Part shown: positions 1 through 64,000 of the stretch, in pieces
How the letters are laid out: every line of letters starts with the position of its first letter
Numbering within the stretch: the first letter of the stretch is position 1
Assembly (NCBI GenBank): GCA_964427375.1
Contig: CAYRUF010000004.1
Span: forward strand, 8,690 to 72,689
Source of the DNA: an uncultured Desulfatibacillum sp.
GTDB lineage: Bacteria > Desulfobacterota > Desulfobacteria > Desulfobacterales > SpSt-501
Direction: 5' to 3'
DNA length: 64,000 nucleotides
Notes under the pieces: model-generated
The model's database searches: none
What the model saw: the letters and a program-made list of their open reading frames with translations, nothing else
What the model was told of the DNA's origin: nothing
Program-made: the position numbers and the translations under genes

Positions 1-1
1 T

Positions 2-2074
2 CGGTATGCACCCGCGGTCGGGTTCGTCTTGGTGGAATATTGGCTGGAGGCCGACGGAACCCGGGTTTTTCGCAATGTGGCCGAAGGCACGGCGTTCCTG
101 GTGGACCGGGAGGGCTACCTGCTCACCAGCCGGCATGTGGTTTGTCCGTGGCTCGAGGATCCCCGCTTTGCAGCCGCCGTCCAGTATTTGCGGATGAGAG
201 GCATGGAGCCCGTCATGGGCTACCGCCTCTATCTGTGGTTCGAGGGAACCCGGGCCTTCAACCCGGCCGCGCGGATGATCGAGGGTGCGGATATCGGCGA
301 CATTTACTTTACCGAAAACGCTTACAGTACGGACGGCTCGCCTCGGGTCGAGATTTCAGGAGTGGCGCGGCCGCCGGTGCGCACCCGACAGATGGTGACG
401 TCCCCGCTCAAGGACGATGTTGCCGTGCTGAAGGTCGACCGGCTGGCAGAGGGCATCAGCCCGCTGCCGCTGGACCTGGCCATGGACCCGCGCCGGCTGC
501 CCAAGCTCAGCCGCGTGATCGCTTTGGGATTCCCGCTGGGAAGCCGAACGCAGGCCGACACGGTCAATGCCAGCGTCGTGCGCGGCAACGTGCGCCGGGC
601 TTTCGAGAACATGTTTCAGATCGACGCTTCACTGCACGGCGGCAACAGCGGCGGACCGGTGATCGATGCCCGCGGCAAGGTCATCGGCATCGTATCGGCC
701 GTAGCCATGGATTTCAGCCAAGGTTTGGTGCCGATGGCGACCCCGGTGTGGGACATCGGGCTGATCCTGCCGATTACCGGCGGCGTCCAGCTGCTGCGGG
801 ATTTCAAGGTCGGCCATGCCAAATGGAACGGCTTCATCGATTTTTCCGTTGAAGCCTCGCTCGCCAAAATCCGCGAAACCGCCGCGCAGGGGCGCTGGGC
901 CGAGGCCATGGCGGCGGCCGATGAAAAACTGGGTCGCAATCCCCAGCCGGTCATGGTCGTCGCCGCCGGCATGCTGCACTTCTGCAACGCCGATTATGCC
1001 GGCGCCCGCCGGCGCTTCACCCAATCGCTGTCCATGGACCCGGAGGACGACCAGGCCCGCCTGATGATAGTCTTGATCGACTGGCTGACAGACCGCCGAG
1101 CCGAAACGGACCATCGTCAGTATCTGGCGGAAGCCGACTGGCGCAGCCCGGCCGAGTTCCAGGGGTATCTGTTGCAGGTGCTGGAGGGCAAGGTGGAGGC
1201 CGCAGCGGCCCTGAGCGCCTGGACCGGCTCCGCCGAAAAAAGCTGGCTGCACTACATCGCCGGCCTGCTGCGCCTGCGCGAAGGCCGGGTCGAAGAAGCG
1301 GAAGCCCTGATCGAACAGGCCCTTCTTTCCGCCGACCCCGAGGCATGGGAATTCCTGCTGGCGCGGGCCAAACTGGACGAGATTCGCCAGCAGCGCCGCA
1401 CCGAATTCAAAACCCAGGGTCAATGGAGCGCTGACAGCGTCCGCCTGCAGCAATTCGACCGCCGGTTGAAAGATGCCCTGGAAACCAAAAAGGGGCGCCA
1501 GGCGGAGTTGTCCCCCATGATGGCCAAGCTGGCCCAGGGGGATATCACGGTCGAAGAGAAAATCGAGGCTCTCCAGAAAATCCTTGAACAGGACCCGGAG
1601 AACCGGGCCGCCCTGGGCGCCCTGGCGTATGCCCGTGCGGCAGCGGACGCTTTTCCGGAAGCCCTGGCCGGGCTGCGGGCCTATCTGAAGATCGATGGAC
1701 GGCAGACGGCCATGCGCCTGAGCCTGGGTTTGCTGGAAGCCGTCATTTTGCACAACCAGGGCCGCCGGGAGTCAGCGAACGAGTGCCTGGCGGACTATGC
1801 CCGCCGCACGCGGGATCCATGGTTTTTAGCCCTGTGCGATTACCTGCGGGGGCAGCAGACGGAGGACGAACTGCGCCGACTGGCCGGCGATGTACCCGAA
1901 AACATTCTCACGGCGTTCAGCGCGGCCGGCTTCTGGGCCGAGGGCTCCGGCGACAGGAAAAATGCCATCCGGTTTTACCGCGAGGCTCTCGGAACTTTTC
2001 TGGACAATTGGATCGAATACGATTTCGTGCGGGAACGCGTCAAAGGACTCAAGCGCTCGGCGGCTGAGGGCTAG
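2..2074 (+). CDS. Trypsin-like (S1C/DegP-type) serine protease domain fused to a long TPR-like helical repeat region; the 5' end probably lies outside the window
   Basis: ORF 29..2074 with the frame open back to the window edge. Catalytic-triad contexts LLTSRHVV, DDVAVLKV and GNSGGPVID. The C-terminal ~430 aa is A/L/E/R-rich and repeat-like. Confidence 0.8.
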   Translation, partial: RYAPAVGFVLVEYWLEADGTRVFRNVAEGTAFLVDREGYLLTSRHVVCPWLEDPRFAAAVQYLRMRGMEPVMGYRLYLWFEGTRAFNPAARMIEGADIGDIYFTENAYSTDGSPRVEISGVARPPVRTRQMVTSPLKDDVAVLKVDRLAEGISPLPLDLAMDPRRLPKLSRVIALGFPLGSRTQADTVNASVVRGNVRRAFENMFQIDASLHGGNSGGPVIDARGKVIGIVSAVAMDFSQGLVPMATPVWDIGLILPITGGVQLLRDFKVGHAKWNGFIDFSVEASLAKIRETAAQGRWAEAMAAADEKLGRNPQPVMVVAAGMLHFCNADYAGARRRFTQSLSMDPEDDQARLMIVLIDWLTDRRAETDHRQYLAEADWRSPAEFQGYLLQVLEGKVEAAAALSAWTGSAEKSWLHYIAGLLRLREGRVEEAEALIEQALLSADPEAWEFLLARAKLDEIRQQRRTEFKTQGQWSADSVRLQQFDRRLKDALETKKGRQAELSPMMAKLAQGDITVEEKIEALQKILEQDPENRAALGALAYARAAADAFPEALAGLRAYLKIDGRQTAMRLSLGLLEAVILHNQGRRESANECLADYARRTRDPWFLALCDYLRGQQTEDELRRLAGDVPENILTAFSAAGFWAEGSGDRKNAIRFYREALGTFLDNWIEYDFVRERVKGLKRSAAEG

Positions 2075-2240
2075 GCCGCCGGGCGCCATTCCGGGTGGCT
2101 GCTCTGACCCGCGCCGCCGGAGTCGAGAACCGGCGCAGCGGGTTTTCGGCCGCCCCCATCCATTTGACATCACCGGCGGCGGCCTTATGTTGGATCCAAA
2201 TTATGGATGGAAGCGAATCGATCCGAACGGAGGTCTAGCG

Positions 2241-2918
2241 ATGTCGTTTGAAACCAGGGAAGAGGTGCTCGAAAAGGTAATGGCCATGCCGAAACCCAAG
2301 TGCCCGCATTGCGGCGTTGAAATGAGCCTTTGGGAGGAGCCCCCCCTGCGCATGGGCGACGGGCTCGGCTGGGGGACGCCTTACCTGTTCGTGTGTTTCA
2401 ACGACGAATGCCCGTTGTACCAATCCGGCTGGAAGCATATCGAGGAAAGCTATGCCCACCGCGCTTCCTACCGCTGCATGAACTACCCGGGCAGCGACGT
2501 CTACGAATGCATCCCGGTGTTCAGCGACATGGGCATGCGCGGACAGATCGTGGACGATCAGGCGCTAGCCGAGCAGGAAGCGATGAAGGAGGCCATCAAA
2601 CGCGGATTCAACCTGTTGGCCGATTACTACACCACCAAGGACGGACCCGCCGTATTGCAGCTGCTGCAGGACCCTCTCGAGCCCGCCCGCGTCCGGCTCA
2701 AGGCCGCGGAGATGATCGGAGACATCGGAGAGGCCGAAGCGGTTGAGCCCATGCGCAACATGCGCTTCCCTTCCGAGATCCTCCAAAAAAAAGTGGATGA
2801 GGCCATCGCCAAGATCCACGCGCGGCACTTCACGCGCGAATGCCCGTTCTGTGCGGAGATCATCAAGCAACGCGCCAAGGTCTGCAAGCACTGCGGCAAG
2901 GATGTGGCCGGCGTTTAG
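2241..2918 (+). CDS. Hypothetical zinc-ribbon / HEAT-like repeat protein
   Basis: ATG at 2241 follows GGAGG. N-terminal CPHCG...C..DEC cluster, HEAT-like AAEMIGDIGEAEAVEPM, and C-terminal CPFCAE-x9-CKHCG zinc ribbon. The 1890 start in the ORF track overlaps the upstream gene and was not used. Confidence 0.6.
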   Translation: MSFETREEVLEKVMAMPKPKCPHCGVEMSLWEEPPLRMGDGLGWGTPYLFVCFNDECPLYQSGWKHIEESYAHRASYRCMNYPGSDVYECIPVFSDMGMRGQIVDDQALAEQEAMKEAIKRGFNLLADYYTTKDGPAVLQLLQDPLEPARVRLKAAEMIGDIGEAEAVEPMRNMRFPSEILQKKVDEAIAKIHARHFTRECPFCAEIIKQRAKVCKHCGKDVAGV

Positions 2919-2951
2919 GACACGGCCGACCCTTTCGACGCCTTCTTCGCA

Positions 2952-4715
2952 TTGGCTATGGCTCCATCCTCCCGCCCTCATTCCCCTTCGCACCGTATCG
3001 ACGGCACGCTTCGGAGTGTGGCCGTTCGCCTGCTGGCGGCGATGGTTCTGTTAGGCGTCTGGCCGGCGCCGGCGGCCGATGGTTCGACCGCCCTCCCCGA
3101 CGATACCGCTGCCCGTAAGCTCCAAGCCCGGATCGCCGCCGCCCAAGCCGCCAACTATCTGGCCTGTGCAGGCGAGCTGATCTGCGGCATCGCCGAGCTG
3201 CCGCGGTTTTACGCGCAGCGGAACTATCGGCCGGCGTGGATCACCACGGATGATCGGGCCTTCGCGTTGGCGGACGAGATGGTGCAGCAGCTCGAGGATG
3301 CCCGCTACGACGGTCTGGCTCCGGAGCACTATCATCTGGATTCCATCCGCGCGCTGCTGCAAACCGCTCGACAGCAGGCGGGGTCGGATCGCTGGGTGGA
3401 TCCGGAGGTTCACGCCGATCTCGAATTTCTCTTGGCCGACGCCTTTCTGATGCTGGGCTCCCATTTGCGGGCCGGCCGGGTCAACCCGGAAACGCTGGAC
3501 AGTGAATGGCTGGTCCGCATCGATTCGCAGGGCAACTTGGCTGAGGTGCTTCAGCGTGCGATTGAATCCCGCTGGATCGGCGAGGCCCTCGACGGGCTGC
3601 GGCCGCCTCATCCGGAATACCGGGCCCTTCGGAAAGTGCTGAAGAGCTATCGCACCCGAGAGGCGGTCGCTGAAGGGCCTCGGCTGCCGGAAAAATCCAC
3701 CTGGGAGAGGGGGCAGCGCGGGGACATTGCCGATCGGCTGCGCGAACGGCTGCGGTTTTCAGGCGATCTGCCTCAGCGCCCGGAGGGAGCCGACGCCGAT
3801 GCGGACGCCGAGTTGTTCGAGGGGCTGCGCCGCTTTCAGGAGCGGCACGGCCTGGAGGTCGACGGGCGCATGGGCGCTCAGACCCGGCAGGCCTTGAACG
3901 TCTCTTCCGAGGAACGCGCTCGCCAGATCGAACTGAACCTGGAGCGCTGGCGCTGGCTGCCGCACGATTTGGGAACGCGCCACATTCGCGTGAATGTGCC
4001 GCAGTTCGACCTGGCGGTGATCGAGGATGGCCAAGAGGTCCTGCGCATGCGGGTGGTCGTGGGCCGGCATTATCGCCGCACCCCGGTGTTCAGCAGTTGG
4101 TTGGACCACGTGGTTTTCAACCCGGACTGGAACATCCCGACCCGCATCGCGGTCGAGGACATTCTTCCGAAGGCCCGCAAAGACCCGGCTTATATGCGCC
4201 GCGAGAAAATCCGCGTCTTCGAAAGCTGGGATCGGAACGCAGCCGAGCTCGACCCGGACCGCATCGATTGGACCGAGGTGACCGGCCGGGGATTCCGTTA
4301 CAAGTTCAAGAAGGACCCCGGCGCCCACAACGACCTCGGCCGCATCAAATTCACGTTCCCCAACCAATTTGCGGTTTACCTGCACGACACCCCGTCGAAG
4401 CGTCTTTTCGATCGCAGCATGCGCGGCTTCAGCTCCGGGTGCATCCGCATCGAAAAGCCCATGGACCTGGCTGAATACGTTCTGAGGAATTCCCCGGGGT
4501 GGAGCCGCGATGCCGTGGCGGCGGCCGTGGATTCGGGGGCGAACCGCACCATCCGCCTATCGAATCCGATCCCCCTGCACTTGCTTTACATGACGGCCGG
4601 AGCAACCCCCGAGGGGCGGCCCCGGTTTTGGCCGGACATCTACCAGCGCGACCCAAAGCTCGACCGGGCGCTGCATAAGGCACCGCCGCGGAATTACGGT
4701 TCGTTCGGAGGGTAA
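2952..4715 (+). CDS. L,D-transpeptidase, YcbB/LdtD family (peptidoglycan-binding domain plus YkuD catalytic domain)
   Basis: N-terminal signal-like segment. PG-binding motif RFQERHGLEVDGRMGAQTRQAL. YkuD motif HDTPSKRLFDRSMRGFSSGCIRIEKP containing the catalytic Cys. Confidence 0.85.
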   Translation: MAMAPSSRPHSPSHRIDGTLRSVAVRLLAAMVLLGVWPAPAADGSTALPDDTAARKLQARIAAAQAANYLACAGELICGIAELPRFYAQRNYRPAWITTDDRAFALADEMVQQLEDARYDGLAPEHYHLDSIRALLQTARQQAGSDRWVDPEVHADLEFLLADAFLMLGSHLRAGRVNPETLDSEWLVRIDSQGNLAEVLQRAIESRWIGEALDGLRPPHPEYRALRKVLKSYRTREAVAEGPRLPEKSTWERGQRGDIADRLRERLRFSGDLPQRPEGADADADAELFEGLRRFQERHGLEVDGRMGAQTRQALNVSSEERARQIELNLERWRWLPHDLGTRHIRVNVPQFDLAVIEDGQEVLRMRVVVGRHYRRTPVFSSWLDHVVFNPDWNIPTRIAVEDILPKARKDPAYMRREKIRVFESWDRNAAELDPDRIDWTEVTGRGFRYKFKKDPGAHNDLGRIKFTFPNQFAVYLHDTPSKRLFDRSMRGFSSGCIRIEKPMDLAEYVLRNSPGWSRDAVAAAVDSGANRTIRLSNPIPLHLLYMTAGATPEGRPRFWPDIYQRDPKLDRALHKAPPRNYGSFGG

Positions 4716-4734
4716 ACGGACGCGGGATGATGGG

Positions 4735-5325
4735 CTACCAGGATCGAATCCGGCCGATGTCGACATGAACGAAGTCGGACTGAGGGTAGTACCCGACGCC
4801 GCCGGCCGCGAGCTCGACCGCGAGCGCCCTCAACTCGCCGGTCCGGATCCCCGGCACCCGAATGTCGATCGCCTTGCCGAATAGGTGCAGGCTCTGGGAT
4901 GCCACGCCCCGGCTCCTGCGGTGCAGCACGGCGTTGGTTTCTGCGGATCGAAACCCGGAGATGACATGGAAGGGCTGCGCGGTTTGAATCCGCAGGCGCA
5001 GGCGGTGCAGGAGGTCCAGCAGATCGGTGGCGATGGCACCCACCTCGCCGGTGCGGTGATCTCTCAAGATGTGGTTGATGTCCCTCAGGCTGACGGGATC
5101 GTAGCGTCCGGCGCTGCAGTAACAGGCTTCCAGGCGTTCGCCGGTGTGGGTGTTGAAGAAAGCCAGCCGCCGCTCGGACCCGGGGGCCGGTTCGGAGACG
5201 GCTGCCCTCAGAACGCGGGGAGCCAACATAGCGGAGGCCGCCGCCAATCCCCATCGCAGGAACCGGCGGCGATGAATCGATCGGGATGGAACTGAAGCAT
5301 CGGTATGTCGCTCGGCATGCGGCAA
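4735..5325 (-). CDS. YcbK/MepK-like DUF882 (peptidase M15 family) murein endopeptidase with a Tat signal
   Basis: Twin-arginine signal SIHRRRFLRWGLAAASAMLAP. Motifs SGFRSAETN and SLHLFGKAIDIRVPG...GGVGYYPQSDFVHVD are typical of the family. It is convergent with the LdtD-like gene, as in E. coli ycbB-ycbK. Confidence 0.8.
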   Translation of the reverse strand: MPHAERHTDASVPSRSIHRRRFLRWGLAAASAMLAPRVLRAAVSEPAPGSERRLAFFNTHTGERLEACYCSAGRYDPVSLRDINHILRDHRTGEVGAIATDLLDLLHRLRLRIQTAQPFHVISGFRSAETNAVLHRRSRGVASQSLHLFGKAIDIRVPGIRTGELRALAVELAAGGVGYYPQSDFVHVDIGRIRSW

Positions 5326-5400
5326 AACGGTGTGCGTCCCTCCTGATTTTTTCAGACCATAGCCCGAACTCCATAGCGTGTCAACGCGTGGATGGAGGGA

Positions 5401-5949
5401 TCACTCCTCGGCCAACCGCCGGGCGCGGTTGACGGCTTCGCGGTCATAGGTGCGAAAAATCAGCTGCTCACGCTGCCGCCGGTCCGGCGGCAGCGTCTTG
5501 AATTCGAGCCCCGGCAGCTGCGCTTCCAGCTCGACCCGGCCCGGGATGGCTTCCAGGCCGGCGCCGACCCGGCGGCCGGAGGCCGTTTCGAGAACAACGG
5601 CGTCCCGTCCGTCCGAGGCGACGGCCCAGGGAATCTGGTATTCGCTCAGCAGTCGGGCGGCGGCCAGGATCTCGCGCTCGTAGGAGCCGATCGACCCCGC
5701 CGCGCATCGGAAAGCGACCAGCCGGCGGCCCCCCACTCCAGCCACCAAATCCACGGCCGACCGGTAGCGCTCCCCGGCAATGTCCATTTCGATCGGCGCA
5801 TCCACCTCGATGTCCTCGCGGGGATAGCCCTTGCGCTCCACCAGGTAGCGCTCCAGGAGCTGGCGGTTCTCCTCGGCGCCGACGTTCGGAACGGTCCGGC
5901 CGGTGATGAAATCGGTCAGCATGGTATACGGTTTGAGGGTGTTGGACAT
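5401..5949 (-). CDS. Type I restriction enzyme HsdR N-terminal-domain-like protein (stand-alone, function unknown)
   Basis: Start chosen at MSNTLKPYTMLTDFITGRTVPN (cat at 5947-5949). The pattern EENRQLLERYLVERKGYPREDIEV...VDLV resembles the HSDR_N_2 family from memory. Upstream ATGs would overlap rsfS. Confidence 0.55.
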   Translation of the reverse strand: MSNTLKPYTMLTDFITGRTVPNVGAEENRQLLERYLVERKGYPREDIEVDAPIEMDIAGERYRSAVDLVAGVGGRRLVAFRCAAGSIGSYEREILAAARLLSEYQIPWAVASDGRDAVVLETASGRRVGAGLEAIPGRVELEAQLPGLEFKTLPPDRRQREQLIFRTYDREAVNRARRLAEE

Positions 5950-5962
5950 CGCGGCCGAGTTC

Positions 5963-6370
5963 CTATTCGGCATCAACCACGCGCCGCGTTTTCGCCCTAG
6001 ACACCGGTTTCGGGCTCGCTGCGGCGGGAATCGGAATCCGCGGGGCGTCGCTCCACAGGCCCTCCAGATCGTAGAGCGAGCGAACGGATTCGAAGAACAC
6101 GTGAACAATCACATGGCCGTAGTCCATCAATACCCATTGACCCTCAGCGGTGCCCTCGACGCTGAGGGGTTTGATCTGGTGCTGGCGCATCTGCCTTTCG
6201 ATGTGCTCGGCGATGGCGACCACCTGGCGGTTCGAGCGGCCGCTGCAGATGATGAACACATCGGCGATCGAGGTCAGTTCGCGCACGTCCAGGGCCACCA
6301 CGTGGGCGGCCTTCCTGCCGAGCACCGCCCGGATCAACAGACTCAGCGTGGCGTCCAGTTCGTCGGTCAT
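5963..6370 (-). CDS. rsfS: Ribosomal silencing factor RsfS (iojap family)
   Basis: MTDELDATLSLLIRAVLGRKAAHVVALDVRELTSIADVFIICSGRSNRQV... The ATGA overlap with the nadD stop fits the conserved nadD-rsfS pairing. Confidence 0.9.
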   Translation of the reverse strand: MTDELDATLSLLIRAVLGRKAAHVVALDVRELTSIADVFIICSGRSNRQVVAIAEHIERQMRQHQIKPLSVEGTAEGQWVLMDYGHVIVHVFFESVRSLYDLEGLWSDAPRIPIPAAASPKPVSRAKTRRVVDAE

Positions 6371-7032
6371 GAATAAAGTCCTTTGGTTTGAATGCAGTCG
6401 CACACGGCCGCCGGCGATAGAAACCGAATGGAACGGCCGGCGCGCACAAGGCTCCGGATCCGGCTGCTCGAAATGTCCAGGGCCGTCACGGCAAACAGGC
6501 TGACCTCCCGGATGCCGGAGCCGCTGAAACGGACCGGGGGGCCGGATGCGGCAATATCCGCTGAAACCCGGCACCTCAGGAAATCCGCCAGCTCGTCCCC
6601 GCAGCGACCGGCCGTCGGCCCATCCCCGTGCGGCCGGGTGATGACAATCACCGTAACGAGCGACAACAACTCTCGATAGGACTTCCAGGTGTCGATTTCC
6701 AGGAACGCATCCCGGCCCATGATGAGGAACAGCTCGGCCCCGTCGGAGGCCTCCCGGTGGAAATGCCGGACCGTGTCGATGGTATAGGACGGGCCCTGGC
6801 GGCGGATCTCCACGTCGGAGGCCGCCAGGCCCGGTTCGCCCGCTACGGCGAGCTCGATCATCTGCAGTCGGTCGGCCGCCGGCGCGACCCCTTCAGGGGT
6901 TTTGTGAGGCGGGACGGCGGCCGGGATGAGAAACACCCGGTCCAGCTCGAATCCCTCCTTCACTTCCAGGGCCGCCCGCAGATGGCCGAAGTGAATCGGA
7001 TCAAACGTTCCGCCGAACAATCCGATACGCAT
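6367..7032 (-). CDS. nadD: Nicotinate-nucleotide adenylyltransferase
   Basis: MRIGLFGGTFDPIHFGHL (T/HxGH motif); 221 aa; conserved position downstream of proA. Confidence 0.92.
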   Translation of the reverse strand: MRIGLFGGTFDPIHFGHLRAALEVKEGFELDRVFLIPAAVPPHKTPEGVAPAADRLQMIELAVAGEPGLAASDVEIRRQGPSYTIDTVRHFHREASDGAELFLIMGRDAFLEIDTWKSYRELLSLVTVIVITRPHGDGPTAGRCGDELADFLRCRVSADIAASGPPVRFSGSGIREVSLFAVTALDISSSRIRSLVRAGRSIRFLSPAAVCDCIQTKGLYS

Positions 7033-7039
7033 CCTGCCT

Positions 7040-7059
7040 ATTCCCTGACCTGGCCGCTG
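7040..7059. repeat. 20-bp direct repeat, copy 1 (orphan copy of the proA 3' terminus), paired with 7200..7219
   Basis: attccctgacctggccgctg is identical at 7040-7059 and 7200-7219, exactly 160 bp apart. Confidence 0.95.
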
Positions 7060-7199
7060 AAAATCATCCGACCCGATGGCTTCGAAAAGAGTCCAAGTTC
7101 AAGGCGCACAAATCTCGCGACGCGAGGCGTACTGGCCGTACGCCGCAGCGGCGGCGAGATGAAGTGCAACGCCGAAATTGGGCTATTTACGAAGCCATC
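7060..7199. mobile_element. 140-bp MITE/REP-like insertion between proA and nadD
   Basis: Flanked by the 20-bp duplication. Terminal inverted repeats are GATGGCTTCGAAAAGA (7075-7090) and CTATTTACGAAGCCATC (7183-7199). The left arm aaaatcatcc..GATG..CCAAGTTCAAGGCGC recurs at 63951-64000. No coding capacity. Confidence 0.75.
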
Positions 7200-8457
7200 A
7201 TTCCCTGACCTGGCCGCTGCCGTACACCACAAACTTGTTCGTGGTCAACTCCTCCAGGCCCATCGGGCCGAAGGCATGCAGTTTCGAGGTGCTGATCCCG
7301 ATTTCGGCGCCGAGGCCGAGCTGGCCGCCGTCGTTGAACCGGGTCGAGGCGTTCACCAGCACCACGGAGGCGTCCACTTCGCGCACGAACCGGCGCGCCC
7401 GCTCATAGTCGCTGGTGACGATGGCCTCGGTATGATTCGATCCGTACGCGGCGATGTGGGCCATGGCTTCATCCAGGTCGGCCACCACGCGCACCGCCAG
7501 AATCAGGTCCAGGTATTCGGCTGGCCAGTCCGCATCGGTGGCGGCAGCGGCTTCCGGGACGAGCCGCCGCGTCTGCTCGCACCCTCGCAGCTGGACCCCG
7601 GCCGCGCAAAGCCGCCGGGCCATCGCCGGCAGAAAGCGCTCCGCCGCCGAGCGGTGCACGAGCAGGGTCTCCATCGCGTTGCACACGCCGGGCCGCTGGA
7701 CCTTGGCGTTGAAGCAAATCTCCTCGGCCATGGATAGGTCCGCACCCGCGTCCACGTAGACATGGCAAACGCCCTTGTAGTGCTTGAGCACGGGAATCCG
7801 CGAGTGGGCCACCACGAACCGGATGAGCGCTTCGCCGCCGCGCGGAATGATCAGGTCGATGAATTCCTCCTGCTGGAGCAGGGCGTTCACGGCGGTCCGA
7901 TCCGTCACCGGAATCACCTGCACGGCGGCCTCCGGCAGCCCGCTCTCCGCAAGGCTTCGAGCGATGACGGCGGCCAGGGCGCTGTTGGAGTGAAAGGCTT
8001 CGGACCCGCCGCGCAGGATCGCCGCGTTGCCGGCCTTGAGACAAAGGCCGGCCGCATCCACGGTGACATTGGGCCGCGATTCGTAGATGATCCCGATCAC
8101 GCCGAGCGGGATCCGCATGCGCGCCACCTGCAGGCCGTTCGGCCGGATCCAAGCCGGGCCGAGGCTGCCCACGGGGTCCGGCAGCCGGGCGACCTCCCGC
8201 AGCCCCTGGGACATGGCGGCGAGGGTGGCGTCTTTGATGGTCAGCCGGTCAATCATGGCCGCCGAAAGGCCGGCGGCGTGCGCGGCCTCCAGATCCGTTC
8301 GATTCGCTTTCTGGATGACGCCGGCCTGTTGGAGAATCCCATCCGCCAAACGCTCCAGCGCCGCATTTTTTCGCGGCGTGGAGCAGCATCCGATCGTGCG
8401 GGCCGCCTGCCGGGCGGCTTTGGCCATGCTCGTAACGGTTTGCTCGATGGTGCTCAT
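7198..8457 (-). CDS. proA: Glutamate-5-semialdehyde dehydrogenase (gamma-glutamyl phosphate reductase)
   Basis: 419 aa with ALDH-type motifs ([35 protein letters not shown]). Lies downstream of proB. Confidence 0.93.
7200..7219. repeat. 20-bp direct repeat, copy 2 (functional proA 3' terminus)
   Basis: Identical to 7040-7059. Encodes SGQVRE plus the first base of the stop codon. Confidence 0.95.
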
Positions 8458-8527
8458 GGTTCACTCTTCATGGTCCCGATCCGGACCGAAACGATATTGG
8501 ATGCCGGGGGTTGGGCCTCCCCAATCA

Positions 8528-10940
<2,413 letters not shown>

Positions 10941-11255
10941 CTAATGAATGTCGATGCCGTCGATGCGAATCGCAGTGTAGGGTTGACGATGGCCCTGTTT
11001 CCGGCGATAACGTTTACGGCGCTTGTACTTGAAGACGATGATCTTCTTGGCCTTGTCCTGCTCGACGATGCTGGCCAGCACCGCTGCTTTATCCAGAAGC
11101 GGTTGGCCCACGCGGACGTTTTCACCGTCCGCCACCATGAGCACTTTGTCGAAGGTCACCTGGGAGCCGACCTCGCCCGGGATTTTTTCAATCCGCAGGG
11201 TCTGGCCCTTTTGGACCTTGTATTGTTTTCCGCCTGTGTTTACGACCGCATACAT
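10941..11255 (-). CDS. rplU: 50S ribosomal protein L21
   Basis: [25 protein letters not shown]..., 104 aa, cat at 11253-11255. Confidence 0.95.
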
Positions 11256-11296
11256 CCGGAGGCCTCCTGAAAAAATAATATCATAAAAACCGGTAA

Positions 11297-11324
11297 ATAT
11301 TAGATGATGCGAAAAAAATGTCAA
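11297..11324 (-). promoter_or_regulatory. Sigma70-type promoter candidate for rplU-rpmA-obg
   Basis: On the minus strand: TTGACA (11319-11324), a 16-nt spacer, then TAATAT (11297-11302), about 40 nt upstream of the rplU ATG. Confidence 0.55.
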
Positions 11325-11344
11325 CAAAAAAATCAGGAGGAATC

Positions 11345-12148
11345 GTGAACGCGTCCGTTCCCCGGCCCGTCACCCTGTTTGACCGCAGCAGAACCACCTC
11401 CCTGGAGATGGAGCTTTTGGGAGAGGAGCCGCTGTCTATCCGGGTGGAAGGCAAGCCCTACGCGGTCGTCATGCGCACACCCGGGGAGGAAATCGCCCAT
11501 GTCGCCGGTTTCTGCCTCGGCGAGGGTATTATCGACTCGCCGGCCGACTATACGTCCATCGCCACCTGCGATGCGGATAGCACCAATGTGGTCACCGTGA
11601 CCCTGAATCCGACCCGCCGGAAATCCATTGCTGGGATTCTGGACCGCCGCAGCTACGTCAGCCAGACCAGCTGCGGGCTGTGCGGAAAGGAGCTGGTTCA
11701 GGACCTCTATCAGGAGATCCGGCCCATGCCGGCCGGCACCGCCGTTTCGATCTCAACGGCGCTCAGGAGGCTGGATTCCCTGTCCGCCCACCAGCCGCTC
11801 AGAAGCCGCACGCACGCTTCGCACGCCGCTTCTCTCTGGGATGCGCCCGGCAATCTGGTGGCGGTGGCCGAGGACATCGGCCGCCACAACGCCCTGGACA
11901 AAGCCATCGGCAAGGCGTTCCTCGACGGCCGGCTTTCGCAGACCGCCTTCCTGATTATGTCTTCTCGAATCAGCTACGAACTCGTGCAGAAAGCCGCTCG
12001 CGCACGGATTCCGGTCATTCTCTCCGTGTCCCGGCCGACCGGATTGGCGGTGGAGCTAGCCGCACGCCTTAAAATGGGAATCGCCTGTCTGGCTGCCGGA
12101 GAGGGGGTATACATCTTCTGCGGCCACGAACGGTTCCAGCTGGCATAG
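11345..12148 (+). CDS. fdhD: Formate dehydrogenase accessory sulfurtransferase FdhD
   Basis: SCGLCG and GRHNALDK motifs. GTG at 11345 follows AGGAGG. The alternative ATG at 11318 sits inside the rplU promoter. Confidence 0.88.
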   Translation: MNASVPRPVTLFDRSRTTSLEMELLGEEPLSIRVEGKPYAVVMRTPGEEIAHVAGFCLGEGIIDSPADYTSIATCDADSTNVVTVTLNPTRRKSIAGILDRRSYVSQTSCGLCGKELVQDLYQEIRPMPAGTAVSISTALRRLDSLSAHQPLRSRTHASHAASLWDAPGNLVAVAEDIGRHNALDKAIGKAFLDGRLSQTAFLIMSSRISYELVQKAARARIPVILSVSRPTGLAVELAARLKMGIACLAAGEGVYIFCGHERFQLA

Positions 12149-12161
12149 CTTCCGACGAGGC

Positions 12162-13373
12162 CTAGCGCGTCTGATCCCGCCGGTCTCCGGCCGGCGCTTC
12201 GGCGCACCCGCAGGTGGCGCCGCAGCACGGAGCTGCTGAGGACAGAGGGCTTACTGACGCAGTCGCCGCGAGTCTCGCCGAGGTCGGAGGTTCGGCCGGA
12301 TTCTTTTTTTCAAGCAGCGATTTCAGTTTCAGCGCGGTCGGCTGGATCGAAATGGCGACGATCAGCAGAGCCGCCCCCCACTGCAGCCATCCCGGAACGA
12401 TTGCCGCAGCCTGGCCGGCTGCGGCCCTGGCTGAAATCCCCATGGCCGCGTAGGCCTGGTCCACCGCCCAGCCCATCAGAACCGAACAGACCGCGATGGC
12501 TGATAGATAGATGACGGTCGCCCGCTTGCCGAGGGTTCCCATCAGCACCGTCATCGAGGCCATATTCGTCGCCGGACCGGCGAGCAGAAACACCAGGGCC
12601 ACCCCCGGGCTTACTCCTTTCAGAATGAGGGCGGCGGCGATGGGGGTGGAGGCCGTAGCGCAGATGTAAAGCGGAATCCCGACCGCCAGCATCAGCAGCA
12701 TGGCCGGTAGGCCCGACCCCAGGTGACGGCTGAAAAAATCGTCGGGGATGACGACCGTAATCAGGCCGGCCAGCAGCAGCCCGAAGAAAAACCATGGCGC
12801 GATGTCCCCCCACAGATCGGTGACGGCAAACCGGATCCCGGCCCGCAGCTTCTCGTAAAAGCGGTGATGATTCCGGTGAACCTGGGGATCGCAGTTGACG
12901 CCGTCGCAGCATCCGTCCACCGGGCAGGTCAGGTCCGGGGCAGCCGGTGCCGCGGCCCTGCGGTAGCCGAAGAGGTTTTCGGCGATCCCTGCCACGAAAG
13001 CCGTAAAAAAGGCCGCGACGGGCCGCGCCACAGTCATGACCGGATCCAGCATGGCGTAGGTCACGGCGATCGAATCCACGCCGGATTCGGGAGTGGAGAT
13101 CAAAAATGCGGTGGTGGCGCCTTTGGTGGCGCCCTGTTTGCGCAGCGACACGGCTGCGGGCAGCACCCCGCACGATCAGAGCGGGATCGGTACTCCGATC
13201 AGGGCCGCCTTGAACACCGACGAATAGCGGCCGCTGCCCAGATGCCGGGCGATGGAATTCGGATTGAGCAACACCCGGAAAAGCCCGCTCGCCAGCAGGC
13301 CGAATAGTATGTACACGGCCGCATCCAGAAGCAGGTGCCTGGATTCGTTCAGGATTTCAACGATGAAGGCCAT
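12162..13373 (-). CDS. ArsP-like / SO_0444-like permease (PF03773-type) read through an in-frame TGA at 13176-13178; candidate selenoprotein, otherwise a nonsense pseudogene
   Basis: ORFs 13176..13373 and 12162..13166 are in the same frame and separated only by the TGA. The joined sequence reads GVPIPL-[TGA]-SCGVLPAAVSL, which matches the family PxCSC(G/S) motif. Multi-TM protein with Cys/His-rich loops (CPVDGCCDGVNCDPQVHRNHH, PCCGATCGC). Confidence 0.7.
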
Positions 13374-13400
13374 GGCGGCGTCCTTTTAGAGAAATCGTGA

Positions 13401-13802
13401 CTATTCACGGATATGCCGCAGCCCGATATCGAGCAGCAGCACCACATGTTTGTCGTCCAGCGCATAGTAGACCACCTGGCCATCCCGCCGGCTGCGAACC
13501 AGGGATAAATCCTTGAGCCGACGCAGCTGGTGCGAAACCGCCGACTCGCTGATGCCGGTCAGCGCCGCCAGGTCGCAGACGCACATCTCGTCCCGGCGCA
13601 GGGCCATTAGGATCTTCAGTCGGCTCGGGTCTCCCAGAACGCGATAGACCAAGGCCAGAGCTGCCAGTTCGTTATCCGGCGATGCCTCTCGGAGAGCGCT
13701 TTTCACCCGATCGGCATGAACGATCCTCGGCCGGTCGTCGGGGTCCGGATATCCGATCAGTTCCGTCCGCGGCATAACGCCTTTCCGTGAATATCTGAAC
13801 AT
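13401..13802 (-). CDS. arsR: ArsR/SmtB-family metalloregulator
   Basis: Winged-HTH region LKILMALRRDEMCVCDLAALTGISESAVSHQLRRLKDLSLV, with the CVC motif in the position of the ArsR As(III) site. 27 nt upstream of the permease. Confidence 0.85.
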   Translation of the reverse strand: MFRYSRKGVMPRTELIGYPDPDDRPRIVHADRVKSALREASPDNELAALALVYRVLGDPSRLKILMALRRDEMCVCDLAALTGISESAVSHQLRRLKDLSLVRSRRDGQVVYYALDDKHVVLLLDIGLRHIRE

Positions 13803-13849
13803 ACTTTCATATATAAGACCGGCTGCGAAGGTGTCAACGTCACCCGGCC

Positions 13850-13888
13850 TTAACCATAATCTAACCGGGTCCTAACCGTGGTCCAATC
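13850..13888 (+). promoter_or_regulatory. Candidate Pho box: four 11-bp-phased repeats upstream of phoB (divergent from arsR)
   Basis: cTTAACC, cTAACC, cTAACC and cCAATC begin at 13851, 13862, 13873 and 13884. Confidence 0.55.
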
Positions 13889-13997
13889 GTCGACAAATAA
13901 ATTGATCCCTGTTTGAAATACCGCTAAGCTGATCAAAGGGGCGCTGGACATTTTCACCCTGGCCCGATTTTGATCGGCTCCAATAGGACGCATACGT

Positions 13998-14690
13998 ATG
14001 GCCAAAGAACGCATTCTGGTCGTCGACGACGAGGAAGATATCCTGGAATTGATCCGCTTTCATCTGTCGCGCGAAGGCTACCAGCTGGCGCTGGCGGCAA
14101 CCGGCGAGGAGGCCTTGAAGAAGGCCGGCCGGGAGGCATTCGACCTGGTCGTGCTGGACTTGATGCTGCCCGGCCTGGATGGCTTGGAAGTGGCCAAAGC
14201 TTTGAAAGCGGAAGCCAGGACCCGGACCCTGCCGATCATCATGCTCACGGCCAAGGGCGAGGATGCCGACATCGTCACCGGCCTGGAAATCGGGGCCGAC
14301 GACTACATCACCAAACCGTTCAGCCCAAGGGTGCTCACCGCGCGCGTCAAGGCCGTGCTGCGGCGGCGGTCCCGCGCAGGGGTGGACGACGCCCGGGTGA
14401 TATTGATCCACGAGCTCGAGATCCATCCTGGGCGCCGCACCGTGATGGCCGGCGGCAAGGCCTTGGATCTGACGTTCACGGAGTTCCAGCTGCTTTGCGT
14501 GCTCGCGCGCCGGCCCGGCTGGGTGTTCACGCGTTCGCAGATCGTCGATGCCGTCCGCGGCAGCGACTACCCGGTTACCGATCGCAGCGTCGATGTCCAG
14601 GTGGTGGGCCTGCGAAAAAAATTGGGCGCGTACGGGCATTACATCGAGACCGTGCGCGGGGTCGGTTACCGCTTCAGGGAAGCGGCATGA
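13998..14690 (+). CDS. phoB: OmpR/PhoB-family response regulator (PhoB-like by context)
   Basis: Receiver domain (ILVVDDEEDILE...DLVVLDLMLPGLDG) plus a winged-helix C-terminus (LTFTEFQLL...VDVQVVGLRKKL...IETVRGVGYRF). Sits next to the pst genes and a PhoR-like kinase. Confidence 0.8.
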   Translation: MAKERILVVDDEEDILELIRFHLSREGYQLALAATGEEALKKAGREAFDLVVLDLMLPGLDGLEVAKALKAEARTRTLPIIMLTAKGEDADIVTGLEIGADDYITKPFSPRVLTARVKAVLRRRSRAGVDDARVILIHELEIHPGRRTVMAGGKALDLTFTEFQLLCVLARRPGWVFTRSQIVDAVRGSDYPVTDRSVDVQVVGLRKKLGAYGHYIETVRGVGYRFREAA

Positions 14691-16474
14691 AGAAGCGCAA
14701 AAAATTCATCTGGCGCCTGTTCTTCTCCTATATTTTCATTGCGATCGGTGCGCTGCTGGTGGCCGGGTGGTATTTCGTGCATTCGCTGGACTCGTTTCTC
14801 CATGATCTGGTCGTCGTCGAGCTTTCCGAAAGGGCCCGTCTGCTTCAAAACCAGATCCTTTCCTATCTGGAACCGCTGAATCCGGGGGCCGTAGACGCCA
14901 TCTGCAAGCAGTCCGGCAAGGCCTCGGAAACTCGCTTCACCGTGATTCTGGCCTCCGGCGTCGTCATCGGCGATACGTGGGAGACCCCGCAAAATATGGA
15001 CAACCATGCCGGCCGGCCGGAGGTTGCCGGGGCCCTGGCAAACGGCCAGGCCACGTCGCAACGCTTCAGCAACACCCTCCAGCAGAACATCATCTATGTA
15101 GCGATTGCCGTTCGGCAGGAGGGCCGGTCGATCGGCGTGGTGCGGGCATCCATTCCGCTGGCGCGCATGGAAACGCAGCTGGCACGAATCCGTGCCGAAT
15201 TCTGGGGCATCGGCGGGCTCCTGGCTCTCCTGGCGCTGGGGGTGACCTTCGCCATTTCCCGGCAATACGGCCGGAAAATGCAGGAGTTCAAGCAAAGTGC
15301 CGCGCGCCTGGCCGAGGGCGAACTCGCCCACCGCCTGGCGATACCCGATTCCGACGAGCTGGCCGGCCTGGCCGAATCCTTGAACCGGATGGCGGCTCAG
15401 CTGGAAAGCCGCATGCAGACCGTCGTCAGCCAGCGCAACCAGATCGAAGCCGTTCTGTCGAGCATGCTCGAGGGAGTGATTGCGGTCAGCCGTGACGAGC
15501 GCATCCTCAGCATCAACCCGGCCGCGGCGCGGTGGTTCGACCTCGATCCGGAAAAAGTCCGCGACCGCAACCTCCCCGAGGCGATCCGCAACCTCGCCAT
15601 TCAGAAGTTCGTCACGCGTTCCCTGAAAAGCCGCGCCCCGGTGGAAGACGATGTAGCGGTTTACCGCAACGGCGAACGCATCCTGAACATCAAGAGCGCG
15701 CCGCTGCTCGACGTGGGACCCGAGCCGATCGGCATCCTGATCGTCTTCAACGACGTCACCCAGCTGCGCCGCCTGGAAGACATGCGCCGGGAGTTCGTCG
15801 CCAACGTCTCCCATGAAATCAGAACTCCCCTGACCGCGATCAAGGGGTTCGTGGAAACACTTCACCACAACATCGTTGAAACGCCGGAGGAGGTCGAACG
15901 GTTTCTGGCGATCATCGCCAAGCACGTGGATCGGCTCAACACCATCATCGAAGACCTACTGATGCTCTCGCGCATTGAAAACGAGGGCGAACGCGGCGCC
16001 ATCAGGCGTGAAAGGACCCGTTTGCGGGATCTTTTCCAGAACGCCGTGCAGATCTGCCGGACCCAAGCCGACGAAAAGCGCATTCGGATCGAACTCGCGG
16101 GGGACGAGGGGCTTGAGGCGATGGTCGACCCGGTCCTGCTGGAGCAAGCCGTCGTCAACCTGCTGGACAATGCCGTCAAGTACAGTGACCCCGAAAAGAC
16201 TGTCCGGGTCCGGGCCCAGGCCGTCGATTATGAAATCCAGATCCAGGTGCAGGACCACGGAATCGGCATCGAGGAAAAGCACCTGCCGCGGCTGTTCGAG
16301 CGCTTTTACCGGGTCGACAAGGCCCGCAGCCGGGCGCTTGGCGGCACGGGGCTGGGACTGGCCATCGTCAAGCACATCGCCCAAGCCCATGGCGGCCATG
16401 TCACGGTGGAAAGCCGGCTGGGCGAAGGCAGCCGCTTCACCATCCACCTGCCGCGAGACCCGGAGCACGCCTGA
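14687..16474 (+). CDS. phoR: Sensor histidine kinase, PhoR-like (2 TM, HAMP, PAS, HisKA, HATPase_c)
   Basis: ATG at 14687 overlaps the phoB stop (ATGA). H-box FVANVSHEIRTPLTAI, N-box LLDNAVKYS, G-boxes DHGIGI and GGTGLGLAIVKH. The 13970 start in the ORF track is an artefact. Confidence 0.8.
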   Translation: MKKRKKFIWRLFFSYIFIAIGALLVAGWYFVHSLDSFLHDLVVVELSERARLLQNQILSYLEPLNPGAVDAICKQSGKASETRFTVILASGVVIGDTWETPQNMDNHAGRPEVAGALANGQATSQRFSNTLQQNIIYVAIAVRQEGRSIGVVRASIPLARMETQLARIRAEFWGIGGLLALLALGVTFAISRQYGRKMQEFKQSAARLAEGELAHRLAIPDSDELAGLAESLNRMAAQLESRMQTVVSQRNQIEAVLSSMLEGVIAVSRDERILSINPAAARWFDLDPEKVRDRNLPEAIRNLAIQKFVTRSLKSRAPVEDDVAVYRNGERILNIKSAPLLDVGPEPIGILIVFNDVTQLRRLEDMRREFVANVSHEIRTPLTAIKGFVETLHHNIVETPEEVERFLAIIAKHVDRLNTIIEDLLMLSRIENEGERGAIRRERTRLRDLFQNAVQICRTQADEKRIRIELAGDEGLEAMVDPVLLEQAVVNLLDNAVKYSDPEKTVRVRAQAVDYEIQIQVQDHGIGIEEKHLPRLFERFYRVDKARSRALGGTGLGLAIVKHIAQAHGGHVTVESRLGEGSRFTIHLPRDPEHA

Positions 16475-16680
16475 CCTGCAGATAAGTTTTCCCCTGCGGA
16501 GATGGTGATCCCTATTCTCCGCAGCCTGCTGTGCATCCATCCCGGAATTAATTTCGAAATTCAACTGGGGGCCATGGTTGTTTTATACTTCCCCGGATCT
16601 ATCACCAACCGCACGGCAACAGCCTCTGTAACACTTACCAAATAAAAAGTATCTCATTTTTGCGGCATTACTCATAACGT

Positions 16681-16725
16681 AAAAAAAGCCCGAACAAACA
16701 GCATCACGCCGTCTGTACGGGGCTC
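16681..16725 (-). terminator. Rho-independent terminator candidate after hicA
   Basis: The minus strand reads AGCCCCGUACAGAC...GCUGUUUGUUCGGGCU, an imperfect hairpin followed by U7. Confidence 0.55.
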
Positions 16726-16741
16726 ATGTTTCCTTGGATCC

Positions 16742-16969
16742 TTATTTCTTTTTTAGAAAGTCTTCGGGTTCGATATCAGCTTGTTTCAGAATGACCCGCA
16801 GCGTGCCTTCGGGCATATCGCCGGGATGATTGGGGATGGTGGTGTAACGGTCGGTTTGATCATTGTACCAAATCTCGTGGCTCCCTGCCGCTTGGCGATC
16901 AAAAGCAAAACCAAACGCCTTTAGACGTTTGATGATCTGTCGGTACTTAAAGCCGGCCAAGCGCCCCAT
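16742..16969 (-). CDS. hicA: HicA-family mRNA interferase toxin
   Basis: MGRLAGFKYRQIIKRLKAFGFAFDRQAAGSHEIWYN...TTIPNHPGDMPEGTLRVILKQADI is the YcfA/HicA pattern. An alternative start at 16984 is possible. Confidence 0.8.
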   Translation of the reverse strand: MGRLAGFKYRQIIKRLKAFGFAFDRQAAGSHEIWYNDQTDRYTTIPNHPGDMPEGTLRVILKQADIEPEDFLKKK

Positions 16970-16970
16970 T

Positions 16971-17201
16971 TCAAGCGTTGACAATCAAAGGGTAGTCAAA
17001 GGAATCAGCGATGGCTTCAAGTTGCATGCTACCGGATCGGAGAGCGCGAGCTTCGATTAGTTTGCGAGCCACATCACGGGCAATTTCTAAAGCCTCCGTG
17101 GCTGTCCTCCCCTGGGCCACCAGCCCTTGAATGTCATCTGAGGTAGCCAAGTATACGCCTTCTGGCAGCTTCTCGATATGAATGTTGATTATTTTCTCCA
17201 T
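16971..17201 (-). CDS. hicB: HicB-family antitoxin (short form)
   Basis: MEKIINIHIEKLPEGVYLATSDDIQGLVAQGRTATEALEIARDVARKLIEA. Lies immediately upstream of hicA. Confidence 0.65.
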   Translation of the reverse strand: MEKIINIHIEKLPEGVYLATSDDIQGLVAQGRTATEALEIARDVARKLIEARALRSGSMQLEAIADSFDYPLIVNA

Positions 17202-17226
17202 AACGCACTCCGTATGCGTAACCGTC

Positions 17227-17245
17227 TGTATATGACCTCTATACA
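17227..17245 (-). promoter_or_regulatory. Palindromic operator candidate upstream of hicB
   Basis: TGTATA-tgacctc-TATACA, 26 nt upstream of the hicB ATG. Confidence 0.4.
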
Positions 17246-17287
17246 ATAAGCTATTTTTCAGCTCCCGACAACATCAAAATCGGCAGA

Positions 17288-18187
17288 TCAGCCGAAGCGG
17301 CCGGTGATGTAATCCTGCGTCAGTTCATGGCGGGGGTTGGTGAAGATGCGCTCGGTGGGGCCGACCTCGATCAGGTCGCCCAGGTGGAAATAAGCGGTGC
17401 GCTGGGAGACCCGCGCGGCCTGCTGCATGGAGTGGGTCACGATGCAGATGGAGTATTGGCTGCGCAGCTCGAAGATGAGATCCTCGATGACCGACGTGGC
17501 GATCGGGTCTAAGGCCGAACAGGGTTCGTCCATCAGGATGATCTCGGGATTGACCGCAATGGTGCGGGCGATGCACAGCCGCTGCTGCTGGCCGCCGGAC
17601 AACCCGGTGCCGGGCTGATCCATACGGTCTTTGACCTCCTCCCATAATCCGGCTTTCCGGAGAGAGGTTTCAACGACCCCGTCCAGTTCGGAGGGCGTCC
17701 GGCAAAGCCCGTGAATCCGAGGCCCGTAAGCCACATTTTCATAAATGGACTTCGGAAACGGATTGGGCTTCTGGAACACCATGCCGACCTGGGCGCGCAG
17801 CGGCACCACATCGACGTCTTTGCCGTGAATGTTGACGCCGTCCAGGAGGATGTCCCCGGTGACCCGGCAGCCTTCAATCGTGTCATTCATCCGGTTCAGG
17901 CAGCGGATGAAGGTGGACTTGCCGCAGCCCGACGGCCCGATCATGGCCAAAACTTCGTTGCGGCCGATGTCGATCGAAACGTTCTTGATCGCGTGCTTGT
18001 CCCCGTAATAGACGTTCACGCTGCGGCAGACCATGCGCGGATTCTCGACCGTGATGGTGCCGACCGTCTCGCGCTTTTCGCGGCTGACCCGCGGCCGGCC
18101 GGTCTCGGCGCTGGTTTTCGGTTTGGAGGGAGTTTCGACCATCGTGTCCGCCAGGTTCGTTTCATCCACCCGTGTGAATGTGAGCAT
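17288..18187 (-). CDS. pstB: Phosphate ABC transporter ATP-binding protein PstB (with an N-terminal extension)
   Basis: [48 protein letters not shown]. The start at 18187 has GAGGGA 9 nt upstream. A later Met at 18142 is possible. Confidence 0.9.
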
Positions 18188-18300
18188 ATCGAGTTGTCCC
18201 TCAACCTACGATTCGGTTCAGGATCAGTAAAGGCTCTGTTAAAATTGGGCAGGCTCCCATGGGAGGGGGGGCCTGCCCCGTTGTTGAATTTCGGCAGCGC

Positions 18301-19353
18301 CTATTTCACTTCGGTCAACGTTTTCAGCGCCTTGACGCTCTCACCGACCTGCTTGCGCTCGGCATCCGGCAGCGGAATCAGCCCCTTTTCGCTGAGGTAG
18401 CCGTCCTTGCCCCAGGCCTTCTCGCTGGTGAACTCGGCCAGATACTCCGGGATGCCGGGAATCACTCCGACATGCGCTTTTTTGACATAGAAGAACAGCG
18501 GGCGGGACAGTGGGTATTTTCCGCTGGCGATGTTTTCGAAGTTGGGCGGATTGCCGTCCACATAAGAGCCCTGGATCTTGTCGGTGTTCTGATCCAAGAA
18601 GCTGAACCCGAAAACGCCCAATGCGTTCGGATTGGAACCCAGCTTCTGCACGATGAGGTTGTCGTTCTCGCCGGCTTCGACGTAGGCGCCGTCTTCGCGG
18701 ATCGAAGAAAACACCTTCTGGAATTTTTTCCCGTCTTCTTTGGAGAGCTTCTTCAGTCCTTCGAATTTCAGGGCGCCTTGCTCCATGGCCAGCTCCACGA
18801 AGGCGTCCCGGGTGCCGGAGGTCGGCGGCGGCCCCAAGACCTCGATCTTGACGTCCGGAAGCGATGGGTTGACGTCTTTCCAAGTCTTATAGGGGTTAGC
18901 TACCAGGCCCTCTCCGCCTTTCGGATCCGGCACCTCCTTGGCCAGCGCCAGGAAGATGTCCCTGGTGGTCAGCTTCAAGGCCGCGGATTTCTTGGAATTG
19001 GCCACCACGATGCCGTCGTAGCCGATCTTGACCTCAACGATGTCGGTCACGCCGTTCTTCCGGCAGGCTTCGAACTCGGAGGCCTTGATGGCGCGCGAGG
19101 CGTTGGACATGTCGGGGTGCTGAACGCCGACGCCGCCGCAGAAAAGCTTGAACCCGCCGCCGGTGCCGGTGGACTCGATTTTGGGCGCCTTGAAGGATCC
19201 GGCCTTGCCGAATTTCTCGGCGACCACGGTGGCAAACGGGTAAACTGTCGAAGACCCGACGATGCTGATGCTGTCCCGCTGCTGCGCCTGAACCATTCCC
19301 GCCGCTGCCATGAGCAATGCAACGGTCATCAGAGAGATCACTGCCTTTTTCAT
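18301..19353 (-). CDS. pstS: Phosphate ABC transporter substrate-binding protein (PstS family)
   Basis: Signal peptide MKKAVISLMTVALLMAAAGMVQA followed by ISIVGSSTVYPFATVVAEKF. Lies between pstA and pstB. Confidence 0.85.
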   Translation of the reverse strand: MKKAVISLMTVALLMAAAGMVQAQQRDSISIVGSSTVYPFATVVAEKFGKAGSFKAPKIESTGTGGGFKLFCGGVGVQHPDMSNASRAIKASEFEACRKNGVTDIVEVKIGYDGIVVANSKKSAALKLTTRDIFLALAKEVPDPKGGEGLVANPYKTWKDVNPSLPDVKIEVLGPPPTSGTRDAFVELAMEQGALKFEGLKKLSKEDGKKFQKVFSSIREDGAYVEAGENDNLIVQKLGSNPNALGVFGFSFLDQNTDKIQGSYVDGNPPNFENIASGKYPLSRPLFFYVKKAHVGVIPGIPEYLAEFTSEKAWGKDGYLSEKGLIPLPDAERKQVGESVKALKTLTEVK

Positions 19354-19425
19354 TTAACTCCTCCTTGGGTTGAATTTCAACTAATTTTGGATCGTGTCGC
19401 GGTCCAAACCTAGTTCCCGATCACT

Positions 19426-19450
19426 TAACCGGCGTTAGGCCGGTGTTAGA
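19426..19450 (-). promoter_or_regulatory. Candidate Pho box upstream of pstS
   Basis: GTTAGG at 19434 and GTTAGA at 19445 (11-bp phasing), plus an inverted TAACC at 19426. About 80 bp upstream of the pstS ATG. Confidence 0.5.
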
Positions 19451-19479
19451 ATTTCATTTGGCAGGCCGACGCTGCCGAC

Positions 19480-20802
19480 TTACCAGCGGCGCTCGAATTT
19501 TTTCCGCAGGATGATGGCACCGGCGTTCATCACCACCAAAAACGCCAGCAGCACCATGATGGCCGCCGAGGTCCGCTCCACAAACGCGCGTTCCGGGCTG
19601 TCCGACCACAGGTAGATCTGGACCGGCAGCACCGTAGACGGGTCAGTGAAGCCTTTGGGGATATCCACGATGAACGCCACCATGCCGATCATCAAAAGCG
19701 GCGCGCTCTCCCCCAGCGCCCGCGCCATGCCGATGATCGTGCCGGTCAGCATGCCCGGCAGGGCCAGCGGCAGCACGTGGTGCACCACCATCTGCATTTT
19801 GGAGGCGCCGACGCCCAGAGCGGCTTCGCGGATGGACGGCGGCACGGATTTCAGGGCCGAGCGGCTGGCGATGATGATGGTGGGAAGCGTCATGAGTGTC
19901 AGCACCAGCCCGCCGACGAGCGGCGCCGAGCGCGGCAGTCCGAAGAAATTCAGGAAAACCGCGAGCCCCAGGAGCCCGAACACGATGGAGGGCACCGCGG
20001 CGAGGTTGTTGATGTTGACTTCGATCAGATCGGTCCAGCGGTTCTTCCGCGCGAATTCCTCCAGGTAGACGGCGGCGGCCACCCCGATCGGAAACGACAA
20101 GACCAGGGTGATCACCAGGGTGAAAAACGAACCGGAAACCGCACCCCAGATGCCGGCCAGTTCCGGTTCGCGCGAATCGCCGGCGCTGAAAAAGGTGGAG
20201 TTGAACCGGCGTTCCAGGCGTCCCTCGGATTCCAGCTGCTCGATCCAGGCGAGCTGCTTGTCCGAGACGCGCCGCTCAGATTCGGGCCGATCGCGCCGGA
20301 AATGGCCCTTGATGAGCATGTCGATATCGTCGTCGGCCGGCAGCCAGACCTCGGCCTCCCGGCCCGACAGATCGGGATCCTTCAGCACCATGTCCCGCAA
20401 CAGGTAGACGCTGCCGCTGCTCATCAACCCGGTCAGCTGCCGCTTGTCCTGTCGTCCGTCCACCTGCGGGAACTTCTTGAAAAGTGCTTCGCGAACCAGG
20501 GCGGCATAGTCCGCATTCACCAGAGCGTCCTGCTGGAGCACCGCCGGGTCGAAAAAGATGGGCAGCCGGATGGACGTCTGCCAGAAGGCCGAATAGCCCT
20601 TGGCGACAATGCTGACGAAAAGCAGCGCCAGGAACATCAGGCTCATCACGATCGCGGCCAGTCCGTAAAAGCGAAACCGCTTTTCAGCGCGGTAGCGGCG
20701 CTTCAGGCTGCGGTTGACGATGTCGATGGTCCGTCGGGACTCCGGAGCGGCGGCTGGGTCGATCGGGCTATTCATACTGTTCTCGATATTTCCGGACGAC
20801 AT
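19480..20802 (-). CDS. pstA: Phosphate ABC transporter permease PstA (long form)
   Basis: GIWGAVSGSFFTLVITLVLSFPIGVAAAVYLEEFA and a C-terminal PstA-type core. 440 aa. Confidence 0.88.
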   Translation of the reverse strand: MSSGNIENSMNSPIDPAAAPESRRTIDIVNRSLKRRYRAEKRFRFYGLAAIVMSLMFLALLFVSIVAKGYSAFWQTSIRLPIFFDPAVLQQDALVNADYAALVREALFKKFPQVDGRQDKRQLTGLMSSGSVYLLRDMVLKDPDLSGREAEVWLPADDDIDMLIKGHFRRDRPESERRVSDKQLAWIEQLESEGRLERRFNSTFFSAGDSREPELAGIWGAVSGSFFTLVITLVLSFPIGVAAAVYLEEFARKNRWTDLIEVNINNLAAVPSIVFGLLGLAVFLNFFGLPRSAPLVGGLVLTLMTLPTIIIASRSALKSVPPSIREAALGVGASKMQMVVHHVLPLALPGMLTGTIIGMARALGESAPLLMIGMVAFIVDIPKGFTDPSTVLPVQIYLWSDSPERAFVERTSAAIMVLLAFLVVMNAGAIILRKKFERRW

Positions 20803-22156
20803 ATAATGCGATGACGTTGAGGCATAGGGTAACGATGAACAGAATCAGCCCGAGCGCGAAGGCGGCCAGCGTCTTGGGGCTGTCGAATTCCTGGTCTCCG
20901 ACCAGCAAGGTCACGATTTGAACGGTCACCGTGGTCACCGCTTTGAGCGGATTGACGGTCAGGTTGGCCGAAAGCCCCGCGGCCATGACCACGATCATGG
21001 TCTCGCCGATGGCTCGCGACACGGCCAGCAGCACCCCGCCGATAATCCCCGGAATGGCGGCCGGCACGATCACTTGGCGGATGGTCTCCGACCGGGTGGC
21101 TCCGAGGCTGTAGGCGCCGTCGCGCAGCGACTGCGGCACGGCGTTGATGAAATCGTCCGACAGCGAGGATACGAAAGGGATGATCATGATGCCCATGACC
21201 AGTCCGGCGGCCAGCGCGCTCTCGGAGGCGACATCCAGGCCGAGCCGGCTGCCCCAGTCGCGGATGACCGGCGCCACCGTCAGGGCCGCGAAAAACCCGT
21301 AGACCACCGTCGGGATTCCCGCCAGCACCTCGATCAGCGGTTTGGCGACGGCCCGCAGGCGTTTGCCGGCGTATTCGGAGAGATAGATGGCGGACATCAA
21401 GCCGATCGGAACCGCCACCGCCATGGCGATGGCCGAAATCAGGATCGTGCCCAGAAAAACCGGTACGGCCCCGAAGGCACCCGAGGATCCGACCTGGTCC
21501 GCGCGGATGGCCATCTGAGGGCTCCAGTCCAGACCGAACAGGAATTGGGTGATCGGGATCACGTTGAAGAATCGGATGGCCTCGTAGAGAACGGAAAGGA
21601 TAATGCCGATGGTCGTGAAAATCGCAATCGTCGAGCAGGCGACCAGGATGACCGTGAGAATGCCCTCCACCTGGTTCCGCGCGCGCAGGCCGGCGTCGAT
21701 CCGGCGTCGAACGAGCATGGCTGCGGCGGCTACCACGGCGATCGAAACGACGGCCAGCGCCTGGCGGCTGATGCCTCTCAGGCGGCGGTAATGGTCGGCG
21801 GCGGCCAGCATGGCCGGGTCGGCGGCCTGGGAAACGAAGCTTCCGCTTTCAATATTGCGGATATCGTTGATCATCAGGTTCAGCCGGTCCGCCGGAAGCC
21901 CCCGGATGGATTCGGGCAGGTCTCTCACCACCAGATGAGTGATGATCTGGGTCTCAAACGCCAGCCAGCATCCGAAAAGAATCAAGGCCGGTATGGCGCA
22001 CCAGAGGGCCGTCAGGGCCCCGTGGTAGGTCGGCCGGGAGTGCAGCTTGACCGCCTCTCCGGCCCGTCCGGAGAGAGCGAAGGCCTTGCGCCTGCCGATG
22101 TAATAGGCGGCCGTGGAAAGCCCTAACAGCGTGATCAACAGATATGCAGGAGGCAT
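20768..22156 (-). CDS. pstC: Phosphate ABC transporter permease PstC (long form)
   Basis: FGAVPVFLGTILISAIAMAVAVPIGLMSAIYLSEYA and EAAYSLGATRSETIRQV-like motifs. 462 aa. Confidence 0.88.
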   Translation of the reverse strand: MPPAYLLITLLGLSTAAYYIGRRKAFALSGRAGEAVKLHSRPTYHGALTALWCAIPALILFGCWLAFETQIITHLVVRDLPESIRGLPADRLNLMINDIRNIESGSFVSQAADPAMLAAADHYRRLRGISRQALAVVSIAVVAAAAMLVRRRIDAGLRARNQVEGILTVILVACSTIAIFTTIGIILSVLYEAIRFFNVIPITQFLFGLDWSPQMAIRADQVGSSGAFGAVPVFLGTILISAIAMAVAVPIGLMSAIYLSEYAGKRLRAVAKPLIEVLAGIPTVVYGFFAALTVAPVIRDWGSRLGLDVASESALAAGLVMGIMIIPFVSSLSDDFINAVPQSLRDGAYSLGATRSETIRQVIVPAAIPGIIGGVLLAVSRAIGETMIVVMAAGLSANLTVNPLKAVTTVTVQIVTLLVGDQEFDSPKTLAAFALGLILFIVTLCLNVIALYVVRKYREQYE

Positions 22157-22214
22157 GGAATACCCCGATTTCCAGTAGCGCCGGATTTATTGCGTGCAAA
22201 GGTATGGGCCGATT

Positions 22215-22254
22215 GTTAGAGCCATGTTAGGATTGAGCTAACATTTGATTAACC
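22215..22254 (-). promoter_or_regulatory. Candidate Pho box upstream of pstC
   Basis: GTTAGA at 22215 and GTTAGG at 22226, followed by inverted CTAAC at 22238 and TAACC at 22250. Both pairs are 11-bp phased. About 60 bp upstream of the pstC ATG. Confidence 0.5.
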
Positions 22255-22306
22255 GTCGGCGGCGTTGGGCGCACCGGTCGGCCGCCGGCGATTGCATGTC
22301 CGCCCG

Positions 22307-22525
22307 TCATTCATAGAAGATTTCAGGGCTTGCCGTCAGGAACTGCGCCTGTCTGGACATCAATGAGAATCGCGGTGCGGCTGACTCCAGGTCCGACCGC
22401 GAGGAGGCAAAGCACAAATCACGGCCCAACTCGCAAACGTAAACGACCCGCTTGCTGCATGTCCGGCAGGTGGAATTGTTTTTGTCAGAATCACCCAGGG
22501 AACAGGTGCGGCACGGACTGGTCAT
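22307..22525 (-). CDS. Small Cys-rich (CxxC-x11-CxxC) hypothetical protein
   Basis: 72-aa ORF with a strong SD (GAAAGGAAGGATCC-ATG). MTSPCRTCSLGDSDKNNSTCRTCSK is zinc-ribbon-like. No family recognised. Confidence 0.4.
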   Translation of the reverse strand: MTSPCRTCSLGDSDKNNSTCRTCSKRVVYVCELGRDLCFASSRSDLESAAPRFSLMSRQAQFLTASPEIFYE

Positions 22526-22672
22526 GGATCCTTCCTTTCGTTTGAGGCCCCGGTCGTAAAGAAACCGCTTCGAGGCGATCGGTTGGTGGGAGCGACGCTA
22601 TCTCCTGAGGGTTAAGAGTTGATGAGCGTCGCATGAGAAAACGATGCTCCTGCCGCGCGCGAAACCGAGAAT

Positions 22673-22688
22673 TAACCATCGCCTAACC
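22673..22688 (+). promoter_or_regulatory. Candidate Pho box upstream of the PEP-utilizing enzyme gene
   Basis: TAACC at 22673 and 22684 (atTAACCatcgccTAACC), 61-76 bp upstream of the ATG at 22749. Confidence 0.45.
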
Positions 22689-22748
22689 CGCACAGAATGG
22701 TCGCCTGCCAGATTGGCATGATGATCCATTCCCGGGAGCGGAGGCCGC

Positions 22749-25139
22749 ATGGGTTTTATCGTTCAATTCGAAGATTCGCAGGCGCTGGACCCCCAAATCG
22801 TCGGGCGCAAATTTGCGGCCCTAGCCCGAGCGGCGCGCGAGGGGTTCGACGTCCCGGAAGCCGTAGCGATCGAAACCAAGGCCCACGCTCATTTTCTAGC
22901 CACCGAACATTGGCCCGACGGGTTGCGCGAGGAGGTGGTCGAGGTTGCTCGCCGGTTGCAGATGCCGCTGGGGCTGTCCATCCGCTCCTCGGCAACGCTC
23001 GAGGACCTGGCCGGACAGAGCTTCGCCGGCCAATACCGAAGTTTTCTCGAGGTGAAAAGCGAGCACGAGCTTTTGCAACGGATCGAGGAATGCTGGGAAA
23101 GCGCACGGTCCGAAACCGTTTGCAGCTATCTCCGGGCGCTGAATGTCCAGGGCGCCAATGCCGAAACCCCTTTGCTGGCCGTCATAGTCCAGCGCATGGT
23201 GGATGCATCGGTCGCCGGCGTGGCCTTCAGCCGCGACCCGCTGCATCCCGACCGCCACGAAAAAGTCATCGAAGCCGTCAAGGGTCATGCCGAAAACCTG
23301 GTCAACGGCCGGCGCTCTCCCTGCCGGGTGCGAGTTGACCGCGCCGGCCGAGTGTCCGTCGAAAACCGGCCGCCTGCTTATTTGCGGCTGTCCCACACAA
23401 CCCCGTGGCGCAAAATCGCCGGGCTCATGGTGCGGCTGGAGGATTCCTACGGCGGCCAAGCGCTCGACGTAGAATGGGCGCTTGATAAAAGCAGAGCGCT
23501 CTGGCTGCTTCAGGTCCGTCCGATCACCACCCTGGCGCAGGAGGAGACGCTGCCGCCCGCAGGCGCTTGGACCCGCAAAATCGCCGATGACCTGTGGGCG
23601 GACCGGCTCGAACCCTTCATGGCCGAGGTCATGCTTAGACACGCTCCGCGGTTCGACCTGTCGCGAATCAGCCGGTTGGCCGGCATTGCGCCTGTAGAGC
23701 CGGGCCTGGCGGTTATCAACGGCTACTTATACGTCAACTGCGACAGCATCCGCCGCGTCATCGCACACATCCCCAAGCCGCTGCGGTTCAAAGACCTGAG
23801 TTCGCTGCTGCCGGCCGGGATTCGGATGAACGACATCCCCGCGCCCCGGGTGTCGACACTGATGCGCCTTCTGTTCAGAGCGTTCCTCCTACCGCTGCAT
23901 GAAGCCGGGATGATCCCCTTCTTCTGCCTGCGGAGAACGCCGCAAACCATCCGCCGGCTGCGGGCGCGCATGCAGGAGACGCATGGTGCGGGGCTTGCTG
24001 CGGGAGCCCTGCAGCAGCGGCTACGCAACGACCTCGAAACGCTGGCCCTGATCCAGGAGAACAATCAATGGCCGTACTTTCACGCAACGTTTCTCACCTG
24101 GGTTCTGCGCTGGCTTGCCGTGGACTGGCTGAAAATGGACGGAAATGCATTCCTGACCATGCTCAACCGCGGCTCCGCCAACGTGACGATCCTCATCGAG
24201 AATTGGTTCCGCCGGACAGCCCGGCATATCTGCTCAAATTCGGCCCTGGCCGATCGTTTTCGCTCCGATCCGCCCGAGGAGCTGGCCGTCGCCCTGCCGG
24301 CCGGCCTCCGAACAGAAATCCAGGGCTTTTTGCAGCGCTACGGTTTCCGGTCTCGGCATCGAACCCTGCTGATGAAACGCTGGGCGGAGGCCCCGGAGGA
24401 GGTGATCGGCATCTTGCAGTCTCTAGTGCGTCATCCACAGGGGATGGACACGGCCCTCCCATTCACGAGCAACGACTCTCGTGTGAAATCGCCCTCCGGG
24501 TTCTGGAGGCCCGCTCTAAAGCGGCTGGCCACCTTGACACGTCGTTTTCTGGACCTTCGTGAGGAGTTGCGCTTTTTGCTGGATGAAGCGCTTTACCGAA
24601 TCCGCCGCGATCTGCTCGAGCTGGGAAGGCATTCCGGCCTGGGCGAGGGTATTTTTTTCTTGACGGCGCCGGAAATCGAGAAGATGACGTCCGGCCGACT
24701 GGAATATCAAGAAGCGGCTCACCTGGCATCCCTGCGCCGGCGGCGCTTTTTGACCCCGGTCGAACCAAGCGTCTTCTGGCTGGACGGCCGCCCCGAATTT
24801 GATTTCTGTGCCGGCGGCACCGTCTTGCAGGGAATCGGAACCAGCCCGGGGTATGTCATCGGCCGAGCGGTCATCGTGGAAGACCCCAGCGCCGACAAAA
24901 TCCAGCGGGGCGACGTGGTCGTGGCGCGCCATACCGACCCGGGGTGGACGCCCATCCTCAGCATCATCGGCGGTATCGTCATGGAGGAAGGCGGTCTGCT
25001 CAACCACTGCTCCATCGTCGCACGGGAACTCGGCATTCCATCCGTCGTCGGTGTGGGCCGCGCCACCCAGCTGATTCCGGAGGGAGCGCGGGTGAGCATC
25101 GATGGCGGGACGGGGTCCGTGCGAATTGCTGAAGAATAG
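22749..25139 (+). CDS. PEP/pyruvate-binding (ATP-grasp) plus PEP-utilizer mobile His-domain protein; rifampicin-phosphotransferase-like architecture, substrate unknown
   Basis: The N-terminus is PPDK_N-like (VGRKFAALARAAREGFDVPE..., SIRSSATLEDLAGQSFAGQY). The C-terminal swivel domain reads GIGTSPGYVIGRAVIV...VVARHTDPGWTPIL...GGLLNHCSIVARELGIPSVVGV. No PEP/pyruvate TIM-barrel domain is present. Confidence 0.75.
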   Translation: MGFIVQFEDSQALDPQIVGRKFAALARAAREGFDVPEAVAIETKAHAHFLATEHWPDGLREEVVEVARRLQMPLGLSIRSSATLEDLAGQSFAGQYRSFLEVKSEHELLQRIEECWESARSETVCSYLRALNVQGANAETPLLAVIVQRMVDASVAGVAFSRDPLHPDRHEKVIEAVKGHAENLVNGRRSPCRVRVDRAGRVSVENRPPAYLRLSHTTPWRKIAGLMVRLEDSYGGQALDVEWALDKSRALWLLQVRPITTLAQEETLPPAGAWTRKIADDLWADRLEPFMAEVMLRHAPRFDLSRISRLAGIAPVEPGLAVINGYLYVNCDSIRRVIAHIPKPLRFKDLSSLLPAGIRMNDIPAPRVSTLMRLLFRAFLLPLHEAGMIPFFCLRRTPQTIRRLRARMQETHGAGLAAGALQQRLRNDLETLALIQENNQWPYFHATFLTWVLRWLAVDWLKMDGNAFLTMLNRGSANVTILIENWFRRTARHICSNSALADRFRSDPPEELAVALPAGLRTEIQGFLQRYGFRSRHRTLLMKRWAEAPEEVIGILQSLVRHPQGMDTALPFTSNDSRVKSPSGFWRPALKRLATLTRRFLDLREELRFLLDEALYRIRRDLLELGRHSGLGEGIFFLTAPEIEKMTSGRLEYQEAAHLASLRRRRFLTPVEPSVFWLDGRPEFDFCAGGTVLQGIGTSPGYVIGRAVIVEDPSADKIQRGDVVVARHTDPGWTPILSIIGGIVMEEGGLLNHCSIVARELGIPSVVGVGRATQLIPEGARVSIDGGTGSVRIAEE

Positions 25140-25190
25140 AAAGGCAAGGCGAAAGTGGGATGGGGGAAGTTGGAAGCAAAGGACGGAGGG

Positions 25191-26243
25191 TTAAAGGAGG
25201 GCGGAAATGTCAAAAACGGTCTGGGCCCAGGCTTGGCGGGAAAGCCCTTCGACGTCCCGCCAGTCGCCCGCCCCGACCCAATCCGCGATTATGCGGGCCA
25301 CGTTGGGGTATCGCACGGTCGGAGCCGACCGCGTTGATAGAAACCCCTTAACCGTATCCGGTTCCAGCCGCTGCATCACGGCCCCCAGTTTCAGCTCCGC
25401 GAGGGCTTTGGCGTTGGACAGCTGCTCCATCTGGCGAGCCAGCGGTTTGACCAGAATTTTCTTGCCGAGATGCAGCGCCTCGCTGGCCAGCTCGAACCCC
25501 GCATTGGTGATGACTCCGTCGCTCTCGGCCAAGTCCTTCAGAAACCCTTGGCGCGAGTAAGTCCGCAGATGAAGATGGCCTTCGTCGCCGGCCGCGGGAA
25601 GCTGGTGATAAATAAAAAACGGGTAGGCCTCGAAAGGCGCCAGCAGCTGTCGAATATCCTCAATTTCTTCGAACGGGAGGTATACGAGGATTTTGTTCGC
25701 AGGGGCCGGGGATTCAACCGGCATATGCATCGGGATGACCGGCGGCAGGATCGGCTGGTTATAATGGTGCCAATGCAAGCCCAAAGCGTGCTGCGCCGGG
25801 GCGAAATTGCGAATCACGTACACCGCAGCGGGATCCCACCCGGCGATGGGAATCTTGTAGCGGAATGCGTATTGGTGGCCGATGCCGATGCAGGGCAAGT
25901 GGTGCCGCCGGGCGATGCGGGCCGTGACCGGCTCGAAATCGGTGATCACCACATCGACGCCTCTCGCGTCATAGCGATGGATGTCGGCGAAAAAGCGCAG
26001 AAGGTTCAAGCGGCGAGCGGTTTGGAGGTATTGCAGCCGCCCGCGGCGGGTTGAGAAGGTCAAGCCCTCCATGGTGACGAGCGGTTCGAACACATCCATA
26101 TCCCATAGCAGCGCCGGATCCCGCCCGGTGATGACCACGTCTACCCGATGGCCATCGGCTTTCAGATATCGGATAATCTCCCGCGAACGGCTGATGTGGC
26201 CGTTGCCGGTGCCTTGGACTCCATAAAGAATTCGCAAGCCCAC
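25191..26243 (-). CDS. Glycosyltransferase, MJ1255/VC1260-like (GT-B, UDP-sugar dependent)
   Basis: MGLRILYGVQGTGNGHISRSREIIRYLKADGHRVDVVITGR is an N-terminus typical of that family. 350 aa. Confidence 0.7.
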   Translation of the reverse strand: MGLRILYGVQGTGNGHISRSREIIRYLKADGHRVDVVITGRDPALLWDMDVFEPLVTMEGLTFSTRRGRLQYLQTARRLNLLRFFADIHRYDARGVDVVITDFEPVTARIARRHHLPCIGIGHQYAFRYKIPIAGWDPAAVYVIRNFAPAQHALGLHWHHYNQPILPPVIPMHMPVESPAPANKILVYLPFEEIEDIRQLLAPFEAYPFFIYHQLPAAGDEGHLHLRTYSRQGFLKDLAESDGVITNAGFELASEALHLGKKILVKPLARQMEQLSNAKALAELKLGAVMQRLEPDTVKGFLSTRSAPTVRYPNVARIIADWVGAGDWRDVEGLSRQAWAQTVFDISALL

Positions 26244-26244
26244 T

Positions 26245-26772
26245 TCAACCCGCCGCTGCGATGCCGCAAACTGCGCTCAGGGCGCCGAGACACATCCCGG
26301 CCATCACATCCGTCGGATAGTGGACTCCCAGGTAAACGCGAGAGAGGCCCACCGCCGCGGCCCACGCGCCGGTCAGCGGGTAAAGCACCGGATAGGCATG
26401 GCCGAGCAGGGTCGCCACCAGAAAAGCGGCGGCGGTATGCCCGGAGGGGAAACTGAATCGATCGCCGGGCGTCACCCGGCTCTCAACCCCCGGCAAAATT
26501 TGGCAAGGCCGATCACGCTTGACGGCCTGCTTAACGACTTTGTAGATCGGGAGCTCGACGGCAAACGCCGCCAACGCCGCAGATAGAAATTCACGCCCGA
26601 CCGCCGGATCCACCACCAGCAAAACCAGGGCCAGCAGAGGGTAGCCGAAGCCGTTGGCGGTCCGCGAAATTCGGGGCAGCGCGAACGTTACCATCCGCCG
26701 GCCCTCGAGTCCGAAGATCATCGTCAGCCAGACCGCGTCCCAACGGGTGATGCTCGCAACGATCGCACGCAT
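26245..26772 (-). CDS. PAP2-family (type 2 phosphatidic acid / lipid phosphate) phosphatase
   Basis: All three PAP2 motifs are present: KQAVKRDRP, FPSGHT, and SRVYLGVHYPTDV. Multi-TM protein. Confidence 0.85.
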   Translation of the reverse strand: MRAIVASITRWDAVWLTMIFGLEGRRMVTFALPRISRTANGFGYPLLALVLLVVDPAVGREFLSAALAAFAVELPIYKVVKQAVKRDRPCQILPGVESRVTPGDRFSFPSGHTAAAFLVATLLGHAYPVLYPLTGAWAAAVGLSRVYLGVHYPTDVMAGMCLGALSAVCGIAAAG

Positions 26773-26796
26773 GGAGTGCTCCTTGAGCGATGGCGT

Positions 26797-28644
26797 CTAT
26801 CGCCAGCTCAGCCGGCTCAGGTTCGCCGGGTTGGCGCTGGCCCGCAGATCCATGGACGCCGGGGCATACCGCCGGAGCTTGTCGGACGCCACGCCTTTAT
26901 CCTCCAAATCCCGCAAGGTCTCGGCGGATGAGACATAGACCCGATCCACCTGGTTGTAGAACCAAACGAGGTACTTCCAGCTCAGGTCCTCAATGAAGCC
27001 GTCCCGCGTGAAAACGCGGGAAAGCCTCATCACCGTATCGGTGTAGGTGGCCTCAAGCGGAAGCTTCAGTAAACGAGCGATCAATAGGCCGGCGAGACTG
27101 GTCGGGCCGGCGCTGGCCAGGTGCAGCCGGCGAATGTCGTTCTGAAAGCAATGGTCGAGCATTTCCAGAACCGGCGGATAGATGAGCCGATGGCCCGGCA
27201 GGTCGCCGAACTCATAGATTCCAATCGGCGTGAATGTTTGCACGCTGGGATGATCCGCGGGTTCACAGGTGAGAATGATCCCATCCCGGAATGCCGGATC
27301 TTCTTCCACGAAACAGGCGGCGGCTCGGGCGTCTTCCACGCTGTCGGCGAATACGGCGGCAGCGGCCGGCTCGACGCGGTCCGCTGGAAAGAGATGCGCC
27401 GTCATCGAACGGGCGAGCTTGCGCTGTGCGCTGTGATGGGCGAATCCAACGAAATAAGGAGCCAAGAGCGTGCAGAAGCCGCCCGCCGAGCCGATGGTAT
27501 GGAATATGCTGAACAGATTCGCCCCGGAGAAGTGGTCAATGAGATGATTGGCGAAACCCAACAGGATCCGGCTGGACATTTTGTTGATGAAATGGAACCA
27601 TCGATCCTCCAGCCGCTGGGCGATGCGATCGCCTTTCCGGGGGAGCTCAAATAGGTCGGGTTCTTCTTCGATCAGCCGGTTGGACTCCTTCTTGAGCAGT
27701 TCCACCAGCGGTCCCGGGATGCTTCCTTTTATTTTGCGAAGGCGCCGGTACTGCCACAAGAAATGCAGGCGCGCCAGCAAACCGCTGTCCTCGTCGCCGG
27801 TGCAGCGCAGACTGCGGTCGACATAGCGCAGCAGGAAGTCCTGGGGGACTTGCTGGCCCAGATCCAGCTTATGGCGGTAGAATTGATAGGCGATGCTGTA
27901 AAGGTTGTGAGCGAGCGTCTGCGGAGACGAGGGCCTTTGAACGATCTCCGCGCGCCCGGCGTCAATGCCGTCCAGGAACTCCGGCAGCGACGCGGCCCCC
28001 GGTACTCGGGTATAGTTGCGTGCGATGCTCAGCGAGCTATGGTCGTCGGACCCGCCGATGGTGCGTTTGATCCACGGCTCGGGCCAGAGCGGGGATAAGC
28101 GGTGCTTGTCCGCCAGCCGGTCCATGTCGCCGGGCGCCAAGCGTCCGAGCATGTCCTCGAGACAGCGGTTGCTGTCGGGGTTGCTGTCGCCGTTCAATTC
28201 GAAGATGCGGAAGAGCAGCAGCAGTTTTTCAAAATGCCCCGGTGTCAGCCGGTCATTGACGGCAAAGAACGGGTGGGCGAGGGCGCAGGCGATGGAGGCC
28301 TGCTGCAGGTAGCCGACCAGGTCGTAGATGCTGGCTCGCAGCTTCTGGATGTCGGTGTGCTGCGCTTCGGTTATGTGGTAGACCAGCACGTGGACTTTGC
28401 ACCCGTCTTCCGGGAAATAGGAAGTAACCTCTTCACTGATGAACGCCCCGGGCAGATGCGCTATTTCAAGGGCGCCGTCGATTTTATTGTGGTCCGTGAT
28501 GGTGACGAGGGTCATCCCCCGCCGCCGGGCGATATGGTAGAGATGCAGCGGCTCGGTAAAGCTCTCCGGGCAGCCGATTTTCTGGAGAAACCACTGGGAT
28601 GGCCGGGTGGAGTGGCGCGAGTGTACGTGCAGGTCTGCTTGCAT
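26797..28644 (-). CDS. PHP-domain phosphoesterase fused to a region resembling only the N-terminal half of a GT4 glycosyltransferase
   Basis: PHP motifs MQADLHVHSRHS and VTITDHNKIDGA at the N-terminus. The C-terminal ~180 aa (RRLHLASAGPTSLAGLLIARLLKLPLEATYTD...VDRVYVSSAETLRDLEDKGVASDKLRRY) looks like a Glyco_transf_4 domain and stops at the inter-domain linker. Confidence 0.65.
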   Translation of the reverse strand: MQADLHVHSRHSTRPSQWFLQKIGCPESFTEPLHLYHIARRRGMTLVTITDHNKIDGALEIAHLPGAFISEEVTSYFPEDGCKVHVLVYHITEAQHTDIQKLRASIYDLVGYLQQASIACALAHPFFAVNDRLTPGHFEKLLLLFRIFELNGDSNPDSNRCLEDMLGRLAPGDMDRLADKHRLSPLWPEPWIKRTIGGSDDHSSLSIARNYTRVPGAASLPEFLDGIDAGRAEIVQRPSSPQTLAHNLYSIAYQFYRHKLDLGQQVPQDFLLRYVDRSLRCTGDEDSGLLARLHFLWQYRRLRKIKGSIPGPLVELLKKESNRLIEEEPDLFELPRKGDRIAQRLEDRWFHFINKMSSRILLGFANHLIDHFSGANLFSIFHTIGSAGGFCTLLAPYFVGFAHHSAQRKLARSMTAHLFPADRVEPAAAAVFADSVEDARAAACFVEEDPAFRDGIILTCEPADHPSVQTFTPIGIYEFGDLPGHRLIYPPVLEMLDHCFQNDIRRLHLASAGPTSLAGLLIARLLKLPLEATYTDTVMRLSRVFTRDGFIEDLSWKYLVWFYNQVDRVYVSSAETLRDLEDKGVASDKLRRYAPASMDLRASANPANLSRLSWR

Positions 28645-28716
28645 GGATGCCTTCGCTTCCGCCTTAGCTGAGCAAGTTGTCTGGGTCTATTCAATCCATA
28701 TCTTGTTTGATTGAAA

Positions 28717-28742
28717 TTAAGAAAGCCCTAAATATTGGTTAG
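28717..28742 (-). promoter_or_regulatory. Weak candidate Pho-box half-sites upstream of the PHP-fusion gene
   Basis: TTAAG at 28717 and GTTAG at 28738 (22-bp spacing), 73-94 bp upstream of the ATG at 28644. Confidence 0.3.
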
Positions 28743-30601
28743 CTCGCTTCAAAGTTGGAGATGCCCACCCCGTTATCGCCGGACCCGACTCCGTGATAGG
28801 TTAGAAAGGCGGCGGCGCCGTCGATGCCCATATAGCGCCGGAGCGTCTTACGGTCGGTTTGGGTCAAATCCACGACGATCAGTCCATCCATCACGCGGCC
28901 GAAGCTCCGGTCGATGTTGAACGCCAGCAGCTGCCCGCCCAAATTCAGGTAATGCCGCAGCAAAACCGGAACGTCGCGCTGTTTAAATTCGACATCGGCA
29001 ATGACCGAGCACACTTCCTTGAAATCCTGGAAGCCGGAAGGGGGCGGGTGGTAGCCGCAGCCCGGCACCCGGATCGACCGAAGATTCGCCGGATGCCTGG
29101 GCCGAACCATCACGGCGAGGTCCTTGGCCTGGCTGTGCTGCAACAGCGTCGTGGCGATCAAATTGCGGGAAAGATCGCTGTAGTCACGGCTGATGCTGAC
29201 CGGCCCGAATAGCATGCGGTAGCGGGGATGTCGGGCGATGAAGGCGCCGATCCCTTTCCAGAGCAGCAGAAGGGGCGAATAGGATCGCTGGTGTTCGGGG
29301 CGCACGAAGGAACGCCCCATTTCGAGGGCCGGGCCGAGCTGGTGGAAAAACTCAATTCGGCTGTCGAATAGCGTGCTCGAGTAAAGCCCGCTGCGGCCGT
29401 AACGTTCCAGGATCCGGTCGGTTGCGCCGATGCGATAGGCGCCGACGATTTCATCCTTTTCCGCATTCCAGATGAAAAGATGCCGATAATGCGCGTCGAA
29501 ACGATCCAAATCCAGCGGTTTGCCGGTTCCCTCGCCGGCAGCGCGGAAGGAGAACTCCCGCAGGCGCCCGATCTCCTGCAGGACGAGCGGGATTTGCTCG
29601 GCGCTCGCCTGCCATACCGACTGGGCGCCGCTGTGAGCGAGGCATTGGTCGGCCGGCAGCCGCTCGATCTCCCGGCGGCAGGTCGCCGCGTCCTGGGCGG
29701 CAGCCAGGGGGCGCGGCTTCCGTAGGGCGGAGATGACCGCCGGCTGGAACCCTCGTTTCCCGCGCCGGGCCGGGTGGCCGAGGAGGTAGGTTCGCCAGCG
29801 CAGGTACGCCATCAACTCCGCATCGCTGGCATACCGCTGCAACCACCGAAACGGGATCAGCCGGCCGATGTCGACCTTCACCGTGCGTCCGCGCATGCTC
29901 ATGAGCTGCCGCGCCAGCAGCACCGTCCGCAGCCGGGGATGAATGAGCCCGGCCGCCTGAAACCCGGGGCCGTTGTGCCCCCGGAAAAAGACCGGCAGGA
30001 CCGGCGCGGCGGTGCGGCGGATGAGCCGGCCGATGGTGGGGCTCCAGGCCGGATCGGCCACCTCGATCGGGGACGCTTTTAAATGCGAGACCTCTCCGGC
30101 CGGAAAGACGAGCAGCATGCCGCCGCTTTTAAGCCAGTGCAGGGCCTCGCGCATGGGGCCGATATTGGTGCGAACCGACCCGCTGCGGTTGAACGGATTG
30201 ACCGGAATGGTCAGGGAGCGCAAATGAGGTATCCGATTCAGAAGAAGATTCGCCACGATTTTAACATCCGGGCGGCAGCCCAGGAGGATGTCCGCCATGA
30301 TGACGCCCTCGATGCCGCCGAACGGGTGATTGCCGACAACGACGGCCGGACCCTTCTTCGGGATGTTCTCCAGCTCCGCCGGTGTGACCTGCGGCCGAAC
30401 ATCCAATTGACGAAGGGCTGCTCGCATAAACGCATGCGCATCGCCCTGCGACTGAATCCGATCGTACAGTGCCGCGCACTGCCGCAGGCCGAGCAGATGC
30501 TCCAACGGACCCGCCGCGAATTCGAAGATCCAGCGGTGCTTCTTTGGCACCGTCCTGGGAACGATTGAAAAAATTGGGTCTTCGCCCAGCGCTTCTTCCA
30601 T
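28739..30601 (-). CDS. Bifunctional OlsF-like ornithine-lipid synthase (PlsC-type O-acyltransferase N-domain plus OlsB/GNAT-type N-acyltransferase C-domain)
   Basis: N-domain VVVGNHPFGGIEGVIMADILL...FPAGEVS. C-domain FDAHYRHLFIWNAEKDEIVGAYRIG...LEMGRSFV. The domain order is the same as OlsF. Confidence 0.7.
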   Translation of the reverse strand: MEEALGEDPIFSIVPRTVPKKHRWIFEFAAGPLEHLLGLRQCAALYDRIQSQGDAHAFMRAALRQLDVRPQVTPAELENIPKKGPAVVVGNHPFGGIEGVIMADILLGCRPDVKIVANLLLNRIPHLRSLTIPVNPFNRSGSVRTNIGPMREALHWLKSGGMLLVFPAGEVSHLKASPIEVADPAWSPTIGRLIRRTAAPVLPVFFRGHNGPGFQAAGLIHPRLRTVLLARQLMSMRGRTVKVDIGRLIPFRWLQRYASDAELMAYLRWRTYLLGHPARRGKRGFQPAVISALRKPRPLAAAQDAATCRREIERLPADQCLAHSGAQSVWQASAEQIPLVLQEIGRLREFSFRAAGEGTGKPLDLDRFDAHYRHLFIWNAEKDEIVGAYRIGATDRILERYGRSGLYSSTLFDSRIEFFHQLGPALEMGRSFVRPEHQRSYSPLLLLWKGIGAFIARHPRYRMLFGPVSISRDYSDLSRNLIATTLLQHSQAKDLAVMVRPRHPANLRSIRVPGCGYHPPPSGFQDFKEVCSVIADVEFKQRDVPVLLRHYLNLGGQLLAFNIDRSFGRVMDGLIVVDLTQTDRKTLRRYMGIDGAAAFLTYHGVGSGDNGVGISNFEAS

Positions 30602-30677
30602 AGCCCCTCCCGATTTTCGTGGTCCTGAACAATGATCTTGTCGCTGGTCTAAACGTTCCCATTATCGGGGCTGCGCT

Positions 30678-30693
30678 TTAGGCTGGGATTAGA
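30678..30693 (-). promoter_or_regulatory. Candidate Pho box upstream of the OlsF-like gene
   Basis: TTAGG at 30678 and TTAGA at 30689 (11-bp phasing), 77-92 bp upstream of the ATG at 30601. Confidence 0.45.
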
Positions 30694-30912
30694 GAAACAC
30701 TAAAAATAGGTGAACCCCGGCAATGGTCGAAGAAGGGTGCGGCTGCGGCTTGCGCGAAGCCGACAGGGCAAACGATGCCCTCATCAAAACCTAACCGTAT
30801 TTGAATCAGGAACCGATAGCGTTGGACCCAGTCGATCGGCATCTTTTATGCCGGCATGTTCTTGGGCCGATGAGGCTAAAGACAATTGGGGTCGACGGCT
30901 GTGGGAAGATAG

Positions 30913-31542
30913 ATGGAAATCGCCTTTTGCGTGAAGGGGATCGCCGTTGGATTCGTGCTTTGCGCACCCTTGGGCCCGGTCGGCGTTCTCTGCCTCGAAC
31001 GAACCGTGTCGGCCGGCCGCCTGGCAGGATTTTTTTCGATCCTGGGCGCAGCGGTGGTGGACGGATTTTACGGTTTAGTGGCGGGGTTTGGCATGAACGC
31101 CGTCGGGGCTTTTCTAACTGAGGGCCGATTCTGGCTCCAGCTTTTCGGAGGGGTGGTTCTGGTGGCGGTGGGCGTCCGCCTCTATATGGCCTCGCCTGCA
31201 TCCCGTCCTTCCCGGACCCCGGGCCGAAGCCGGCTGGATGCATTTCTGGCGACAGCTGCTCTGATGCTGTCAAACCCCTTTCCGATCCTGGTCATCAGCG
31301 CCGCCCTGTCGGCTCTCACCGCCGGCAGGCCCGGCAGCACCTTTCCGGATATCCCGCTCTTCGCCTTCGGTTTGTTCCTGGGTTCGCTGCTGTGGTCTCC
31401 GCTCCTGGTCGGCGCATCGGCCTGGATCCGCCGCATGATTCAGCCGGATCACCTGCGGCTGATCCATCGAATCTGCGGCGCCGTCATCGCCGGCTGCGGG
31501 CTGATGCTGGGAGCTGCTTCGCTGGCACCCGGCCCGATGTAA
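30913..31542 (+). CDS. LysE/RhtB-family amino-acid exporter
   Basis: MEIAFCVKGIAVGFVLCAPLGPVGVLCLERT. About 6 TM, 209 aa. Confidence 0.75.
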   Translation: MEIAFCVKGIAVGFVLCAPLGPVGVLCLERTVSAGRLAGFFSILGAAVVDGFYGLVAGFGMNAVGAFLTEGRFWLQLFGGVVLVAVGVRLYMASPASRPSRTPGRSRLDAFLATAALMLSNPFPILVISAALSALTAGRPGSTFPDIPLFAFGLFLGSLLWSPLLVGASAWIRRMIQPDHLRLIHRICGAVIAGCGLMLGAASLAPGPM

Positions 31543-31620
31543 GCCCGATGGACGATCTTTCAAGCGCGTGCTATTTTATCGATGTCGCAAGGCGGATATA
31601 AATCTCAACAAAGGAGGACC

Positions 31621-32775
31621 ATGGCAAAAGGTCGTCCGGCCAAAATTTTAATTCTATCCGCTTCCGTTGGCGGAGGGCATCTGCGGGCGGCTGAAGCCAT
31701 GGAACTGGCGCTGCGGCAAACCGCCCCGGCCGCGGCGATCCGCAACATCGACGTCCTGACCCTGGCGAACAAAGCCTTTCGGCGCATTTACGGCAAGGGC
31801 TATCTCGATGTCGCCAGCCGCGCCCCCCATTTCCTCGGCTATGTCTACGATCGGCTCGACCGCCCCAGGGAGAAGGACGGGGACCTCGAACCCGACCGCT
31901 TTCGGATCGCCCTGGAGAAGTTGAACATGCAGCCTTTTCTCCGGCTGCTCCAGTCGGAGACCTGGGACATGGTGGTGAACACCCATTTTCTGCCGGCGGA
32001 GATCATCGGCTCCCTGCGCTCTTCCGGGCGGATATCCGTGCGCCAGGTTACCGTCACGACCGACTTCATGACGCATCGATTATGGGTGCAGGAGCCCTGC
32101 GAGCACTACTTTGTCGCCACCGCGGAGAGCGGCATCTACCTTAATTCCTATGGCGTTCATCGCGAGCGCATCTCGGTTACGGGCATCCCCATTCATCCGG
32201 TCTTCTGCCGACGCAAAGGCCGAGCAGAATGCATTCAGGCCCAGGGTCTCGGCGGCGAGCGTCCGATCGTCCTGCTGCTTTCCGGGGGCTTCGGCGTCGG
32301 ACCGGTCGAGCAGATCTTTCAGGCGGCCCTGACGATCGAGTCTCCGATCGAAGTGGTCGTGGTATGCGGCCGAAATGAGGAGCTGCGCCAAAAACTTTCG
32401 CAGCAACCCAGCCCCTCGCGCCATCGCGTCGTGGTGTTGGGGTATACCACCGCCATCGACGAACTTATGACAATAGCCGACGTGGTCATCTCCAAGCCGG
32501 GCGGCCTGACCTCGGCAGAGGTCCTAGCTCGCGGCAGCGTGCTGGCCATCGTCAACCCCATTCCCGGCCAGGAGAGCCGTAACTCCGACTATCTTCTGGA
32601 AAACGGCGCCGCCATCAAAATCGGCCCCGTGGCCACCCTGCCTTACAAGATCGAAGCCCTGCTCAACCATCCCAGACGACTGGCGCGCCTGAAAGCCAAT
32701 GCCCGCCGCCTGGGCCGGCCGCGGGCGGCGTTCGCCGCCGCTGAGAAAGTGCTATCGCTGTTATCCCCCGAATGA
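31621..32775 (+). CDS. MGDG-synthase-like / processive diacylglycerol glycosyltransferase (GT28 family)
   Basis: ATG at 31621 follows AAGGAGG. ILILSASVGGGHLRAAEAM is the MGDG_synth N-terminal pattern. C-terminal ISKPGGLTSAEVLARGSVLAIVNPIPGQE. Confidence 0.8.
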   Translation: MAKGRPAKILILSASVGGGHLRAAEAMELALRQTAPAAAIRNIDVLTLANKAFRRIYGKGYLDVASRAPHFLGYVYDRLDRPREKDGDLEPDRFRIALEKLNMQPFLRLLQSETWDMVVNTHFLPAEIIGSLRSSGRISVRQVTVTTDFMTHRLWVQEPCEHYFVATAESGIYLNSYGVHRERISVTGIPIHPVFCRRKGRAECIQAQGLGGERPIVLLLSGGFGVGPVEQIFQAALTIESPIEVVVVCGRNEELRQKLSQQPSPSRHRVVVLGYTTAIDELMTIADVVISKPGGLTSAEVLARGSVLAIVNPIPGQESRNSDYLLENGAAIKIGPVATLPYKIEALLNHPRRLARLKANARRLGRPRAAFAAAEKVLSLLSPE

Positions 32776-32805
32776 CCGATCGGGCGAACGCCGAAATTGG
32801 GCTTC

Positions 32806-33258
32806 CTACGACGTCATTCCGGCTAGGTACAGGGCGATGCCGACGGGCGTGCCGAGCCAGTAGTCCCGCGGTGCGATCCACCACCAGGCATCGCGATGCC
32901 AACGTATGTGCTGCGGCCGGAAGCCCTTGAGCCCGTAGCTCGGGTTGCAGATGAACCACAAAAAGTCTTCCAGCACCCAGAACAGGGCCACAAACGAGAG
33001 GATGCGCAGCTCATTCGGCAGGTTCCACGCGACGAGATTCAAGCCGAACGGGCTGTGGAGCATGAGCAGAATGAAAGCCTGCGTGTAAAGATGGTACCCT
33101 GTCAGGGGCTTCCTGCAGATGGCGCGGGTCCATCGGTTCTCGATTCTCCATGTCGGCAGATTCTGCGCCCAGCCGTGCGGACCCTCGATTTGAATTTCGA
33201 GCAGGGCGAACAGCCAGGCCGCCAGCAGCAGAAATCCGATGAAGACCCCGTGCTCCAC
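32806..33258 (-). CDS. Hypothetical integral membrane protein (Trp-rich)
   Basis: 150-aa ORF with 4 predicted hydrophobic segments. No family recognised. Confidence 0.5.
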   Translation of the reverse strand: MEHGVFIGFLLLAAWLFALLEIQIEGPHGWAQNLPTWRIENRWTRAICRKPLTGYHLYTQAFILLMLHSPFGLNLVAWNLPNELRILSFVALFWVLEDFLWFICNPSYGLKGFRPQHIRWHRDAWWWIAPRDYWLGTPVGIALYLAGMTS

Positions 33259-33306
33259 TTCTCAGCCTCCCTTACGAAATCCGCTCATTCAATAATCGCG
33301 AGGGTC

Positions 33307-33771
33307 CTAGTGCATTTCCCGAGCTGTACCATAATCCCAGACCTGCCGGATGTATTCGGTTTCCATCAAGGGGCTGGACAGCACGAAGTCGGCCGTCGCG
33401 CGGTTGCAGGCGATCGGCACATTGTGGACGACGGCGATCCGCAGGAGCGCTTTTACGTCGACGTCGTGGGGTTGGGGCTCCAACGGATCCCAGAAAAAAA
33501 TGACGAAATCGATCCGCCCCTCGGCGACCCCGGCCCCCACCTGCTGGTCGCCGCCGAGCGGCCCGCTCAGGAACCGGGCCACCTCCAGCCCCAGCTCGCT
33601 CGCCAGCAGCCGGCCGGTGGTGCCGGTGGCGTAAAGCTCGTGGCGGGCCAGGGTGCCGGCATTGTACCGCGCCCACTCAAGCAGATCGAATTTGCGGTTG
33701 TCGTGAGCGATCAAGGCGATCCGCTTACAGACATTCATCCGCAGGGAGGTTTGTTTCAAAATGGGCTTCAT
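33307..33771 (-). CDS. mgsA: Methylglyoxal synthase
   Basis: RIALIAHDNRK...LYATGTTGRLL...GPLGGDQQVGA...FFWDPLEPQPHDVDVKALLR. The start at 33771 follows AAAGGAGA. Confidence 0.9.
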   Translation of the reverse strand: MKPILKQTSLRMNVCKRIALIAHDNRKFDLLEWARYNAGTLARHELYATGTTGRLLASELGLEVARFLSGPLGGDQQVGAGVAEGRIDFVIFFWDPLEPQPHDVDVKALLRIAVVHNVPIACNRATADFVLSSPLMETEYIRQVWDYGTAREMH

Positions 33772-33932
33772 GCGATCTCCTTTCATGAATCATCCACTGA
33801 TAGATCCAGACCATTATGAGACCATTAATAAGGCTCTGATAGGGAAAGGTTAATTTTTGGTGAATAACGAGGTTTTCGTAAAACATGGATCGGCATTTGA
33901 CAGTCTATTTTATTTGCAATACATTGTAAGAC

Positions 33933-34154
33933 ATGAAGACGACGACACTGAGCATCCGATTGGATAAAGACTTGGACAAGCTCTTGTCAAAGGCCGCACG
34001 CCAATCCGGAAAAAACCGCAGCGAGGTGGCCCGAGAAGCGCTTCGACGGCAGTTGCGCATCAGCCAGTTCGAAACCCTGCGCCGCAGGATCATGCCGTTT
34101 GCCGAAGCTCGCGGTTACCTGACCGACGAGGACGTGTTCCGGGACGTTTCATGA
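33933..34154 (+). CDS. Ribbon-helix-helix (CopG-like) antitoxin
   Basis: MKTTTLSIRLDKDLDKLLSKAARQSGKNRSEVAREALRRQL. 4-nt overlap with the PIN gene. Confidence 0.75.
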   Translation: MKTTTLSIRLDKDLDKLLSKAARQSGKNRSEVAREALRRQLRISQFETLRRRIMPFAEARGYLTDEDVFRDVS

Positions 34155-34558
34155 GGGTCATGCTGGACACGAACGTCCTGGCCAGTGCGGTTGCCACGCG
34201 TGGGCTATGTGCCGATGTGCTGCGCACCGTTCTGGCTGAACATGAACTGGTTATCTGCCCGCAGATCATTTCCGAGCTTCAACGGGTTCTGCAAGATAAG
34301 TTCGCTTTGCCCCGGCCGCTGGTCAATGATTTTATTCGATTAGTACGAGAGGACTCCGTTCTGTGCGAACCCGGAGACCTGCCAGCGGTCAAACTCAAGG
34401 ACAAAGATGAACTTGGCATTCTGTCGGCCGCCGTCGGCGGTCAAGCAAATGTGATGGTCACCGGCGATAAGGAGTTGCAGATGGTTGAAACGGCTGCAGA
34501 AATCAAAATCATGTCTCCACGACAATTCTGGCGGGAACTTACGGAAGGGGCGGAGTGA
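34151..34558 (+). CDS. PIN-domain toxin (VapC-like, TIGR00305-like)
   Basis: MRVMLDTNVLASAV... with C-terminal VTGDKEL. 135 aa. Confidence 0.75.
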   Translation: MRVMLDTNVLASAVATRGLCADVLRTVLAEHELVICPQIISELQRVLQDKFALPRPLVNDFIRLVREDSVLCEPGDLPAVKLKDKDELGILSAAVGGQANVMVTGDKELQMVETAAEIKIMSPRQFWRELTEGAE

Positions 34559-34561
34559 GTC

Positions 34562-34800
34562 ATGAAAAAGATGGAAAGAAACGACGAGGCTCCCGTTCTA
34601 GAGATCTTTTCGGATTTAATCTGACCCTGGTGCTACTTCATTACCGTAAAGAACCTTCACGAATTGGAAACATTGGCTGCGGCCGGCGAGTCCGTGGGAT
34701 TGAAGAGAGTTGATCTGGAAGCGGTTCTCCAAAGCAAGGCCTTCAAAGCCGCCGTTGATCAGGACTGGCTGCGGTCCCATCATCTGGGCATCACCGTTTG
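34562..34800 (+). pseudogene. Decayed DsbA/FrnE-like thiol-disulfide oxidoreductase with TGA at the first Cys of the CxxC motif (ancestral U-P-W-C selenoprotein?)
   Basis: MKKMERNDEAPVLEIFSDLI-[TGA 34622-34624]-PWCYF, then a jump to the family C-terminal segment LETLAAAGESVGLKRVDLEAVLQSKAFKAAVDQDWLRSHHLGITV. About 100 aa of the middle is missing, and the 3' end runs out of frame into the next gene. Confidence 0.55.
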
Positions 34801-34845
34801 GAAAAAAACCTTGAAACCTTGCAAATTGAAAGTTATAGTTGCAAT

Positions 34846-36018
34846 ATGCAAGTATTCGTCCAACGCAAACTCCACGCCCGGATCAGGAGGCTGCTGCAGG
34901 ATTTCCCGGCGGTTGCCATCTTGGGCCCGCGGCAATGCGGCAAGACTACGCTGGCGCAGGCGATCGCCAAAGAGACCGGGCCGAGCATCTATGTGGATCT
35001 CGAACGACCGTCGGATGCCCGCAAGCTCAGAGATCCCGAACTCTACTTCCGGCAGCATCAGGATCGCTTGGTCTGCCTCGATGAGATTCAACGGCAGCCC
35101 GATCTCTTCCCGCTGCTCCGGGGAGTAATCGACGAGCACCGGCGCAACGGACGTTTCCTGATTCTCGGCTCGGCATCCCGGGACCTGATCCGCCAAAGCT
35201 CGGAAACCCTCGCCGGCCGGATCGCCTACCTGGAATTGACGCCGTTCCTGTTTTCAGAGGCGGCCGGGCATTCCCCGTCGGATTCTTCGGTGGAGCAGAC
35301 GCTTTGGCTGCGCGGCGGGTTCCCGGGCAGTTATCTCGGCCGCGATACCGCCGCCAGCCTGGAATGGCGTGAGAATTTCATCCGAACTTTTCTCGAGCGG
35401 GACATCCCCCAGCTGGGATTCAATATTCCGGCGCAAACCCTGCGCCGGCTCTGGCGGATGCTGGCCCACTCGCATGGGCAGCAGCTGAACAGCTCACGTC
35501 TAGGCGAGGCGATCGGGGTAAGTCACACCACCATTCGCTCCTACCTGGATCTCTTATCCCAGACCTTCATGATCCGCCTGCTTCAGCCCCAGCATGCCAA
35601 TCTCAAGAAGCGTCTGGTCAAGTCCCCGAAAGTCTACGTTCGAGACAGCGGGATCCTGCACGCCCTGCTTGAGATTGAAAACCGGGATGAGCTCTGGGGG
35701 CACCCGGTTTATGGCGTCTCATGGGAGGGATTTGTGGCCGAGAACATCATCTCCGAACTCGACCGCTGGGCGCCGTCCTTTTTCAGGACCGCAGCCGGGG
35801 CTGAGATCGACCTTATATTGACGAGAGGCAAAAGGCGGATCGCCGTGGAATGCAAAGCGTCCACGGCGCCGGAGGTGGGTAAGGGGTTCTGGGGCGCCCT
35901 GAAAGACCTCGGGATCATGGAAGCCTGGATCATCGCTCCGGTCAAGGAATCCTATCCGATCGAAAAGGGAGTATCCGTGGCGAATCTCGTTGATTTCCTG
36001 GCAAAAATGGAAAGTTAA
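34846..36018 (+). CDS. AAA-type ATPase with DUF4143-like C-terminal domain (COG1373-like)
   Basis: Walker A ILGPRQCGKTTLA and Walker B LVCLDEIQ. 390 aa. Start at MQVFVQRKL. Confidence 0.75.
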   Translation: MQVFVQRKLHARIRRLLQDFPAVAILGPRQCGKTTLAQAIAKETGPSIYVDLERPSDARKLRDPELYFRQHQDRLVCLDEIQRQPDLFPLLRGVIDEHRRNGRFLILGSASRDLIRQSSETLAGRIAYLELTPFLFSEAAGHSPSDSSVEQTLWLRGGFPGSYLGRDTAASLEWRENFIRTFLERDIPQLGFNIPAQTLRRLWRMLAHSHGQQLNSSRLGEAIGVSHTTIRSYLDLLSQTFMIRLLQPQHANLKKRLVKSPKVYVRDSGILHALLEIENRDELWGHPVYGVSWEGFVAENIISELDRWAPSFFRTAAGAEIDLILTRGKRRIAVECKASTAPEVGKGFWGALKDLGIMEAWIIAPVKESYPIEKGVSVANLVDFLAKMES

Positions 36019-36024
36019 ACCGAA

Positions 36025-36049
36025 AGGCAGAATTAATCGCCTTCTGCCT
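36025..36049. terminator. Bidirectional hairpin between convergent genes
   Basis: AGGCAGAA-ttaatcgcc-TTCTGCCT, a perfect 8-bp stem. A T-rich tract follows on the minus-strand side. Confidence 0.5.
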
Positions 36050-36069
36050 CTGACGTTTGAAGCAAAATG

Positions 36070-45366: not shown

Positions 45367-45921
45367 TCAATCGGCTTGGCGGGCGGCTTCGACTCCGGAG
45401 GCCTTTTCAATGACGTACATGGACACCAGTCCAAAGGCATACCAGAATGCCGTGTACCAGGGCGGGGCGCTGATCCGGCCCCGCATCAACTGGTAGAGTC
45501 CGGAGCCGAGAAGAGCGAGGAAAATACCGCTTGGAATATCTAACTTGCCGCCGGTGACGGCGCGCAGCGACCGGTCCAAGCCGGCCACCGGCTGGACCAG
45601 ACTGTGCATGAGGGGCTGGTTCTGGGCCTCGGCTGCTGGAACCAGATGAAACAACCTGCGCTCACGCGCATGAGCCGCAAGCTTTTCCGGATCGATGTCT
45701 TCTCCAATGAACAGCGCGCTTCCCGTAAGCGGATTGGCTTCAAGGTGCTGGAGCTTCAGCACCCCGCCAAGCCCTTTGACGAGGTCCGCAAAATAAGCCC
45801 CATCCCCCTTGCGGGAAGCGATTTTAATCCGAAGTCGACCGGCGCATCGATGGCAGATGGATGCCTCGGGCAGTTCCACCGCATCGTCCTTTCGCATTGG
45901 GAACGATGCCGCCGGAGCCAT
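45367..45921 (-). CDS. HMA-like (HMA_2-type) domain protein with two C-terminal TM segments
   Basis: ICHRCAGRLRIKIASRK...LEANPLTGSALFIGED. C-terminal GIFLALLGSGLYQLM and WYTAFWYAFGLVSMYVI. The start overlaps the upstream stop (TGATG). Confidence 0.65.
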   Translation of the reverse strand: MAPAASFPMRKDDAVELPEASICHRCAGRLRIKIASRKGDGAYFADLVKGLGGVLKLQHLEANPLTGSALFIGEDIDPEKLAAHARERRLFHLVPAAEAQNQPLMHSLVQPVAGLDRSLRAVTGGKLDIPSGIFLALLGSGLYQLMRGRISAPPWYTAFWYAFGLVSMYVIEKASGVEAARQAD

Positions 45922-46193
45922 CAGGCGGCTTGTTTCTTGGCCCTGGCCGGCGGCTTTTGGCTCTCTGCGATCTCCGCTTTGGCTTCGGCGGCGATGTCTT
46001 CGATGGTCTCCTTGGTTTCCGCCAAGGCCACCTTCGCGCCCTCATAGGCGAGGAGTCCACCCTTGATGACGCCCTTGGCAACCGGTTTCAAGACGCCGGC
46101 GATCACCGGCAGAACGATGGGAGCCAGCAAAACGGCCGCCGCACCAATGGCCACGGCGCCTCCAAATCTGAGCCCGTTTCCGAAAAAGTTCAT
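45921..46193 (-). CDS. Small membrane protein, DUF5132-like
   Basis: MNFFGNGLRFGGAVAIGAAAVLLAPIVLPVIAGVLKPVAKGVIKGGLLAYEGAKVALAE..., one TM plus an amphipathic helix. The family call is from memory. Confidence 0.55.
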   Translation of the reverse strand: MNFFGNGLRFGGAVAIGAAAVLLAPIVLPVIAGVLKPVAKGVIKGGLLAYEGAKVALAETKETIEDIAAEAKAEIAESQKPPARAKKQAA

Positions 46194-46508
46194 GGTAAAC
46201 CTCCTTTCCGAATCTGAATATGCCCGATAGATGGACGATGCACCGCCGTTCTGGAAAGACCATACTGAAGACAGCGATGTTGATGAAGAGGTCGGCGGGA
46301 ACGACGGGATGAGTATTTCTATTAGCAGAGGGAATACGGCGTGTCGAGAAAATAACTCATTAATAAACCTACTTAAAACTGCCAGTATAACCCGCCGTTG
46401 TTTGAGTTTAATTCAATTGATGCTAGTATTTTGTTAGGATGGTACGGGATAGGCTTTAGGAGTCAATCGGCTCGCCATTCGAAATCGGGACAAACGGTGC
46501 GTGTCGTA

Positions 46509-46739
46509 TCACTCCACCTTGATTTTGGTAACCTTTTTCCGGCGCTCGGGTAAATGCTGCTGCTCGAGGTGCTCGATCCGTCCATCCGCCCAGGCCCGAA
46601 TGGCCTTGAGCAATTCGAGCTGGGAACGCTGGAGGTGTTCTCCGATGTTCGACCCGGCGCCGAAGATCTCGTCCATGTTTTTGAAAAAGGCGCCGAACGG
46701 ACAGCCGGCGGTCTCTTTCCGGTGTTTTCCCTTACTCAT
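46509..46739 (-). CDS. Hypothetical 76-aa protein translationally coupled to the ArsA-like ATPase
   Basis: The ATG at 46739 overlaps the ArsA-like stop by 8 nt. No recognised family. Confidence 0.5.
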   Translation of the reverse strand: MSKGKHRKETAGCPFGAFFKNMDEIFGAGSNIGEHLQRSQLELLKAIRAWADGRIEHLEQQHLPERRKKVTKIKVE

Positions 46740-47931
46740 GCGCCCCTCCGCTGAAGGTGATGTTCAAGTAGGGCTCCTCGATCTTGGCCTTGACCGTGGT
46801 TCGTGCTGCCACCTGCCTTGGAAGGAGGATGTGCCGTTTGTAGCTGCCGATACGCAGGACCAGCTCATCGGAGATCTTGCTCAAGTCGATATGCTCCTTC
46901 ACCAGGAAGGGCAGCTTCAGTCTGAGGCAATAGCGCCCGTCCTGCTTCACCAGCCGATAAGGCTCCTCGGCGACGAAGCGCTCCAGAGGATTGAGCCTCC
47001 CATAGATGCGTTCGGACAGGGTCTTGAGGCGGTCATAGCCGATGATTTCCGCCTCGAAGAGATCCACCGGCAGAATCGGTACAGGGTGAAAATACTCCTC
47101 GGCCTTGAGCAGATGGCGTTTCTGGTTCTGGTGCCAGCCCGCAAAATAGGCGTCCCGCACGTGAGGGGGGATGATTCGGTTCATGACCACGGCGTCGATG
47201 CACATCCGGTAAAGGCAGAAGTACATGAACGCACGCTGGGTTTCCTTGAGCACGACTTTCTCGGGATTCGCGACCAGTCGCACCGTCGTGACAGCCGGAT
47301 CGCACAGCACCCGATCGACCCCCTGAAGCCGGTCGCACAACTCTTCGATCGCCTGAAAATAACCTTCGTCGGGAAGCGGCACGTCGTACAGCCGTTTGGC
47401 CACCGGCCGGGCCACCTTCACCAGTGCGCGCTCCATTTTGAAGACTTTCTTCATGTACCACTCCAGCGTGGTGGGAATGCTGATGAAGCGCAGCGACTCG
47501 CCCGTGGGCGCGCAGTCGAGGATGATGACGTCGAACCGGCGCTGGCGCACATACTGGTTGATGTAAAGCAGAAGGCTGATCTCCTCCATGCCCGGCAGGA
47601 TGGCCAGCTCCTCCGCCAGAACCTCGTCCAGGCCCGAGGTGTTCAGCAGACCGGAAAGATAGCCGTGGATCCGGCGCCAATTGCGGCCGATTTCCTCCTG
47701 GATGTCCATTTCCTGGATCCAGAGGTTTTCGGTGATCTTCAAGGGTCGCCCCTGGTTATGGTCCAAGAGCTCCTGCTCGAGATCGAAGATGTCCGCCAGG
47801 CTGTGCGCCACGTCCAGCGACATGACGAGGGTCCGCCGGCCCATCTCCGCCGCACGCACGCCGGTCGCAGCCGCAACCGAGGTCTTTCCCACCCCGCCCT
47901 TCCCCGCAAAAAATAGGATCCTCAACTGCAA
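46732..47931 (-). CDS. ArsA/GET3/TRC40-family ATPase (single ATPase domain plus a C-terminal HSP20-like domain)
   Basis: P-loop FFAGKGGVGKTSVAAATG, DCAPTGESLRFISIPT switch region, and a C-terminal beta-rich LRLKLPFLVKEHIDLSKISDELVLRIGSYKRHILLP. Confidence 0.85.
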   Translation of the reverse strand: MQLRILFFAGKGGVGKTSVAAATGVRAAEMGRRTLVMSLDVAHSLADIFDLEQELLDHNQGRPLKITENLWIQEMDIQEEIGRNWRRIHGYLSGLLNTSGLDEVLAEELAILPGMEEISLLLYINQYVRQRRFDVIILDCAPTGESLRFISIPTTLEWYMKKVFKMERALVKVARPVAKRLYDVPLPDEGYFQAIEELCDRLQGVDRVLCDPAVTTVRLVANPEKVVLKETQRAFMYFCLYRMCIDAVVMNRIIPPHVRDAYFAGWHQNQKRHLLKAEEYFHPVPILPVDLFEAEIIGYDRLKTLSERIYGRLNPLERFVAEEPYRLVKQDGRYCLRLKLPFLVKEHIDLSKISDELVLRIGSYKRHILLPRQVAARTTVKAKIEEPYLNITFSGGAHE

Positions 47932-48137
47932 GCTCCCTTTCCCAGAAATGGACCCGCCAGTTCAGCCGAACCTGGTATACCCTCTACGCCCGCAAGCCGC
48001 AAGCCTCCATTCGTAGGGGCATTCCTTTCTCCAGCTGCACACGCAAAACAAACGGAACCTTAATCGACCGCTCATACAGGGCGCTTACCATTCCCGGCAT
48101 CACTCATTGAAACTCTCAGAGACACCAGGAGCGCCCC

Positions 48138-48992
48138 ATGCCCGACCACTCTAATGAACGAAACGCCATCGAGATCGAAACCCTCAACAAAACCTTCGGC
48201 AAGCGCAAGGCCCTGCACCGAGTCGGCCTTCACGTGGCGCCGGGCGAGATGGTGGCACTCATCGGGCCGTCCGGGTCCGGCAAGTCGACCTTGCTCCGGC
48301 ACATTTCCGGGTTGGTCGCGGGGGACCGCGGCTCCGGCAGCATCCGCGTCTTCGGCCGCGAGGTTCAGAAAAACGGCGCAGTCAGCCCCGACATCCGCCG
48401 GATCCGATCCGAGGTCGGCTTCATCTTCCAGCAGTTCAATCTCGTGGGCCGCCTGGCCCTGCTGACCAACGTGATGGCCGGCATGCTGGCCCGGGTCGGC
48501 ACGGGGCGCAGCCTGCTCGGTTGGTTCAGCGGCGAGGAGAAACAGCGCGCCATGCAGGCGCTTTACCGCGTGGGGCTGGCGGAATACGCCGGCCAGCGGG
48601 CCAGCACGCTGTCGGGCGGCCAGCAGCAGCGCGCGGCCATCGCCCGGGCTATGGAGCAGCGCGCCCGCATCATCCTGGCCGACGAACCCATCGCCTCGTT
48701 GGATCCCGAATCCGCCCGCTGCGTGATGGAATGCCTGACGGCGCTGAACCGGCATGACGGGGTCACCGTCCTCGTCAGCCTGCACCAGGTGCAGTTCGCC
48801 TTGCAGTACTGCCCGCGCTCCATCGCCATGAAGGACGGCCGGGTGGTGTACGACGGTCCCAGCGCGGATCTCACTCCCACCGCCCTGCGCAACATCTACG
48901 GTTTAAAGTCGGCCGATTTCGACCTCGACGGCACCACGCCGTTGAACTTCGGAGTTTGCCAGTCGGTGCCGGCCCTGGCGGCGGGATCGTGA
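48138..48992 (+). CDS. phnC: Phosphonate ABC transporter ATP-binding protein
   Basis: [43 protein letters not shown]. Followed by phnD and phnE. Confidence 0.88.
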
Positions 48993-49035
48993 GCGGCAGC
49001 CTATAGCGCGCGTTGCCATGCTCTCGATATCGAAA

Positions 49036-49087
49036 TGTGAGATAGGCTTTTAGCCTCGATCATCGCGGCTGGAAAGCCGCTCCCACA
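49036..49087. repeat. REP-like palindromic element, copy A (inverted relative to copy B)
   Basis: tgtgagat...cgcggctggaaagccgctcccaca. The reverse complement aligns with 50269-50319: tgtgggagcggc-[W]tcc-[W]gccgcga...aagcctNtcNcaca. Confidence 0.65.
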
Positions 49088-49198
49088 AAAAAAGCAGAAA
49101 GGTGAGCAGAATCAACAATTTTTGAAGCAGTTGCGCGCTGATGGTTGGAATGGCGTTTGAAAGAATAATCATCAACCCAAATGCAAAGGAGAAAACAG

Positions 49199-50209
49199 AT
49201 GAACAAAGTATGTCGCATTGCAGTGGTCCTGATCGCGGTGATTCTGGGTTCGGCGGTATTTAGTTATGCCGCCGAAGATCTCAAGGAGATCACCATCGGA
49301 GTCATTCCGACCGAGTCGAGCGCCTCGGCCATGAAAGGCTTCGAGCCTTTCCGGGCGGACATGGAGAAGGCCCTGGGCATCCCGGTGAAGCTGTTTATTG
49401 CGCCGGACTACGCCGGCGTCATCGAGGCCATGCGCTTCAATAAGGTCCAGATAGCCTGGTTCGGCAACAAGTCGGCGATCGAGGCCGTCAACCGCGCCAG
49501 CGGCGAAGTTTTCGTTCAGACCGTGGACGTGAACGGCAACCCCGGCTACTGGTCGCTGATCGTGGTGCACAAGGACAGTCCCTACCAGAACATCGACGAG
49601 ATCATCCGCGACGGCAAGAACCTCACGTTCGGCAACGGCGATCCCAACAGCACCTCGGGCTATCTCATCCCCACCTATTACATCTGGGGCCAGCGCGGCA
49701 TCGATCCGACCAAGCATTTTAAGCTCATGCGCAGCGCCAACCACGAGACCAACCTGATGGCCGTAGCCAACAAGCAGGTGGATTTTGCCACCAACAACAC
49801 CGAGAACTGGGACAAGTTCTCCCAGGCCCACCCCGAGCAGATTAAAAACGTGCGCGCCATATGGAAAAGCCCCCTGATTCCGAGCGACCCCATGGTGTGG
49901 CGCAAGGACCTACCCAAGGAGTGGAAGAGCAAAATCAAGGGCTTCTTCCTGGCCTACGGCCGGATCGGGGCGGACAAGGAAAAAGAGCTTGCCGTGCTGA
50001 AAGGCATGAGCTCCGGCTGGGCGCCGTTCCAGGACTCCTCCAACCACCAGCTGCTGCCGATCATGGAAATCGACATGGCCAAGGAAAAAATGAAGATCCA
50101 AAGCAACGATTCGCTGGCCGCGGCTGAAAAGGCCCAGAAGCTGGCCGACATCGACAAGAAGCTGGCCGACATCCAGTCCTACACCAAACTGATCAACCAA
50201 TACAACTAA
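49199..50209 (+). CDS. phnD: Phosphonate/phosphite ABC transporter substrate-binding protein
   Basis: ATG at 49199 follows AAAGGAGAA. Signal peptide, then [48 protein letters not shown]. Confidence 0.88.
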
Positions 50210-50268
50210 CCCAATTACACAGCAGGGGCCCATCGAATGGGGTCGGTTCGCGTAGCAGTTATTTCTAT

Positions 50269-50319
50269 TGTGGGAGCGGCATCCTGCCGCGACAAACAGG
50301 GCCGGAAGCCTCTCCCACA
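50269..50319. repeat. REP-like palindromic element, copy B
   Basis: TGTGGGAG at 50269 and CTCCCACA at 50312 form 8-bp terminal inverted repeats around an internal gcggcatcctgccgc hairpin. Confidence 0.65.
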
Positions 50320-50409
50320 CCCTCTGCCGCGAAGATGGCACATCGCGTCATGACCGGCTGCTTGATAGATGGGCCTCCTGCGCTGAATCCCGCCAAGGAT
50401 GGCCCCGAA

Positions 50410-51207
50410 ATGACCGCCGCATCTCAGATCCTTCCATTCCCCGAAACCCCGCTGCGCCGCAAGCTGTTCCGCCTGCTCGCCGGTCTGTGCTTCGGCGCCT
50501 TGCTGACCTGGGCCTGGCACGGGTCCGAGATGCGGCCGCTGGACTTGATCACCTATCGCGGCAATATGGCCGCCTACCTGTCCGGCTTCCTCACGCCCGA
50601 TTTCAGCGACTGGCGCGCCTATCTGCACCAGACCGCCGTCACCATTCAAATCGCCATCTGGGGCACCCTGCTGGCGGTTGTGGGCGCCGTCCCCTTCGGA
50701 TTGCTTTCCTCCAGCAACGTGACCCGGCCCTGGGTCTACCAGCCGGTGCGTCGCGTCATGGATGCCTGCCGCTCCATCAACGAAATGATCTTCGCCATGC
50801 TCTTCATCAGCGCGGTCGGGCTCGGGCCGTTCGCCGGGGTCCTGGCGCTCTTCATGCACACGCTGGGAACCCTCGCCAAGCTTTTCTCCGAGGCGGTAGA
50901 GGCCATCGACCCCCAGCCCGTCGAAGGCATCCGCGCGACCGGCGCCAACAAGCTCCAGGAGATCGCCTACGGCGTCATCCCCCAGGTGGTGCCGCTGTGG
51001 ATTTCCTATTCCCTCTACCGCTTCGAGTCCAACGTGCGCTCGGCGAGCGTCGTGGGCATGGTCGGCGCCGGCGGGATCGGCATGCTGCTCTGGGACGCTA
51101 TCCGCAGCTTCAACTACGGCGCGACCGCCGCCATGCTGATCATACTGGTCGTGGTGGTGAGCCTGCTGGATTTGGGGTCGGCCTTCATCCGTCGGCGGTA
51201 TATCTGA
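50410..51207 (+). CDS. phnE: Phosphonate ABC transporter permease
   Basis: [23 protein letters not shown]...[23 protein letters not shown]. The start is uncertain (50335 or 50410). Confidence 0.85.
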
Positions 51208-51211
51208 CACG

Positions 51212-51688
51212 ATGATGTCTCAGCAGGCTATTCGAGTTGTAGCCGATGCCGCGGATACGCCGGTCATCTCCATCCGCAGGGCCGAAATCGGCGACGCCGG
51301 CCCGCTGGCCGAATTGATGACCGATTTGGGATATCCCACCACCGAAGATGAAATGGCCTGCCGCCTCCGGCCGATCCTTCCGCACGGCGATTATCTCGTG
51401 GCGTTGGCCGTGCAGGAGAGGTCCGTCGTGGGTGCCGTCGGAGCTTTCATCGGTTGGTATCTCGAGTTGAACGGCCGCTATGGCCGGGTGGTCGCACTCA
51501 GCGTGGCCAAAGCTCATCGCGGCCGAGGCATCGGCGCACGCCTTCTGGCACACGCGGAGTCATGGCTGCGCGCCCGGGGAGCCGCCGCCTGCATCGTCAA
51601 CAGCAGCACCCACCGAACCGACGCCCACCGCTTCTATGAACACAATGGTTATGGATTTACGGGGCTGCGCTTCTACAAAAAACTTTGA
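51212..51688 (+). CDS. GNAT-family N-acetyltransferase (PhnO-like role possible by context)
   Basis: Acetyl-CoA site VVALSVAKAHRGRGIGARLLAHAE and C-terminal RFYEHNGYGF. Confidence 0.75.
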   Translation: MMSQQAIRVVADAADTPVISIRRAEIGDAGPLAELMTDLGYPTTEDEMACRLRPILPHGDYLVALAVQERSVVGAVGAFIGWYLELNGRYGRVVALSVAKAHRGRGIGARLLAHAESWLRARGAAACIVNSSTHRTDAHRFYEHNGYGFTGLRFYKKL

Positions 51689-51714
51689 AGAAAGAATACG
51701 ATCGATAGATACAA

Positions 51715-52632
51715 CTAACCTCGCCGCCACGAGGATGACTGGTCAGCATAAAAATCCTCCAACTCCTGATTTTCAGAAGGGGTACAAGCTGCTTGTTTCA
51801 AGGTTTGCTTTACCTCGACCGCACCGGATAGCACCCGCCAATGACCCGGCTCGGTCTGCACAGCTTCCAGAAATCCGCCGGCTTCTTCGATAATGATCTT
51901 ACCGGCAGCGAAATCCCAGAGCTGGATGTCTTCATAAATCAGCCCGTCTATAAAGCCGGCCGCGGCGTAGGCAAGCTCGGCCGCTGCCGCACCTAAGCAG
52001 CGTGCCTTGCGCACCCGGGGCAGGAGGATATCGAGCCGGCGAGTCATGCCTTGCATGGTTTGCCGGTTCTTGCCGAAGCTGACGGTGACGACGGCATCGG
52101 CAGCGCGCTCGACGCGCTTGACTCGAATCGGCCGGCCGTTCAGGAAGGCCCCCCGGCCCGGAAGCCCGACGAAGAGCTCCTGGCTGAAGGGCAGAAAAAC
52201 CACTCCGGCAATCGGCGCGCCCGGCGGCTCATCGGAGCGGCCGCCCGGTCCAGCCGGCCGTCCGGGATCTGAGTAGCAGGCAATGGAAACGCAGAAAAAA
52301 GGAAGCCCGTGCCAGAAGTTCACGGTACCGTCCAGGGGATCGACCACCCAGGTGTAGCCTCCGGCCCCCGCCAGCGCGCCGCTTTCCTCGCTCAGAATGG
52401 CATGCTCCGGAAACTGCTCGCGGATGGCGGCCACGATCGCCTGCTCGCATTTGCGGTCGGTTTCGAGCTTGACGTCGTGCAGCAGGCGGCGGCAGCGTAG
52501 CTTTTCGTTGCGGAAATGATGCATCTGAATGGCGCCGGCGCGGCGTGCGGCGCCGATGGCCGTCTCGAGCACGCGATCGCTTAGGTTCGCCGGCAGAGAA
52601 TGCTCGAGAGGGTCCAAGGCCGTGGTCGTCAT
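51715..52632 (-). CDS. Inositol monophosphatase (IMPase/SuhB) family phosphatase
   Basis: ILSEESG and WVVDPLDGTVNFWHGLPFFCVSIA motifs. Lies directly downstream of phnM on the same strand. Confidence 0.8.
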   Translation of the reverse strand: MTTTALDPLEHSLPANLSDRVLETAIGAARRAGAIQMHHFRNEKLRCRRLLHDVKLETDRKCEQAIVAAIREQFPEHAILSEESGALAGAGGYTWVVDPLDGTVNFWHGLPFFCVSIACYSDPGRPAGPGGRSDEPPGAPIAGVVFLPFSQELFVGLPGRGAFLNGRPIRVKRVERAADAVVTVSFGKNRQTMQGMTRRLDILLPRVRKARCLGAAAAELAYAAAGFIDGLIYEDIQLWDFAAGKIIIEEAGGFLEAVQTEPGHWRVLSGAVEVKQTLKQAACTPSENQELEDFYADQSSSWRRG

Positions 52633-52650
52633 TCGTCCTCCTTTTCGGTT

Positions 52651-53835
52651 TCAGTCGCCGGCACTGTATACCTCGCGGCCGGCCACAAACGTGCGCGTTA
52701 CCGCAGCGACCTTGCGCCGATCGTCCACCAGCACCAGGTCGGCGGCCTTGCCCGGAGCGATGGAGCCGGTGAATGCATCGATGCCGGTGGCCCGGGCGGC
52801 ATTCAAGGTGATCAGCCGCACGGCCGCCGCCAGGTCCATGATGCCCTCGCGGTGCAGCTGCAGGGCCGCGTGCAGCAGAGACATGGGGGCGTAGTCCGAG
52901 CAGAGGATGTCGCCCAGGCCGGCGGTCAGGGCCTCGCGGCCGGAGAGATTGCCGGTCAACGAGGCGCCGCGCAGCACGTTCGGTGACCCGAGCGAGATCA
53001 GCATGCCGTGCCGCCGGGCCGCACGGGCGGCCTCCAGATTCACGGGGAACTCCGACAGTGTCGCTCCCAGGCGGCTGACCGCCGCGACTTTATCGGTGGA
53101 ATCGTCGTCGTGGCTCGCCATGCGGATGCCTTTGTCCCGGCAGACCCGAGCCAAGTGCTCCAGACCCTGCCAATCGACCCGTCGGCTGGCTTCCAGGCGG
53201 CGCTCGATGATCGATTCGACGTGCTTTTCGCTCAAGCCCCGCGCCTTGGCGTAATAGGTTCGGAAATGGGACACATCGGAAAACTGGCCCTGGCCGGGCG
53301 TGTGGTCCATGATCGAGAAGAAATGGATCAATTGCCGCCCGATCAAGTCCTCCACTTGGGAGAACGCCTCGTCATTGGTGATCTCGTAGCGGGCATGGAT
53401 ATGGGTGCGGGCGCTGAAACCGCCCTTCAAGTCGTGGATCTGGTGGATCAGGTAATCGGTCATCTCCGCGCTGCGAAACGGCGGGTGCTCGTCGCTGTGC
53501 AGGAAGCACAGGCAGTGGTAAATGGACGTGACGCCGCAAGCCACCAGCTGCTTGTCGAGCTCCTGGAGCGCCACGTCCACCGGAAAGCGGCCGCCCGGCC
53601 GCGGCTGGATGGCGTTTTCGATGACGTCGCTGTGGATGTCGATGAACCCCGGCAGCAGCAGACGCCCGCGGCCATCGATGTCATCGAATCCGGTCATGAC
53701 GGGACGGCCGACGGCGATCTCGCGGATGATTCCCCTTTCGACGACCACGGCGGCCTCCGGCAGCACCTCATCCGGCATCACCGCACGGACGTTGCGGATG
53801 ATCAGATTGGCGTTCCCAATCGTGTCGTAGGTCAT
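52651..53835 (-). CDS. phnM: Alpha-D-ribose 1-methylphosphonate 5-triphosphate diphosphatase
   Basis: Amidohydrolase fold (LLPGFIDIHSD, MASHDDDS). Overlaps phnL by 4 nt. Confidence 0.85.
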   Translation of the reverse strand: MTYDTIGNANLIIRNVRAVMPDEVLPEAAVVVERGIIREIAVGRPVMTGFDDIDGRGRLLLPGFIDIHSDVIENAIQPRPGGRFPVDVALQELDKQLVACGVTSIYHCLCFLHSDEHPPFRSAEMTDYLIHQIHDLKGGFSARTHIHARYEITNDEAFSQVEDLIGRQLIHFFSIMDHTPGQGQFSDVSHFRTYYAKARGLSEKHVESIIERRLEASRRVDWQGLEHLARVCRDKGIRMASHDDDSTDKVAAVSRLGATLSEFPVNLEAARAARRHGMLISLGSPNVLRGASLTGNLSGREALTAGLGDILCSDYAPMSLLHAALQLHREGIMDLAAAVRLITLNAARATGIDAFTGSIAPGKAADLVLVDDRRKVAAVTRTFVAGREVYSAGD

Positions 53836-54530
53836 GATGATGGTTCCTTCTTGGGCATGGTATAGATGTCGTCCATCAGGCGGTCCATGATGGAACGGTC
53901 GTGGAATATGGCGATGATGGTGGTCCCTCGGGCCTTCATCTCCGAGAGCAGATCCAGCACGACCTGCATGGCCTCGGGGTCGAGGGAGGCCGTGGGCTCG
54001 TCGAGGAGCAGCAGCCGCGAGGGCCGGATCACCGCCCGCGCCAGGTTCACGCGCTGCTTCTCCCCGCCGCTGAAAGTGCAGGGGAAGGCGTCGTGCAGCC
54101 GGGAATCGATTTTTAAGCGCTGCAACAGCCGGCGGGCGTTCTCGCGCGCTTCCGGCCGGGGAACTCCGGCGACCACCAGCGGCTCGGCCACCACGTCGAG
54201 CGCCGGGACCCGCGGCAGGACCGAGAGGAACTGGGTCACATAGCCCATCTCGGTGCGTCGTAAATTGAGGATCTCGTTTTCCGGAAGGCGGGTGAGTTCG
54301 ACGCGGCCGCGGGCCGCCGAGTCATAGGTGATCGTCCCGGAGCTCGTCCGGTAGGTGCGGTAGACGCACTTGAGCACCGAGCTCTTGCCGGTGCCGCTGG
54401 GGCCGGAAAGACCCAATGCCCGGCCGCGCTCCACCCGGAACGAAACGGAAGGGAAGCCGACGATTTCCTTTCCGTTCAGAAAGTGTGAAACGAAGCGTTT
54501 TTCAAGGTTTTCGACGGTGAGCATTTTCAA
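53832..54530 (-). CDS. phnL: C-P lyase system ATP-binding component PhnL
   Basis: GPSGTGKSSVLKCVYRTY, FSGGEKQRVNLARA, LLLDEPTASLD. Confidence 0.85.
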   Translation of the reverse strand: MKMLTVENLEKRFVSHFLNGKEIVGFPSVSFRVERGRALGLSGPSGTGKSSVLKCVYRTYRTSSGTITYDSAARGRVELTRLPENEILNLRRTEMGYVTQFLSVLPRVPALDVVAEPLVVAGVPRPEARENARRLLQRLKIDSRLHDAFPCTFSGGEKQRVNLARAVIRPSRLLLLDEPTASLDPEAMQVVLDLLSEMKARGTTIIAIFHDRSIMDRLMDDIYTMPKKEPSS

Positions 54531-54637
54531 AAACCGTTTTAAGTTTTATGTGTTGAGTTTCAAGCGAATAAAGGGTTGACAGGATGAAGTGCTACGGGAG
54601 TATTTTTCCCCACTTAAAACGTAACACCTAAAACCAT

Positions 54638-55489
54638 TTACAGAGTCGAGTTCACCAGCAGCTGGGTGTAGGGGTGCTGGGGATCTTCGAGGATCTGGTC
54701 GGACAGGCCTTCCTCCACGATGCACCCGTGGCGCATCACGATGGTGCGCGAGGTCAGCTGCCGGATGACCCCGAGATCGTGGGAGACCACAATGGTCGCC
54801 ACGCCCAGCTCCTGCTGCAGGCCGCGGATCAAGTCCAGCACGCGCGCCTGCACCGAGACGTCCAGGCCGGTGGTGACCTCGTCCAGCAGGAGCACCGCCG
54901 GATGGGTCGACAGGGCCTTGGCAATCTGCACCCGCTGCTGCATGCCGCCTGAGAAATTGCGCGGCAGATCGTCCATGCGCTCGACCGGCACTTCGGTCTG
55001 GTCCAGCAGCCCGCCGGCCCGCTCCCGCATCCGGCCGACATGGCGCCAGCCCGCCATCAATAAACGCTCGGCGATGTTGCCGCCGGCGCTCACTTTCATG
55101 CGCAGCCCCATGCGGGCGTTCTGATAGACGATCCCCATGCGCTCGTTGCGGAGCTGCCGGCGCTGGAAGGCGCTGAGCGCGAACAGGTTTTGCCCGGGTG
55201 CGACCCCGGTTAAACCGTTTCCGTTCAAGTTCAGGAAAAACTCGCCTGCGGTGGGCTCGAAGTCGAAATGCAGCAGCCGCACCACCGTGCTCTTGCCGGA
55301 TCCGCTTTCGCCGACGATGCCCAGGACCTCGCCCGGATAAAGCTCGAAGGATACCTCCCGGCAGGCCAGGATCGATCGGCAGCGCGCGCACTGGTTGGTC
55401 TCGCGGCGGGCGCCGGTCGGATCGAGACATTCGGGGCAGCCTGGACCGTAGCGTTTGGTCAGGTTGCGGACCTGGAGGATGGGCTTCAC
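54638..55489 (-). CDS. phnK: C-P lyase system ATP-binding component PhnK
   Basis: GTG start overlaps the phnJ stop. GESGSGKSTV, FSGGMQQRVQIAKAL, LLLDEVTTGLD. Confidence 0.88.
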   Translation of the reverse strand: MKPILQVRNLTKRYGPGCPECLDPTGARRETNQCARCRSILACREVSFELYPGEVLGIVGESGSGKSTVVRLLHFDFEPTAGEFFLNLNGNGLTGVAPGQNLFALSAFQRRQLRNERMGIVYQNARMGLRMKVSAGGNIAERLLMAGWRHVGRMRERAGGLLDQTEVPVERMDDLPRNFSGGMQQRVQIAKALSTHPAVLLLDEVTTGLDVSVQARVLDLIRGLQQELGVATIVVSHDLGVIRQLTSRTIVMRHGCIVEEGLSDQILEDPQHPYTQLLVNSTL

Positions 55490-56427
55490 GCGCCGTCCTC
55501 CAGGGGCGGACGCGTTTCTTTCGCGCCGCGGCCCCGGCGAGATTTTTCGCAGAAGGCCGTATCCGAGCAGGTATAGGTCCGCCGGCCGGTTGCATCGTCG
55601 ATCACCTCGTCCAGAAAGGTTCCGGCCGAACCGCAGCGGTTGCAGCGCCGCCCGTCGAAGGCCTCCACGCGGAAGGCGAAATCCTCGAAGGCAAGCGGCT
55701 GCACCTCCGTATGGGGCGGCACGGCGTAGATGCGCTTCTCGCGGCCGGCGCAGAACAGGAACAGGGCCTCGCCCTGATGCAGCTTGGCGACGTCCCAGCG
55801 CGGGATCGGGCTGGGGTCCATGAGGTGGCGGCGGTTGACCAGCACCGGGTAGCGCGCCCCCACCGTGATTTCATTGAATTTCACGATGTCTTCGTAGAGA
55901 TAGAGCCACATCCGGCTGTAGTCCGCCTCGGCGTGCATGCGCCGGGTCTCGCGTTCGGACGGTTCCACCAGGCGCAGCGGCTCCGGGATCGGCACCTGGA
56001 AGATGAGCAGCTGATGCGGCTGCAGCGGCTCCTCCGGGATGCGGTGCCGGGTCTGAATCAGGGTGGCTGCGGCGGTGTCGGTCGTGACGGCCACGCCGGT
56101 GACCCGAGCCACGAATTTCTTGATGTTAACCGCGTTGACGCTGTCGTCCGCGCCCTGGTCGATGACCTTGAGCACATCCTCCGGTCCGATCAGGGACAGC
56201 GTCAGCTGCAGCCCGCCCGTTCCCCAGCCTCGGGCGATCGGCATCTCGCGCGAGCCGAAGGGCACCTGGCAGCCGGGCATGGCCACGGCCTTGAGGATCC
56301 GGCGCCGGATTTCACGCTTGGCGCCTTCGTCGAGAAACGCGTAGGAATAGCGGCCTCCGGCCGGCGGCCGGCGGTCCCGCCAGTCCGCCGGCGGTGCCGC
56401 GGCCCGGCATGGCCGGCTGGGCGTCAT
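55486..56427 (-). CDS. phnJ: Carbon-phosphorus lyase catalytic subunit PhnJ (radical SAM)
   Basis: YSYAFLDEGAKREIRRRILKAVAMPGCQVPFGSREMPIARGWGTGGLQLT...VIDQGADDSVNAVNI, and the C-terminal Cys cluster CNRCGS...CSDTAFC. The ATG at 56427 overlaps the phnI stop (ATGA). The ORF-track start at 56760 was rejected. Confidence 0.9.
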   Translation of the reverse strand: MTPSRPCRAAAPPADWRDRRPPAGGRYSYAFLDEGAKREIRRRILKAVAMPGCQVPFGSREMPIARGWGTGGLQLTLSLIGPEDVLKVIDQGADDSVNAVNIKKFVARVTGVAVTTDTAAATLIQTRHRIPEEPLQPHQLLIFQVPIPEPLRLVEPSERETRRMHAEADYSRMWLYLYEDIVKFNEITVGARYPVLVNRRHLMDPSPIPRWDVAKLHQGEALFLFCAGREKRIYAVPPHTEVQPLAFEDFAFRVEAFDGRRCNRCGSAGTFLDEVIDDATGRRTYTCSDTAFCEKSRRGRGAKETRPPLEDGA

Positions 56428-57524
56428 GGGTTTTCCTCCCCGGTTTGCTCCGGACCCGCCTGAATTCGGCGCAGGCGGTCCAGCTCGGACTGAAACGTGA
56501 CGTAATGGGGCAGCTTGTAGTGGTTGCAGAACCCCATGGACTCGATGCCGTCTACGTGGGTCAGCACGAACTCCTGGTCTTCGGAAGGCGCTGCGGGCTC
56601 GCTGCCGGACATGGCCCGGTCCAATACCGCCATGGCGATGGCCTTGGTTTCGTTGTGGCCGAAGCACAGTCCGTAGCCGAGGCTGAATCGGGCCGGACCT
56701 TCGGCTTCCGCCAGGCGCGCAATGACCTCGGCTTCGGTCACCTGCACCTCGCCGATGCATTCCACCGACCCGCTGCGCGGATTCCTGAACGTCACAGGTA
56801 GGAATCCCACCCGGAGCTCGCCGATCACCGGATGCACCGACCCGTAGCCTCGCATGTTGGAATAGGCCAGCGCCAGCATGCCGCCGGTTTCCCCCCGTGC
56901 CAGGCTCTGCAGCTGAGCGCTGCGCGAGGCCGGAAAGGACAGGGCCTGGCGGGTAATGTCGGTCAAGCCTCGGTCCTGGCCGGTCGCAATCCGCTGCACC
57001 AGCAGGCCTTCCCGCCGCAGCATTTCGACCACCTTGGGGAAACGCTCCGGGAGCGGGTCCAGCCGGCCGGCCTCCCTCAGCAGCTGGCGGATCTGCTGCC
57101 GGTTGCGCGCAGCGGATTCGTCCTGCAGCTCGAAATCGAGCAGCCGCAGGGTGTAGTCCGGGGTCGGCCCGAGGATCTGGCCGCCGGGGATGTCCTTGAA
57201 AGCAGCTGAAATCCGCCGAATCACGCGCATGCCGTCCGTGGCGACCGGCTCCGAATATCCGATGCGCGGCAGGGTGGTCCGGTAGGAACGCAGGATGAAA
57301 GCCGCCTCGAAGCTGTCCCCGGCGGCCTGCTTGAAGGCCAGCGCCGCCAGGTCCGGAGCGTAAAGGGAGCCTTCGCCCATCACCCGGTCGACGGCGAAAT
57401 ACAGCTGTTCGCGGATCTGCTCCGGCTTGAGCAGGTCGGAGGAGCCGCCGGCGCGCCGCACCAACGAAAATTTTTCGGCGTTCTCGATGGCGGCCGCACC
57501 GCCTCTCACAGCCACGTAGCCCAT
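56424..57524 (-). CDS. phnI: C-P lyase core complex subunit PhnI
   Basis: MGYVAVRGGAAAIENAEKF... 366 aa, between phnH and phnJ. Confidence 0.88.
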   Translation of the reverse strand: MGYVAVRGGAAAIENAEKFSLVRRAGGSSDLLKPEQIREQLYFAVDRVMGEGSLYAPDLAALAFKQAAGDSFEAAFILRSYRTTLPRIGYSEPVATDGMRVIRRISAAFKDIPGGQILGPTPDYTLRLLDFELQDESAARNRQQIRQLLREAGRLDPLPERFPKVVEMLRREGLLVQRIATGQDRGLTDITRQALSFPASRSAQLQSLARGETGGMLALAYSNMRGYGSVHPVIGELRVGFLPVTFRNPRSGSVECIGEVQVTEAEVIARLAEAEGPARFSLGYGLCFGHNETKAIAMAVLDRAMSGSEPAAPSEDQEFVLTHVDGIESMGFCNHYKLPHYVTFQSELDRLRRIQAGPEQTGEENP

Positions 57525-57528
57525 CGCC

Positions 57529-58110
57529 TCACCTCGCTTGGATGCGGGTCGACCGCGGCAGTCCCATCACCTCTCCGTTCGGCCGCACGAAAAAGGCGTC
57601 GACCCCCAGCGGGTAGTCGGCATTGACGATCATCAGATCCTGGTATTCTTGGACTAGAATCCCGGGCATCTCCGGGGCGATCCCGCTCGGCCCGGGAATG
57701 CCGGGGCCGGTCAACCGCACGCAGAACCGGTCCGTAACATCCGCTGGCGGCGATTCCAGGCAATACACGAGGGTCGCCCCCTCTTCGGGAAACTCGGAAC
57801 GTCCGCGCTTGGCCCGGCGAACGCCGCCCCGGCTGTCGCCGTCCGAGAAGAAGACGAAATCGGCGGCTTCCAGGCATTCCGTCCGCGCGCCGGTGGCTTT
57901 CGCCACGGCCGCCGTTAAGCTTCGGGCAAGGTTGCCGCCGGTCACGCAGAAACCGACGTCGGCATCAAGCAGACACTCCGCGATCGCCATCGCGGCGGCA
58001 ATTGCCGGCTCGCCGTCCATGGCGCTCAGGCGAACGACCCGCCCCGGCCGGCTCAGGGATTGAAGCAGGCTGCGATAGTTCCTTTGGTTGCGGCGTTCGC
58101 TTGCATCCAT
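57529..58110 (-). CDS. phnH: C-P lyase core complex subunit PhnH
   Basis: SERRNQRNYRSLLQSLSRPGRVVRL aligns with the PhnH N-terminus. An alternative start at 58149 would overlap phnG. Confidence 0.8.
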   Translation of the reverse strand: MDASERRNQRNYRSLLQSLSRPGRVVRLSAMDGEPAIAAAMAIAECLLDADVGFCVTGGNLARSLTAAVAKATGARTECLEAADFVFFSDGDSRGGVRRAKRGRSEFPEEGATLVYCLESPPADVTDRFCVRLTGPGIPGPSGIAPEMPGILVQEYQDLMIVNADYPLGVDAFFVRPNGEVMGLPRSTRIQAR

Positions 58111-58123
58111 ACGATGGGTCGCC

Positions 58124-58648
58124 TCATCCGCCCAGGGAGCCGAAATCAACGCGCTCCTTTTTCATCGATTCGAAGCGGACCGCGGTGGCGGCCGCCAATT
58201 TGGAGGAATGCGCCTTCTGGTCGGCGCGCTTGGCTTCGAGCGGGCCGAGATGAACTGCGACCGCGCCGAGAATATCCGCCCGGCCGCAGAGCTCGGCGGC
58301 CGCGACGGCCGCCGCCAGCAGCGCCTGTTCGGGTTCATCGCCGCAGACTGCGGCGTAACCCGTATAGCCGTCAAAAGACACCTCGGCCTCGCTGACCAAT
58401 ACTTCGCCGAGATGAAACGGCGTGTCGAATGGGTCCCGAACCGTAAGCATGACCAGCCCGGTTCGCGGTGGCTGCTGCACATGGAACCCGCCCATGGGCC
58501 AGAGGACGTCCAGCAGCGCCGCGATCTCTTCGGGGGCGGCTGCGGGCAGGGCTGCGAGGAGGCGCTCCTTCACTCCGGTGGCTTGTTCAGTCCCGCATGC
58601 CCACGGGCATGCGAGGCTCGGGTCTGCAGCTGGATCTAGTTCATCCAT
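58124..58648 (-). CDS. phnG: C-P lyase core complex subunit PhnG
   Basis: [28 protein letters not shown]...[16 protein letters not shown]. Start at MDELD (58648) or 58684. Confidence 0.8.
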
Positions 58649-59282
58649 ACCGGGCCAAAAATCTTTCCAGGTTTGAAAAATCATGGAACCGCTGCTCCAG
58701 GGTCAACCGGTCCCAGTCCCACCAGGCGATGGACGTCAACCGCTCGATGATCTCGGGCGCAAACCGCAGGCGCAGCGGCCGGGCCGGCACCCCGGCCACC
58801 ACCTGGTAGGGGGCGACGTCCCGCGTGACCACCGCTCCGGCCGCCACCACCGCCCCGGTTCCGATTTTGATCCCGGCCATGACCTTGGCCCCGGCGCCAA
58901 TCCACACGTCGTGGCCGATGCGGCAGCTGCGCCGGCGGCGCCATTCGAATACGCCCTCGTCGTCGCTGGCTGCGAAGCCGTAACGCCGGCGGCGATAGGT
59001 GCAATGGTGCTGGGTGACGCGCTGCATGGGATGGTCGCCGGGGTTGATGACGACATGGGTTGCGATCGAACAGAATTTGCCGATGTCGGTGTAGACGACG
59101 GTTCCGTCCGAACCGGCCAGATAGCTGTAGTCTCCGAGCCGCGATTCGATCACCGTCCAATCGGCACCGATGTCGGTATAGGCGCCGATGACGGAGCCGC
59201 TGACGACGGCCGACGGATGGATCTGCGGCGCCGATTCGGCCTCGCGCGGTTCGAGGTATTTTTCCTGGAAGGCTAACGCCAT
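58641..59282 (-). CDS. Hexapeptide-repeat (LbH) acetyltransferase of the type found in C-P lyase operons
   Basis: Left-handed beta-helix repeats ([31 protein letters not shown]) and C-terminal SIAWWDW. Leads the phnG-M operon. Confidence 0.75.
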
Positions 59283-59326
59283 GGCCCCTCGCTTGTTTCC
59301 ATGGAGGGCACTTTGGCGGACCAAGA

Positions 59327-59353
59327 TTAGAAGCGCATGAGGGGTTCGTTAGA
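59327..59353 (-). promoter_or_regulatory. Candidate Pho-box half-sites upstream of the C-P lyase operon
   Basis: TTAGA at 59327 and 59349 (22-bp spacing), 45-70 bp upstream of the ATG at 59282. Confidence 0.4.
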
Positions 59354-59391
59354 AAACGAAAAGATTGAAAGTGCAGAAGGGCGTGCCGCCT

Positions 59392-59847
59392 TTATCCCAA
59401 CAGACCGACCTTCGACGCGAAATCGTCCGGCCCCGGGCTCAGCAGCCAGGCTTTGATCATCTCGCGGATCGTGCGCACCTGAGCCAACTGCTCGTCACGG
59501 GTGCCGGTTGCCTTCGACGGGTCCGGAAACGGCATGTGCCAGCGCCGGGTGATCCCAGGGAATATGGGACATTGTGATTCGGTGTCGCTGCACACCGTAA
59601 TGACGTGGTCGAACAGCCGGCCCTGCTTGAAAAGCTCGAAGACGCTTTGGGGCTTCTTTTGGGACAGATCGAATCCTTCCTCCCGCATCACCTCGACCAC
59701 CAGAGGATTCACGGCCCCGGCCGGTTCCAGCCCGGCGCTGGCGATATCGGCACGGCCGCCGGCAATTTTCTTGAGGTAGGCCTCGGCGATTTGGCTGCGG
59801 CCGCTGTTATGCCGGCAGATGATGAGCACCTTCAACGGATCGGACAT
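59392..59847 (-). CDS. Low-molecular-weight phosphotyrosine phosphatase / ArsC(Trx-type)-family protein
   Basis: P-loop VLIICRHNSGRSQIAEAY (CX5R-S). The ATG at 59847 follows GAGGAGAA. Confidence 0.8.
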   Translation of the reverse strand: MSDPLKVLIICRHNSGRSQIAEAYLKKIAGGRADIASAGLEPAGAVNPLVVEVMREEGFDLSQKKPQSVFELFKQGRLFDHVITVCSDTESQCPIFPGITRRWHMPFPDPSKATGTRDEQLAQVRTIREMIKAWLLSPGPDDFASKVGLLG

Positions 59848-59913
59848 AGGATTCTCCTCGATGACGGTCTGCGGCAAGAGCCTGCCGAAAGCTGGAAAAC
59901 GCAGGGAGTGCCT

Positions 59914-59994
59914 TTAATGAGATCTGCGGCCCATGGCGCAAATCGTCACGACGAAACATACTCCGATGATCAAAATCAACAGCCACTCCGGCAT
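59914..59994 (-). CDS. Candidate 26-aa hydrophobic micropeptide
   Basis: GGAGGAACCC-ATG, then MPEWLLILIIGVCFVVTICAMGRRSH-TAA. Below the ORF-track length cutoff and found by reading the intergenic region. Confidence 0.35.
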   Translation of the reverse strand: MPEWLLILIIGVCFVVTICAMGRRSH

Positions 59995-60065
59995 GGGTTC
60001 CTCCCGGGTTGTTGATACGTGCATGCCAACCGGCATGTTCGGCTCTATGGATAACACGGGGAATA

Positions 60066-60081
60066 TTAGGAGAATGTTAAG
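60066..60081 (-). promoter_or_regulatory. Candidate Pho box upstream of the micropeptide / LMW-PTP unit
   Basis: TTAGG at 60066 and TTAAG at 60077 (11-bp phasing), about 72 bp upstream of the ATG at 59994. Confidence 0.4.
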
Positions 60082-60169
60082 AAATCGTGAGGTGTTGATG
60101 AACCCCTGGTCACCGCGAAAAAGGGATGACGCGGCCGGCCGGATAGACGCCCCCGCTGGAAACAGCCGC

Positions 60170-61360
60170 CTACAGCCCCGTGGAAATCACCAGATCGGTG
60201 ATCGGCCCCCGCGACTTCTCGCCCTTCAGCACGATGTGCGCGTAGTTCCGGCTGCCCTTGAATTTCTTGACCACCCAGTTCAGCCCGTTGTTCTCCTGAT
60301 TGAGGTAGGGGTTGTCGACCTGCCGGGTGTCTCCGAGGCAGAAGCACTTCACGCCTTCGCCCATGCGGGTCAGCAGGGCTCGGCACTCCGAGCGCGACAT
60401 GTTCTGCATCTCGTCGATCAGGACCACGGCGTTCTCGATGTTCATGCCGCGGATGTAGGCCAGCGGCAGGATCTCGAACGTCTTGGGGTTGAACTGCGGA
60501 GGGTAGACATCGCCGTCCATGAAAATCTTGTTGGCCGGCCGCAGCCGGTGGAGCTTGGCGACCAGGTCGGCGATGTAGCGCGTGTAGGGCTCCATCTTTT
60601 CCTCGACTTTGCCCGGCAGGTAGCCCAGCTTCTGGCCGATCTCGATGGTGGGCTTGATCACGAAGATTTTCTGATGGGATTTGCGTTCGAGCACGAGGTA
60701 AAGCGCTGCCGCGAGCGCCAGGTGGCTCTTGCCGTAACCGGCTTCGCTTTGCACCGACACCAAGTCGATGTCCGGGTGGGTCATGAGCTCCAGGGCGAGG
60801 TTCTGGAAGATGTTGCGGGGGGTTACTTTCCAGACCTTGTGCTGGTAGTCGATGACCTTTTCGCCCTGGGGACCGAAAAAAAGGGGTTTGCCCTGCTCGT
60901 TCCACATAAAGGCGTTCGGCACGAACTCCTCGCGGCTGGCCACGAACCCGGTAAAATATTCCGCCTCGGATTTGAACGGAACGGACTCCTTGTAGATCTC
61001 GCTTTTAATGCCGCGCAGCCGCGCCTGGAGCTGGAAGATCCGGTCGTTGGTGACCAGAATGGGCTTGTCGATGCCGCTCGACTGGATCTCCTCCAGAATA
61101 AAGTTGTCCACCAGATTGACAAAGGGGTCGGCGACGGAGTCGGCGTTGAGCACCTTGAAGGCGTCCGGATTCTGCACGAGGTATTCGATCACCCGGGCGA
61201 CGATGTGCCGAAGCTTCGGGTCCTTCTTGATCTTGTTCAGCTCGAGCAGCACATGGTAGGGGATGAAGACGCTGTTCTCATTCCCGTTCCGAAGCTTGAC
61301 CAGCGAATTGGGGTCTTCCAGCAGGACATTGGTGTCGATGATGTAGTTCTTCTGCTCCAT
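60170..61360 (-). CDS. phoH: PhoH-family ATPase with an N-terminal PIN domain (YlaK-like)
   Basis: PIN domain YIIDTNVLLEDPNSL. PhoH core with Walker A QSEAGYGKSHLALAAAL and VVLIDEMQNM. An alternative start at 61372 is possible. Confidence 0.85.
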   Translation of the reverse strand: MEQKNYIIDTNVLLEDPNSLVKLRNGNENSVFIPYHVLLELNKIKKDPKLRHIVARVIEYLVQNPDAFKVLNADSVADPFVNLVDNFILEEIQSSGIDKPILVTNDRIFQLQARLRGIKSEIYKESVPFKSEAEYFTGFVASREEFVPNAFMWNEQGKPLFFGPQGEKVIDYQHKVWKVTPRNIFQNLALELMTHPDIDLVSVQSEAGYGKSHLALAAALYLVLERKSHQKIFVIKPTIEIGQKLGYLPGKVEEKMEPYTRYIADLVAKLHRLRPANKIFMDGDVYPPQFNPKTFEILPLAYIRGMNIENAVVLIDEMQNMSRSECRALLTRMGEGVKCFCLGDTRQVDNPYLNQENNGLNWVVKKFKGSRNYAHIVLKGEKSRGPITDLVISTGL

Positions 61361-61641
61361 TTTTCGTCGCACCTCGCATGAATGGGTTTAAACCAATGGC
61401 GTGCGCGCTGCGATCCGGTCTCGAAAACTGTGTCTTGAATTGAATTGTAGCCGAAAGTGGAACCGAGGTAAAGCTGATCAACCAACATATAGTGAGCAAA
61501 ATGTTAGCTTACCACTAAATATTGGTGAGTCAATCGCATGGTTTCCTTCGGCAAAACATTGCACGGTGGAGGCGCCAGGCTTGACTTTGGATCATTGCCT
61601 CTATACCATCGACACCCAATCGATAGGGTGATAATCCAAAT

Positions 61642-62217
61642 ATGCCTCCAAAGCCCTGGGATATTGTGTCAAGCGAGCGCCGGGACCGCCTGCGCATTTT
61701 CGGCCTGCGCGTCGACCGGGCCGTTTCGCCCCGAACCGGCGAGGCCCACGATTTCTATGTGCTGGAATCCGGCAGCTGGGTGAATGTGATCCCCATAACC
61801 CCTGCGCAGGAAACGGTTTTGATCCGTCAATACCGCCACGGCACGCGGGAGATCACCTTGGAGATACCCGGCGGCATCGTGGAGCCCGGCGACTCGCCCC
61901 AGGAGGCGGCCCGGCGGGAGCTGCGGGAGGAGACCGGCTATGAGGCCGAAAAGATGGTCGAGCTGGGCTTCGTGCACCCGAACCCGGCCTTTCTGGACAA
62001 TCGCTGCTACACCTTCCTCGCTCCAGGCGCTTTCCGTGCAGGCCCGCAAACCCAGGACGAGAAGGAAGACATCGAAGTGCTGCTGAAACCCTTAGCCGAG
62101 ATCCCCCGGCTCATCCGGGAGGGTCTGATCACCCATTCCCTCGTAGTGGCCGCTTTTTATCGCCTGTTTATGGAACACCCTTCGCTGGCTTCGGTGAGCG
62201 CCCATGCAAGCCATTGA
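61642..62217 (+). CDS. NUDIX hydrolase (ADP-ribose pyrophosphatase-like)
   Basis: Nudix box GGIVEPGDSPQEAARRELREETGYEA. Confidence 0.85.
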   Translation: MPPKPWDIVSSERRDRLRIFGLRVDRAVSPRTGEAHDFYVLESGSWVNVIPITPAQETVLIRQYRHGTREITLEIPGGIVEPGDSPQEAARRELREETGYEAEKMVELGFVHPNPAFLDNRCYTFLAPGAFRAGPQTQDEKEDIEVLLKPLAEIPRLIREGLITHSLVVAAFYRLFMEHPSLASVSAHASH

Positions 62218-63913
62218 GTTCCGGAAGGCCGCGAGCGGCGAACAGCCCTGCGACCTGCTTTTGACTAATGCGCGCATCGTCGATGTTTTTTCAGGAGAGA
62301 TCGCCGCCGGCAGCGTAGCCGTCGCCGCGGGGCGGATCGTCGGCATCGGCGACTACCCCGCCCGTGCAACCGTCGATCTGGGCGGGCGCTTCGTCGCGCC
62401 CGGATTCATCGACGCCCATGTGCACATCGAAAGCGCCATGACCTGCGTCGCCGGGTTCGCCCGGGCGGTGGTGGCCCGCGGCACCACGGCGGTGGTGGCG
62501 GACCCCCACGAGATCGCCAACGTGCTCGGCGTCGAGGGGATCCGCTACATGCTGGCCTCCGCGGTCGGGCAGCCGATCAACGTCTTCTACGCCCTGCCCT
62601 CCTGCGTGCCGGCCACCGAGATGGAGACGGCCGGCGCGCGCTTGGCGGCCGCCGATCTGGAGCCCTTCTACCAGGACCCGCGCATCGTCGCCCTGGGCGA
62701 AATGATGAATTATCCCGGCGTGCTGAACGGCGACCCCGAAGTTTTGAAAAAAATCGACGCCGCCCGTCGGCACGGCCGGCCGATCGACGGCCACGCTCCC
62801 GGCCTTTCCGGACGCGATCTCGCCGCCTATGCCGCGGCCGGGATCAGCAGCGACCACGAATGCACCGCACCGGCCGAGGCCCTGGAGAAGCTTACGGCCG
62901 GCATGCACATCATGATCCGCGAGGGCACCGGCGCCCGCAACCTGGCCGCGCTGCTGCCCGTCGTCACCGAGCGCAACGCGCCCCGGCTCATGTGGTGCAC
63001 GGACGACCGCCACCCCCACGACCTGCTGGAAGAAGGCCACATCGATTCCATCGTCGCCGCCGCGGTCCGCGGCGGCGTTGATCTCGCAACCGCCATCCGG
63101 ATGGCCACCCTCAATCCGGCCGAACGCTTCGGCCTCACCCATCTGGGAGCCGTCGCCCCGGGTCGCCAGGCCGACCTGGTGGTGTTTTCGGATCCAGCCT
63201 GCCTGCAGATCGAAGCGGTCTATGTGCACGGCGAGCTCGTCGCCCGGGACGGCGGGCTGGTGGACGGCCTCGACACCCCGTCCGGACTGCCGGCCCCGGC
63301 CTCCATGAACGTCGACCTGCGGAGTTTGGATTTCGGCCTGGCCGCAAGCGGCCGGCGGCTGCGGGTGATCGAGCTCATCCCCGATCAAATCCTCACGCGC
63401 CAGTCGATCGAATCCGCGCCGGTTGAAAACGGCCGGCTGGTATCGGACCCCGAACGCGACCTGCTCAAGATCGCCGTCGTGGAGCGCCACCGCGGCAGCG
63501 GGCGCATCGGCCTGGGAGTGGTTCGCGGGTTCGGGCTCCGGCAGGGGGCTCTCGCCTCCAGCGTGGCCCACGACTCGCACAACATCGTCGTGGTGGGCGC
63601 GGCGGACGCGGACATGCGCGCCGCCGTGGAAGAGGTGGCGGCGATGGGCGGGGGCATCGCCGCCGCGGCCGGCGGCCGGATCGCGGCCCGGCTGCCGCTG
63701 CCCGTGGCCGGGCTCATGTCGCTGGAGCCGGTTCAGGCCGTAAACGCGGCCATGAACCGGCTGGTGCGCGCGGCCCATGAGATGGGCTCCGCCCTCAAGG
63801 ACCCGTTCATGACGCTCTCGTTTCTGGCCCTCCCGGTCATTCCCGAGCTGAAACTCACCGACCGGGGCCTAGTCGACGTGCTCCAGTTCCGGCACGTCGG
63901 CCTTTTCGTGTGA
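62204..63913 (+). CDS. ade: Adenine deaminase
   Basis: LLLTNARIVDVFSGEI...GFIDAHVHIESAM...HECT... 569 aa amidohydrolase with the typical Ade C-terminal domain. Confidence 0.85.
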   Translation: MQAIEFRKAASGEQPCDLLLTNARIVDVFSGEIAAGSVAVAAGRIVGIGDYPARATVDLGGRFVAPGFIDAHVHIESAMTCVAGFARAVVARGTTAVVADPHEIANVLGVEGIRYMLASAVGQPINVFYALPSCVPATEMETAGARLAAADLEPFYQDPRIVALGEMMNYPGVLNGDPEVLKKIDAARRHGRPIDGHAPGLSGRDLAAYAAAGISSDHECTAPAEALEKLTAGMHIMIREGTGARNLAALLPVVTERNAPRLMWCTDDRHPHDLLEEGHIDSIVAAAVRGGVDLATAIRMATLNPAERFGLTHLGAVAPGRQADLVVFSDPACLQIEAVYVHGELVARDGGLVDGLDTPSGLPAPASMNVDLRSLDFGLAASGRRLRVIELIPDQILTRQSIESAPVENGRLVSDPERDLLKIAVVERHRGSGRIGLGVVRGFGLRQGALASSVAHDSHNIVVVGAADADMRAAVEEVAAMGGGIAAAAGGRIAARLPLPVAGLMSLEPVQAVNAAMNRLVRAAHEMGSALKDPFMTLSFLALPVIPELKLTDRGLVDVLQFRHVGLFV

Positions 63914-63950
63914 ATAAAAAGACCCTCGATTTCGATCTTGATGAACTCGT

Positions 63951-64000
63951 AAAAAGTCATCCAAGTCGATGACTTTGTAAGAAGCCCAAGTTCAAGGCGC
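63951..64000. mobile_element. Second copy (left arm only, cut by the window edge) of the MITE/REP-like family seen at 7060..7199
   Basis: aaaaagtcatccaagtcGATGACTTTGTAAGAAGCCCAAGTTCAAGGCGC aligns with aaaatcatccgacccGATGGCTTCGAAAAGAGTCCAAGTTCAAGGCGC at 7060-7107. Confidence 0.65.

What the first reader, a model, noticed from the sequence alone, without database searches (positions are those of the whole stretch)
12162..13373. In-frame TGA exactly at the first Cys of the PxCSC motif of an ArsP-like permease: candidate selenocysteine-containing metalloid permease
Seen in sequence. Two same-frame ORFs are separated only by the TGA at 13176-13178. The joined protein reads GVPIPL-[TGA]-SCGVLPAAVSLRKQG.

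Established knowledge (from memory). Permeases of this family, including Campylobacter ArsP, carry a P-x-C-S-C motif whose vicinal cysteines are needed for trivalent organoarsenical transport.

Two hairpins lie just 3' of the TGA in the mRNA. The first is UGCGGG-GUGCUG-CCCGCA (13155-13172). The second is CGCAGC-CGUGUC-GCUGCG (13141-13158), about 20 nt downstream with a GU-containing loop, which is a bacterial-SECIS-like geometry.

The gene is co-oriented with an ArsR that carries the CVC As(III)-type site. A second TGA-for-Cys case (the DsbA-like remnant at 34622) in the same window suggests the organism decodes Sec. The alternative reading is a simple nonsense mutation, making this a pseudogene.
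Basis: partly seen in the sequence, partly recalled or inferred. Interest (0 to 1): 0.7.

Follow-up and report, generated by a model that had tools for sequence, protein, structure and literature searches.

The report
Selenocysteine codon in metal efflux pump
The in-frame TGA is almost certainly a genuine selenocysteine codon at the metal-binding site of a copper/zinc-type efflux pump, a family already known to have selenium-containing members, so this is a real but previously described kind of feature.

Summary
In detail: one 403-codon gene (12162-13373, minus strand) is interrupted only by TGA at 13176-13178, at the first Cys of the conserved C-S-C motif. It is not a pseudogene. The same TGA is present in every close relative examined: 12 distinct DNA loci down to 65% protein identity, and 120 of 120 database N-terminal fragments end at that residue. 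dN/dS is 0.10-0.19 on both sides of the TGA. More distant homologues and some syntenic orthologues carry TGC or TGT. The strongest synonymous-site constraint in the whole gene lies on the 6-bp hairpin CGCAGC-CGUGUC-GCUGCG, whose stem starts 17 nt after the TGA. This is the likely SECIS. The hairpin alone is not beyond chance, and there is no covariation. The protein passes the NCBIfam cutoff for the SO_0444 family Cu/Zn efflux transporter, not ArsP proper. The adjacent regulator is SmtB-like with a complete Zn-type alpha5 site. U-S-C selenoprotein members of this family are already reported (Haft & Gwadz 2022; a 2026 review). Sec machinery could not be checked because none lies in the window. 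Verdict: a new, currently mis-annotated member of a known selenoprotein family; the metalloid/ArsP reading is not supported.

The parts
12162..13373 (-). Complete gene for a 403-residue SO_0444-family (Pfam ArsP_1 superfamily) metal efflux permease, read through one in-frame TGA; stop TAG at 12162-12164
   Evidence: sequence and frame. Pfam PF03773, E 6e-41. NCBIfam NF033936, 413 bits against a cutoff of 300; dN/dS 0.10-0.19 on both sides of the TGA.
13176..13178 (-). In-frame TGA, inferred selenocysteine codon (residue 66), first position of the U-S-C motif (13170-13178)
   Evidence: TGA at this column in 12 distinct orthologous loci. 120 of 120 N-terminal database fragments end at ...P[I/V/S]PL. 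TGC/TGT in more distant homologues and in syntenic orthologues L055 and L058. C66 is invariant in 42 Cys-form homologues.
13141..13158 (-). Hairpin 2, CGCAGC-CGUGUC-GCUGCG: best SECIS candidate. The stem starts 17 nt after the TGA and the loop 23 nt after it, with G-U in the loop
   Evidence: 6 of 6 pairs kept in 11 of 11 TGA-form sequences, with one A-U to G.U change, and an invariant loop. It lies in the gene-wide minimum of synonymous codon entropy. dG is -9.1 kcal/mol. There is no covariation, and a similar hairpin arises by chance at 7% of codons.
13137..13163 (-). Zone of suppressed synonymous change (codons +5 to +13 after the TGA)
   Evidence: the five lowest of 239 six-codon windows all fall here (H 0.21-0.41, gene mean 0.97, next lowest 0.56).
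13155..13172 (-). Hairpin 1, UGCGGG-GUGCUG-CCCGCA: alternative fold that overlaps hairpin 2. It starts only 3 nt after the TGA
   Evidence: 5 of 6 pairs kept in 10 of 11 sequences, the innermost pair broken in 7 of 11, and a variable loop. Inference: its 5' arm would lie inside the ribosome when UGA is in the A site, so it should be melted at the moment of decoding.
12864..12926 (-). Cys/His-rich loop C150-PVDG-CC-DGVN-C-DPQV-H-RN-HH (residues 150-170), probable cytoplasmic metal-binding loop
   Evidence: C150, C155, C156, C161, H166, H169 and H170 are invariant in 42 homologues and conserved in both Sec and Cys forms. The segment is not helical in the model. The metal-binding role is inferred.
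12660..12662 (-). Cys238 in GIPLYI-C-ATASTP, the repeat-2 counterpart of Sec66
   Evidence: Internal repeat, residues 17-115 against 190-286, E 5e-14, aligns U66 with C238. C238 is invariant. Both sit just after helix breaks in the AlphaFold model.
12204..12227 (-). C-terminal Cys cluster CCGATCGC (residues 383-390)
   Evidence: Seen in the sequence. It varies among homologues: a single C near the C-terminus in most, CxxxCGC in L055, L058 and some others.
13401..13802 (-). SmtB-like ArsR-family metalloregulator, co-transcribed upstream of the permease (27-nt gap). The true start is probably ATG 13775
   Evidence: HTH_5; NF033788; best PDB relative is SmtB 1r1t, E 8e-23, with D-x-H-x10-H-x2-E aligned to SmtB D104/H106/H117/E120. 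Synteny is conserved in all related loci.
13796..13837 (-). Putative promoter (TTGACA 13832-13837, -10 box about 13809-13815) and operator-like palindrome TGAA-N6-TTCA (13796-13809)
   Evidence: TTGACA followed by a palindrome with consensus aTaTGAACAtaTGTTCAtAT recurs upstream of the regulator in L054, L061, L065, L068 and L057. The operator function is inferred from memory of ArsR/SmtB 12-2-12 operators.

Best explanation
The gene encodes one 403-residue inner-membrane metal efflux permease of the SO_0444 (Cu/Zn efflux) family, in which UGA at codon 66 is decoded as selenocysteine. Inferred decoding: as the ribosome reaches the UGA it unwinds hairpin 1. This frees CCCGCA to form hairpin 2 (13141-13158), whose invariant loop lies 23-28 nt past the UGA and would recruit SelB-GTP-Sec-tRNA(Sec). 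Inferred function: Sec66 and Cys68 form a vicinal selenol/thiol pair at the N-terminal cap of a broken helix. Cys238 occupies the equivalent position in the second inverted repeat. Together they would make a soft-metal site in the translocation path. The Cys/His-rich loop would feed metal to that site. Expression is controlled with an SmtB-like Zn-type repressor in the same operon.
For: Shown: in-frame TGA. Family membership above the curated cutoff. The TGA is kept in 12 distinct loci down to 65% identity and in 120 of 120 N-terminal fragments. Every hit at 75% identity or more is a fragment starting just after the site. dN/dS is 0.10-0.19 for both pieces, with dS up to 0.96. Cys occupies this column in all other homologues and is invariant in 42 of them. 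Syntenic Cys orthologues exist. TGA is the ordinary stop for 14 of 27 genes here, so the recoding is site-specific. The minimum of synonymous variation lies on hairpin 2, and all its pairs are retained. The internal repeat and the model place U66 and C238 at equivalent helix breaks. The regulator is SmtB-like with alpha5 ligands. Literature: U-S-C members of the SO_0444 family (bioRxiv 10.1101/2022.07.06.499078, PMC13188914). SO_0444 is needed under Zn/Cu stress (PMC3219624). Desulfobacterales are among the most selenoprotein-rich bacteria (PMC13326102).
Against: No selA, selB, selC or selD lies in the window or in the held loci, so Sec decoding in this genome is inferred, not shown. There is no Rfam hit. 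No covariation supports either hairpin. A similar hairpin follows 7% of codons by chance. The Cys orthologues L055 and L058 keep almost the same hairpin, so it is not exclusive to TGA forms. Substrate specificity rests on one Shewanella fitness study of a distant Cys-form member. No solved structure exists, and the fold search found nothing significant.
Confidence: 0.87

Rival explanations
1. Simple nonsense mutation: the gene is a pseudogene.
For: Gene callers and GenBank MAG records split it into a 65-aa hypothetical protein and a ~327-aa fragment. The hairpin is not beyond chance.
Against: The same TGA occurs in at least 12 diverged loci and in more than 115 protein clusters. Both pieces show dN/dS of 0.10-0.19 at dS up to about 0.96. 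There are no other stops or frameshifts. The operon and its synteny are conserved.
Confidence: 0.02
2. The TGA is a true stop and the transporter is made as two polypeptides: a 65-aa two-helix piece and a C-terminal piece reinitiated downstream. This would be a conserved split gene.
For: GTG/ATG codons follow within 4-8 codons of the TGA in all forms. A conserved split would also give purifying selection on both pieces.
Against: The stop falls exactly on an invariant, functionally central Cys, and reinitiation would delete the S-C-G of the motif. The codon is always TGA and never TAA or TAG (12 of 12), as expected for Sec but not for a generic stop. The presumed downstream start differs between loci (VLPAAV, VSLRK, MISTPE). 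Synonymous constraint sits on a hairpin and not on a Shine-Dalgarno/start region. The family is documented to contain Sec forms.
Confidence: 0.05
3. UGA is read through with a standard amino acid (Cys, Trp or Arg, by near-cognate or suppressor decoding) and not with Sec.
For: Sec machinery was not observed in the window.
Against: TGA is the commonest ordinary stop in the window, so general suppression would be harmful. A TGA-to-TGC change is a single step and has occurred in nested lineages, so retaining TGA implies an advantage specific to it. The taxon is Sec-rich.
Confidence: 0.05

Closest known systems
Sec-containing members of the SO_0444 family Cu/Zn efflux transporter (NCBIfam NF033936), e.g. 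WP_014809615.1 of Desulfomonile tiedjei (Haft & Gwadz 2022 preprint; table in PMC13188914)
   Same: Same family model (413 bits), same U-S-C replacement of C-S-C, and the same kind of anaerobic Desulfobacterota host.
   Different: I could not fetch the D. tiedjei sequence, so identity to it and whether this is the same Sec clade are unknown. The carriers found here are uncultured Desulfobacterales MAGs, in which the gene is deposited as two ORFs. The preprint calls the Sec form occasional, whereas more than 115 clusters were found here.
Shewanella oneidensis SO_0444 (Deutschbauer et al. 2011, PMC3219624)
   Same: It founded the family. It is a membrane protein with the C-S-C motif, is needed under ZnSO4 and CuCl2 stress, and lies in an operon with a metal-responsive regulator.
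   Different: It is a Cys form. Its regulator is a MerR/ZntR type, whereas here it is an ArsR/SmtB type. No transport assay exists for either.
Campylobacter jejuni ArsP, methylarsenite efflux permease (from memory: Chen et al. 2015)
   Same: Same Pfam superfamily (ArsP_1), with a vicinal Cys pair in the equivalent motif.
   Different: It is a different subfamily and lies in an ars operon. The gene here has no ars neighbours, carries an additional Cys/His-rich loop, and has a Zn-type regulator. Organoarsenical transport is not indicated.
SaoE (NF040736), efflux component of the SAO locus of Clostridioides difficile
   Same: Second-best model hit, and it shares the C-S-C motif.
   Different: The score of 187 bits is far below the cutoff of 325. 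SaoE has no Sec members and is tied to the nine-gene SAO locus, which is absent here.
Escherichia coli fdhF SECIS (from memory)
   Same: A stem-loop immediately 3' of the UGA, inside the coding sequence, with G-U in the apical loop.
   Different: The loop here begins about 5 nt further from the UGA. It is a plain 6-bp stem with no bulged U, and SelB binding is untested.

Membership tests
SO_0444 family Cu/Zn efflux transporter (NCBIfam NF033936) | Whole-protein score above the curated equivalog cutoff | tested here: met
   413.1 bits against a cutoff of 300, covering profile positions 3-348 of 351.
SO_0444 family Cu/Zn efflux transporter (NCBIfam NF033936) | Conserved C-S-C (or U-S-C) tripeptide | tested here: met
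   U66-S67-C68. C66, S67 and C68 are invariant in 42 homologues.
SO_0444 family Cu/Zn efflux transporter (NCBIfam NF033936) | Confers Cu/Zn tolerance by efflux | not testable with these tools
   Only indirect support: the SmtB-like Zn-type regulator in the operon and the Cys/His-rich loop.
Bacterial selenoprotein gene | In-frame UGA aligned with Cys in homologues | tested here: met
Bacterial selenoprotein gene | UGA conserved among orthologues, with purifying selection on both sides | tested here: met
Bacterial selenoprotein gene | SECIS stem-loop immediately downstream of the UGA | tested here: inconclusive
   Hairpin 2 fits the geometry and lies in the gene-wide minimum of synonymous change. 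Against this, there is no covariation, a 7% chance rate, no Rfam model hit, and the hairpin is retained in the nested Cys orthologues.
Bacterial selenoprotein gene | selA, selB, selC and selD present in the genome | not testable with these tools
   None in the 64-kb window or in the held loci. The rest of the genome is not available. The taxon is Sec-rich.
Bacterial selenoprotein gene | Selenium incorporated in the protein | not testable with these tools
   Needs 75Se labelling or mass spectrometry.
ArsP organoarsenical efflux permease | ArsP_1 domain with a vicinal Cys pair | tested here: met
   PF03773, E 6e-41, and the U-S-C motif.
ArsP organoarsenical efflux permease | ars operon context with an As(III)-responsive ArsR | tested here: not met
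   The neighbours are an SmtB-like regulator with a Zn-type alpha5 site, FdhD, ribosomal proteins L21 and L27, and Obg. No ars genes occur in the window or in any related locus.
ArsP organoarsenical efflux permease | Transport of methylarsenite | not testable with these tools
SaoE efflux transporter (NF040736) | Score above the curated cutoff | tested here: not met
   186.9 bits against a cutoff of 325.
SmtB/CzrA-type alpha5 Zn(II) sensor (the neighbouring regulator) | D-x-H-x10-H-x2-E ligand set in helix alpha5 | tested here: met
   The alignment to SmtB 1r1t shows all four ligands identical.

The most novel reading that the evidence does not exclude
The Sec codon may do more than improve a metal ligand. 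Because full-length pump synthesis needs selenium, metal efflux would be gated by selenium supply. The two mutually exclusive hairpins could act as a ribosome-driven switch that sets read-through efficiency. Alternatively, the selenol may change substrate range towards Hg, Cd, or organometal or metalloid species in this large Desulfobacterales clade. Repeated Sec-to-Cys switching would then mark adaptation to local selenium or metal regimes.
Probability: 0.1. Interest if true: 0.6.

Novelty: new member of a known kind. Interest (0 to 1): 0.3.

Why it matters
Transporters with selenocysteine in the substrate path are rare; the 2022 preprint could validate only two such prokaryotic transporter families. 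This case adds a well-supported example and a large set of relatives. It also shows that the U-S-C form is common in uncultured Desulfobacterales, not an occasional oddity, and that public MAG records routinely split it into a 65-aa hypothetical protein plus a truncated transporter. It gives a concrete SECIS candidate and a natural series of Sec/Cys orthologue pairs. These could be used to test what selenium contributes to metal binding or gating. It does not change current understanding of Sec decoding or of this family.

Tried and rejected
- Rfam, both at gathering thresholds on the whole window and at permissive E-values on 12900-13400, found no SECIS or other relevant family.
- ARAGORN found no tRNA-Sec in the window or in 23 related loci.
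- Covariation tests of both hairpins were uninformative because the sequences are nearly invariant.
- I expected the nearest Cys orthologues to lack the hairpin. They retain it with one G.U pair, so the control did not discriminate. Their nested tree position suggests a recent Sec-to-Cys reversion.
- Two screens for other in-frame TGA selenoprotein genes in the window found only the DsbA-like remnant.
- The two P-type ATPases were checked for an N-terminal Sec extension, and none was found.
- The PDB sequence search for the permease found nothing.
- The Foldseek search of the AlphaFold model gave no significant match. The best E-value was 0.11, and the best TM-score, about 0.35-0.39, was to VcINDY.

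Full report
OBSERVATION. On the minus strand an ATG at 13373 opens a 65-codon ORF ending ...FKAALIGVPIPL. TGA follows at 13176-13178. The same frame then continues SCGVLPAAVSLRKQG... for 337 codons to TAG at 12162-12164. They share the bases CGCA, so they cannot form together.

WHAT THE PROTEIN IS. With Cys placed at the TGA, the 403-residue protein matches Pfam ArsP_1 (E 6e-41). More specifically, it exceeds the curated equivalog cutoff of NCBIfam NF033936, the SO_0444 family Cu/Zn efflux transporter (413 bits against a cutoff of 300). The next model, SaoE, falls far below its cutoff (187 against 325). The family name comes from a Shewanella oneidensis fitness study. In that study SO_0444 mutants failed under ZnSO4 or CuCl2 stress and were complemented (PMC3219624). 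So the gene belongs to the ArsP superfamily but not to ArsP itself.

IS THE TGA A LESION OR A CODON?
- In a search of 5.8 billion proteins, every hit with at least 75% identity was a 297-334-aa fragment beginning a few residues after the site. Full-length hits of 374-405 aa, all with Cys, began only at 70% identity or less.
- A search with the 65-aa N-terminal piece alone returned 149 hits. All 120 listed end at exactly ...P[I/V/S]PL, 99 of them are exactly 65 aa long, and they reach down to 66% identity.
- At the DNA level, 12 distinct loci from genomes and metagenomes carry TGA at this codon, with full-length protein identity to the window of 66-91%. They are WIN, L001-3, L051, L053, L054, L060, L061, L065, L066 and L068. 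The codon is never TAA or TAG.
- More distant homologues carry TGC or TGT.
- The syntenic orthologues L055/P0007 and L058/P0011 also carry TGC. Their gene order is ArsR-type regulator, permease, L21, L27, Obg, ProB.
- Nei-Gojobori dN/dS between TGA-form orthologues is 0.10-0.16 for the 65 codons upstream and 0.12-0.19 for the downstream part. dS reaches 0.96.
- TGA is also the ordinary stop codon of 14 of 27 confident genes in the window, so the genetic code is standard and the recoding must be site-specific.
Together these results exclude a pseudogene. They match the standard signature of a selenoprotein gene.

THE RNA ELEMENT. The hairpin alone is weak evidence. The 76-nt fold has z = -1.3. 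A perfect 6-bp stem at SECIS-like distance follows 7% of codons in this window's genes. Rfam finds nothing. The useful evidence is synonymous-site behaviour. Across the 12 TGA-form genes, the five lowest of 239 sliding six-codon windows of synonymous codon entropy all overlap codons +4 to +14 (H 0.21-0.41, gene mean 0.97, next lowest 0.56).
- The constrained stretch is GCA GCC GUG UCG CUG CG, which is hairpin 2 including its loop. All six pairs are kept in 11 of 11 sequences.
- The one A-U to G.U change, in L066, comes with a CGC-to-CGG change that adds an outer C-G pair.
- Hairpin 1 keeps five pairs in 10 of 11 sequences. Its loop varies, and its innermost pair is broken in 7 of 11.
- There is no true covariation for either hairpin.
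- Hairpin 1 starts 3 nt after the UGA, so I infer that it is unwound by the ribosome when UGA is in the A site, which leaves hairpin 2 free to form.
- The hairpin 2 loop begins 23 nt after the UGA and contains G-U. From memory, this lies within the range used for bacterial SECIS models and is about 5 nt further out than in E. coli fdhF.
- One caveat: the Cys orthologues L055 and L058 keep nearly the same sequence, with GCG for GCA giving a G.U pair. On a neighbour-joining tree they nest inside the Sec clade. I read this as a recent Sec-to-Cys reversion with a relic SECIS, but it means the hairpin is not exclusive to TGA forms.

HOW IT PROBABLY WORKS.
- The protein has an internal repeat: residues 17-115 against 190-286, E 5e-14. 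The repeat aligns U66 in GVPIPL-U-SC with the invariant C238 in GIPLYI-C-AT.
- An AlphaFold model was built for the Cys orthologue P0007, which has the same numbering (mean pLDDT 76, pTM 0.71). It places position 66 in a break between helix 50-60 and a short helix 67-79. C238 lies in the matching break between helices 221-235 and 239-251.
- An invariant Cys/His-rich loop, C150...C155 C156...C161...H166...H169 H170, could deliver metal to that site.
- No solved structure resembles the family by sequence or by fold.

REGULATION.
- The upstream co-oriented regulator is separated from the permease by a 27-nt gap. Its closest solved relative is the Zn sensor SmtB (E 8e-23), and all four alpha5 ligands are identical. 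It also has the alpha3 C-V-C motif.
- Upstream lies TTGACA-N17-TATATA, followed by a TGAA-N6-TTCA palindrome. The same layout recurs in related loci, with consensus aTaTGAACAtaTGTTCAtAT.
- The palindrome overlaps the first ATG of the ORF, so the real start is probably ATG 13775.
- This points to Zn-type or other soft-metal sensing, not to a dedicated As(III) sensor.

SEC MACHINERY. None is in the window. There is no tRNA and no SelA, SelB or SelD among the large ORFs scanned. None of 23 related loci carries a tRNA-Sec. The DsbA-like TGA at 34622 precedes P-W-C-Y, but only 16 residues match the DSBA profile, below the cutoff (23.7 against 25.6 bits). It is a degraded gene next to a toxin-antitoxin pair, so it is weak support. 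All named carriers of the split gene are Desulfobacterales MAGs, and this order includes some of the most selenoprotein-rich bacteria known (PMC13326102). Sec competence of this organism is therefore likely but not shown.

COMPARISON WITH WHAT IS KNOWN. Haft & Gwadz (bioRxiv 10.1101/2022.07.06.499078) state that the C-S-C motif of the SO_0444 family is occasionally U-S-C. They cite WP_014809615.1 of Desulfomonile tiedjei and its closest homologues, and say the family is in the reference data NCBI uses to detect selenoproteins. A 2026 review lists NF033936 as a UxC selenoprotein known from GenBank annotation (PMC13188914). The phenomenon is therefore already described. New here are the breadth of the TGA form in Desulfobacterales (more than 115 clusters), the fact that GenBank MAG records split it (MCU0563812.1 at 65 aa and MCU0603525.1 at 327 aa), the SECIS candidate localised by synonymous constraint, and the evidence for Sec/Cys switching.

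VERDICT. This is a real selenocysteine codon (confidence about 0.87) in a new, mis-annotated member of a known selenoprotein transporter family. The Sec reading is right, and the ArsP/metalloid/As(III) framing is not supported. Interest is modest.

Noticed in passing
window 34563-34790 (+), TGA at 34622-34624: DsbA-like remnant, MKKMERNDEAPVLEIFSDLI-TGA-PWCYF..., with TGA at the first Cys of C-P-W-C. Only 16 residues match Pfam DSBA (23.7 bits, cutoff 25.6) and the rest is degenerate. It lies between an RHH/PIN toxin-antitoxin pair (33933-34558) and an ATPase gene (34798-36018). It may be a relic of a UxxC DsbA-like selenoprotein.
   Followed up: partly
window 36070-39051 (-) and 42131-45178 (-): Two E1-E2 P-type cation ATPases with HMA_2-like N-termini, a family with reported Sec members. 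No in-frame TGA extension lies upstream of either.
   Followed up: partly
window 13775-13837 (-): The first ATG of the regulator ORF (13802) overlaps an operator-like palindrome downstream of a near-consensus promoter. The second ATG (13775, preceded by GGAAAGG) gives 124 aa, the length seen in homologues.
   Followed up: partly
L055 6001-7164, L058 2001-3167: These Cys-form syntenic orthologues (69% identical to the window protein) nest inside the Sec clade on a neighbour-joining tree. They keep the SECIS-like hairpin with one G.U pair, which looks like a recent Sec-to-Cys reversion. L065 and L068 (Sec forms) group near other Cys forms, implying several switches.
   Followed up: partly
L051 3794-4984 and GenBank proteins MCU0563812.1, MCU0603525.1: Public MAG annotations deposit this gene as a 65-aa hypothetical protein plus a ~327-aa SO_0444 family transporter, so the Sec codon is systematically missed in this lineage.
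   Followed up: yes
window 11318-12148 (+): An FdhD (formate dehydrogenase sulfurtransferase) gene lies convergent to the permease. The same arrangement is seen in L054, L061, L064, L065 and L068. No formate dehydrogenase catalytic subunit was seen nearby.
   Followed up: no
window 13998-16474 (+): A response regulator (13998-14690) and a PAS/HAMP histidine kinase (about 14690-16474) lie divergent from the regulator-permease operon. The same pair flanks the operon in L065, L066 and L068. A pst phosphate-transporter permease pair lies at 19480-22156.
   Followed up: no

Follow-up and report, generated by a model that had tools for sequence, protein, structure and literature searches.

The locus and its repeat arrays

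The window, a 64,000-nucleotide stretch of DNA from an uncultured Desulfobacterales-like bacterium, encodes a phoB-like response regulator, an adjacent phoR-like histidine kinase and a series of phosphate-related genes preceded by short phased repeats (Table 1). The best NCBIfam family for the regulator is PhoB (TIGR02154) at 236.8 bits, below the equivalog cut-off of 296.2, so that its assignment as a PhoB ortholog depends on its being the best hit and on its genomic context. The kinase passes the NCBIfam PnpS equivalog (407.7 bits, cut-off 400) and scores 315 bits against phoR_proteo, under the required 334. No other response regulator was found encoded in the island. The first gene of the hexapeptide-transferase/phnGHIJKLM operon reaches the NCBIfam phn_thr-fam cut-off. 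The genome has a GC content of 62%, and its intergenic DNA is more AT-rich (36–61% GC).

Table 1. Regulatory genes and phased repeat arrays in the window
Feature	Coordinates	Strand	Details
phoB-like response regulator	13998..14690	+	230 aa; Pfam Response_reg + Trans_reg_C
phoR-like histidine kinase	14687..16474	+	Pfam HAMP-PAS-HisKA-HATPase
phoB array	13838..13888	+	CGTCACC (weak) CTTAACC TCTAACC CCTAACC TCCAATC (weak); TAACC at 13851/13862/13873 and CAATC at 13884, exactly 11 bp apart; 110–160 nt before ATG
pstS array	19433..19461	-	CCAAATG (weak) TCTAACA CCTAACG; GTTAG at 19434/19445
pstC array	22214..22231	-	CCTAACA TCTAACA; GTTAG at 22215/22226
Inverted pair abutting pstC array, head-to-head	22237..22254	+	GCTAACA ATTAACC
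RPH-like (PPDK_N/Rph_4th/PEP-utilizers) array	22671..22688	+	ATTAACC CCTAACC; TAACC at 22673/22684; 78 nt from ATG
GT4 array, weak	28704..28743	-	GCTAACC .. CTTAATT TCAAACA; 22-bp phasing
OlsF-like gene array, weak	30676..30693	-	TCTAATC CCTAAAG; 30678/30689 at 11 bp
LysE-MGDG synthase array	30779..30807	+	CCTCATC CCTAACC TTGAATC
Methylglyoxal synthase array	33837..33854	-	ATTAACC CCTATCA
Conserved 96-aa ORF (39229-39519) array	39163..39180	+	CCTAATC TCTAACA; 39165/39176 at 11 bp
P-type ATPase 2-metK operon array	45324..45352	-	TCTAACA TCTAACC TCTAACC; 45325/45336/45347; 152–174 nt from start codon
phnCDE array, weak	48059..48076	+	CTTAATC GCTCATA
Hexapeptide-transferase/phnGHIJKLM operon array	59325..59353	-	TCTAACG CCTCATG TCTAATC
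ArsC-like LMW-PTP array	60064..60092	-	CCTCACG CTTAACA CCTAATA; 60066/60077 at 11 bp
phoH array, weak	61491..61508	-	GCTAACA GCTCACT

The repeat unit has the consensus Y-C-T-A-A-C-(C/A) and recurs with a 4-bp linker at a period of 11 bp, with two to five units per array; direct repeats of a core of about 7 bp at this periodicity are the architecture of a Pho box. Of the 16 strong units, 12 have C at the second position (YCTAAC) and four have T. Strong arrays precede phoB, pstS, pstC, the RPH-like enzyme, the 96-aa ORF, P-type ATPase 2 and the ArsC-like LMW-PTP, and about seven further promoters carry weaker in-phase arrays, a division that describes the distribution better than the "at least 10 promoters" of the first-pass annotation. 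All seven strong arrays are oriented toward the downstream gene, including the four (4/4) that lie between co-directional genes; the uniform orientation claimed earlier holds for these sites. Arrays lie between 49 and 204 nt from the start codon. A Pho box standing in for the -35 element would lie about 10 bp upstream of a -10 hexamer; here -10-like hexamers occur 3–12 nt past the proximal unit at several promoters, at a distance that is not fixed, and none could be placed with confidence at one constant distance.

Most of the coordinates listed in the first-pass annotation proved right, and those at phoB, pstS, pstC, the RPH-like enzyme, the OlsF-like gene, the 96-aa ORF, ATPase 2 and the LMW-PTP all fall at 11 bp. 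The two units it placed before the C-P lyase operon (59327/59349) are present, separated by 22 bp and flanking a degenerate unit, CCTCATG. Its ATPase 1 site (39056/39063/39068) has spacings of 7 and 5 bp, not 11; the listed pair 28717/28738 is 21 bp apart and re-phases to a weak pair at 28743/28721 (22 bp); and the sites at 46434/46456 and 61503 are weak and were not confirmed. The arrays at the LysE-MGDG synthase, phnC (weak, conserved) and methylglyoxal synthase genes and the inverted pair near pstC had been missed.

Phasing and enrichment

In a histogram of same-strand YTAAY pairs across the window, which serves as an internal control for the phasing, ten pairs lie 11 bp apart and six lie 22 bp apart, and no other spacing between 5 and 40 bp has more than two. 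CTAACN6YTAAC matches six times against an expectation of 0.01, and YTAAYN6YTAAY ten times against 0.13. All ten of the latter dimers are intergenic (5.7 kb in total), and the 58 kb of coding DNA has none; dinucleotide shuffling of the intergenic sequence alone yields 0.1. With a position weight matrix trained on this same window, the top-scoring sites lie upstream of the core Pho genes phoB, pstC and pstS. At dimer scores of 8–10 the excess is small (nine at period 11 versus roughly five at other spacings), so the weakest sites cannot stand alone, and those at OlsF, phoH and 46438 are individually within noise.

Conservation in relatives

Footprinting covered seven syntenic relatives (71–94% protein identity, 129 kb). 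Boxes recur at the same start-codon distance, with diverged linkers, at the phoB, pstS, pstC, RPH-like, LysE, methylglyoxal synthase, GT4, ATPase 2, 96-aa ORF and phnC promoters, as a Pho box should upstream of orthologous genes and as the earlier proposal had asked. Across the 129 kb, YTAAY pairs number 24 at period 11, 12 at 22 and 4 at 33, with no other spacing above three.

Among the core genes, a four-unit array upstream of phoB is kept in L292, and arrays also precede phoB in L008, L211 and L214; the pstS array is kept in L291, and NaphS2 (L003) has four units some 100 nt before pstS; and the pstC array is kept in L291, L292 and L293. The inverted pair by pstC is identical in L291, and its GTTAGC unit is retained in L292 and L293. 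A box lies upstream of phoU in L293 and a three-unit array upstream of an LMWPc-phoB-phoR operon in L002; L006 has an LMWPc gene within its pst operon. Beyond the core, L291, L292 and L293 keep the RPH-like boxes at 78–82 nt although the linkers have diverged, and the ATPase 2-metK triple box is present in L294, L295 (71% GC) and L296 and degenerate in L297. The LysE-MGDG synthase array is kept in L291 (CCTCATC ACTAACC CCCAACG) and L297, GT4 orthologs have clear boxes in L292 (16999) and L295 (20697), and methylglyoxal synthase orthologs have boxes in L291 and L296. The 96-aa ORF orthologs of L295, L296 and L297 keep the array with a protein about 50% identical, and the phnC array is identical in L294 and reads CCTAATC GCTAATC in L295. 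For the OlsF-like gene, no array above threshold was recovered from the relatives.

Covariation with the recognition helix

The recognition helix of the window PhoB, DRSVDVQVVGLR, differs from that of E. coli (E. coli numbering) by T194S, H198Q, R200V and R201G. In the E. coli PhoB-DNA complex, Arg201 hydrogen-bonds a guanine (PMC3973317). The window PhoB has Arg where E. coli PhoB has W184, and since W184R abolishes activation in E. coli (PMC3973317), the sigma contact may differ.

An unbiased 5-mer phasing screen of seven GTDB loci whose PhoB has a QxxG/S helix (118 kb, window excluded) returned CTAAC as the top 11-bp-phased 5-mer, with eight occurrences at period 11 versus none at control spacings; the same screen did not rank CTAAC first in 22 HIRR loci or in 13 HxRH loci. 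YTAACN6YTAAC is present in 7 of 10 loci with Gly or Ser at 201 (14 matches versus 0.29 at control spacings) and in 5 of 77 with Arg201 (5 versus 2.6), and the box thus tracks the regulator residue (Fisher p = 1.4e-5). Exact dimers are missing in three of the G/S201 loci (L001, L007 and L213), and L001 has a degenerate array only. The altered specificity, TAAC in place of TGTCA, appears to go with loss of the guanine-contacting Arg201, which is Gly here.

Interpretation

The phased repeats are very probably the Pho boxes of this organism and the operator of its PhoB-like regulator, a reading drawn from their place at phoB, pstS and pstC, their conservation in relatives and their covariation with the recognition helix. 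These three independent lines support the core, if not every part, of the earlier proposal: a PhoB operator with a local Pho regulon, the arrays standing at the promoters of a 48-kb island of phosphate-starvation genes.

It is improbable that the repeats serve another regulator of the direct-repeat-binding kind whose gene lies beyond the window, for instance a different OmpR-family response regulator acting alongside or in place of PhoB. The sub-threshold score of the window regulator and the generality of 11-bp-phased direct repeats among OmpR-family proteins would allow it, but the motif stands upstream of phoB and pstS/pstC both here and in distant relatives, it follows the helix type of the pst/phoR-linked PhoB, and the island encodes no second response regulator. 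It is less probable still that the heptamer is a promoter element, for example the -35-like box of an alternative sigma factor at phosphate-starvation promoters, and not an activator site. Such an element would be promoter-restricted and co-oriented with its genes, as the boxes are, but it should occur once per promoter, against the two to five tandem copies at one helical turn seen here; the inverted pair at pstC, the variable start-codon distances and the covariation with PhoB helix residues also argue against it.

Chance has a negligible claim. TAAC-like words might be expected in the AT-rich intergenic DNA of a GC-rich genome, and the weak sites scoring 8–10 barely exceed other spacings, but intergenic-only shuffling does not reproduce the dimers, the excess is confined to spacings of 11, 22 and 33 bp, and the boxes are kept in a relative of 71% GC. 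For the strong sites, compositional artefact is effectively refuted.

With the repeats taken as PhoB operators, a mechanism can be inferred by analogy with other OmpR/PhoB proteins. When phosphate is limiting, the neighbouring PhoR/PnpS-type kinase would phosphorylate PhoB, whose receiver domains would dimerise and whose winged-helix domains would bind successive repeats head-to-tail along a single face of the double helix, either upstream of the -35 region or overlapping it, and bound PhoB would recruit RNA polymerase. The predicted targets are the core of phoBR itself, pstS(B) and pstCA; a phosphorus-free-lipid cluster of GT4/PAP2/GT1, the OlsF-like gene and the LysE-MGDG synthase; and methylglyoxal synthase, the RPH-like dikinase, the 96-aa protein, the P-type ATPase 2-metK operon, phnCDE, C-P lyase, the ArsC-like reductase and phoH. 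Of the uncharacterised genes first suggested as recruits to the regulon, ATPase 2, the RPH-like enzyme and some of the lipid genes are supported by conserved boxes; ATPase 1 is not. What is newer here is the covariation of helix and site, together with conserved members of the predicted regulon such as the ATPase 2-metK operon, the RPH-like dikinase and methylglyoxal synthase.

Comparison with known Pho boxes

The E. coli Pho box is CTGTCAT-N4-CTGTCAT, bound head-to-tail by PhoB (PDB 1GXP), and the enterobacterial CTGTCAT core is read by Arg201, Thr194 and Val197. The window shares the 7+4-bp direct-repeat architecture, the pst, phn and phoH regulon content and, as a prediction, phoBR autoregulation. 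The core differs (TGTCA versus CTAAC), and Arg201, Arg200 and His198 are replaced. CTGTCAT dimers are absent from the window promoters, and an enterobacterial-type box and PhoB were rejected on the YCTAAC(C/A) core and on Gly 201, Val 200 and Gln 198 in the helix.

PhoB-controlled lipid remodelling is known from PlcP/glycosyltransferase genes with Pho boxes (PMC4796936), and ornithine lipids are made under low Pi (PMC7814305). The OlsF-like, MGDG-synthase-like, GT4 and PAP2 genes, with predicted Pho boxes and adjoining pst and phoH, resemble such clusters; the gene set and box sequence differ, the window cluster also contains the RPH-like dikinase and methylglyoxal synthase, and no plcP was identified in the window gene set.

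The cyanobacterial SphR Pho box, CTTAACCT, has three or more 8-bp units in tandem, separated by 3-bp linkers (Suzuki 2004; Su 2007, PMC1906773). Tandem direct repeats, the 11-bp period, a TTAAC/CTAAC core and the location upstream of pst are shared, arrays of at least three units are frequent, and two window units literally read (C/A)TTAACC. Against the SphR 8-mer PyTTAAPyPy(T/A) the architecture and TAAC core match, but T at the second position is the minority state here, the units being mostly YCTAAC and not YTTAAC, and the hosts are a cyanobacterium and a Desulfobacterales-like bacterium. According to Su et al. (PMC1906773), SphR retains the residues that make the contacts in E. coli; Arg201 is lost here, so the similarity may be convergent.

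The B. subtilis PhoP box, in the description of Eder 1999 cited in PMC11870197, has four TT(A/T/C)ACA repeats with 11-bp periodicity. As there described, it shares with the window the TAAC(A) core, the periodicity and multi-unit arrays, half of the window units being CTAACA; the Bacillales-type loci in the comparison (HVSS/HLSS) also have no Arg at the 201-equivalent position, like the window PhoB. Set against that same description, the first core base of the window units is C and not T, and the window regulator belongs to another clade, with the helix QVVG in a Gram-negative-type host. The earlier label "non-canonical" is true with respect to enterobacterial CTGTCAT, but the box is close to those of SphR and B. 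subtilis PhoP. It appears to be a genuine variant, though a fairly ordinary one, of a familiar type of switch, non-enterobacterial and yet, by its sequence, apparently within the TTAAC class known from those two regulators.

Phased repeats upstream of phosphorus genes

The dimer CTAACN6YTAAC occurs six times in the window, where 0.01 occurrences would be expected, and the relaxed form YTAAYN6YTAAY occurs ten times against an expectation of 0.13. A histogram of spacings, which serves as a control independent of composition, places ten same-strand YTAAY pairs at 11 bp and six at 22 bp, and every other spacing in the 5–40 bp range has two or fewer. The 5.7 kb of intergenic DNA contains all ten dimers and the 58 kb of coding DNA contains none; equal frequency in coding DNA was among the outcomes that the first-pass annotation had named as a refutation. 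The shuffling of intergenic sequence that it had proposed (dinucleotide shuffles of intergenic DNA only) left 0.1 dimers. Its central claim of heptamers repeated at exact 11-bp phasing is thus borne out for most of the sites it listed.

A position weight matrix (PWM) built from the 16 strong units has the consensus Y-C-T-A-A-C-(C/A), and its dimers scoring >12 number 13 at a period of 11 and eight at 22, with 0–2 elsewhere. The strong arrays precede phoB, pstS, pstC, the gene for the RPH-like enzyme, the 96-aa ORF, the gene for the second of two P-type ATPases (ATPase 2) and the LMW-PTP gene, and each faces the gene that follows it, which is also true of all four arrays that lie between co-directional genes. 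Weaker in-phase arrays stand before LysE/MGDG synthase (missed in the first-pass annotation), methylglyoxal synthase, OlsF, GT4, phnC, the C-P lyase operon and phoH. Since the 8–10 score band barely exceeds other spacings, independent backing is required for the weakest sites. Weak sites are also under-scored, because the matrix penalizes CTCAT/CTCAC, a recurrent weak variant of the unit that is found in phase beside strong CTAAC units in several promoters.

Two of the originally listed sites did not survive. The units placed before ATPase 1 (39056/39063/39068) are 7 and 5 bp apart, and the sole box in the divergent region of the syntenic relatives L295 and L297 aims at the 96-aa/108-aa ORF. 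The pair at 28717/28738 is separated by 21 bp, out of phase as listed, and was re-read as a weak array. At pstC, an inverted pair of units stands head-to-head with the direct repeats and faces away from any co-oriented gene; L291 has the identical arrangement, and L292 and L293 retain the GTTAGC unit.

The phased repeats are very probably the operator of the PhoB-like regulator encoded in the window. As judged from the protein family, low phosphate would lead PhoR to phosphorylate PhoB, dimers of which would bind successive units head-to-tail on one face of the DNA and activate promoters without a good -35 element. No fixed -10 geometry was found at the box-bearing promoters, and a scan upstream of phoB for the sigma-70 consensus returned one weak match, which overlaps the boxes.

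A PhoB-like regulator with an unusual recognition helix

The island encodes a single response regulator, the PhoB-like protein. Among NCBIfam families it matches PhoB best, at a score below the equivalog cut-off, and the partner kinase passes the equivalog for PnpS (Pho-type). Alignment with 80 GTDB homologs revealed an unusual recognition helix (DRSVDVQVVGLR in the window versus DRTVDVHIRRLR in enterobacteria), with the changes T194S, H198Q, R200V and R201G and retention of V197 and R219 (numbered as in E. coli, after a check against a 229-aa ortholog from an enterobacterium). The structure of E. coli PhoB bound to DNA has a guanine specifically hydrogen-bonded by Arg201, with Thr194 and Val197 touching thymines (PMC3973317); a core that lacks this G is consistent with the loss of Arg201. 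The closest PhoB among the matches listed in the GTDB scan is 68% identical, and a PDB sequence search returned no close solved relative with this helix. Additionally, residue 187, equivalent to Trp184 in the E. coli transactivation loop, is Arg in the window, and relatives that share the helix have Lys or His there. As W184R abolishes activation by E. coli PhoB (PMC3973317), the RNA polymerase contact may differ, and the Arg suggests a different sigma contact.

Two covariation tests were run on data independent of the window. In an unbiased screen of 5-mers at 11 bp, CTAAC ranks first in the seven loci with QxxG/S at residues 198–201 (8 versus 0 at control spacings) and is not the top 5-mer in 22 HIRR or 13 HxRH loci; where position 201 is Asn or Thr, TTAAC is seen instead. 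The dimer YTAACN6YTAAC is carried by 7 of 10 Gly/Ser201 loci (14 hits versus 0.29 at control spacings) and by only 5 of 77 Arg201 loci (5 hits versus 2.6), a difference with a Fisher p of 1.4e-5 (141 loci in all). The arrays of these relatives lie at the places expected of a Pho box. Strain NaphS2 has four units ~100 nt before pstS, L002 has three upstream of its LMWPc-phoB-phoR operon, the planctomycete L008 has two 108 nt before phoB, and L211 has three or four upstream of both phoB and the pst region; L001 has a degenerate array only. A metagenome scan with the alignment of G201-type PhoB relied on generic receiver-domain patterns, the informative loci among the matches listed being L211, L212, L213 and L214.

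TTTAAC repeats at 11 bp were also observed in Omnitrophota, near pst/phoR and with a PhoB carrying Thr at the 201 position, a hint that TAAC-type boxes may go generally with non-Arg201 regulators. Separately, the pattern YCTAACN5YCTAACN5YCTAAC, three units at 11 bp, was seen in at least 120 viral contigs (matches listed as L091–L210), some with longer tandem runs (e.g., L170).

The phosphorus island and its predicted regulon

The window, a metagenome contig of ~62% GC, has identical genes on JGI contigs (e.g., 3300037501 Ga0394875_0000895). By protein similarity, its nearest named relatives are MAGs of Desulfobacterales and Deltaproteobacteria, and one syntenic contig is labeled Desulfobacterales g SpSt-501. 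Gene calls with Pfam and NCBIfam delimit a phosphorus island from ~13.8 to 61.4 kb, broken up by toxin-antitoxin and AAA_14/DUF4143 genes. The stretch at 33.9–36.0 kb looks like an insertion, because methylglyoxal synthase directly adjoins the P-type ATPase in L291. ArsC-like LMW-PTP genes are found in the phoB/pst operons of L002 and L006, which seems to tie arsenate handling to the uptake of phosphate.

Features of the phosphorus island and related loci
Feature	Position	Strand	Remark
ArsR-family regulator, ArsP-type permease	12162-13775	-	divergent, upstream of phoB
phoB-phoR, then pstB-pstS / pstA-pstC			first block of island
HicA-type and RHH/PIN toxin-antitoxin pairs, AAA_14/DUF4143 ATPase	16742-17201, 33933-34558, 34846-36018
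pstC direct repeats	22214-22231	-
Inverted pair GCTAACA ATTAACC	22237-22254	+
72-aa ORF	22307-22525	-	no family match; 66-93% identity in relatives
RPH-like PPDK_N/Rph_4th/PEP-utilizers enzyme			with 72-aa ORF
GT1_3, PAP2, GT4, OlsF-like gene, LysE, MGDG-synthase-like gene			lipid cluster
Weak array (re-read)	28743/28721
Methylglyoxal synthase			after lipid cluster
P-type ATPase 1			next in island
96-aa ORF	39229-39519	+	no family match; ~50% identity in relatives; own conserved predicted Pho box
metK and P-type ATPase 2	40956-45178	-	metK overlaps ATPase 2 stop by 4 bp
HMA_2, DUF5132, AF_1253, ArsA-HSP20			next in island
phnCDE; hexapeptide transferase then phnGHIJKLM			next in island
ArsC(thioredoxin)-like LMW-PTP	59392-59877	-	strong predicted Pho box
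phoH (last in island)	60170-61360		30 kb from lipid cluster
phoH (PIN_4 + PhoH), relatives	L292 13676-14869; L293 4783-5976		PAP2-GT4 gap of lipid-remodelling cluster
CTCAT/CTCAC variant, window	30779, 48070, 59342, 60092, 61497
CTCAT/CTCAC variant, orthologous positions	L292 293; L296 15576; L297 15058 and 9845
TTTAAC repeats, Omnitrophota	L006 12452; L012 11776, 15489, 18255

Seven syntenic relatives were retrieved via RPH-like and ATPase 2 homologs; their proteins are 71–94% identical to those of the window. The inspection of orthologous promoters that the first-pass annotation had called for showed boxes that hold their position and linkers and flanks that diverge. The RPH-like boxes lie 78–82 nt from the ATG in the window (ATTAACC/CCTAACC) and in relatives (ACTAGCG/CCTAACC, TCTAACG/CCTAACC and ACTAACG/CCTAATC). 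A triple box is present 142–174 nt upstream of ATPase 2 in four of five sequences, one of them from a 71% GC genome, and is degenerate in the fifth, and each of the three orthologs found for the 96-aa ORF is preceded by a box. Box position is likewise kept at the pstC, pstS, phoB, LysE, methylglyoxal synthase, GT4 and phnC promoters, and further boxes in the relatives precede phoU and PAP2. Over their 129 kb, YTAAY pairs number 24, 12 and 4 at periods of 11, 22 and 33, with three or fewer elsewhere.

Because boxes are kept at orthologous promoters, predicted membership in the regulon is well supported for ATPase 2-metK, the RPH-like enzyme, the 96-aa protein and parts of the lipid cluster. Of the uncharacterized genes that the first-pass annotation had recruited, ATPase 2, the RPH-like enzyme and parts of the lipid cluster are therefore retained as predicted members, and ATPase 1 is not supported. 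The ATPase-metK pair and the preceding HMA_2, DUF5132, AF_1253 and ArsA-HSP20 genes are syntenic beside phn in L294, L295 and L297; L296 retains the pair and HMA_2, with no phn, AF_1253 or ArsA-HSP20 in the stretch fetched. A record look-up for metK gave no exact match. PhnJ, the C-P lyase subunit, is a radical-SAM enzyme, which would make the link to metK sensible, in that metK could supply the SAM that PhnJ uses.

A wider reading, about which we remain slightly more doubtful than convinced, is that PhoB proteins without Arg201 form a distinct CTAAC-reading class in three phyla, with novel phosphate-starvation members in the regulon. Such a class may be marked by the helix VDVQ[IV]VG[LI]R, in which the guanine-reading Arg201 is lost, and may extend over Desulfobacterota, Planctomycetota and Spirochaetota. 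Among the members of its regulon may be a Ca-type P-type ATPase co-transcribed with SAM synthetase (beside HMA_2, DUF5132, AF_1253 and ArsA-HSP20), the RPH-like PEP-dependent dikinase, the 96-aa protein and methylglyoxal synthase, four proposed members without a described phosphate-starvation role.

The general view of Pho regulation is unchanged by these results. They give an uncultured lineage of the sulfate-reducer type, and probably planctomycete and spirochaete relatives, a Pho-box model that can be used in genomes where an E. coli matrix would detect nothing. The single substitution of Arg201 by Gly, tied to a change of operator, offers a testable specificity rule for the OmpR/PhoB family, and the ATPase 2-metK operon, the RPH-like dikinase and the 96-aa protein are flagged as conserved, uncharacterized phosphate-starvation candidates.

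Comparison with described Pho boxes

No description of a CTAAC box in Desulfobacterota or Planctomycetes was found in the open-access papers searched. Other bacteria have been reported to carry predicted Pho boxes at genes for phosphorus-free lipids (PMC4796936). The window repeats are very probably a lineage-specific Pho box of a familiar type; what is new is modest, namely the covariation of an Arg201-to-Gly helix with its site and several conserved, uncharacterized regulon candidates. The first-pass annotation had termed the box non-canonical, which holds against the enterobacterial CTGTCAT unit and not against similar published boxes. The window unit is close to the cyanobacterial SphR box CTTAACCT, of which three or more copies are separated by 3-bp linkers (PMC1906773), and to the B. 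subtilis PhoP box, cited in PMC11870197 as four TT(A/T/C)ACA repeats with 11-bp periodicity. Given these resemblances, the term is valid only relative to E. coli.
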